A stretch of DNA of 36,855 bases from Conexivisphaerales archaeon (GCA_049509455.1 JBEKZX010000012.1:1-36855), one strand, 5' to 3'; shown: positions 1 to 36,855, numbered from the stretch's first letter. The notes: generated by a model from the letters alone, not told the origin. Numbers and translations: made by a program.

Positions 1-200
1 GTTGACCTGATCACCCCGGTTCCTACGTGGAGCCTATCGCTCTTCCCAAGCGACATGCCGCACATATCGAGCGCGTCGAACGCCTGCCCTCCGCTCGGGT
101 ACCAGACGGAATCCACACCGGACCTCTCCAGAAGGGGGATCAGCTTAGCAACCAACGGCGGGCCGAACACCGTAGAGCGCAGGGCGATTCCGACCTTCAT
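1..200 (-). CDS. LLM-class (luciferase-like, possibly F420-dependent) oxidoreductase, N-terminal part; runs off the window edge
   Basis: Manual minus-strand translation from ATG at 200: MKVGIALRSTVFGPPLVAKLIPLLERSGVDSVWYPSGGQAFDALDMCGMSLGKSDRLHVGTGVIRS. This fits the LLM N-terminal pattern (G.DSVW...RL.VGTGV). It is not in the ORF track because it has no stop in the window. Confidence 0.6.
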   Translation of the reverse strand, partial: MKVGIALRSTVFGPPLVAKLIPLLERSGVDSVWYPSGGQAFDALDMCGMSLGKSDRLHVGTGVIRS

Positions 201-287
201 CGGCCGAGTGCAGGGCCTTCCCGTTAAAATCGTTTGATTCAAGAACTCTAGTCGTCGAGTTTCTCCTCGATTCCTGACGGCGAGTGT

Positions 288-1305
288 TTAGTGACGGGAG
301 GCTCCACGCGTTTCATTTTCGAGGAGGCCGGCCTCCATTGCGACGGCGCCGTCAAGACCTCCGGCGCTGATCTTCGATTTCATGAATGTGTGAAGGATTG
401 CCTCGGCGTCTCTAGGTCGGCCCCTCTGCGTGAGGACGACGCCGGCGATCACGAAGGCTGCTCCCAGCAGGAAATCGAGGTCTATGGGTTCGGAAAGCAC
501 GATGAAGGCGATGGCCACCGAGATCACCGGGATGAAGAAGAGTGAGGCTCCGGCTTTGGTCGCAGGGACTTCCTCCAGCACCCTGAACCAGAGGAAGTAG
601 GCCAGCCCCGAGCAGAGGAGGCCCGAGGAGGAGCCAGAGCCAGGGGGAGCTCGGCAGGACCAACGTTTCGAAGGCGAAAAGCGGCGGGAGGAAGAGGGCC
701 GTCCCGAAGAGGTTAGAGAAGAAGGTGACCTTCAGGGCGCCGTACCTGGAGAGCGCCGTCTTGCCTATGATCGAGTAGGCGGCCCAGGAAATGGCCGCCA
801 GAAGCGTGAGAAGGTCCCCCAGGGTGCTCCCAAGGCCAAAGGAGATCTTCGAAGGCCCCACGATGAAGACGAGCCCAAGGAGGGCCAGCGCCACCCCCAC
901 GATTTGCGTCGCCTTCGTCCTCTCCTTAAGGAAGAGCCACGCGAAGAGGACTATGAAGACGGGATTCGACGCGAGGATGAGGCTGGAGTCAGAGGCGGTC
1001 GTATACTGAAGCCCCACGTTCTGAAAGATGTTGCAGAGGGTCACGCCCGCCAGGCCGATCGCGATGAGGAGCTTCCAGTCCTTCAGGACGTCGAGGCGGA
1101 ACACCCTCCTGTCCGTGAAGTACCCCGCCGTCACGAAGAAGGCGGTGGCGATCAGGAAGCGCAGGAACGCGATTTCGATGGGAGGTACGCCCTCCAGCCC
1201 GAGCTTGATGAGTGTGAAAGAGGCGCCCCACAGCAGGACGACGACCGATAGCATGAGCACCTCCCTAGTGCCTATCCCCTTCTCTTCAGCTCGGACGATG
1301 GTCAC
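288..1305 (-). pseudogene. EamA/DMT-family transporter, frameshifted
   Basis: ORF 412..1305 encodes the DMT repeat-1 and part of repeat-2 (LLWGASFTLIKLGLEGVPP, NPVF, GDLLTLLAAISWAAYSI). The correct continuation (GLLCSGLAYFLWFRVLEEVPATKAGASLFFIPV) is in another frame (288..581), with the shift near 615-640. Confidence 0.8.
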
Positions 1306-1587
1306 TTTTGGATGGAACGAGCTTCTTACTGCCCCTTATTTCCTTTCTCCCCCCTTGCCTTACATCTGTTCAAAGGGATTTGGGGTCGAACCTGCCTTGG
1401 TCCAGGCACAGGGAGGGGCCCTGCCGGAGAGAGGGCCCTTGGCAGATCGGCCTCCCTATGGGGATGTTGCTGGGAGTCGAAGGGGGAGAGCCCCGTCGTC
1501 TCCATATCTAAGAAGACCTCCTCCCTGAACCGGGGGCCGAAGGCCAAAGGATATCTGAAAGCCTCCGCCATGTGCTTACGGAACCAA

Positions 1588-2394
1588 ATGCCCGTCAAGA
1601 GTGGCAACGTCACCCGCGAGGACATCGTCATGGCCGTCAGAGATGCCGTGGAGCCCCTTCCATACGTCCATGCGTTCTGGGAGAACGGAGCCGTCTCCTT
1701 TGGCCGCCGAGACAGGTATTCGGACGTGGACGCCAATCTTTTCGTGGATGAAGGTATGGAGGCCAAGACGTTCGAGGCCGTCGAGAAGGCCATCCTCTCC
1801 CTCTCCCCCATCAGCCTGAGATACGTGCCGAAGAACAAGGAGCTGGGGGTCTCCCAGACCTACTACAGGCTGGAGAGGGCGGACGAGTTCCACATCCTGG
1901 ACCTGGCGATATTCAACCCCAAGTGCCCCGACCTCTACCTCGATCCGGAGAGGAACGGAAGGGCCGTCTTCCATTTCAACAAGGAGGGGGGCGTGAAGGT
2001 GGCCCATCTGGACGAGGCGGCCTTCTCGAAGGAGGTGGCCGACGCCTTCGAGAGGTGCAGGGCCAGGTTCGAGATGTTCAACAACTTCGTGGAGAAGGAG
2101 ATCGGCCGCGGGAACCCCCTCGAGGCCATGGACTACTACTACTCGATCACGCTCTTCACATTGCTGACGCTCCTCAGGATAAGGCTGAACCCGCACCACT
2201 ACGACTTCGGGATGCGCTACGTTTACTATGAGCCTCCTAAACGTGAATTAGATAAGCTGGAGAGGCTATACTTCGTGAAGGACGTCCACGACCTCAAGGT
2301 GAAGCACTCAGAGGCCACGGCCTGGGCGAAGAAGCTCCTCGCCGCCTGGCCCCCAGCTGGGTCGGCGACCAGGAAGGAGCGAACGCATAGATAG
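1588..2394 (+). CDS. Nucleotidyltransferase-domain protein (Pol-beta superfamily, resembling antibiotic adenylyltransferase-type proteins)
   Basis: Motif GAVSFGRRDRYSDVD (hG[AS]...DxD), a third acidic strand ILDLAI and a helical C-terminal half. The first ~90 aa of the 1312 ORF look non-coding, so the start is placed at ATG 1588 (1570 also possible). Confidence 0.7.
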   Translation: MPVKSGNVTREDIVMAVRDAVEPLPYVHAFWENGAVSFGRRDRYSDVDANLFVDEGMEAKTFEAVEKAILSLSPISLRYVPKNKELGVSQTYYRLERADEFHILDLAIFNPKCPDLYLDPERNGRAVFHFNKEGGVKVAHLDEAAFSKEVADAFERCRARFEMFNNFVEKEIGRGNPLEAMDYYYSITLFTLLTLLRIRLNPHHYDFGMRYVYYEPPKRELDKLERLYFVKDVHDLKVKHSEATAWAKKLLAAWPPAGSATRKERTHR

Positions 2395-2502
2395 CGTAGA
2401 CCGAAGCGTTCCATGGCCACCTTCAGCAGATTAGGTCCAAGACGACGGGCGGCAGAGGTCTAAATATCGGCTGTACCACAGCCACATCTGAGGGGAAGTG
2501 AG

Positions 2503-3066
2503 ATGGCAGAGAACGTGCCCGGCGACGGGTCATGGAAGGGATTCGTGAGGAAGCACTGGTCCATGCTCGCCTTCTGGGTGGCAGGGGGCGTGTTGGTGGC
2601 CATAGGCGGAATCCTAGTCTTCCTTTGGTTCGTGGGGAACGCCCAGTCGACGGGCTTGGTGCCTGGGACGCTGGACCTCTGGACGCTGGGAAACTGCATC
2701 AGCTTCGTGCTGAACCTTATCTTCTGGGAGCTCGTCTACATCGGGATTCCAATAGCCGCCGCGGCCTTGGCGGGTTGGCTTTGGTGGAGGAGGATACCCT
2801 ACGAGGAGAGGAAAGGGTACAGTTTCTTCAGAAGCCGCTCCCGCTCCACGAGCGGAGGGGGAGGGTTCTTCTCGCTGCTGGTCTTCATCGCCTTCTGCTT
2901 TAAGGTCTCCTCCGATGGGAAGTGGAACATCCCCATTTCCACCTGGACGCTGAACTACTTGGTGTATTCCTATCTGACTGCCCTGGCCTGGATATTGATC
3001 ATTATCGGGATACCGCTGGCTTTAGGAGGCGTCTGGTGGCTAAGCCGCAAGATGAAGGAGACCTAG
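2503..3066 (+). CDS. Hypothetical membrane protein (about 4 TM segments)
   Basis: 187-aa ORF with four hydrophobic stretches, host-like codon usage and a purine-rich RBS-like sequence upstream. Confidence 0.65.
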   Translation: MAENVPGDGSWKGFVRKHWSMLAFWVAGGVLVAIGGILVFLWFVGNAQSTGLVPGTLDLWTLGNCISFVLNLIFWELVYIGIPIAAAALAGWLWWRRIPYEERKGYSFFRSRSRSTSGGGGFFSLLVFIAFCFKVSSDGKWNIPISTWTLNYLVYSYLTALAWILIIIGIPLALGGVWWLSRKMKET

Positions 3067-3090
3067 GGCTCACTCTTCGGTACCCTCCCA

Positions 3091-3648
3091 TCAGCTCTGT
3101 TTCAGAGCCTCTGCTATCGAGGCGACCCAAGACTCTATCTCGTTCCAGTCTCTGAAGTCCCCCTCCGGCATCGAGGCGCGGGCCTCCTCGCTCCTCCTCG
3201 CCATCCTGTAGAAGAACCCCATCGTGCCAGTCAGGCGAGAGCCGTCCAGGGCCCCGAAGAAGACCCTGTGGTCGCGGAAGTTGACCTCGATTCGGAGCTC
3301 CTCCAGCTCCTTCGGCCCCGATACCTTCTTGAGGTCGCGACCCTCCTTGTCCTTTGCCTCCTTGCCCACGGGCCCGCTGCTGAAAACCCACACCGGACGC
3401 GAGGCGAGCGATGAGCTGTTGCTGGAGACGAACTGCTTCGCCTCCTTCATCCAGTGGAACATGTAAAGGGCGCTCCCTATGACGAAGGCGTCGTAGGCCT
3501 TCACGTCCTTGACCTCGCCCACCTCCTGGACGTCGGCGTCGACGCCGTGCTGCCTGAGCTTCTCCCCTATGAATTCGGCGATCCCCTTTGTGGCGCCGTA
3601 CTTGCTGGCGTATGCGACCAGGACCTTCAATGAATCCACAACCTCCAT
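3091..3648 (-). CDS. Flavodoxin-domain protein (Flavodoxin_5/HemG-like)
   Basis: FMN-binding loop VLVAYASKYGATKGIAE, followed by YDAFVIGSALY, WVFSSGP and the C-terminal DFRDWNEI motif. Confidence 0.85.
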   Translation of the reverse strand: MEVVDSLKVLVAYASKYGATKGIAEFIGEKLRQHGVDADVQEVGEVKDVKAYDAFVIGSALYMFHWMKEAKQFVSSNSSSLASRPVWVFSSGPVGKEAKDKEGRDLKKVSGPKELEELRIEVNFRDHRVFFGALDGSRLTGTMGFFYRMARRSEEARASMPEGDFRDWNEIESWVASIAEALKQS

Positions 3649-3717
3649 CTAGGCCGAGGGAGAGGTGGGCGCGCTCGCCTTATTAGTGAGACGCCCCGCC
3701 ATCTGTGTGAGAGTGGA

Positions 3718-3930
3718 ATGGTGGTCAGGAAGATAGTCGAACTGGTGGGAAGTTCTCCTAGGAGCTGGGACGATGCGGTCAAGAGCGCAGTGAAGGAAGC
3801 GGCCAAGACCATCAGGAACATCACGAGCCTCCATGTGGTGCAATACACGGCCAAAGTGAAAGGGAATAAGATCATCGAATACCGAGCACTCGTAAGGATC
3901 GCTTTCACCGTAGAAAGGGTGTCCGCCTAA
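3718..3930 (+). CDS. Dodecin (flavin-binding protein)
   Basis: 70 aa, KIVELVGSSPRSWDDAVKSAVKEAAKTIRNI...IIEYRALVRIAF, matching the dodecin family signature and length. Confidence 0.9.
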   Translation: MVVRKIVELVGSSPRSWDDAVKSAVKEAAKTIRNITSLHVVQYTAKVKGNKIIEYRALVRIAFTVERVSA

Positions 3931-4171
3931 GACCGATGCAAGGTCAACCGCTACAAGGCACAAGCTCAAACCTAAAGACGAGGAAGGAAAGGACCTGACG
4001 GCTAGTCATTCCGGTAACGTCGGCGGAATGGCGGGCCACTTCGGACCCTCGCCTGGAAGAGTTCGAATCAAGAGCATAATGTGTCAAGTTCCAATCCCGG
4101 CCGGAATGCTAGAATACGCCCAGATTGGTTTCCCTCAGACAGGGGAGCAAAAGAGGGAAGGCAAGCGCTTT

Positions 4172-6163
4172 TCAGCCGGCCGAAAGCATGGGAGTCTTCG
4201 TACGGGCTGAGCGAAGCCTTGAGCTGAGAGCCCCGGCAACTCCCACTGAGGCCGCCAAGGTCATCCAGAGGGCGATGCCGGGGAACTCTGGTATCGGTGT
4301 TTCCGTCGATATCACGGATATGATGCCTGAATACCAGCCGGCCACGTAGAGGTATCCGTTGGCCGCATCATAGGCGATGCCGTAGGGCCCTCCTCCTACC
4401 CTCACGGCGCCGACTATCGTGTTGCTGACCCCGTCGATGGCCGTCACATTGTTCGAATTGTAGTTGGTGACATAGACGTAGGAGTTGGCGGGGTCATAGG
4501 CTATCCCGTAAGGTGAACCGCTCACGGTCATATTGGCCACCACGGCGTTCGTGGCCCCATCGATGGCCGTCACGCTATTCGAAACGTAGTTGGCGATGTA
4601 GAGGTACCCGTTGGCGGGGTCATAGGCTATCGAACCTGGAGAGCTTCCGACCGCTATGGTGGTCACCACGGAGTTGTTGGTTCCATTGATCACCGAAACG
4701 TTGTTCGAACCGTAGTTGGTGACGTAGAGGTTGGCGTTGGCGGGGTCGTAGGCCACACCGTACGGGTTGCTACCTACTGCTACTGTGGTCACGACTGCGT
4801 TGGTGGTCCCGTTGATGACAGTCACATTGTTCGAATTGTAGTTGGTGACATAGAGGTAACCGCTCGCGGCGTCGTATTCGACGTCATAAGGAGAGGAGCC
4901 CACCGCTATGGTTGTGGCAACCGTGTTAGTGGTTCCGTTGATCACAGAAACGCTGTTCGAACCGTAGTTCGTGACGTAAAGGTACTTGTTGGCGGCATCA
5001 TAGGCGATACTTCGCGGCGAGATGCCCACCGGCACGGTCGTCAACACGGAATTCGTGGTGCCGTTGATGACAGTCACGTTGTTCGAACCGTAGTTGGTGA
5101 CGTAGAGGTTGGCGTTGGCGGGGTCGTAGACTATGTCATAAGGCGAGATGCCCAGCACAATATCGGTCACCAGGGTGTTGGTCGCCCCGCTGATCACCGA
5201 TACGACGCTCGAGCCATATCTCGCAACGTAGATCTGGCCGTTCGCGGGATCGTAGGCGACGCCCTCTGCCCACTGGCCTACGTACGTTGTGGTCACGATG
5301 GAGTTCGTGGTCCCGTTTATGACGAACACTGCCCCGTTATCCTCGCTTGCGACATAGAGGTACCCGTTGGAGGGGTTGTAGGCCACACCGTGGCACCCGT
5401 AGTACGTGGTGATGTTGCCGACAAGCGTGTTCGTAGACCCATCGATGACCGTCACGTTGTTCGTGTTGAGGCTGGTCATGTAGAGGAAGCCATTGGCGGG
5501 GTCGTAGGCAACGTAATGAGGATAGCCGGCCACCGTTATGTTGGCCACCACGGAGTTGTTGGCTCCATTGATCACCGAAACGCTGTACGAACCGTAGTTG
5601 GCGATGTAGAGGTACCCGTTGGCCGAGTCGTATGCGATGCCGTCCGGATAGCTCCCCACGGTGATGGTGGTTACCACCTTGTTAGTAGCGCCATCGATGA
5701 CCGACACGCTACCCGCACCATTGTTGGTGACGTAGAGGTAGCCGTTGGCTGAGTCTAAGGCGACATGATACGGGTCGCTGCCCCCTGTTATGTTGGTCAC
5801 CACAGCGTTGGTGGTTCCGTTCATGACGCTGACAATGCCGGAGCCAGAGTTGACGATGTAAATGAAACCGTTGGCGGGGTCGTAGGCTACTCCATGGGGA
5901 CTGTAGCCAACGGATAGGGTGCCCAGCAGAGTGTTCGTGGCACCGGCGATGATCGACAGCGTGTTCGTGTAAGTGCCGGTGACGTAAAGGTACCCGTTGG
6001 CGGAGTCGTAGGCTATCCAGTTGGCGCCGCCTCCAGAAGTGACGGAGCCAATAGTGATGCCTGCGAAACCCCCCGCCGAAACGACCGGAACCTCCGCGAC
6101 CACCTGAAGCCCGAGGAGCGAGATAACCAAGAGCGGAAGGAGGATGCGAGAAGCCCTGATCAA
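4172..6163 (-). CDS. Secreted YVTN/YncE-type beta-propeller surface protein with PEF-type C-terminal sorting signal
   Basis: N-terminal signal peptide; 14 countable ~42-aa repeats (AYDPANGYLYVTNYGSNSVSVI), enough for two 7-bladed propellers; C-terminus IPEFPG + TM helix + basic residues. Confidence 0.9.
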   Translation of the reverse strand: MIRASRILLPLLVISLLGLQVVAEVPVVSAGGFAGITIGSVTSGGGANWIAYDSANGYLYVTGTYTNTLSIIAGATNTLLGTLSVGYSPHGVAYDPANGFIYIVNSGSGIVSVMNGTTNAVVTNITGGSDPYHVALDSANGYLYVTNNGAGSVSVIDGATNKVVTTITVGSYPDGIAYDSANGYLYIANYGSYSVSVINGANNSVVANITVAGYPHYVAYDPANGFLYMTSLNTNNVTVIDGSTNTLVGNITTYYGCHGVAYNPSNGYLYVASEDNGAVFVINGTTNSIVTTTYVGQWAEGVAYDPANGQIYVARYGSSVVSVISGATNTLVTDIVLGISPYDIVYDPANANLYVTNYGSNNVTVINGTTNSVLTTVPVGISPRSIAYDAANKYLYVTNYGSNSVSVINGTTNTVATTIAVGSSPYDVEYDAASGYLYVTNYNSNNVTVINGTTNAVVTTVAVGSNPYGVAYDPANANLYVTNYGSNNVSVINGTNNSVVTTIAVGSSPGSIAYDPANGYLYIANYVSNSVTAIDGATNAVVANMTVSGSPYGIAYDPANSYVYVTNYNSNNVTAIDGVSNTIVGAVRVGGGPYGIAYDAANGYLYVAGWYSGIISVISTETPIPEFPGIALWMTLAASVGVAGALSSRLRSARTKTPMLSAG

Positions 6164-6329
6164 GAACGATCCTAATCTCCAGTCTACAGCTGGCGCGCAT
6201 TATATTGTTTCCTCAATGAAGGCATTGCAAGTCAGGGTCATTCTAGAATACTACAAATGGGAATCACAAACGCATGCTCGCGCAACTGGTTTAGAGGCAA
6301 CCCCTCGGGCCAGGCAAGTATATCGGAAC

Positions 6330-6467
6330 GTGAAACGGGTTTGTGGATAGTATAAGTTCCATCGGCTATCTCGGTGTGTTACTAGCAGAAATTCGGCAAC
6401 ATCTTCCAAATCTTACATCCGACTTTTAAGACTTGAACCCGTAATGGGTATCAATACCGCCCGCCCC
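6330..6467 (+). repeat. Dispersed repeat, copy 1 (box A + core + box B)
   Basis: GTGAAACGGGTTTGTGGATAGTATAAGTTC at 6330; CCAAATCTTACATC at 6406; GACTTGAACCCGT at 6430-6442; ends CCGCCCGCCCC. Confidence 0.85.
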
Positions 6468-6693
6468 AAACGACTAGTACATTGGATCAAGGACGATGGG
6501 CTCGCTTCCCAGCAGCTTCAGGAAGGAAATGACCTTCGAGGCCCTGAGCGTCCCTGTGGTCCGCCCGGGCCATCCCGTTCCAGGAGATGGTGTAGAAGAT
6601 GACGTACTTGGTTCCTCCGCGAAGTGGGTATTTCGACGAAATGATTTGCGCCAAAGTCAATCTTATTAGCTGCCTGAGACCTCATTGTTTCGG

Positions 6694-8109
6694 ATGTCCA
6701 CTCCTTCGGCACTAGACGGAACACGAGACGGGCCGGAACCTCTGAAGAGCCGCGGGGAGACTCACCCTGTCGAGGAACGCAGGACCGTCTCCGAGAAGCT
6801 AGTCGCCCAAATCGATTCCTCCGCGGTACCCGAGACTCTTACTTCTAGTCCGGATGGCAAACGGGTGGCCTATGTTGCTGGAGTTGGCACGAAGCAATTT
6901 GTGGTGGTCGACGGCAAGGAGGGAAAACAGTACGATGGCATCGGCAAGGGGATTCTCGAGCTCGCGTCTGACTTCTATCTGGGGATACCCGTCTTCAGCC
7001 CGGACAGCCAGAGGGTGGCCTATGTGGCTCGGGAGGGAGAGAGGTGGTTTGTCGTGATCGATGGAAAGGAGGAAAAGCAGTACGATGATCTCGGTCCTTT
7101 GACTCTCACCTTCAGTCCGGACAGCAAACGGGTGGCCTATGTGGCCCGAGTTGGCACGAAGCAATTTGTGATGGTGGTCGACGGCAAGGAGGGAAAGCAG
7201 TACGAGTGGATTGGCGGTCTCGTATTCAGCCCGGACAGCAAGCGTCTGGCTTACTGGGCAGGAGTCGGCGGAAGGCGGGTTGTTGTGGTAGATGGGGAAG
7301 AGGGGGAAGCCTACCCCGGCGTCGCCCAAGGCATGGGTCCCTCCTTCCTGCCGGATATCCCATTCTCGTCGGTTCCGGGCTGGTGGGTAGCCAGTACCTA
7401 CTGCGAGATCTCTTTTAGCCCGAACAGCCGCCGGTTCGCCTACGTTGGCAGCCGTGGGGCAAAGTGGATTGTCGTGGTCGATGGCAAGGAGGAGAATGCC
7501 TACGACTGGATTGGCGATGGCCTTGTCTTCAGCCCGGACAGCCAGAGAGTAGCCTGTTATGTTGGTCAAGGCGAGGGGCCCGAGTATCACCATTGCGTCG
7601 TGGTCGATGGCAAGGAGGAGAATGCCTACGACGAGGTCGCCGAGGGAAGCCTACGCTTCAGCCCCGACGGCCGCCGGTTCGCCTACGTTGCCAAAGAGTG
7701 GCCAAAGTGGTTTGTCGTGGTCGATGGTAAGGAAGGGAAGCACTACGATTCACTTAGCACGGGAGATCCGGTTTTCAGTCCGGACAGCAGGCGGGTTGCC
7801 TATCACGCTGTTGCCTATCACGCTCTTGTGGGCGAGGGCGAGAGGATTTTTGCAGTGGTCGACGGTAAGGAGGGAAAACAGTACAAGGATATGGGTGATC
7901 TCGTCTTCAGCCCGGACAGCAAGCGTCTGGCTTACTGGGCCGGAGTCGGCGATAAGTGGCTTGTCCTTGTAGACGACAGTGAAGGCGCACCGTACGATGA
8001 CCTTGAAAGTACGATCGTTTTCGATTCCGCCACCGCTTTTCACTACCTGGCTGCTAGGAAGACTGCAAACGGAAAAGACATTCTTTGCGTCGCGGAGACG
8101 ATTAATTGA
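6694..8109 (+). CDS. WD40/TolB-like (PD40-type) beta-propeller repeat protein; 5' end uncertain
   Basis: Nine countable repeats of FSPDSKRVAYVA..G.K.FVVVDGKEGKQYD; no signal peptide visible. Confidence 0.8.
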   Translation: MSTPSALDGTRDGPEPLKSRGETHPVEERRTVSEKLVAQIDSSAVPETLTSSPDGKRVAYVAGVGTKQFVVVDGKEGKQYDGIGKGILELASDFYLGIPVFSPDSQRVAYVAREGERWFVVIDGKEEKQYDDLGPLTLTFSPDSKRVAYVARVGTKQFVMVVDGKEGKQYEWIGGLVFSPDSKRLAYWAGVGGRRVVVVDGEEGEAYPGVAQGMGPSFLPDIPFSSVPGWWVASTYCEISFSPNSRRFAYVGSRGAKWIVVVDGKEENAYDWIGDGLVFSPDSQRVACYVGQGEGPEYHHCVVVDGKEENAYDEVAEGSLRFSPDGRRFAYVAKEWPKWFVVVDGKEGKHYDSLSTGDPVFSPDSRRVAYHAVAYHALVGEGERIFAVVDGKEGKQYKDMGDLVFSPDSKRLAYWAGVGDKWLVLVDDSEGAPYDDLESTIVFDSATAFHYLAARKTANGKDILCVAETIN

Positions 8110-8199
8110 ATTATGGCTGACGCCTCACCGAGAACGGACTCGTAGATTCGGACGCAAAGCAATATATCTCTGTGGCCGCATAAAGTAAATCAGAGGAAT

Positions 8200-8811
8200 A
8201 TGGCTGACCTGGTGTTTACGCCGGAACCGACGAGGATGGGGGTTCCTCACCTTTCAAACTTGGCTACGGATGTGCCTGACAATTGCGGCATCTATGTTTT
8301 CTATGTGCCTGGAATTATAGGTTATGAAGATCTGAAGAAGGCCTTGCTGGCTTGGGGGGAGTCCGCCGGCACGAACATCTTTGTCGGCCTATGGGATCTG
8401 AGTGCTGTATCTCTCAAGGATGTTTTGGGATATTTCCAAATCAAGGGGAGTCCCGCCGTGGCTGTTCTTGCAAACCCTAAGAACTCAACTGATGGACAAT
8501 TCCCGCCTCGAGTAGCGTACGCTAGAATCGATAATCCTATTCTTCTCAATGACTTGGCTAGGGCCGAGGATTGCATAAACCGAACATGCAACTTGTTCTT
8601 ACAAGGAAGAGTCAAAGATGCTCTTTCGAGCGCGAGAAAAGACCAATACAAGGCGAGCCTAAACTTTTACCTCGGAAAGATAGGTGCTGATGTCCTCAAA
8701 TTCCTAAAAGACGTCAACGTGACATTCGACATACTGAAAGGCACGATAACTTTGTCCGCTCACTCAGATTCCAAGACAGACTCTAAGACACCATCACCTA
8801 AGGGCAAATAG
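8200..8811 (+). CDS. Hypothetical protein (possible thioredoxin-like fold without CxxC)
   Basis: 203-aa ORF with an RBS-like AGAGGA upstream and more A/T-ending codons than its neighbours. YFQIKGSPAVAVL loosely resembles a thioredoxin cis-Pro loop (weak). Confidence 0.6.
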   Translation: MADLVFTPEPTRMGVPHLSNLATDVPDNCGIYVFYVPGIIGYEDLKKALLAWGESAGTNIFVGLWDLSAVSLKDVLGYFQIKGSPAVAVLANPKNSTDGQFPPRVAYARIDNPILLNDLARAEDCINRTCNLFLQGRVKDALSSARKDQYKASLNFYLGKIGADVLKFLKDVNVTFDILKGTITLSAHSDSKTDSKTPSPKGK

Positions 8812-8890
8812 GGCAAAGCCTTCGGGCATCCTCGAGCCCCAAGCTCTTTGGGGCCAATACCAGCGGTGGGTGGCCTACCAAGAATGACGA

Positions 8891-9077
8891 CCGGCTCGAA
8901 CAACGCTACCCACGCCCCTATCCCAATTGGCGCATGACTCTGGAAAATGAAACAGGTGTGAGGATAATGCAAGTTCTACTGACGCAATGATGCTTTACTA
9001 TTGAAAATACTGTATTAGCCCCCAAATCTTATATCAAAATTTGGTGACTTGAACCCGTTCAGGTCTAGAGCCCGCCC
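8891..9077 (+). repeat. Dispersed repeat, copy 2 (block L + box A + core + box B)
   Basis: L: CCGGCTCGAACA...CCCCTATCCC (8891-8946); A at 8947; GACTTGAACCCGT at 9046-9058. Box B (9022-9077) is 52/56 identical to 19810-19865. Confidence 0.9.
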
Positions 9078-9095
9078 AATCATGTGCCTCGTCCT

Positions 9096-9908
9096 TCAGT
9101 CGAGGAGGGTCCTCTGTCCGGGCGTCGCCTGCCCCACCATCCTCCCCCTCCACCCCATAGGGTTCCGGCCCATCAACTCCATGAACTGGTTCACCGTGGC
9201 GGGGCTGAAGCCGGCGAAATGATTGTTGGCGAACACGTAGCCCCGACGAATTGACGCTTCTACCTTGGACAGCCGCTCCGACCACTTCACCATCTCGGCC
9301 GTCCTGTCCTTCTGCAACTTGCCGAAGTCCTCCTCCCTGATTGAGCGGTCCCCGATGAGCCTCAGGTAGACGATGGACGCAGTCACCCTGTCCGGGACCT
9401 TGACGTAGGGGATCTCAGACCAGACGAGAGTCATCCCCAGCTGCTCGAGGAGGGCGTAGACCCTGTCGTTGAACCACGACGCATGCCTGAACTCGATGGC
9501 GTATTGAAGGTCGGGGGGAAGGGACCTCAGGAAGTCCTCCAGCCTTCCGCCACTCTCCTGATATGAGTACGAGGGGGGCAACTGAACCAAGACAGGCCCC
9601 AGCTTCGGACCTAGCAGCCTGATCGTCCTGAGGAACCTGTCGGATACCCCTTCGCAACCGACGAACCTCCTGTCGTGCGTTATCTCCTTGGGCATCTTAG
9701 CGGAGAACAGGAACCCTTCCGGCACGGCCCTCCTCCAGAGCTCGACCGCCCACGAGGAGGGGATGCGATAGAAGGAGGAGTCGATTTCGACCGTGTCGAA
9801 CACCGCGCTATAGAGCTTCAGGAAATCCCTTGGCTTCGTATCCTTGGGGAAGAACGGCCCGACCCACGACGAGTAGCTCCATCCCGAGCAGCCCGCTCGA
9901 AGCTCCAT
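9096..9908 (-). CDS. DUF72 family protein
   Basis: GCSGWSY, VEIDSSFY, FSAKMP, LVQLPPS, YAIEFRH, YLRLIG and FANNHF motifs. Confidence 0.92.
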   Translation of the reverse strand: MELRAGCSGWSYSSWVGPFFPKDTKPRDFLKLYSAVFDTVEIDSSFYRIPSSWAVELWRRAVPEGFLFSAKMPKEITHDRRFVGCEGVSDRFLRTIRLLGPKLGPVLVQLPPSYSYQESGGRLEDFLRSLPPDLQYAIEFRHASWFNDRVYALLEQLGMTLVWSEIPYVKVPDRVTASIVYLRLIGDRSIREEDFGKLQKDRTAEMVKWSERLSKVEASIRRGYVFANNHFAGFSPATVNQFMELMGRNPMGWRGRMVGQATPGQRTLLD

Positions 9909-10126
9909 CCGAGGCTCGGTGCGCCTCCTTCTATATCAGCACGCGGGCATTTGTCCGGGATAGACTTGACGCGGGAAGTGTTTTTGCTCCCTCCTTTCTT
10001 GTGACGTGACTGTGGGCCTGCAAGGAGCTGAAGAACGAAGAGAACTCCGACCGGGACACGAAGCAGCCGAAGAAGGCCCTGGACCCCAAGGACAGGGACG
10101 CAATCGAAGTCTAGCTATCGAATATG

Positions 10127-11494
10127 TCACTTTTGGGCGACAGCACTGGAAGGAGTGGTCGATTGCGAGTCCTGTGGATACTCAGGAAACTTCGACATAT
10201 TCATGACGATCACGTGTCTCCGGAGCTTCCAGACCTTCGCGAAGAAGAGGATCGCCGCCTTCTCAAATCCCTTGAACCAATTCCACGCCTGCGAGACTAC
10301 GGCCAGGATGGTAATACCGGCGGCCGTTCCAATCGATGTTACGTCAGTCCAGAGGGTCTTTGCGTTCGTCGGGTTCAGGATGTCCTTTAGAGTCTGCTTC
10401 CCCCATGGGAGGGAGTTGAACCATATGTAGACCACATACACGATCGTGACGGCCGCACCCACAAGGGCTAGGGCGGCGAGTATGAGGGAGCCGTAAAGGC
10501 AGGCGCTTCCCCCTACATTCAGGATGTCCCTAGGCGAGTCCGCCCCCACGAGAAGGTCCGACCAGGTCTGGATGTTTCTACGCAGCTCATCATTAACAAC
10601 CCCAAGCCTCTTGGCTCTTCCCTCCGCCGTCTCGGACATGTGGCTTATCCTGTCGATGACTGAACGCTTGCCCGCGTACGCATAGAGGTCATTCTCGATG
10701 ATATCGTAGGCTCCCTCTGGCAGAACGCTCCGCAATTCAGAAAGGCAGCCCCGCAACCCCTCGGCCGTCTCCGTTAATTTGTCGCCCTCGCGGGGGTGCT
10801 GAAGCCTCGAACAGTATTGCCCAAAGAGAACCGCGTAGTAGGCGTATGGAAGTTGCGCCCTGACGGCGCCCAAGATCTGATCATAGTCGGAATCGAACTG
10901 CTCCTTGGTTATGACGGCGGAAGCCCCATTAGCGGACGGCGACGGCTGGGCGCCGCTAGAGGAAGATTGAGAGGCGGAGCCCGCAATCGAGATCAAGTCC
11001 TTGGCCATCTGCTCTAGATTTGCTGAAATCGACGTGAGGTCTGGGGTCTTTGTCTCGCCCGACGGCTTGTCAGGCTTCCCTTCCACGGATCTGCTGAAAG
11101 CCACCTGGGTCGTGATATGGTCAAGGTCGTCCGACACACCGTCGGCCCCCACCGCTGCCCATTCCGACACCAAGTTGGCGTAGGTGGAGAGCCAGGGCAG
11201 GAGCCTGTTTCTAACCTTTGCCAGTTCGGCTTTGTCCTTGGACGAGGGCTTCGGCTGCTGCCCATCGGGAACCGACTTGGGAACCGACCAAAGTTCCCCC
11301 TCTTGGTAGTAAAGTCCCCGGCAGGCCTCATAGGACCACCCCGTCATGAAGCCTTGGTAGAGGGAGACGGAAGCATCAGAAGTCTTCCCATCCGAAGACG
11401 AATCAGAAGTCCCATCCGATGAACCATCATCCTTCCCCTTTCCGCTTCCCGCCTTCTTCCCATCCTTTCCGGCGCCGGCGTCCTTCTTTGCCAA
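10127..11494 (-). CDS. Hypothetical protein with a low-complexity N-terminus and two C-terminal TM segments
   Basis: 455-aa open frame (TTG start); K/G/S/D-rich first ~45 aa; hydrophobic segments LYGSLILAALALVGAAVTIVYVVYIW and IGTAAGITILAVV. Confidence 0.65.
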   Translation of the reverse strand: MAKKDAGAGKDGKKAGSGKGKDDGSSDGTSDSSSDGKTSDASVSLYQGFMTGWSYEACRGLYYQEGELWSVPKSVPDGQQPKPSSKDKAELAKVRNRLLPWLSTYANLVSEWAAVGADGVSDDLDHITTQVAFSRSVEGKPDKPSGETKTPDLTSISANLEQMAKDLISIAGSASQSSSSGAQPSPSANGASAVITKEQFDSDYDQILGAVRAQLPYAYYAVLFGQYCSRLQHPREGDKLTETAEGLRGCLSELRSVLPEGAYDIIENDLYAYAGKRSVIDRISHMSETAEGRAKRLGVVNDELRRNIQTWSDLLVGADSPRDILNVGGSACLYGSLILAALALVGAAVTIVYVVYIWFNSLPWGKQTLKDILNPTNAKTLWTDVTSIGTAAGITILAVVSQAWNWFKGFEKAAILFFAKVWKLRRHVIVMNMSKFPEYPQDSQSTTPSSAVAQK

Positions 11495-11871
11495 TCTGAT
11501 TAATGCTCTGGTGCATGACGATTAAAACATTTCGGGAACGCGCATAGACTGCGTTGTAGGATTATAGAAGAATGCCGGAGAACCGCCTTTTGGTGCAAAT
11601 ATAGAGCTGGAAGGGCGGTATTCATGAAGGAATTCGGAGGTAGCTCTTCCGCGGTCGGTCACCATGATAGGTACCTGATGGAATATGCAATATATATATC
11701 TTCAGGCAGGAGGATATGTATGATGGGAATATATCTGGTAAGAAGGTACCATTTTGCCCCTCGGCATCATCACCGCCTCCCTGGCGGCGCACGCTAGCTT
11801 CGCGGTGGAGGTCGGCGGTTCGAACCGCCAAACCTTTTAGCGGAGGACGAGGAATTGTATGTGACCGCACG

Positions 11872-12765
11872 GTGGACAGAACCGACCTGGCCCTCTGCAT
11901 GACCCTCCTGGCCAACTCCAGGACCCCATATCAAGAGCTGGCCGACTCGCTGGGCCTTTCGGTGAACGCCGTCCACAGGAGGATAATGGCCCTTGTGGAG
12001 GAGGGCGTCATCAAGGCCTTCACGGCCAGGGTGGGCATGCTCGCGCTCAGGGCCGTCAACGTCTGGATATTCGGCAGGTCCGACGCCGTCCCTCTGGAGG
12101 AGGTCCACCTGAGGCTCCAGAAGAGCGACATGGTGTACTGGGTGGCCTATTCGGGCGGGGGGTTCGTGTACGTCGGAGCCTACCTCCAAGACATCTCCAG
12201 GCTGGACGAGCTCGTCACCTTTGTCGAGGCGGAGGCGAAGATGAAAGAGTCGTCGGTGGGGATCCTGAGCCCTCCTCCGCCCCAGCGGCCGGAGGAGAAG
12301 CTTCATCCGCTGGACTACCAAATCATCAGGGCCCTGCACAGGGACGCGAGGAAGCCCACATCGGAAGTCGCCCTTGAAGTGAAGGCGTCGGCCAGGACCG
12401 TCCAGAGGAGGCTTGACCGGATGGTCAAGCTTGCCCTCGTGGAGCTCTCCCTCGAATGGTACCCCGACGCCTCCGACGACATAGTGTCCCTGTGCCATGC
12501 CAAGCTGCTCCTCGGAAACGACAAATGGAAGGTCGGCGAGGCGCTCAGGGCTCGCCTTGGCCCACACGTCTTGTTCAACATGTACTTCAGCAACTTCCCC
12601 GACCTTTTCATCTCCTTCCTCTGGACGAACTCGATGAGGGAGCTCAAGGAGCTCAAGGAGTCCATGCTCACGGAGGAGGGAGTCGAGTCCATTGCTGCGA
12701 ACGTCCTCAGCACGGGGTACATGTTCGACACCTGGCGGGACAAGCTCCTCTTAGAAGGCTCCTGA
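11872..12765 (+). CDS. Lrp/AsnC-family transcriptional regulator with tandem wHTH modules
   Basis: Two HTH segments: DRTDLALCMTLLANSRTPYQELADSLGLSVNAVHRRI and HPLDYQIIRALHRDARKPTSEVALEVKASARTVQRRL. Start placed at GTG 11872. Confidence 0.85.
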   Translation: MDRTDLALCMTLLANSRTPYQELADSLGLSVNAVHRRIMALVEEGVIKAFTARVGMLALRAVNVWIFGRSDAVPLEEVHLRLQKSDMVYWVAYSGGGFVYVGAYLQDISRLDELVTFVEAEAKMKESSVGILSPPPPQRPEEKLHPLDYQIIRALHRDARKPTSEVALEVKASARTVQRRLDRMVKLALVELSLEWYPDASDDIVSLCHAKLLLGNDKWKVGEALRARLGPHVLFNMYFSNFPDLFISFLWTNSMRELKELKESMLTEEGVESIAANVLSTGYMFDTWRDKLLLEGS

Positions 12766-12971
12766 GGGGGCCTCCCTAGGTCGGCAGGACCCTCAGGGAG
12801 GTTCCGCCGCATCCGAGGCTTGAACGCTCCTCCGGAGGTGGGCGCCGGCGTATGACGTCAATGCCGTTCTATCAACCTCTCTTGGTAAGGAATGCACAAA
12901 GGCCGCCGGCGGCCGTCAACTTCCCACACCATGGCGTTGACATGACGATAAGAAGCTTGGAGGACTACCTC

Positions 12972-13736
12972 ATGACAGGTCAGATGATGAAAATGAACGA
13001 CGCCATCGTGATGGACAACCTGTCCAGGAACTACGGCGATGTCAGGGCCGTGGACGGGCTGAGCCTTGAGGTCCCAGAGGGTCAGCTCTTTGGCCTGCTG
13101 GGGCCGAACGGTTCCGGCAAGACCACGATAATCAAGGTGCTGTGCGGCCTGCTCAAGCCCACGGGAGGGGTCGCCTTCGTGGGCGGATACGAAGTGGGAA
13201 AGAGCGATGGGAAGGTCAAGGAGCTCATAGGGGTCTGCCCGCAGGAGCCGGCAATCTACTCCACGTTGACTGGAAGGGAGAACGTAGAGCTCTTCGGGGA
13301 CCTCCATTCGATGCCCAAGGAGGAGCTGAGGAAGAAGGCCGACGACTACCTTCAGAAGCTCGGCCTCGCCGACGACGCGAGGAGGAAGGTTGGGAAGTAC
13401 AGTGGGGGGATGCAGCGGAGGATCTCCCTCATCATGGCCATCATACACAACCCCTCGATAGCCTTCCTAGACGAGCCCACGGTGGCGATGGACCCACAGT
13501 CCAAGCACGTCGTCTGGGACTTCATCCGGGAGCTGAAGGCGCAAGGGAAGACCGTGATCCTCACGACGCACTACATGGAGGAGGCGGAGGAGCTCTGCGA
13601 CAGGGTTGGGATCATAGACCACGGGAAGCTCATAGCACTGGGGACCCCCCAGGAGCTCAAAGAGAGGTTCAAGGCCAAGGACCTCGAAGATGTCTTCATA
13701 CAACTCACCGGCCGGAAGATAAGGGAGGGCGCCTGA
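12972..13736 (+). CDS. ABC-2 type exporter ATP-binding subunit
   Basis: Walker A GPNGSGKT, signature YSGGMQRR, Walker B FLDEPT, H-loop TTHY. Confidence 0.95.
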   Translation: MTGQMMKMNDAIVMDNLSRNYGDVRAVDGLSLEVPEGQLFGLLGPNGSGKTTIIKVLCGLLKPTGGVAFVGGYEVGKSDGKVKELIGVCPQEPAIYSTLTGRENVELFGDLHSMPKEELRKKADDYLQKLGLADDARRKVGKYSGGMQRRISLIMAIIHNPSIAFLDEPTVAMDPQSKHVVWDFIRELKAQGKTVILTTHYMEEAEELCDRVGIIDHGKLIALGTPQELKERFKAKDLEDVFIQLTGRKIREGA

Positions 13737-13737
13737 A

Positions 13738-14898
13738 TTGAACTCCCGAAGGATTTCGACCCTCGTCAAGGTCAACATCAAGAGGATCGTGAGGGAGCCC
13801 GCCGCCCTCTTCATGGTCATCCTGTTCCCGATCATGCTGACCACCTTCTTCGGAATGGCGTACGGGGGAGTTGGCGGAACCCAGACCACCTATCAGGTGG
13901 GGGTCGTCAACCTAGGCTCTTCCCCCATGGGTCCTTGGGGGCAGGCGTTCGTCGGGAACCTGACCTCGACGAAGATACTGCAGGTCCAGACGTACGATTC
14001 GAACGCCACCGCCCAGAGCGCCCTGCAGCAGGGAAAGCTCTCCGCGGTGATAATAATTCCCGCGAGCTTCGAGCAGAGCGCCGAGGCATACCGACAGAAT
14101 CCCTCGAACCCCGCCGAGTGGAAGGTCTCCACGGTCCAGCTCTACCTTGACAGCGGCTCCATGTTCGCCGTCCAAGCTGTCCACCCCGTCGTCCAAGAGG
14201 CGCTCACCCTCTCGATATCCGGCGCGGCAGCGCAGTCGGCGAGCCTGCCCATCGAGATAGGCTCCTCCTCGCTGATTCAGGTGGCCAAATTCAGCACCTT
14301 CGACTACATGGTGCCTGGCCTCTTCGCGTTCTCGGCCATCTTCCTCACCATGATGGTGGCCCAGTCGTTCACCATGGACCGCGAGAAGGGGCTGCTACTG
14401 AGGATCAACACGACCCCGACGAAGGCCTCCGAGTTCATGGCCAGCCACACCCTTTCCAACATGCTCCTCGCGCTCCTGCAGGTGGGTCTCGTCTTCGCCC
14501 TAGCAAGCGCCATCGGGTACCACCCCCAGGGAGGAGCCTACAGCCTGCTATTCGCCTTCGTCCTCGTTTCCGTCTTCGCCGTCTCTTGCGTCGGGTTCGG
14601 CCTGATAACCGCCACGGTGGCGAAATCATCCGGGGCGGCGACGGGCATCGCCTTCATCTTCATCATGCCCCAGATGTTCCTGGGGACCTTCGTATCGGCG
14701 AACGCATCGGGGGCCATGGCCACGGTGGGGAGATTCGTGCCCAGCTATTACGTCACGGACGCCCTGACTTCGCTCTTCCTCAGAGGGGCCTCACCGACCA
14801 GCATAGCCGTGCTCACCGACCTAGGGATCGTCGCGGGGGTGAGCGTCGCCACGCTCCTTGCGGGCATATGGCTCTACCAGAAGTACGGCGGTTCCTGA
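13738..14898 (+). CDS. ABC-2 type exporter permease
   Basis: Starts 1 nt after the ATPase stop; N-terminal TM, large extracellular loop, then DYMVPG and five further TM segments. Confidence 0.92.
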   Translation: MNSRRISTLVKVNIKRIVREPAALFMVILFPIMLTTFFGMAYGGVGGTQTTYQVGVVNLGSSPMGPWGQAFVGNLTSTKILQVQTYDSNATAQSALQQGKLSAVIIIPASFEQSAEAYRQNPSNPAEWKVSTVQLYLDSGSMFAVQAVHPVVQEALTLSISGAAAQSASLPIEIGSSSLIQVAKFSTFDYMVPGLFAFSAIFLTMMVAQSFTMDREKGLLLRINTTPTKASEFMASHTLSNMLLALLQVGLVFALASAIGYHPQGGAYSLLFAFVLVSVFAVSCVGFGLITATVAKSSGAATGIAFIFIMPQMFLGTFVSANASGAMATVGRFVPSYYVTDALTSLFLRGASPTSIAVLTDLGIVAGVSVATLLAGIWLYQKYGGS

Positions 14899-14919
14899 GC
14901 AGCGAGATGGTGCTTAGAT

Positions 14920-15675
14920 ATGGCATCGACTTCTGAACCTCATGGAGGTAAGCCTTTCGTGGGCCCGAGCTGGAAAGGACTGTACCGAGTCGGCGGGGTA
15001 CTATCGGTCATAACAGGCATCAGCGGACTTTTGGCGACACTCGGAGGGGCAACCCTCTACAAGTCAGGGTATCCGAGCAACGCTACCGCCTACCTGCAGC
15101 TCGTAGCACAACATCAGGGGCTGGCAAACGGCCTCTGGAGCCTCTGGATCATCGGTGACCTATTGGGCATAGCGCCGACAGTCGCCTTGTACCTAGTCTT
15201 GAGGCGCTACAACAGGACCTATGCCCTCCTCGGCAGCCTAATTGCTGGGCTCTACCTGTTCTACGACATGAGCGTCACCGAGCTGAACTCGCTGACGCTC
15301 GTCAGCCTGTCCCAAGGGTACGCCAGCGCCACGACCGACGCCCTGAGAGCGTCCTACGTCGCTGCGGCCACCTATGGTTACGCTGCCCTTCCTCTCCAGA
15401 CCGTCCTCAGCTTCGGGATTGGCTCGGTGGGGTGGCTCCTGTGGTGCATACCCATGGCGAAGAGCGTGTTTGGACCGAGAACTGCATTCTACGGTGCGAT
15501 CGTAAACGTCATCGGCATAGTGGGGGCATTCGCCCCCATTGTTCCGTCATCCTTCATCCTCGGCATCCTGCAGTTCCTAGCTCCCCCCACTATAGGTATT
15601 TGGTTCATCGTTATCGGTTTCCAACTGTACCGCCACAGCGGTCAGCTGGCCAACATGGACGGCACGACTCCTTAG
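14920..15675 (+). CDS. DUF4386-like multi-pass membrane protein
   Basis: 251 aa, about 6 TM segments, co-oriented 21 nt downstream of the permease. The family call is from overall pattern only. Confidence 0.6.
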   Translation: MASTSEPHGGKPFVGPSWKGLYRVGGVLSVITGISGLLATLGGATLYKSGYPSNATAYLQLVAQHQGLANGLWSLWIIGDLLGIAPTVALYLVLRRYNRTYALLGSLIAGLYLFYDMSVTELNSLTLVSLSQGYASATTDALRASYVAAATYGYAALPLQTVLSFGIGSVGWLLWCIPMAKSVFGPRTAFYGAIVNVIGIVGAFAPIVPSSFILGILQFLAPPTIGIWFIVIGFQLYRHSGQLANMDGTTP

Positions 15676-15732
15676 CCCGCAGAGATCTCCGCCCACCCTA
15701 AGGCTAATGACAACTCGGGCAGCGAATTCGAC

Positions 15733-16227
15733 TCATGGAAGGCTCCTCTCCAGGACCACCAATCTGACCTTCGTCCCTTCCACGTCCTCTTCTATCTCTG
15801 TGGTTTCGACGAAACCTAGCCTCTTGTAGAACGCGATCGCCTTTCCGTTGAAGACTTCAGTCTTGACCGTTACTTTGCGGTAGCCGTCAGCGGCGGCGAA
15901 CTCCCTTGCCATCCTGAATAACTCGGTGCCCACTCCTCTTCCGACAAGGCTCTGGAGCACGACTATCCCCGACAGCTCCATCACGGCGGAATCGACTTTC
16001 TTCATGCTGGCGAAGCCCACGGTCCTTCCTGCTTCCTCGGCGATGAAGATTCGAAGGGCTGGGTCCGTGAGCTTTGCCCTCAGTAATCGCTCGGAGGCGA
16101 GCTCGCGCATGACGTCGTCAGTCGCTCCGGTGAATCCCGAGGCGCCTGGCCCGGCTTCACGCCACGCCTCCAAGAAGAAGACGCTCAAACTGTGAAGGTC
16201 ATGGAGTCTTGCGGCCCTGACTTGCAT
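15733..16227 (-). CDS. GNAT-family N-acetyltransferase
   Basis: Acetyl-CoA motif A VVLQSLVGRGVGTELF and motif B NGKAIAFYKRLGF. Confidence 0.9.
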   Translation of the reverse strand: MQVRAARLHDLHSLSVFFLEAWREAGPGASGFTGATDDVMRELASERLLRAKLTDPALRIFIAEEAGRTVGFASMKKVDSAVMELSGIVVLQSLVGRGVGTELFRMAREFAAADGYRKVTVKTEVFNGKAIAFYKRLGFVETTEIEEDVEGTKVRLVVLERSLP

Positions 16228-16429
16228 GGCCCAACAGGGGCTAGGTCTCGCAAATCAGCCTTTTGGTCATGGGATAATATCATGCAATTCCATTTCGGCC
16301 ATGGGCCTTCTCCTTCTCCTGAAAAATCGAGAATCCAATCGACTGATGATTAAGCATCCACATGGAGCCGTATCCTCCCGAGTCCGTACTAGTTCAAGCC
16401 AAGGCAAACCAATCGCCCAATGACTATCA

Positions 16430-16496
16430 CTCTTTTGGGATTGAACATAGCATCCTATGCCCCTATCCCGGCCGGAGAGAACGATTCAGGTAGCAA
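16430..16496 (+). repeat. Dispersed repeat, isolated linker + block L
   Basis: 16443-16477 is 31/35 identical to 19686-19720; 16443-16457 is identical to 33869-33883; CTCTTTTG at 16430-16437 also occurs at 33850-33857. Confidence 0.85.
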
Positions 16497-16531
16497 ACCC
16501 TTATCATCTTGGCCATAGTAATTATGACCGT

Positions 16532-19500
16532 ATGAGGACCTGTAGGGCTCTGGTCCTTGTCCTCTCTTTCTTCTTGTTAGCTTCACCCCTCTTCGCTTGC
16601 ATTTCGTACGCTCAGCCTCCCCCAAGCGGAGACTGGGTAGTGACAGGAAATGAACTAATCCAAAGTGAATCAATTGTCCTAAACGGTAACCTGACCGTTC
16701 AATCGGGAGGAAACCTGTCACTGGAAAATGTAGTGCTCACAATAAACAGTCAGTACTCTGGTCAAAACGGTATCCTAGTCCAGCCTGGAGGTTCTCTCTA
16801 CATCTACAACAGCGATATCACAGCTGGAAACTCGGCTAACAGGTACACATTTGTTGTAAACGGAAACAACTTTGTCATTGAGAACAGTCAGGTGTACGGA
16901 GTTGGATCGTGTGGTAGCGCCCAAGCCTCGAACAATCTGTTCAATTGCCTTCCCCGTGGTGAAGAAAATCACCAATTCACCGTCATTACTGCTGGCATGG
17001 TCGTGGAAACAGATAACGCCCTGATCGAGAACAACCTGTTCTCTCAAAATGCCATTGGTCTGATAGTCGGCGGCTCTAGTGTAACCGTAAAAGGCAATAC
17101 TTTTCAGTCCAACGACTATTCCGCACTTGGACTCATCGACAGCTCAAACGATTTGATTACCGACAATACATTTGAACAGAATCCAGCTAACCTCCAACTA
17201 TGGATTGCTTATCTAGGAAATGCCAATAATTCGCTAATCGAATACAATACACTTCTGACTGAAAACCTTCCGGCAGTGCCTACGCAGGCAAATCCTGCTT
17301 CTTGGACGGAAGGCTTTGGGCCGCAAAGCCGGTGCGATGGCCTTTTCTTAGATTCTTCCTATAGTAACATAATAACTCACAATAATATAACCGCACAAAA
17401 TGTTGCTGTGGCTCTGGAGGGTTCTGACAATAACACTGTTTCAGACAATATTCTAGCTGGCGGTGAAGATGGAATCAACACCGGCGGACATGCTGTCGAC
17501 TCAACCATCGAATCTAACACGATAACTGCTTATGGTACTGCAGCCATAACGTTAATGCTTGCACACGGTAGCGTGGTAGCGAACAACAGTATTTCAACGG
17601 TTGCGGCGTTAGGAATACAGATTGACCACACTTCAAACAGCACCATCCTCAACAACAACATTACCATGAATCAAGTCGGAGATGTGGTCCTATATCTCTC
17701 ATCATCCAATAATGATGTCGTCGCAGGCAATGACCTATCGGGCGCCCTTCAAGGCATCTTGATCTACGACTCTTCTGACAACGGCACCATATACGACAAC
17801 CAAGTTAGCGCCTCTTACAGCATCGCGATCGAAGGGTCATCCTTGAATCGTATTTATCAAAATGACTTTCATGACTTGAGCCCACCAGTAGGAGGTCCCT
17901 CCGACAATGGGAATAATTCGTGGTCTCTTGGCAAGATCGGCAACTATTGGAGCTACTACACGCCAGCAAATCTCAACAGCTGCGCCTATAACTCTCCTTC
18001 TTGCTTTGTAGGCAGTGCCACTTACAATCGGACGAGCATACCTCCGAACGGTACGGAGTTCTACTCCGAGCAGACTCCATTTACTATCTATCAAGTACCG
18101 ATTACGCAACCCCAATTCGTCACATTTCCCATAACCTCAGAACCAGCTGTGGTGCCGGGGAACGTAATAGTGAATCAGGTCGTGCAGATGAATTCAGGCC
18201 ACCTCCCAAGTACGCAAGGAAACTTGACGATTGTAAACAGCACTTTAATCTTAGGCAGCGAAGGCCAGGTGAGTTTGGGGGGCCCAAACTTGACGATAGA
18301 TATCGAGAACAGCGAAATCCTCGATGCTGGCTACGGTTCAGGGATAGGATTAGGTGTCCCCGAAACTTCCCCCACTTCGTCGCTTGTGATAATCAATAGC
18401 ACGTTGGATGGAGTCTCTCTTCAGGATCTAGACGCAATTAACATAACCGTAGAGAATAGCATCATTTCAGATTCTCAACAAGGCTACGGCATAACAATAG
18501 CCAATGCAGACTACGTGAATATTGTGAACAATACTTTTTCGTACGACTTCGCTGGAATCAGGACGAGTGGCTCGGAAGAAAACTCTGGAAGCGTGATAAT
18601 TTCCGGAAACACAGTCTTGTATCCGGTTGGTTCAGGTATCGTTGTAAACGTCGGTCAAGCGTCGAATCCCTATACACTTGTCTCCGGCAATATAGTGACT
18701 GGCGCTTGGAATGGTGGTATAGCTGTTAGCGTCAATGCAACAATTGCCGGGAATATCATTTCAGACAGTCGCAGTCCGATCCAAGTGTCGAATTCTTTTG
18801 ATAGCCTGATTGTAAACAACACGATCTCTAACTCGTTCACAGGCATATGGTTCAGTCAGTGTGGGAGTGACCTCGTCTACCACAACAATTTCATTAACGA
18901 TTCTGTATTTCCTGGGTACTTGCCCGTTCAAAGCTTCGGCGGCTTCCCAAACACCTGGGATTATAACGGACAAGGGAATTACTGGAGTTCTTACAACGGA
19001 ACGGACGCCAACTTGGATGGAATCGGGGACACCCCATTTGTAATTCCCGGCGTTGTTCAGGACAACGATCCGATCATGCAACCTAATGGTTGGCTTACAA
19101 TGTTCTATCTGACGCTGCAAACAAACCTCTCAACGTCAACTACGTTCCAAATCAATGGAACGAGCTTCAGCATCGGACAGAGTGGTAGCGTTAAGCTTCC
19201 GCTAGGCTACATCGCTAACTACAGCATCTCCTTCGCACAAGACGTCCCTGTCTCGGAAGGCATTAGACTTGGCTTCCTCCAATGGAGTGACGGAACACCT
19301 TCTGCAAGCCGGATTCTCAGCCTGTCCGCCAATTCCACCGTGCAAGTCAGCTACATGAATCAATATCAGCTGACGTTAGGGATCTCCCCCTCTGGCAAAG
19401 GTTCCACAGAGCCCTCCGGCAGCAGCTGGATTAACGAGTATACAGTCGTGAACATCACGGCGACGCCTGCACCAGGCTGCAACTTCACCGGATGGAGCGG

Positions 19501-19693
19501 CGACGCTACCGGGACGGCAAATCCAACGCAGGTAACCATGGATGGCCCGAAGAGCATCACCGCCAACTTCCAAGGCACCCCCGGTCCCGAGTCCCCGTGG
19601 GTTCTGGCATCCTTCGTCATCCTGATCGCCGTGCTCCTGGCTGTGGTCGTCGTAGTCAGACATAGGCGTCAGCAGAGCCCGGTTCGAACATAG
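16532..19693 (+). CDS. Large surface protein with right-handed parallel beta-helix (NosD/CASH-type) repeats, a C-terminal InlB-B-like repeat and a TM anchor
   Basis: Signal peptide from ATG 16532; many N/I/S-rich PbH1 repeats; NosD-type GNYWS.Y.G.D...DGIGDTP motif; PAPGCNFTGWSGD...MDGPKSITANF repeat; GPESPW + TM helix + RHRR. Confidence 0.88.
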   Translation: MRTCRALVLVLSFFLLASPLFACISYAQPPPSGDWVVTGNELIQSESIVLNGNLTVQSGGNLSLENVVLTINSQYSGQNGILVQPGGSLYIYNSDITAGNSANRYTFVVNGNNFVIENSQVYGVGSCGSAQASNNLFNCLPRGEENHQFTVITAGMVVETDNALIENNLFSQNAIGLIVGGSSVTVKGNTFQSNDYSALGLIDSSNDLITDNTFEQNPANLQLWIAYLGNANNSLIEYNTLLTENLPAVPTQANPASWTEGFGPQSRCDGLFLDSSYSNIITHNNITAQNVAVALEGSDNNTVSDNILAGGEDGINTGGHAVDSTIESNTITAYGTAAITLMLAHGSVVANNSISTVAALGIQIDHTSNSTILNNNITMNQVGDVVLYLSSSNNDVVAGNDLSGALQGILIYDSSDNGTIYDNQVSASYSIAIEGSSLNRIYQNDFHDLSPPVGGPSDNGNNSWSLGKIGNYWSYYTPANLNSCAYNSPSCFVGSATYNRTSIPPNGTEFYSEQTPFTIYQVPITQPQFVTFPITSEPAVVPGNVIVNQVVQMNSGHLPSTQGNLTIVNSTLILGSEGQVSLGGPNLTIDIENSEILDAGYGSGIGLGVPETSPTSSLVIINSTLDGVSLQDLDAINITVENSIISDSQQGYGITIANADYVNIVNNTFSYDFAGIRTSGSEENSGSVIISGNTVLYPVGSGIVVNVGQASNPYTLVSGNIVTGAWNGGIAVSVNATIAGNIISDSRSPIQVSNSFDSLIVNNTISNSFTGIWFSQCGSDLVYHNNFINDSVFPGYLPVQSFGGFPNTWDYNGQGNYWSSYNGTDANLDGIGDTPFVIPGVVQDNDPIMQPNGWLTMFYLTLQTNLSTSTTFQINGTSFSIGQSGSVKLPLGYIANYSISFAQDVPVSEGIRLGFLQWSDGTPSASRILSLSANSTVQVSYMNQYQLTLGISPSGKGSTEPSGSSWINEYTVVNITATPAPGCNFTGWSGDATGTANPTQVTMDGPKSITANFQGTPGPESPWVLASFVILIAVLLAVVVVVRHRRQQSPVRT

Positions 19694-19865
19694 CACCCTT
19701 TGTCCCTATCCCGGTCGGAGCACGATTCTAGCAAGTGAAACGGGTATGAGGATATTACAAATTCGCACCGGTCTCTTTGGCGTTCTAGGGCGTATAGCAA
19801 CTATATTGTCCAAATCTCATATCGAATTTTGGTGACTTGAACCCGTTCAGGTTTAGAGCCCGCCC
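19679..19865 (+). repeat. Dispersed repeat, copy 3 (block L + box A + core + box B)
   Basis: L begins CCGGTTCGAACATAG, overlapping the stop codon of the upstream gene; A at 19735; GACTTGAACCCGT at 19834-19846. Confidence 0.9.
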
Positions 19866-20258
19866 AACTCTGCCGACGGTTGGAAGAGACATCTAGTCAC
19901 AGCGATTCTGCAACTCCGAGGCGAGGATTCATTTGATACATGAAGTGCCTGCTGTCCTTCTCACGGAAGCAGATCCCGGCCGAAACCAGAGGCGGCTAGA
20001 CGAAGTCGTCTCATCAAAGCTTGGCCTGCCCGATTGGCGCAGGAGTTCGTCAATTCGGCACCGTTACAGGGGAAAGGAGGATCATCTAGACCAGGGGTAT
20101 AGGACCAAGAGCTTCCCCCCATAGCGCAACGCTGATATAGGTAAACGTTCCCACTTACTGGGGGTTCATTGAGGGCGGACTCCAGGCCGGAGCCAATAGA
20201 ATTCGCCTAGACCTGGGGCTCTGGTTTGGCTTCTTGTCGGAGGGCCCCTTTCTCTCAT

Positions 20259-21342
20259 TAGACCTTAGTCGTAATTGAGCCATTGGTCTGTCCGTTTAGG
20301 CTGAGCCCGGTTTTCTGTCCTGGCATATCGCCTTCAGGACGATGCTGAGCTACACCAGACTGTCCAGGACACCATCGACGTTCAGGTCGTTCACCGGGCT
20401 GGAGGTGCCAGAGTTCGACGCATTGTACGCGAAGGTCGAAGGAGCCTACCCCTCCTTCGAGGAGAAGAGGCTCTCGAAGGGAGGTGACAGGAAGAGGGAG
20501 GTGGGCGCCGGCCATCCGTTCAAGCTGTCCCTGCGGGACAGGCTCCTCATGCTCCTGGCCTACTACAGGCTCTACGTCACCTCGACGCTGGCGGGGTACC
20601 TGTTCGACCTGGGCCAGACGAACGTCCTCAAGGACATAAGGATGCTCGAGCCCATGGTGAGGGGGTGCGTGCCGCTGCCGAAGAAGGTGCATGAAGTGAC
20701 GAGGAGGCTGAGGACCATCGACGAGGTCGAAGAGTTCTTCCCCGGCTTCAAGGCGTTCGTAGACGCCACCGAGCAGGAGATCCCCAGGACGAAGGACCCG
20801 AAGAAGAGGAGGACCCACTATTCGGGCAAGAAGAAGAGGCACACCGTCAAGACGCAGCTCACCGTCAACTCCAAGGGGCTGATAGTCCATAAGACAAACC
20901 ATGCGAGGGGGAGGAGGCACGACCTCTCCATCTACCGGCAGAGGCACCCGGACCTCCCGAAGGAGGTGGAGCAGGATTTCGACAGGGGATACGACGGGAT
21001 CAAGAAATACTTCCCAGAGATGAAGTGCGCCATCCCGTTCAAGAGGAGGGGTCCAGGGAAGGGGCACAGGGGAGAGAAGGCGAAGGAGCTCACGCCCGAG
21101 CAGGAGGCGTTCAACGCGGAGCTCTCGAAGGAGAGGGTCGTGGTGGAGCACACGATATCGAGGATGAAGAAGTTCAGGATCATGGCGGACGAGTTCAGGA
21201 ACAGGCTGAGGTGCTACGACGCCATGACGGACATCGTGGCGGGGCTGGTCAACCTCAGGATACTCGGGAAGGAAGGATTCTGACAGGGTCGACAGGACGT
21301 TAGCGGGGCGGCTTCATAGAGGATAATTACGACTAAGGTCTA
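20259..21342 (+). mobile_element. IS5-family (ISL2-like) insertion sequence, apparently intact
   Basis: Perfect 18-bp inverted repeats TAGACCTTAGTCGTAATT (20259-20276) and AATTACGACTAAGGTCTA (21325-21342); the outer TA may be the target duplication. One internal transposase ORF. Confidence 0.9.
20342..21283 (+). CDS. IS5-family DDE transposase (HTH_Tnp_4 + DDE_Tnp_4)
   Basis: FVDATEQ, YSGKKKRHTVK, DRGYDG and RVVVEHTISRMKKFRI motifs. Confidence 0.92.
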   Translation: MLSYTRLSRTPSTFRSFTGLEVPEFDALYAKVEGAYPSFEEKRLSKGGDRKREVGAGHPFKLSLRDRLLMLLAYYRLYVTSTLAGYLFDLGQTNVLKDIRMLEPMVRGCVPLPKKVHEVTRRLRTIDEVEEFFPGFKAFVDATEQEIPRTKDPKKRRTHYSGKKKRHTVKTQLTVNSKGLIVHKTNHARGRRHDLSIYRQRHPDLPKEVEQDFDRGYDGIKKYFPEMKCAIPFKRRGPGKGHRGEKAKELTPEQEAFNAELSKERVVVEHTISRMKKFRIMADEFRNRLRCYDAMTDIVAGLVNLRILGKEGF

Positions 21343-21467
21343 TTGACATATATCACGCGATCTTCGGCGATAGGGATTTGCCTCCCGTCGGGTTGAAAGT
21401 ACAACAAATGTTGATATCTAACCCCTGCGCCGAAAACAAGAGTCCTGTGAAGCCTGTAGAGCCGATG

Positions 21468-22433
21468 TCAGATCCGAAAAGACTTCACGGCTCGTATGAA
21501 AGCCTCTATGTTCTCAAACGGCGCTGACGGTGGTATGTCGCAGCCCGTGCTCCCAACAACGTTCTTACTCCCCTTCACCTGTTCGAGCATCATCCTTACG
21601 TTACTAGCGATCTGCAGAGGTGTTTCGAACAGCAAATTCGTCGGCGAGTAGTTGCCGAAGACGAGGAAGGAGCTTGGGACAGACGCGAGCGCATCGGCCA
21701 ACTTGACGTTCTCGTCGAGGCTTATGCCTGCCACCCCGGTCTCCACCATCTGTTTCACCAAGTGACCTGACCTGCCGCATATGTGCAGAACGACCCCGGA
21801 GGACACAGCGCTCCGGATTTTCGAGATGCGAGGCTTGGAGAGTCTCTCGAATAGCGCCGGTGAGATGAGGCTAGACGACGGGTCCGCCATCACCAGGAAG
21901 TCAACCCCGGCCGCGTCCAAGGCCTTGGAATATCCTGTTACGACCTCCGTGCAGCTATCGAGGAGCTTGAGTACTTTTTGCTCCCCTTTGAACGCGCCCT
22001 TCAGAAGGTTCTCGATCCCGATTACCTGACCTGCCACCGTGAATGGCCCGGTCACGAAGAAGCCATTTGGGACTCCCTTGATTCGTTCGGACATCGTCCT
22101 GGCTGCCTCCACCATGGACCTCGCTCTGGGTGGCTCGAGTACTGGAGCCTCGGCTGCTTCTTCGAGCGAAGGGGTAGCCCCTATCGACGGAGCTTCAGCC
22201 CCCTCGAAGATGGGCTTCGCTCCGAATGCCTCGGCTTCCACCGTCAGGTCCAGCAACGGGAGCGCCACGTCCGGCCCGAACTTCTCTACGTTGTGTCTTG
22301 CGACCTTGGCGTGCAGTTCAGGGTTCAGGAGGCATTCCATCGCGCTCAGGCCCAGGGCCCTAGCGCCGGGATAGCCAAGTATGGGTGCTGCACCCGTGCG
22401 TCCGAGTGACTCGAAGTAGTCGAGCAGCTCCAT
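21468..22433 (-). CDS. MtaA/MtbA/CmuA-family methylcobamide:thiol methyltransferase (URO-D fold)
   Basis: DLTVEAEAFG, GPFTVA, the Zn-ligand motif LHICG and a distal Cys in STGCDIPP. Confidence 0.85.
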   Translation of the reverse strand: MELLDYFESLGRTGAAPILGYPGARALGLSAMECLLNPELHAKVARHNVEKFGPDVALPLLDLTVEAEAFGAKPIFEGAEAPSIGATPSLEEAAEAPVLEPPRARSMVEAARTMSERIKGVPNGFFVTGPFTVAGQVIGIENLLKGAFKGEQKVLKLLDSCTEVVTGYSKALDAAGVDFLVMADPSSSLISPALFERLSKPRISKIRSAVSSGVVLHICGRSGHLVKQMVETGVAGISLDENVKLADALASVPSSFLVFGNYSPTNLLFETPLQIASNVRMMLEQVKGSKNVVGSTGCDIPPSAPFENIEAFIRAVKSFRI

Positions 22434-22654
22434 TTATATCAAAACGGCCTACATTGCAAGGTCTATTTAGCATTACAGAGCCAGCTGGGCCAAGGCGCGC
22501 TACCAAGTTGAGGTACGACCGTTCATTTAGTCTAGTCCAAACCTGATGAGATAGTCAAAGACCAAACAGGGCTGGAGTACGGCCGCCAGCACGGCAGATG
22601 CCCTCTTTCTACCAGCAGGGAAGCCTAGGGGTCTCATCTACCTTCGTTTGTGCC

Positions 22655-23293
22655 TCAGCCTTCGGCCAGGAGCCTGCGGACCAGCCCCTTCGCCGCGACG
22701 GCGTCCGGGGCGTAGCCGTCCGCGCCTATCCTGTCGGCGAAATCCTGTGTCACCGGTCGCCCCCCGACCACCACCTTGACGCTCTGGCGGAGGCCCGACC
22801 GGTTGAGGGCTTCAATCACTGACTCCATGTAAGTCATCCTGGTCGTGATCAGTGAGGACATCCCCAGCAGTGCGGGCTTATGCTCGATGACCGCCTGGAC
22901 GAATCGCTCGGCGGACACGTCGACACCCAGATCGACCACGTCGACGCCGACTCCTCTCAGCATCGCTGCCACCACGTTCTTGCCGATGTCGTGAGTATCT
23001 CCCTTCACGGTGCCAAGCACCATCTTCCTCGACGGCCCGTCGAAAGATGGACCTCCCGCACTCCGTAGGATTTCCGTAGCACTCTGAGCAATCTCTCCCG
23101 CGGCGAGGAGTTCGGGTATGAAGTATTCCCCCGATTCGTACCTCTTGCCCACCGTGTCCAGTCCCTTGGATATGGCAGCCAGAATCATCTGGGGGTCCTT
23201 CCCCCCAGTCAGTGCACGCCGGCAGGTCGCTTCCGCTTCGGCTTTGAGGTTTGCCACCTCGTCCGCGATCTGTTCGAAGATGTCGCCTGCCAA
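22655..23293 (-). CDS. Methyltransferase cognate corrinoid protein (B12-binding cap + Rossmann domain)
   Basis: Cap region GKRYESGEYFIPELL; GTVKGDTHDIGKN (DxHxxG); VVVGGRPV; DGYAPDA. The likely start is TTG at 23293 after a GAGGT RBS; the ORF is open to 23314. Confidence 0.93.
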   Translation of the reverse strand: MAGDIFEQIADEVANLKAEAEATCRRALTGGKDPQMILAAISKGLDTVGKRYESGEYFIPELLAAGEIAQSATEILRSAGGPSFDGPSRKMVLGTVKGDTHDIGKNVVAAMLRGVGVDVVDLGVDVSAERFVQAVIEHKPALLGMSSLITTRMTYMESVIEALNRSGLRQSVKVVVGGRPVTQDFADRIGADGYAPDAVAAKGLVRRLLAEG

Positions 23294-23294
23294 G

Positions 23295-24368
23295 CTAAAG
23301 GACCTCTTGGTCATGCCTGAACCCGGTCGCCGCCTCTATCATGGCCCAGACGTTCTCTTCTTGGGTGCCCCTGGGCACGCCTCCTCCGGTGCTTAGTGCG
23401 TAACCTCCCCCCGGGGCGCCTATCGATATGAGCCTCTCACACTCTGCCTTGACCTGCTGAGGAGTCCCGTTCAGCAGCACCTTCAGGGGATGGATGTTCC
23501 CGATGAGGGCGACCTTTCCTCCAAGTCTCTCCTTGAAAAACGAAAGATCCCAGTCAGGGGTGAAGTTGTTGAAGACGTTTATCCCCAGCTGAGGGATGAG
23601 GTCAACGACGCTGCTCGTGTCGCCGTCGCTGTGCCAGTACTTGACGGCATGAGGGAAGTTGGAGTAGAAGCGCTTGGCGTAAGGAAGGTAGAATTCCGCG
23701 AATCTCCTTGGGCCGACGTATCCCGGAAAGTCGTCGCCGAGGCCTACGCTCGTGAAGGGCCTCCCAGTGGCCTCCTGTCGCACCTTCGCCCATTCAATCA
23801 ACGTCCTGGTGCAGACGTCCAAGAGCTCGTGGGCGACTTCCGGCCTGAAAACGAGGTCGGTGAAGAACTCAGACTGTCCCCTGACCAGGCAAGCCAAATC
23901 GAAGGGGCCCATCGACGACTCAAAACCCACGTTCTCGGCGCCGCACTTCTCCGCCATGTATCTGTAGGCCGCCAGCGATCTGTTCATCAGTGGGACTTCA
24001 CTGCAGTCGGGGACTTCCAATCCGTGCACTTCGTCCGGGCCACCGATCGCCGGTCGGATGGTCGCTGGGTTCTCGTCTTCGAGAGAGATGGGGCAGCCCA
24101 GCGCTTGGCATTCTGCGAGTTCTTCGTAGTCGGGCTCCAGTCCGAAGAGCCTCAGGTATTTCTCCCTTACCTTGCCCTGCACGTCGGTCATGATGGTGTA
24201 GTCTTCGATGTACCTGGCCATCGAAACCCCCGTCGCCCCGGTGAAATAGTGTGCTCCGATGAAGAGGGTCAGCGGGACCCTGTCAGGCACCCCCATCCGC
24301 TCCACGACCTTCAGCCGCTCTTCGTTGGCCGCCCGTATGGCTTCGCTGCTGGCGAAAGAAGTGGGCAT
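23295..24368 (-). CDS. URO-D-family methyltransferase-like protein with non-canonical metal site
   Basis: PDRVP, MGPFDLACLVRG, LGDD, WHSDG, IGNIHP and GAPGGGYALSTGGG motifs. It lacks the HxC...C motif of the neighbouring MtaA-type enzyme. Confidence 0.82.
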   Translation of the reverse strand: MPTSFASSEAIRAANEERLKVVERMGVPDRVPLTLFIGAHYFTGATGVSMARYIEDYTIMTDVQGKVREKYLRLFGLEPDYEELAECQALGCPISLEDENPATIRPAIGGPDEVHGLEVPDCSEVPLMNRSLAAYRYMAEKCGAENVGFESSMGPFDLACLVRGQSEFFTDLVFRPEVAHELLDVCTRTLIEWAKVRQEATGRPFTSVGLGDDFPGYVGPRRFAEFYLPYAKRFYSNFPHAVKYWHSDGDTSSVVDLIPQLGINVFNNFTPDWDLSFFKERLGGKVALIGNIHPLKVLLNGTPQQVKAECERLISIGAPGGGYALSTGGGVPRGTQEENVWAMIEAATGFRHDQEVL

Positions 24369-24389
24369 GGCCGGGAAGATGGCTATAGG

Positions 24390-24399
24390 TAAATATAAA
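24390..24399 (-). promoter_or_regulatory. Putative archaeal TATA box for the methyltransferase operon
   Basis: Minus strand TTTATATTTA lies 22-31 nt upstream of the ATG at 24368, which is leaderless-type spacing. It falls in the 66-bp divergent gap. Confidence 0.5.
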
Positions 24400-24434
24400 C
24401 GATTCCGGCCTATGGCCTAGGCTGGGGTCTACGA

Positions 24435-26276
24435 TTGCTGCTCTTCGAGCCGGACGGAAAACGCGTACCGGCATTGCGAGGAGCCTCCCTGTTGGAGACT
24501 GCCCAGGGAGCGGGTGTGACCCTGACTTCGATTTGCGGCGGCGAGGGAACTTGCAGCAAGTGCAAGGTGATTGTCAAAGAAGGCGGTGATGCCCTGACGC
24601 CGGTGACTGGTATCGAAAGGAATTGCTTCAGCGAGGCCGAGATAGGGGACGGCTATCGCCTCGCCTGCGAGGCCCGCATCGGGGGCCTTGCCGAGGTGAC
24701 CGTTGAGATCCCACTAGAGAGCAGGAGCGCATCCTACCGCCTCCAAGCCGAGGGTTCGGAGACCCCCGTCGCTTTGGACCCGTCCGTGACTGCCGTCCAT
24801 TTCGAGGCCGTGCCCCCCGGTCCCGGCGTCGCCACGGCTGTGGACGAGTCGGTCAGAGACGCGTTGAAGAAGGCGGGCATCAGTATTGACCTTGTGGACA
24901 GCCGATGCCTGGAGGCCATCGCACCCGACCTTCGCGGGCTCGGCTGGCGCGGAGAGGCCATCGTCTACGACCGATCGCGACTCATGGCCCTTGTCAAGGA
25001 CGGCACGCCCCTCCTCGGCATGGCCTTCGACTTGGGGACGACTAAGCTCGCTGCGTACCTCCTCGATCTGCGGACCGGCAAGGTCTTGGCCACCACCTCC
25101 CAGGTCAATCCCAACGTGCTCTACGGCGACGACGTCATGAGCAGGCTGAGCTACATCGCTGACCACCCTGAGGGCTTCGAAAGGCTGAGCGCGTCCCTGA
25201 GGGGGGCCGTCAGCCAGATGATCGGCGACGCTTGTCGCCAATGCGGAGAGGAGAGGTCGCACGTCCGCGAGATGGTGTTCGTGGGGAACACCCTTATGCA
25301 TCACCTTGCCATGGGCCTTGAGCCCTCTTCGCTTGGATCCTCCCCCTACGCGCCGATCACGAGGGAGACCTGTCGAGTCGAAGCTCGGTCGCTGGGGCTG
25401 GTCGCTGGGGCTGGTTGCATGGTCTACTCGCTGCCGAACGTCGCCGGTTTCGTAGGTGCCGACTGCGTCGCCGACGCCTTGGCGGCGGGGTTCGATCGCA
25501 AGGAAGGAACTGCGCTGATGGTGGACATAGGGACGAACACCGAGCTAATTCTACTCAAGGACGGTCACCTCTGGACCGCTTCGACGGCCTCAGGCCCTGC
25601 GTTCGAGGGTGCGCATATCAAGCATGGGATGAGGGCAGCATCAGGCGCGGTTGAGCATGTCGCCCTCGACGAAAGCTTGAGGGTCAGATACCAGACGATC
25701 GATGGCGCTCCGGCCTCCGGGATCTGTGGCTCAGGGACGATTGACATAGTCGCCGAATTGGTGCATCATGGAATGATGGATGAATCTGGGAGGATGCGCA
25801 CAAGCCAGGTGAATTCCCTGATCGTGGAGGGCGCCGATTGTCTAGAAGCTGTCATAGTCCCTCCGGGAGAGAGCGCCAGCCGAAGGAGCATCACCTTCAC
25901 TCAGAAGGACACCAGGGAACTTCAGAAGGCGAAGGCGGCGGTCGCAGCTGGGATCGCCATCCTGATGGAGAGGGCCTCTACGGTTCTAGAGGAAATTTCG
26001 GAGCTCGTCGTGGCAGGCGCCTTTGGGACCTATGTCGACATGCAGAACGCGATGGCCATCGGCATGCTCCCCCACCTCCCCCTCAACAGGGTCAGGCAGG
26101 TTGGGAACTCGGCCGGAACGGGAGCCAGGATGTGTCTCCTGTCCCGGGAAGCAAAGGTAAGGGCGGACCTGATAGCTAGGAAGATGGAGTATGTGGAGCT
26201 GGCGGGAAGTGCGGTCTTTCAGGCGGCCTACCTCAGATCCCTCGGCTTCCCCCCACACAGAGGCCCGTCTCCCTGA
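24435..26276 (+). CDS. ATP-dependent corrinoid reductive activator (RACo/ASKHA, DUF4445 type) with N-terminal [2Fe-2S]
   Basis: CGGEGTCSKC...RLAC; AFDLGTTK, GDDVMSR, VDIGTNTE, GPAFEG, GICGSG, AGAFG and GNSAG motifs. Confidence 0.93.
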   Translation: MLLFEPDGKRVPALRGASLLETAQGAGVTLTSICGGEGTCSKCKVIVKEGGDALTPVTGIERNCFSEAEIGDGYRLACEARIGGLAEVTVEIPLESRSASYRLQAEGSETPVALDPSVTAVHFEAVPPGPGVATAVDESVRDALKKAGISIDLVDSRCLEAIAPDLRGLGWRGEAIVYDRSRLMALVKDGTPLLGMAFDLGTTKLAAYLLDLRTGKVLATTSQVNPNVLYGDDVMSRLSYIADHPEGFERLSASLRGAVSQMIGDACRQCGEERSHVREMVFVGNTLMHHLAMGLEPSSLGSSPYAPITRETCRVEARSLGLVAGAGCMVYSLPNVAGFVGADCVADALAAGFDRKEGTALMVDIGTNTELILLKDGHLWTASTASGPAFEGAHIKHGMRAASGAVEHVALDESLRVRYQTIDGAPASGICGSGTIDIVAELVHHGMMDESGRMRTSQVNSLIVEGADCLEAVIVPPGESASRRSITFTQKDTRELQKAKAAVAAGIAILMERASTVLEEISELVVAGAFGTYVDMQNAMAIGMLPHLPLNRVRQVGNSAGTGARMCLLSREAKVRADLIARKMEYVELAGSAVFQAAYLRSLGFPPHRGPSP

Positions 26277-26310
26277 ACTCTCCAAGATGAGCTGGCATCG
26301 AAGGCTGTGC

Positions 26311-27180
26311 CTAGCGGATTTCATCGACATCCTGGTACCATTTCATGGTAGTTCCGATTCTCGCGCGCATCTTCCAGCGTGCGCTCTTTGGAGAGGCCTG
26401 GAGTGCAGCCTCAAGGGCTTCGATCTTACTCAGGACGTCGTTGCGGTCTCCATCGGTTACGACCTCGCATCCGTCCAAGTACCGCCTCACCTTGTCCAAG
26501 TTCAAGGTGGCCGTATGATGGAAGCCCCAGTCTCCGGAGAGAAGGCCGACGATGTACTTGGAGTTGATTTCGTCCCTGTCGCCTTCGCCGAATTGGTGGG
26601 CCCTCAGCAGGACGATGATGTCCTTGATGTCCTTCTCGTTGATCTGCACGATCTGGAGCTTCTGCAGCAGAAGGTCGGCGAGAGGGAGCGCCGGATAGTC
26701 GATCTCCAGCCTGTTTCGGAGGTCAATCGAATGGCACATCTCGAGCCTGTCGAAGAACACATCGACTTCGGGGACCGCTCCGTCGGTGAAGGTCAGGCGC
26801 TTCCTCACCATGCCCAGGGGGCTCTCCGCATAGGAGTACCCCCTCCTTTGAAAGAACCCGGGGATCTTCGAGGCGAAGCGCGAATGGGTCATGAAGTCGA
26901 TGTCAGAGAAGACTTCCCGGCCCAGGGAGCTCCAGAGCGAATCGAACCCCCTGCTGGAGACGTAGATCGGTATCCCGCCCAACAGTCTGAGGGGTATGTT
27001 CTCCTTGGCGGCCTCTTGGACGCACTCCAAGGCCTCGTCCACGAACACGTCCTTGGAAGGAGGCTCTTTCAAGGCTGAGTCACCCGGTAGGTCTCCCTTC
27101 GACCGTATCCGTGTCCACGTCGGATCGTGAAAATCCCAAATCGCGAAAGGGCGTTCTGCGTTAGGAGCAAAAGGAGTCAT
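26311..27180 (-). CDS. Uncharacterised nucleotidyltransferase-fold protein
   Basis: LLGGIPIY...VFSDIDF...EVDVFFD (hGG, DxD, third Asp). Its ATG overlaps the upstream stop (ATGA); an alternative TTG start is at 27072. Confidence 0.72.
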   Translation of the reverse strand: MTPFAPNAERPFAIWDFHDPTWTRIRSKGDLPGDSALKEPPSKDVFVDEALECVQEAAKENIPLRLLGGIPIYVSSRGFDSLWSSLGREVFSDIDFMTHSRFASKIPGFFQRRGYSYAESPLGMVRKRLTFTDGAVPEVDVFFDRLEMCHSIDLRNRLEIDYPALPLADLLLQKLQIVQINEKDIKDIIVLLRAHQFGEGDRDEINSKYIVGLLSGDWGFHHTATLNLDKVRRYLDGCEVVTDGDRNDVLSKIEALEAALQASPKSARWKMRARIGTTMKWYQDVDEIR

Positions 27181-28127
27181 CCCTCCACTCTGAAATACCG
27201 GACCACTCTATCCCTGTCGATGTCCACCACATATCCTCTCAGGATTCCCTGGCTATATTCGCTGCCCGGGTTCAGGCAGACGGTGCGACCGATGGTGGTC
27301 TCTCCTGCCGATTCGTGAATGTGCCCGAACAGCCCTAGCTTAGGCTGGTGCTTCTCTATGGCCTCTCGAACCGCCGTGCTGCCGGCGGGGCTCATCAGTA
27401 TGTTCGATCCGACCCTGACCGGTCTCAGTTCCCCGTCCAACTTAGGACACATGTCCAGCCCCGAGCCGTAGGGAGGGCAGTGGAAATTGAAGATGAGACG
27501 TCTCGAGTCGCGAACTTCAGACATCATTGTTTCGATCCTTCTTCTGAGCTCCTCTTCAGAGTGTTCGTCGAACGTATGCCATGGCGTGTAGTTTGTGGCG
27601 CCCATGCTGATCATTTCGTGATTCTCATCGAGCGATACGACCTTCGATGTGGGATTGGTAACCGACTTCGACTCTTTCAGTACCGTAGGTATCGCCGGGT
27701 CGTCATCATTCCCGGGCATCATGTAAAATTTGATCCCGGTTTCCGCTAGGCTCTGGTCGGCCAAACGAATCCAGTCCCGCATTCGTTCGACGACGAGTTG
27801 CGTGAAGAGCTTCGAAGTCTTCTCCGGGTCGCTCCCGACTTCGGCGATCTCCTCCGGGTCCGCGACATACGGATAGCACCCCGCGTCCGCGATTCGCCTC
27901 TGGAGGGCCTGCAACTCGGCCGGGGACCTGGCGGTGAAGTCCGAACCCAGGAAAGAGGCCTTGTAGACGCCGTCGTGCCGTGCGATTGGCGTGATCTTCT
28001 TGCCAGTCAGATCTCCGCTTACGAGGACAACGTCTTCATCGTATATCCTGCGCTTCGCTACGCTGAGCGCCTTCCGGAAGCACACCTCCGACCCGTGTAC
28101 GTCGCAGCAATAGTATATCCTGGTCAT
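27177..28127 (-). CDS. Calcineurin-like metallophosphoesterase (Icc-related)
   Basis: CCDVHG, SGDLTG, MPGNDD, FHCPP and FGHIHE motifs. Confidence 0.88.
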   Translation of the reverse strand: MTRIYYCCDVHGSEVCFRKALSVAKRRIYDEDVVLVSGDLTGKKITPIARHDGVYKASFLGSDFTARSPAELQALQRRIADAGCYPYVADPEEIAEVGSDPEKTSKLFTQLVVERMRDWIRLADQSLAETGIKFYMMPGNDDDPAIPTVLKESKSVTNPTSKVVSLDENHEMISMGATNYTPWHTFDEHSEEELRRRIETMMSEVRDSRRLIFNFHCPPYGSGLDMCPKLDGELRPVRVGSNILMSPAGSTAVREAIEKHQPKLGLFGHIHESAGETTIGRTVCLNPGSEYSQGILRGYVVDIDRDRVVRYFRVEG

Positions 28128-28189
28128 CGCGGCCTCATCCTCGCTCCGGCGTCATATTACAAGTGCACCGATGTAAAAGAAGATGCTCC

Positions 28190-29785
28190 CTACTCCGGTG
28201 GGATCTCCTTGAATATCTGGTTCACCAGTATCCCTCTCTTGAGGTTGTACGACCGAACCGCGTAGTAGATGACCGCTCCAGCGATGACCACCCCCGCAGT
28301 GATGACGAGTCCGCTGTCTACCGCGTATGACCATACGCTCTGGCCCGCCGTCTGGCCGAATCCGCTGCTGAAGCATCCGAAGAAGTATATCGGAACCATT
28401 AAGCAGATCAATAGGACGCTCATGGGCAGCAATGCCCTCTTCCACGGCACCGCTTCAAAGATTTGCTTCCTCCTCAAAGCGATGATTATGCCGCAGATGG
28501 CCGGGAAGATGAGAGCTGTGAACGAGAGCAGGTCGCTCCACCAGAAGTATACCACCGGGTTCAGCCCCTCGATGGTGAAGTAGAAGAATATGGCGGCCCC
28601 CACGCCCTCTACTACGAAGATCTTCCACGGAACCCCATGCCACATGTTCGTCAGTGACTTCGGTAACATCCTGTCCATCCCCCAGTAGAGCATCTGCCTG
28701 TTGATGTAAAGCATGCTCGCAGGGACGATGGCCCAGACCGCAGCCAACCCGAAGATTGCCATGAGGACCCAAAGCGGCCAGAGGCTAGGAATCGCGATCT
28801 GGGCCAGCAGGCCGTTTATGGGAGGCAGGCCCAATGGCGCGCTGTTCGTGTTCCAGTACAGATAGCTCCAGCTGGCCACAGCTTCGTACCCGAGGATCTT
28901 CGCGAGCCCCCAGACGTACAGGATTTGGTAGACGAAGTACACCCCGAGCATGCCGAAGATCGAAAGCGAGAGCGTCTTCTTTATGTCCCCGCGAAGCTCC
29001 CCCGCGATGGAACCCGGATACATGCCGCCCAACGCGGCGAAGATCACGTAACCCATGAGACCGGCGAGGGCGGCGTAGGTCAAAGTCCCCGTGAGGCTGA
29101 AACCGTTCGCCGCGGCGGTCTGTTCGATTTGGCTGACGGACATGCCCGTCATTGTCTGAAGGTTGGATGCGAAGTTGGATGCTCCCGCTGCCGCGCCTAT
29201 GAGCACCCCCGCAAAGCCCAAAATGCCAAGGACGCCTATGGCCACGAACAAAGCGTACATCCTCTTCGGCGGGATTAAGCAGAAGAGCATGCCGAGTATG
29301 ACGGTCAACATCCCGATTATCCAAGTCCATGGCGAAGAGGAAATCCATGCAGCGCTTCCCGTCACACCGGCAATGTTCAGCATGCCGACGATAAGCCTCA
29401 GGTTTCGTATCATGATGGCGCCCATGTAACCCCAGAGGGGGATCCAGCCCCATATTATCATCCAGGAGTTGATCCAGCCCCAGAATGGTCCCATGACCCT
29501 CGATGGGACGACGTAGTCGGCGCCGCTACGAGGCATAGGCGTCACGATCTGTACGTACACGATTCCCAGCACTACGTCAACCGCGATCATGATTACAAAG
29601 AACCAAAGCAGCGAAGGGAATCCGAGGATCAACGGTGCCGAAATCAGGCCCAGGTAGGCTACCGACCAGCCGAATTTCGTGCCCATCGTATCGATCCAGT
29701 TGAAGAACAGAGCCTTCACAGAATTGGCCTCTTTCACGAGCCCCGAAGACTTCCTCGCGAACATTTTGTCTTCTTGATCTGTCAT
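28190..29785 (-). CDS. APC-superfamily amino acid/amine permease
   Basis: FARKSSGLVKE N-terminus, MPRSGADYV, GELR and MDRMLPK motifs; about 12 TM segments. Confidence 0.9.
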   Translation of the reverse strand: MTDQEDKMFARKSSGLVKEANSVKALFFNWIDTMGTKFGWSVAYLGLISAPLILGFPSLLWFFVIMIAVDVVLGIVYVQIVTPMPRSGADYVVPSRVMGPFWGWINSWMIIWGWIPLWGYMGAIMIRNLRLIVGMLNIAGVTGSAAWISSSPWTWIIGMLTVILGMLFCLIPPKRMYALFVAIGVLGILGFAGVLIGAAAGASNFASNLQTMTGMSVSQIEQTAAANGFSLTGTLTYAALAGLMGYVIFAALGGMYPGSIAGELRGDIKKTLSLSIFGMLGVYFVYQILYVWGLAKILGYEAVASWSYLYWNTNSAPLGLPPINGLLAQIAIPSLWPLWVLMAIFGLAAVWAIVPASMLYINRQMLYWGMDRMLPKSLTNMWHGVPWKIFVVEGVGAAIFFYFTIEGLNPVVYFWWSDLLSFTALIFPAICGIIIALRRKQIFEAVPWKRALLPMSVLLICLMVPIYFFGCFSSGFGQTAGQSVWSYAVDSGLVITAGVVIAGAVIYYAVRSYNLKRGILVNQIFKEIPPE

Positions 29786-29822
29786 AGAGCGCCTTTCCTC
29801 TCCGTTATTGATGTCAGGGTAA

Positions 29823-29831
29823 TTATATAAA
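29823..29831 (-). promoter_or_regulatory. Putative TATA box upstream of the APC permease
   Basis: Minus strand TTTATATAA, ~38 nt upstream of the ATG at 29785. Confidence 0.45.
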
Positions 29832-29929
29832 CTTACATATAGCGGGGTCTATCTATTCGTCCGTACGACCTCCAAGGTAGACAGTCGCGTGGGCCCGGAC
29901 GGTGCACGTGCTCGGCCGAACGGGCAGCC

Positions 29930-32005
29930 TTATGCTTCCCTGGTGACCCTGCATTGGATGGCCCTGAAATTAGGAGAGCCCGTCACAGGATCGACTTCGT
30001 CGAGGTCTGTCAAGGCGTTGCAGTTGGCCTCTTCCCAACCGTGGGGTATGCTGACACAACGTGGGTGAATGTCGTCGGTAAGTCTGGCCTTCATCCTGAT
30101 GCTGCCCTTCCTCGTCCTGATCAAGACGAACTCCCCGTCCGCTATTCCCCGTTCCCTGGCCGTCCTGTAATGGATCTCGGCCAGTGGCTCTGGCATGGTC
30201 GCCCTGAGGCTGGAAAGCTGGCGCCATGACGAATGACTGTATGCGAGTGACTTCGCTCCGGTGGTCAGCAGGAGGGGGAAGTCGGAGGCGTCCTGGCCAG
30301 AGGTCTCAGCTAGGTTGCTGATGACCGGAAGCGCATCGTACCCGTATTTGTGGAGCACCTCTGAATACAACTCCACCTTTCCAGATGGCGTCGAGAATCC
30401 GTTCTCCTCGTAGCTTCTGTATCTGAGAGCCGGTCCGCAAAGGATGCCAGAAGGATGCCTTTCAAGCTCGGCTACAGTAAGTCCTGTCGGCTGTAGCTGC
30501 ATGTCCACAGCTTCTTCGATGCTATCCCAAGGGAACTCGTCATGGTAGCCCATCTTCTTCGCCAGCTCAAACCAGAACTTCCAATCCGGCCAGCATTCCT
30601 CGGCAGGCTCCACGGCCTTGATACCCCACATGGCATAGGAGCCTGCGCCTCCGTCTCCCAGCACGTCACCACCATATGTGTAAAGTCTCGGGGTCTCCAA
30701 AAACGTCGCGGCCGGAAGTACGATGTCGGCCAGCCTAGCCGTCTCCGACATGAATACGTCGATCACCACCAGGAAGTCCAGTTTCTTGAACGCCTCCACC
30801 GTCTTCTCGGTTTCACACCACGTCAGAGCCGGGTTGCAGTAGTCGACAATTGCGGCCCTTATGGTACGGCGCTTGCCTTCCAGAATCGCTCGGATGAGGG
30901 TTCCAGAAGGGACGGAACCGAGCATCAAAGTGTGTAATGGATATCTCTCAGCCCCGAGTGGCTTGCTTCCAGAAGGTAACCTTTCAGATAGCGAGATGTC
31001 GGCGAGCCGCAGCCCATGGTCGAAGACGTTGCCACCTGGAACGTCCAGGTTCCCCGTGATAGCCCGCAGGATGGCGGTCGCACGGAGAGTCTGAAATGAG
31101 TCACGGGTGACATCTAGGGCATTCCCCAATTCCATATACGCTGGCTTCAGGGTCGCATACGCCCTGGCGGCCTCCTCTATGATTCCCGCGGGTACGGTGG
31201 TAATCTCTTCGACCTCCTTCGGCTGATAGGCTTTCACGTGTTCCTTCAGCTTGTCAAAGCCTGACGTCCATCTCTTGACGAACTCTTCGTCGTAGAGCTT
31301 CTCTCCGATGATCACGTTGAGCATTCCCAGCGCGAGAGCCCCATCGGTCCCTGGCAGCAGCTGGAGATGGAGGTCGGCTTTCGCTCCCGCGGTCGTCGTC
31401 CTTGGGTCGATGACGATGAGCTTCGCTCCTTTCCTCTTAGCTTCGGAGAAGTCCTCCCAGCTTACAGGATTTGACGCCGGCGGGTTGAACCCCCACAGCA
31501 CTATGCATCTGCTCTTCCTGATATCTCGGGAGCGAAAAGCTTGAGCGCCGAACGTCAAAAGGTCGGCCATTACCTTGGGACCGACACATAGCTCACTCAT
31601 GGCGCCTAGGTTCGGGGTTCCAAACACGTTCATGAACCTCTGGATGAACGGATCAACGGTGCGCATTTCAATTACGCCAGGAATGCACGCCAGCGATTCG
31701 GCGCCGTGCCTTTCCTTCAGACTTTTCAGTTCTGCGGCTATGACGTTCAACGCTTCCTCCCATGAAATGCGCCTCCAAGTTTCGCCTTCTCTTTTCATCG
31801 GATGCTTCAGCCTGTCAGGGTGATACAGCATCTCTTTCGCAGCCAGCGCCTTCGCGCACACCCTTCCCTCGTTCAGGGGAGAATCTTCCATGCCCTTGAT
31901 GTCGACGACCCTGCCGTCCGTAACATGGACTTCGAGTCCACAACGGCGCGAGGATGAGCACTGACACATCCCACAATACGTCTTCGCTACTGAATCCATG
32001 GTCAC
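29930..32005 (-). CDS. Mo/W-bis-PGD oxidoreductase of the DMSO reductase family, acetylene-hydratase-like clade
   Basis: N-terminal Cys cluster, LYHPDRLKHPMKR, RFMNVFGTPN...LCVG, IDPR, PGTDGALALG, TPSGKVELYS and C-terminal molydop-binding domain. No Tat signal and no in-frame TGA. Confidence 0.88.
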   Translation of the reverse strand: MTMDSVAKTYCGMCQCSSSRRCGLEVHVTDGRVVDIKGMEDSPLNEGRVCAKALAAKEMLYHPDRLKHPMKREGETWRRISWEEALNVIAAELKSLKERHGAESLACIPGVIEMRTVDPFIQRFMNVFGTPNLGAMSELCVGPKVMADLLTFGAQAFRSRDIRKSRCIVLWGFNPPASNPVSWEDFSEAKRKGAKLIVIDPRTTTAGAKADLHLQLLPGTDGALALGMLNVIIGEKLYDEEFVKRWTSGFDKLKEHVKAYQPKEVEEITTVPAGIIEEAARAYATLKPAYMELGNALDVTRDSFQTLRATAILRAITGNLDVPGGNVFDHGLRLADISLSERLPSGSKPLGAERYPLHTLMLGSVPSGTLIRAILEGKRRTIRAAIVDYCNPALTWCETEKTVEAFKKLDFLVVIDVFMSETARLADIVLPAATFLETPRLYTYGGDVLGDGGAGSYAMWGIKAVEPAEECWPDWKFWFELAKKMGYHDEFPWDSIEEAVDMQLQPTGLTVAELERHPSGILCGPALRYRSYEENGFSTPSGKVELYSEVLHKYGYDALPVISNLAETSGQDASDFPLLLTTGAKSLAYSHSSWRQLSSLRATMPEPLAEIHYRTARERGIADGEFVLIRTRKGSIRMKARLTDDIHPRCVSIPHGWEEANCNALTDLDEVDPVTGSPNFRAIQCRVTREA

Positions 32006-32136
32006 AGCCTCAAGGGAAGGCCTGTCTTTCTACGTAAATCGAATATTTTACCATATCGGATGCAGTTGCTAAGCTCCGGAAGCCATGCTCCGTATAGGAT
32101 GGGAATGTAATCAAAAGGGTTGACAGAGTCGGCAAT

Positions 32137-32276
32137 ATGACTTCGGTCGTCAAGACCTTCTGCGGCATGTGTCAGTGTTCGTCATCCCGTCGTTGTGGTC
32201 TTGACATGTACGTCTCGAATGGCAAGGTCGTTTCAATCAAAGGCATTCGGGAATCTCCGCTGAACGAGGGGCGGGT
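32137..32276 (+). pseudogene. N-terminal fragment of a paralog of the Mo/W oxidoreductase
   Basis: MTSVVKTFCGMCQCSSSRRCGLDMYVSNGKVVSIKGIRESPLNEGRV aligns with residues 1-49 of 29930..32005, then homology stops abruptly. Confidence 0.85.
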
Positions 32277-32514
32277 CCTCCTGGTACGCGTAGCCCATCC
32301 TCCCAAAGAACTTCGGAATCCTCTTTGCGAAACGAGAGTAGCTCAAGAAGTCGATGTCGGAAAAGACCTCTCTCCGGAGAGAGCTCCAGAGAGCGGCATA
32401 GTCTCTGCTACGGAGGTAGATCGGGATGCCGCCGAGTAGCCGGAGAGTCAGATCCTCCTTGGCTGCCTCCCGGACGCATCTTAGAGCCTCATTGACGAAG
32501 ACATCAATGGACAA
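32277..32514 (-). pseudogene. N-terminal fragment of a paralog of the nucleotidyltransferase-fold gene
   Basis: DVFVNEALRCVREAAKEDLTLRLLGGIPIY...WSSLRREVFSDIDF...FFGRMGYAY aligns with the 26311..27180 product and is truncated at the junction with the Mo-enzyme fragment. Confidence 0.85.
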
Positions 32515-33062
32515 GGATTCGTTCAGAGACGCATAACAGGTTGTCTCCCGGGCTGGCCGTATTTATCTTCTAAAGACGTGTCCGAAGCACTCGCGCGGGC
32601 CTGGGAGGATTCCTCGTCAAGGCTCTCCCCGGCGTCCTATCAAGGACTTGACGAAGACCCCCTTTCCCGCAAGGGCCTCGGGAACTACGTCTACGGGCTC
32701 CCAGATGATCCTGCAGTCGGGACCCATGACCAGCCTTATCTCGTCGTCTACGTGCCGCTGCCAGGCGATGTCGGTCTCATCGGAGTCGAGGAGGACACGT
32801 GAGGGAAGAGAGTAGCGTACAAGGACGTGCACACGCTCCACGAAGCCTAGCAGAAGAGGGCCGACAAGCTGTCTAGGGACGAGGCCGCCAAGAAACTGGG
32901 GAACAAAGAGAGCCCCAGATGACCCCCATAATGCAGTTGTCTTGTGATTACGAATCCGCTGTTTGGACCCAATCAGGCCTTAATCCTTCCGGATACGAAT
33001 AGTCTAATTGGCAGCCCGGGAATGCTTCTGGAAGGCTGACGAAGCAATGGCTTGTTTAACGG

Positions 33063-33380
33063 CTACCGTTTGGGCACAGTTTTGCTTTGCGACGGGTTTT
33101 GCAGCCAGTCGTTAAGCTCCTCTTTGATTCCTGCGAGACCTTTCGCCATTTGCTCTGTTGTTGTGATGATTTCTTCAGGCGAGCCAGAAACGAAGCCACC
33201 CTTGAAAAAGACGTCAAAGCATTTTCGACCGTCCCTTTCGTCCAACAGCACAACGAACCCCGGTTCTCCTGCTGAACCATCGCACAGGTTCGCACTGAAT
33301 GCCCTTACTTCGCCTTTCGCTCCCAACCATTCAAGTCCTCTGTCAGCGCTTTCCTTCTGCTCCAGAACTTCACGTAACAT
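33063..33380 (-). CDS. Hypothetical protein
   Basis: Open frame with a plausible ATG at 33380 (MLREVLEQ...); no recognised motif. Confidence 0.4.
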
Positions 33381-33386
33381 GGTTAT

Positions 33387-33605
33387 GTGAACGATGGAGG
33401 GGCATTTATGGGTTTGGTTCCCCTTCAATTGGCGGGCTTGGCGGCGACGGCCCTCTACCTAGCCAGTACCATGACTCCAGAGGAGGGGAGTCAGGTCACG
33501 CAGAGGGAAATCGCCGAGGCTGCCGCTGTCACGGAAGTCACCATAAGGAACAGATACAAGGGGCTGAAGATGGCGCTAAAGATCCAGGAGCCGACGGATG
33601 CGTAG
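33387..33605 (+). pseudogene. tfb: Transcription factor B (TFB) C-terminal fragment
   Basis: [11 protein letters not shown]...[23 protein letters not shown] matches the end of the second cyclin repeat of TFB/TFIIB. The Zn ribbon and first cyclin repeat are absent. Confidence 0.8.
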
Positions 33606-33701
33606 GCGTGGTTAGTCCACCCCCCAGCTTCCTGAATAGCTTGATGCGGCGAGAGGGTAGAGCGGATGCGTATCGACTATTCTAGGGCGGCTTTATGGCG
33701 G

Positions 33702-33883
33702 ATGGAACGGGTATGAGAATACTACAAGTTTCTATTAGGCTATTTGATATACCGGGAATAAATTACCGCTGGTTTTTCCAAATTTCATATCGGGGTTTAA
33801 GACTTGAACCCGTAATAGGTCTAAAATCCCGCCCGGCCCCAGGTCGCTGCTCTTTTGATAGCATAGGAGAACATAGCATCCTA
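33702..33883 (+). repeat. Dispersed repeat, copy 4 (box A + core + box B + linker + start of block L)
   Basis: A at 33702; GACTTGAACCCGT at 33801-33813; shares the exact 21-mer TTTAAGACTTGAACCCGTAAT with copy 1; followed by CTCTTTTG and GAACATAGCATCCTA. Confidence 0.85.
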
Positions 33884-33894
33884 AGACCGCGTTT

Positions 33895-35559
33895 TCACGT
33901 TTGACTGTTCGATCTGGCGTACCATTTGGCCATGTATTCCCTCACCATCCTGTACGTGTTGAACCTCGGGCCTATGGTAGCTATGCTTGCTTTGGCCATC
34001 TCAAGCCATCGGCTGTGCCCCTTATAGTACATGGGTAGGACCTGGTCCGCCAGCTTGGTGTAAAGGGCCTCCATATCCTCCGAATCATCAGACTCGGTCA
34101 AGGCGTCCCAAGCCGGTCGCCTCCCGATTCCCCATCCATTGACCCCTTCCACGCCGCCTTCAAGCCACCATCCGTCCCACACGCTCAGGTTGAGGACGCC
34201 ATTCAAGGCGGCCTTCATCCCGCTGGTCCCGCTGGCCTCCAAGGGCCGACGAGGATTGTTGAGCCAGACATCACATCCTGACACCATGACCTTCGCTATC
34301 TCGATGCTGTAATCCTCTATGAACGCCACCTTGACCTTGTCCGTCTTCATCATCACTTGATTGGCCTGCTCATACATTCGGACCAAGGATTCCTTCCCCG
34401 CGTCATCCTTTGGATGAGCCTTCCCAGCGAATACCAATTGAATCCTGCCATGCTCGTCGGCTATCTTGGCGAGTCTACGAGGATCTCCCAGCACCATGCC
34501 GTTCCGCTTGTAGGCGGTTATCCTCTTCGCCAGGCCGATGGTGAGGGGCTCTTCGGAGAAGTCCGCCGTAGACTGGGCGTCAACGAGCGAAACTAGCTTC
34601 GCCTTAGCCGAACGGTGCGCCATGGCCAATTCATCGGGAGGTATCTCATAAGCGTGCACCAGCAGATGCGGCTCCGCCTCCCACGACGGAATGTACTTGT
34701 CGAAGACGCCTTTGATTTCCTCCTGGACCCACCTCCTGTGATAGACACCGTTGGTGACGTGCTCTATGTCGTCGCTGTGCAGGATCCTTCCGGACGTAAA
34801 CCTATGCCTCAAAGACACGGCGTTGGTAAGGCAACTGTACTTTGCAGCGAGATGTGAAAGGCTGATGGCGTCGCCGCCGGCTTCGGAACCCCAATCCATC
34901 CAATAATACTTCTTCAACACATCCCTCACCATCTGCAACGGAAAGGAGTCGTGCCCGCCAGCCACGGGAGTATGCGTGGTGAAGACGCAGTGTCTCCTGA
35001 CTTCTGCGAGCGATCTGTACTCCTTCAGGAGCTCCACGGTGAGCAGAGCTGCGTGGCTTTCGTTCATCTGATATAGGTCCGCGCTGATATCCAAGGCTTT
35101 GAGGGCACGATATCCACCTACGCCCAGAATCAGCTCCTGTATCAGTCTCTCCCTCCCTTCGCTGAGATACAACCTGTCAGTGGCGCTCCTGAAGGATGGT
35201 GGATTCTCTAGGACGTCGGTATCCAGGAATATGACAGGAACGTCCACACGCCCCTTGACGGTGTACTGCCAGAGCTTCAGGCTCATGACGCTGTCCTCCA
35301 CTTCAAGCCTTACGACAGGGCGGAGGGGGGTCAGCCTTTCCTTGTACAGCCAGCGACACTCTAAATCCTGCTGCTGGCCACTGGGGGAGAGCTTCTGCTT
35401 TGTGTAGCCAGCTTTGTACAGCAGAGTCAGGAAGACGGCTGGTATGCCCATATCCGCGAAGGCATAGGCAGTGTCACCCGCCAGTATCCCCAGGCCCCCG
35501 CTGTATGTGGGGATATCGCTCTCGAGCCCTATTTCCATTACAAAGTAGGCTAAGGTCAT
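33895..35559 (-). CDS. glgP: Alpha-glucan (glycogen/maltodextrin) phosphorylase, short archaeal type
   Basis: YFVMEIG...YSGGLGILAGD, NESHA, FTTHTP, TNGV, FAGKAHP and the PLP-lysine motif EASGTSGMKA. Start placed at ATG 35559. Confidence 0.93.
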   Translation of the reverse strand: MTLAYFVMEIGLESDIPTYSGGLGILAGDTAYAFADMGIPAVFLTLLYKAGYTKQKLSPSGQQQDLECRWLYKERLTPLRPVVRLEVEDSVMSLKLWQYTVKGRVDVPVIFLDTDVLENPPSFRSATDRLYLSEGRERLIQELILGVGGYRALKALDISADLYQMNESHAALLTVELLKEYRSLAEVRRHCVFTTHTPVAGGHDSFPLQMVRDVLKKYYWMDWGSEAGGDAISLSHLAAKYSCLTNAVSLRHRFTSGRILHSDDIEHVTNGVYHRRWVQEEIKGVFDKYIPSWEAEPHLLVHAYEIPPDELAMAHRSAKAKLVSLVDAQSTADFSEEPLTIGLAKRITAYKRNGMVLGDPRRLAKIADEHGRIQLVFAGKAHPKDDAGKESLVRMYEQANQVMMKTDKVKVAFIEDYSIEIAKVMVSGCDVWLNNPRRPLEASGTSGMKAALNGVLNLSVWDGWWLEGGVEGVNGWGIGRRPAWDALTESDDSEDMEALYTKLADQVLPMYYKGHSRWLEMAKASIATIGPRFNTYRMVREYMAKWYARSNSQT

Positions 35560-35632
35560 AGAACAGTCCTCAGTGAACTTGCTTGGCAACCCCATTCATA
35601 GCTATATTCGTTGTGGTTCGATGACCTGCCTA

Positions 35633-35900
35633 TGTTGTCCTGAAATTAGTACACACCCTTGTCAAGCGAATACGCTCAAGATGGGTATGGAGCAGAGGGA
35701 AGAGGCACTTCGTCTACATGAAGCTGGACCCGGTGAAGGTGGAGTGGATCGTCAGGGAGAAGGGGAAGGGGGAGCTGGCCGCCGGGGAGATAGCTGCGAG
35801 GATGGGGGTCTCCAGATCCTGGGTCCAGAAGCTGTGGAAGAGATACGGGGAACGTCGCGAAGTCCCCGCGCTGAGGAGGCCGGGGAGGATTGGGGGCTGA
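35633..35900 (+). mobile_element. IS481-like remnant (possible left end plus truncated transposase HTH)
   Basis: MKLDPVKVEWIVREKGKG...IAARMGVSRSWVQKLWKRY...LRRPGR resembles archaeal IS481-type N-termini and stops after 60 aa. TGTTGTCC at 35633 fits the 5'-TGT end, but no matching right end was found. Confidence 0.6.
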
Positions 35901-35977
35901 ATGGGTCTTCGGAACGGACTTCCGGGTAATCGACCGAAGGAAATCCTTTTTGGCCTGAGGAGTGTCCTCGTAGAGTC

Positions 35978-36355
35978 ATGTGCTCAACGCAACCAGCGAT
36001 TAGGTTAGGGCGAGCCTCAGACGACGATGGGAGATTCCACCGTGTTGTGGGATTTTCGGACTACGTGCTGGAGGTCCCCAGCGGACCCGTAGCTCGTTGC
36101 TTCTTAAGGGAGGAGGACGGCAGATTTGTCATCACTGACCTAGAGGTCAGAGAGGATGTGCGACAGCAGGGGTACGGGCGCGTTATGGTCGGCGACGTTA
36201 TGGTCGGCGAGCTCGAGGAGATAGCTCGCCAGAAGAACTGCAGTGAGGTCTATGCAAGAGATGTCGGGCTGGACTCAGAAGTCTTCTGGCGCAAAGTCGG
36301 CTTTTCTTTCAGTCATGTCCCAGGAGACGTCGACGTATGGCGTAAGAAGCTGTAA
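35978..36355 (+). CDS. Small GNAT-like acetyltransferase
   Basis: LEVREDVRQQGYGR (motif A) and FWRKVGF (motif B); contains a 15-bp tandem duplication. Confidence 0.6.
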   Translation: MCSTQPAIRLGRASDDDGRFHRVVGFSDYVLEVPSGPVARCFLREEDGRFVITDLEVREDVRQQGYGRVMVGDVMVGELEEIARQKNCSEVYARDVGLDSEVFWRKVGFSFSHVPGDVDVWRKKL

Positions 36356-36472
36356 AGTCCAGACTTGGCAGCCGTCGCTGGATTCACTCAAGAGCGTCAC
36401 AGGACTCTTTCACACTGCTTCCTGATGCGCCAAAAGAACTTAAGTTGATGGAGCTCGTTTGTACTGGCACAC

Positions 36473-36855
36473 TTGAAGAAGCTGGGCCCGGCGCCGCCTC
36501 CGAGCTCGGAGGCGGCCCACAACGTGATGGTCGCCAACCGGGGGCGCGACACCAAGCCGGGGCTCTTGTTGAGGCGCGCGCTGTCGAAGTCGGGGATACA
36601 TGGCTTCAGGGTGAACTACCGCATCGGGACGACGCGCGTGGACGTGGCGTTCCCTTCGAAGTGGGTGGCGGTGGCGGTCCGGGGCTGCTGGTGGCATCGC
36701 TGTCCCGTGTGCAGGCTGGGCGTTCCCAATACGCACACCGGCTTCTGGGAGCGCAAGTTCGCCCTGAACGTGGAACGGGACGCGAGAGTCAGGGAGTCCC
36801 TCAGACGCGACGGATGGACCCTCCTGGAGTTCTGGGAGCACGAAGTGGAGAGGGA
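36473..36855 (+). CDS. vsr: Very short patch repair (Vsr) endonuclease, running off the window edge
   Basis: Manual translation: ...HNVMVANRGRDTKPGLLLRRAL...VDVAFPSKWVAVAVRGCWWHRCP...FWERKFALNVERDARVRESLRRDGWTLLEFWEHEV. These are Vsr hallmark motifs. The TTG start is a guess. Confidence 0.85.
   Translation, partial: MKKLGPAPPPSSEAAHNVMVANRGRDTKPGLLLRRALSKSGIHGFRVNYRIGTTRVDVAFPSKWVAVAVRGCWWHRCPVCRLGVPNTHTGFWERKFALNVERDARVRESLRRDGWTLLEFWEHEVER

Follow-up and report, generated by a model that had tools for sequence, protein, structure and literature searches.

A genus-specific non-coding DNA module with chimeric copies in peat archaea

Introduction

REP/BIME of E. coli, BOX of Streptococcus pneumoniae, and ERIC are non-coding units of ~100-150 bp in which conserved boxes occur in modular combinations. 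They are intergenic, lie mostly after gene 3' ends or in convergent gaps, are restricted to particular lineages, and serve as recombination substrates. 'Peel and paste' elements have neither inverted ends nor target duplication and carry same-strand sub-terminal hairpins at both ends, with an insertion strand bias tied to the direction of replication. The orientation bias of IS200/IS605 and the short PATE derivatives have been documented (PMC5027513, PMC3119063), and background on REP/RAYT is available (PMC6006769). Integron attC sites are imperfect inverted repeats (R''-L''...L'-R', GTTRRRY) that fold as single-strand hairpins (PMC9668308).

We analyzed 36,855 nt of a Conexivisphaerales archaeon (GCA_049509455.1 JBEKZX010000012.1:1-36855, the window), in which an earlier note, made from the sequence alone, had described a dispersed repeat. 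The repeat proved to be a DNA module of ~135 bp that is non-coding and specific to one genus.

Results

Four copies of the unit in the window

The earlier note had claimed four same-strand copies, and alignment together with repeat-family analysis located all of them on the + strand.

Copy 1: 6331..6463, + strand, covariance model (CM) score 127.5 bits
Copy 1, box A: 6331-6359, + strand, with the variable core next
Copy 1, TATA-like box B1: near 6406-6419, + strand
Copy 1, 13-mer GACTTGAACCCGT: 6430-6442, + strand
Copy 1, small palindrome GGTATCAATACC: 6447-6458
Copy 2: 8948..9078, + strand, box B2 of subtype 2 (TCAGGTCTAGAGCCC), CM score 109.7 bits
Copy 3: 19736..19866, + strand, box B2 of subtype 2, CM score 107 bits
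Copy 4: 33703..33835, + strand, box B2 of subtype 1, CM score 111.7 bits
IS5-like IS, 22-nt inverted ends: 20255-20276 and 21325-21346

When the CM was scored at each window position, exactly these four copies (107-127 bits) were obtained, and no others. The 13-mer GACTTGAACCCGT occurred in the window solely at 6430, 9046, 19834, and 33801; dinucleotide-shuffled versions of the window held a mean of 0.05 matches, and at least four were seen in 0 of 100 shuffles. Its fixed spacing was borne out, the starts lying 100, 99, 99, and 99 nt after the box A starts assigned previously, as was the division into two subtypes, in that box B of copies 2 and 3 was 93% identical over 58 nt and copies 1 and 4 had TTTAAGACTTGAACCCGTAAT in common.

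Copy 1 had divergent neighbours (4172-6163, minus; 6685-8109, plus), and its right flank (6464-6612) was the 3' fragment of a minus-strand gene. Copies 2 and 4 lay in convergent gaps. Copy 2 had a low-GC3 orphan gene on its left (8200-8811, plus) and a DUF72 gene on its right (9096-9908, minus); copy 4 followed a TFB-gene 3' fragment (33299-33685, plus) and preceded a glycogen-phosphorylase-like gene (33895-35595, minus). Copy 3 started 43 nt after the stop of a low-GC NosD/beta-helix surface-protein gene (16457-19693, plus; Pfam), and an IS5-like IS began 390 nt downstream of it. A change of codon style had been proposed at the copies. GC3 shifted sharply from left to right of copies 2, 3, and 4 (0.52 to 0.85, 0.53 to 0.90, and 0.47 to 0.71 respectively), but copy 1 showed no sharp change (0.76 to 0.66). 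The claim that the window encoded no recombinase was wrong, since an IS5-like DDE transposase was encoded at 20342-21283 (DDE_Tnp_4, 3e-25). This element is an independent IS without similarity to the repeat. A MITE of this IS was rejected as the origin of the unit: the per-position model did not match 20255-21346, and genome-wide profile matches were to the repeat only.

Anatomy and range of the family

The unit consisted, in order, of a conserved left box (box A, RTGAAACGGGTATGAGGATAATACAAGTTT), a core of ~45 nt that set the subfamilies, an AT-rich TATA-like box (box B1), a T-tract (T4-T6, kept after box B1 in the 27-copy alignment), and a conserved right box (box B2), GACTTGAACCCGTAATA-GGTAT..ATACC-GCCCGG, which contained the small palindrome. 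The latter, a 12-mer, was the sole palindrome of the unit and was lost in subtype 2 of box B2. The motif GGTAT..ATAC(C) recurred on the same strand in both boxes, with a 4-bp stem and a 7-nt loop in box A and a stem of 4-5 bp in box B2. The right box was a loose repeat of the left box, with modest similarity between box A and box B2 (16 matches over 20 aligned positions, 2 gaps; p = 0.03 by shuffling). Mean pairwise identity was highest in B2 (0.69), followed by box A (0.62), B1 (0.54), and the core (0.39), and the GC content of the element was 0.35-0.52 against 0.57 for the window. Unit ends were sharp and the flanks unrelated. The analysis confirmed a non-coding family that is discrete, keeps its conserved boxes at a fixed distance, and matches no named family. 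The core was not simply drifting, as had been suggested; it fell into subfamilies that recurred across species at non-homologous loci. None of the copies at different loci were near-identical, and most pairs were below ~80% overall.

The proposed profile and covariance scan (nhmmer plus CM) gave 12 copies for the genome; relatives and metagenome contigs raised the number of distinct copies to 27. The family was present in 5/5 genomes of one genus, at 2-12 copies per genome, and in 0/56 genomes of other genera. The host genus comprises peat archaea, and among the genomes examined the repeat was confined to it. A loose 13-mer pattern matched many bacterial genomes, because the 13-mer, taken by itself, looks like a tRNA T-arm in reverse complement; its 3 archaeal matches were without the unit.

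Coding, RNA, and promoter potential

A decayed protein-coding gene was ruled out, since no open frame was common to all copies and no period-3 substitution pattern was found (p = 0.87). Neither phage nor plasmid gave a match to the repeat. The earlier note had offered a structured RNA as an alternative. According to this reading, the unit is a small RNA whose conserved 5' and 3' parts scaffold a variable middle, with ACGGGT in box A complementary to ACCCGT in box B and a double change (ATGGGT/ACCCAT) in the copy on contig C70; the helix and a 3' hairpin together showed 8 double-sided changes versus 2.0 in shuffles. However, MFE z-scores on both strands were -0.7 to +1.1, no better than shuffles, RNAalifold saw only a single long-range helix of 6 bp, and cognate box A/box B duplexes were no better than non-cognate ones. 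The strand signals also conflicted, with the long-range helix (14 A.C versus 3 G.U cells) pointing to the minus strand and wobble pairs of the 3' hairpin to the plus strand. The unit GC was far below the genome GC, and the core had no complementarity to its own flanks. No Rfam family was matched: the window had no hit at gathering score, and in ten loci none overlapped the unit even when E was allowed to reach 10; ARAGORN returned 0 tRNAs. A small structured RNA is hence very improbable.

We also considered a cis-regulatory unit, consisting of two back-to-back archaeal core promoters (BRE/TATA) and a T-tract terminator, which would yield antisense or read-out transcripts or terminate those of convergent genes. 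A BRE/TATA weight matrix was built from 27 tRNA upstream regions of the same genome (AAAAGyTTTTAAAC, start -38 to -40). The minus strand of box A (AAAACTTGTATTATCC) scored 8.5-14.8 bits in many copies, the best score comparing with a genome 99.99th percentile of 10.4, and the plus strand of box B1 scored up to ~12 bits with the same matrix. The AT-rich composition, the conserved T4-T6 tract, and the 3 copies between divergent genes also fit this reading. Nevertheless, only 8/27 copies for box A and 4/27 for box B1 exceeded the 95th percentile of composition-matched shuffles, most copies were in convergent gaps where both promoters would face gene 3' ends, conserved sequence was absent downstream of either putative start, and co-orientation was left unexplained. 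We regard a regulatory role as quite doubtful.

Chimeric copies at segment borders

Wherever one flank was conserved in a relative, the other was not (C67, C78, C70, and copies 3 and 4 of the window); for copy 4, homology to G004:C8 began at 33882, a further 47 nt past the right end of the element. Copies were seen at borders of conserved and strain-specific DNA, as the earlier note had supposed. Most intergenic gaps in repeat-bearing regions may themselves be synteny breaks, and enrichment at breakpoints was not statistically established.

Five copy pairs had one flank and part or all of the element in common, with breakpoints at positions ~45, ~81, and ~96 and at the right end. One such case was between strain-level variants and was therefore recent. 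From ~96 (window ~6426) to at least 6615, copy 1 matched G004:C3:523499-523637 at 77-83% identity over the right end of the latter and its right flank (about 523350-523540), whereas the left parts of the two copies were unrelated. The left flank and box A of copy 4 (to ~45) were 84-92% identical to G000:C70:860, after which identity fell to ~35-40%. Distance matrices of four segments correlated poorly (r = 0.08-0.42), and box B2 of subtype 2 was found joined to four different box A lineages. Chimeric copies, each half travelling with its own flank, are direct evidence of recombination inside the unit. The earlier idea of a recombination site that shuffles modules was upheld to this extent; a dedicated res-like or site-specific system was not, given the several breakpoints, with which homologous recombination fits better than one site-specific crossover.

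Polarity of the arrays

The left end of the unit followed a gene's 3' end in ~18/23 copies, ~14/23 copies were in convergent gaps, and 3 lay between divergent genes. Flanking proteins were mostly unrelated to each other, genes between copies ran both ways, and copy spacing reached 14 kb. The arrays lay within hypervariable regions. On each multi-copy contig all copies were co-oriented (4/4, 3/3, 4/4, 3/3, 2/2, and 2/2), one 4/4 array being within 40 kb of a 2-Mb genome. A second repeat family, made up of co-oriented 3' fragments of a small gene, was on the same strand as the unit on 6/6 contigs.

Strict orientation on each contig is what a fossil family of non-autonomous transposons could leave, most likely of the single-strand 'peel and paste' IS200/IS605 type (PATE-like), with chimeric copies arising later by recombination. 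The discrete, sharply bounded unit at non-homologous loci, the occurrence of the same core subfamilies in different species at different loci, the absence of terminal inverted repeats, and GGTAT..ATAC(C) on the same strand in both boxes agree with such an origin. Yet near-identical copies at different loci were absent (most pairs below ~80%), an empty site was seen in 0/5 informative comparisons, where one flank alone was conserved, and the box A hairpin was a mere 4 bp. This genome and G004 each had a single Y1 transposase, part of an IS605-like element with unrelated end hairpins (CCCAC..GTGGG), the repeat profile did not match the IS605-like tnpA-tnpB element of G000 or G004, and no Y1 transposase was found in G001-G003, these MAGs being 59-90% complete. 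The same polarity of an unrelated gene-fragment repeat was unexplained as well, and we consider the transposon origin rather unlikely. A classical DDE-type MITE was rejected, as the 12-copy alignment with flanks showed no inverted repeat linking the ends and no duplicated flank.

The second repeat bears on another explanation, a so far undescribed site-specific cassette system with an integron-like logic, for which the unit would be the recombination site. Gene modules in circular form would insert at a copy already present and yield co-oriented hybrid sites at both borders, each half remaining with its own flank. Co-oriented and clustered arrays with unrelated genes between copies, halves co-inherited with their flanks, copies at the edges of strain-specific DNA, and the polarity shared with the second cassette-border repeat are in line with it, and the highly conserved 13-mer could be the crossover site. 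Against it, breakpoints fell at four positions rather than at one crossover, and an attC-like hairpin was absent. The co-occurring recombinase that the earlier note had proposed to look for did not emerge: tyrosine, serine, DEDD, and HUH recombinases were neither beside the arrays nor in all five genomes, and the 16 kb at one end of the G004 array encoded an aldo-keto reductase, an AAA ATPase, a helicase, and a methyltransferase, with a recombinase absent. For an IntI-type tyrosine recombinase at the head of an array, matches to PF00589 were all too remote, being separated from the repeats by 100 kb or more or placed on different contigs; none was found in G003, the MAGs being incomplete. That the unit and the co-oriented small-gene 3' fragments are border sites of an undescribed archaeal gene-cassette system is, in our estimate, distinctly unlikely; if true, an integron-like cassette system without attC hairpins or IntI integrase would build the variable islands of the genus.

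Identity with an integron attC site was rejected on the same z-scores (-0.7 to +1.1), the pairing of 6 bp only, and cognate duplexes that were no better. The attC core site GTTRRRY (3' end) and inverse core RYYYAAC (5' end) were absent, the termini of the unit being RTGAAAC... and ...CCGCCCGG across the 27 aligned copies. Co-oriented sites parting unrelated genes, an attC-type feature, were found, yet the genes between them ran both ways.

Discussion

We favour, tentatively and at somewhat short of even confidence, a BIME/BOX-like module that works at the level of DNA and probably binds protein, with conserved boxes that lend portable homology to the exchange of segments. The boxes would be kept because a putative DNA-binding protein uses them. 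Near-identity is confined to the boxes, the intergenic DNA around them being unrelated, and they may therefore offer homology at which recombination or gene conversion resolves; the outcome would be an exchange of entire adjacent gene segments among loci and strains. The data do not call for a dedicated recombinase. Homologous recombination alone does not explain co-orientation over tens of kb, and copies reaching non-homologous loci with sharp ends are unexplained without transposition or a site-specific step.

The boxes measure 13-30 nt, the domain of short-homology recombination, and the host archaea are uncultured.

In comparison with known systems, the unit shares with attC/CALIN arrays, archaeal ones included, co-oriented sites of ~60-140 bp located 3' of unrelated genes, conserved ends with a variable middle, greater likeness of sites within a lineage, and the frequent lack of a nearby integrase (PMC9668308). 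Unlike attC, it does not fold, is without the attC boxes, has genes running both ways and spacing to 14 kb, and shows several breakpoints. PATEs share with it the lack of inverted ends and target duplication, oriented copies, archaeal hosts, and possibly small same-strand hairpin motifs near both ends (PMC3119063; mechanism in PMC5027513 and PMC3597680). The unit differs from them in that a cognate Y1 transposase is lacking, IS605-like ends are unrelated, and neither young copies nor empty sites were found.

REP/BIME, BOX, and ERIC form palindromes or hairpins and are found in either orientation, with a cognate RAYT transposase in the case of REPs, whereas the unit has no stable fold, one orientation per region, 2-12 copies per genome, no RAYT, and an archaeal host. 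A true REP/BIME was rejected on the absence of 20-40 nt palindromic REP units and of a RAYT-like Y1 gene besides the IS605 tnpA. Two REP/BIME features were nevertheless found, the location in convergent gaps (~14/23 copies) and the re-assortment of segments. Like REP/BIME, BOX, and ERIC, the unit is short and non-coding, built of modular boxes, extragenic, lineage-restricted, and recombining. It resembles these mosaic intergenic repeats of bacteria more closely than it does a gene or an RNA.

Distribution of the unit

The four copies of the unit in the window (copies 1-4, numbered from left to right) were aligned over ~135 nt; both ends were conserved, the middle only poorly so. The unit reads, from left to right, box A, a variable core, a TATA-like box B1, a T-tract, and box B2 in one of two subtypes. 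The following placements were obtained.

Copies of the unit in the window
6331-6463, plus strand, copy 1
8948-9078, plus strand, copy 2
19736-19866, plus strand, copy 3
33703-33835, plus strand, copy 4

A repeat finder recovered box A (D10) and box B (D9, D17) where the earlier note had put them. The 13-mer GACTTGAACCCGT occurred four times in the window, on the plus strand only (at 6430, 9046, 19834, and 33801), and started 100, 99, 99, and 99 nt past the box A starts of copies 1-4; shuffles of the window gave a chance expectation of 0.05 matches. A covariance model scored at every window position returned copies 1-4 and no others. The four same-strand copies and the fixed spacing from box A to the 13-mer, as first described from the sequence, therefore stood in the alignment, the repeat finder, the covariance model, and the shuffles. 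When the copies in the genome were aligned with their flanks, the unit edges were sharp, with conservation beginning at RTGAAAC and stopping at CCGCCCGG. The GC content of the unit was 0.35-0.52 versus ~0.57 for the genome. The unit is a non-coding DNA module, discrete and under constraint.

The earlier note had called for a model scan of the genome and its relatives. A profile run against the entire assembly (2.05 Mb in 140 contigs, 95.5% complete) identified 12 copies: four on the window contig, three within 24 kb on contig C1, and one each on C70, C88, C78, C42, and C67. Model search extended the family to all five genomes of the genus, with 2-4 copies in each of the other four (G001-G004), and returned no copy in 56 genomes representing 25 further genera within the family, order, and class. 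Six copies on five further contigs came from a metagenome scan; two of them were identical to copies already known, and the distinct copies from this genome, its four relatives, and the metagenome contigs came to 27. A looser pattern scan matched many bacterial genomes because the reverse strand of the 13-mer resembles the tRNA T-arm; the scan was swamped by such look-alikes and was uninformative, and the unit was absent from three archaeal matches that it gave.

Candidate identities and RNA structure

Several identities were tried and rejected. No tRNA or tmRNA was found. The earlier note had recognized no named family, and Rfam agreed: at gathering score nothing in the window matched, and in ten loci searched up to E = 10 no match overlapped the unit. 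A coding remnant was rejected, as there was no common open frame and stops occurred in most copies in every frame on both strands. Column variability carried no period-3 pattern (p = 0.87), and the codon-position bias of a decayed gene, which the earlier note had raised against its own reading, was thus not seen. Phage, plasmid, and viral-contig collections held no match to the unit. The unit was unrelated to the window's IS5-like insertion sequence and had no similarity to the ends of the genome's single IS605-like element.

The suggestion of a structured RNA scaffold was not supported by folding, RNAalifold, and pairing tests. Single copies folded no better than shuffles on either strand. 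RNAalifold on 12 copies retained a single helix of 6 bp, formed by ACGGGT of box A with ACCCGT of box B, and a scan of all column pairs in 23 copies found nothing beyond helices of 4-6 bp. In the sharpest test, the left box paired with the right box of its own copy no better than with that of another copy, on either strand. The long-range helix together with a 3' hairpin (GGTA..TACC) had 8 double-sided changes versus 2.0 in shuffles; this signal is weak, and sequences that are related may exceed shuffles even if they have no structure. The long-range helix favored the minus strand (14 A.C versus 3 G.U cells), but the wobble pairs of the 3' hairpin favored the plus strand, contradicting it. Boxes A and B2 looked like loose direct repeats of one motif (AAC-SSG-TA..AGG.AT.AATAC, 16/20 positions, p = 0.03), which would account for the complementarity of ACGGGT and ACCCGT without RNA. 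The core contained no guide-like match to the flanks of its copy.

Promoter-like boxes

A promoter matrix was trained on the DNA preceding 27 tRNA genes in this genome (AAAAGyTTTTAAAC, starting 38-40 nt ahead of the mature 5' end). The maximum score was 14.8 bits for box A on the minus strand (AAAACTTGTATTATCC) and ~12 bits for plus-strand box B1, both above the genome-wide 99.99th percentile of 10.4 bits; on this reading, the two boxes would be a back-to-back promoter pair. However, only 8 of 27 copies for box A and 4 of 27 for box B1 rose above the 95th percentile of shuffles of the AT-rich unit itself, an enrichment inconsistent across copies, and in most copies both putative promoters would face the 3' ends of the adjoining genes. 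We retain the promoter pair as a minor alternative.

Position and polarity

About 14 of 23 copies lay in convergent gaps, as compared with about one quarter if gene orientation were random, a baseline that was assumed rather than computed for this genome. The same 23 copies included 4 or 5 in tandem gaps along the gene direction, none against it, and 3 in divergent gaps. At several loci the unit occupied the whole gap. The proteins flanking the units were unrelated, save a few orthologue or paralogue pairs. Window copies 2-4 had low-GC3 sequence before them and high-GC3 genes after them; over all copies, left and right flank GC did not differ significantly (0.559 vs 0.576, p = 0.09). The right flank of copy 1 (6464-6612) was a 3' fragment of a minus-strand gene (...KYVIFYTISWNGMARADHRD...) that recurred on C27, C42, and at three places in G004, and thus copy 1 would once have lain in a convergent gap too.

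On every contig with more than one copy, all copies were on one strand, although loci that are homologous between genomes do not provide independent counts.

Co-orientation of the unit
window contig, 4/4
C1, 3/3
G004:C3, 4/4 within 40 kb
G001:C25, 3/3
G002:C10, 2/2
metagenome contig (strain variant of C1), 2/2

A second repeat family shared the strand of the unit on 6/6 contigs. It consisted of a small gene without a known family and many 3' fragments of the same gene; the ORF of this gene is 93 aa long, and its conserved part starts at an internal Met, leaving ~69 aa (...KNGENSDWVTKQLKKALDPKDRDTVEV*). There were 14 matches in this genome and 18 in G004, one strand per contig.

Matches of the second family
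window 10015-10114, plus strand, repeat match
window 32785-32911, plus strand, repeat match
G004:C3:482-568 kb (L044-L047), same strand as the unit, repeat matches

This pattern looks as if the 3' end of the small gene had repeatedly been a target of integration or recombination. Pfam and PHROGs assigned no family to this gene or to two window orphans, save one weak tape-measure match.

Borders of variable DNA

Segments common to G004 and this genome were 90-95% identical, and little of the window was among them. Beyond two shared blocks, only a few short window pieces matched G004.

Window blocks shared with G004
16438-19244, 92% identity
33882-35888, 95% identity

Copy 4 lay 47 nt and copy 3 492 nt outside a shared block. 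Other contigs followed this pattern. At C67, the right-hand gene was kept in 4/4 relatives, with the unit and everything to its left unique. The flanks of the C78 copy mapped to two different G004 contigs and those of the C70 copy 11 kb apart in G004; at C88, both flanks were found in this genome alone. No empty site with both flanks joined was found in any comparison. The association of the unit with breakpoints at the borders of variable DNA is descriptive. The islands that hold the unit included genes for surface proteins and for defence as well as metabolic operons; they differed even between genomes with segments in common at ~92% identity.

Other repeated sequences were also observed. 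A ~40-nt repeat (GGWTYGAACATAGCAYCC...CCCTATCCCGGYCGGAG) was present at window 8893-8932, 16438-16477, 19681-19720, and 33869-33888, preceding copies 2 and 3 by 15 nt and following copy 4 by 34 nt. It flanked a NosD-like gene on both sides and was also found on other contigs and beside an NHL-propeller paralogue in G004:C5. Homology to G004:C10 started exactly at 16438, the start of one such repeat. Paralogues of TFB (TFIIB-like transcription factor) formed a multi-copy family (C70, C102, C20, C39, C122), with full genes or 3' fragments directly left of several unit copies.

TFB loci beside units
window 33299-33685, ORF that is a TFB 3' fragment, 77% nucleotide identity to the family and no Pfam match of its own
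G000:C70:1-762 (this genome), TFB locus
L033:1707-2660, minus strand, TFB locus

A 140-nt inverted duplication (71%) was formed by window 31860-31999 and 32137-32276; the latter arm was a fragment of the Fe4S4 domain of a molybdopterin enzyme gene (Molybdop_Fe4S4, 9e-8), and the duplication adds to the gene debris lying between the genes of this island.

Recombination inside the unit

Distance matrices of the segments (box A, core, B1, B2) correlated poorly (r = 0.08-0.42), and the nearest neighbours of a copy were not the same for each segment. Box B2 subtype 2 was joined to four different box A lineages, and two G004 copies with box A 94% identical had different B2 subtypes. Copy 4 and the C70 copy were 85-92% identical across box A and 250 nt of flank to its left; beyond box A, identity fell to ~35-40%. 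Conversely, copy 1 and G004:C3:523499-523637 had unrelated left sides and were 77-83% identical from AGACTTGAACCCGT through the element end and most of the 200-nt right flank. All-against-all comparison with 500-nt flanks gave five such cases of one-sided sharing, with breakpoints at ~45, 81, 96, and, twice, the right end. At the break at 81, a metagenome strain parted from its own C1 orthologue and joined the C88 locus, and this event is therefore recent. Orthologous copies of strain variants were otherwise stable within colinear blocks. These chimeric copies are the most direct evidence obtained: recombination resolves in or at the conserved boxes, taking neighbouring DNA along.

Two small differences between strains were also seen. 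One copy of the unit had a 6-nt tandem duplication (CATTCT CATTCT, G000:C1:25536-25547, L040) absent from the metagenome strain variant (L175), and the other copy common to these strains differed at 7 of 16 positions of the box A left tip in a background 96% identical.

The earlier proposal of a recombination site was upheld in part: recombination within the unit was visible, but a crossover at a single site was not. A dedicated cassette system using the unit as its site would be expected to break at one crossover, and the spread of breakpoints led us to rank it lower than the earlier note had done, as unlikely. Since the breakpoints are spread, homologous recombination or gene conversion, which would act on the conserved boxes as portable homology, fits better. 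Portable homology leaves unexplained the conservation of the boxes, arrival at unrelated loci with sharp ends, and the polarity shared by two unrelated families over tens of kb.

Recombinases and mobile elements

The earlier note held that no recombinase is encoded in the window, which was wrong: an IS5-like element with a DDE transposase had been overlooked. The element is an ordinary insertion sequence.

IS5-like element
20255-21346, insertion sequence, GC3 0.90
20342-21283, plus strand, transposase (DDE_Tnp_4/DDE_Tnp_1, HTH_Tnp_4 domain)
20255-20276 and 21325-21346, inverted ends of 22 nt, 95%

The search for a co-occurring tyrosine, serine, DEDD, or HUH recombinase, also proposed at the outset, gave no co-localization. 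No tyrosine, TnpB, Y1 HUH, serine, or IS110-type DEDD family was present in all five genomes, and every member was located on another contig or at a distance from the arrays. The terminal 16 kb of the G004 array encoded an aldo-keto reductase, an AAA ATPase, a SNF2/ResIII helicase, and a DUF1156 methyltransferase, and no recombinase. A defence-like cluster closed this array (G004:C3:569-575 kb; L047 9225-15271), comprising the SNF2/ResIII helicase with a NOV_C domain (1118 aa), the DUF1156/D12-type methyltransferase, and a 663-aa protein without family.

That the unit is the fossil of a transposon family would account for both its sharp ends and its polarity. With no transposase, no young copies, and no empty sites, we consider this origin doubtful.

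Comparison with known systems

Dispersed intergenic repeats that organize genome plasticity are well known from bacteria (REP/BIME, BOX, attC); to our knowledge, repeats of this kind have hardly been described in archaea. The present family is small, with clear-cut limits, and its chimeric copies give a direct record of recombination within the unit. Should the unit have a protein partner or a dedicated recombination step, this would point to a new route of gene-module exchange in these uncultured archaea; if it has neither, the family is still a clean case of short conserved boxes serving as portable homology. Although the unit fails defining tests for each class, it is closest in behaviour to the bacterial BIME/BOX-type mosaic repeats, attC arrays (PMC9668308), and archaeal PATEs (PMC3119063).
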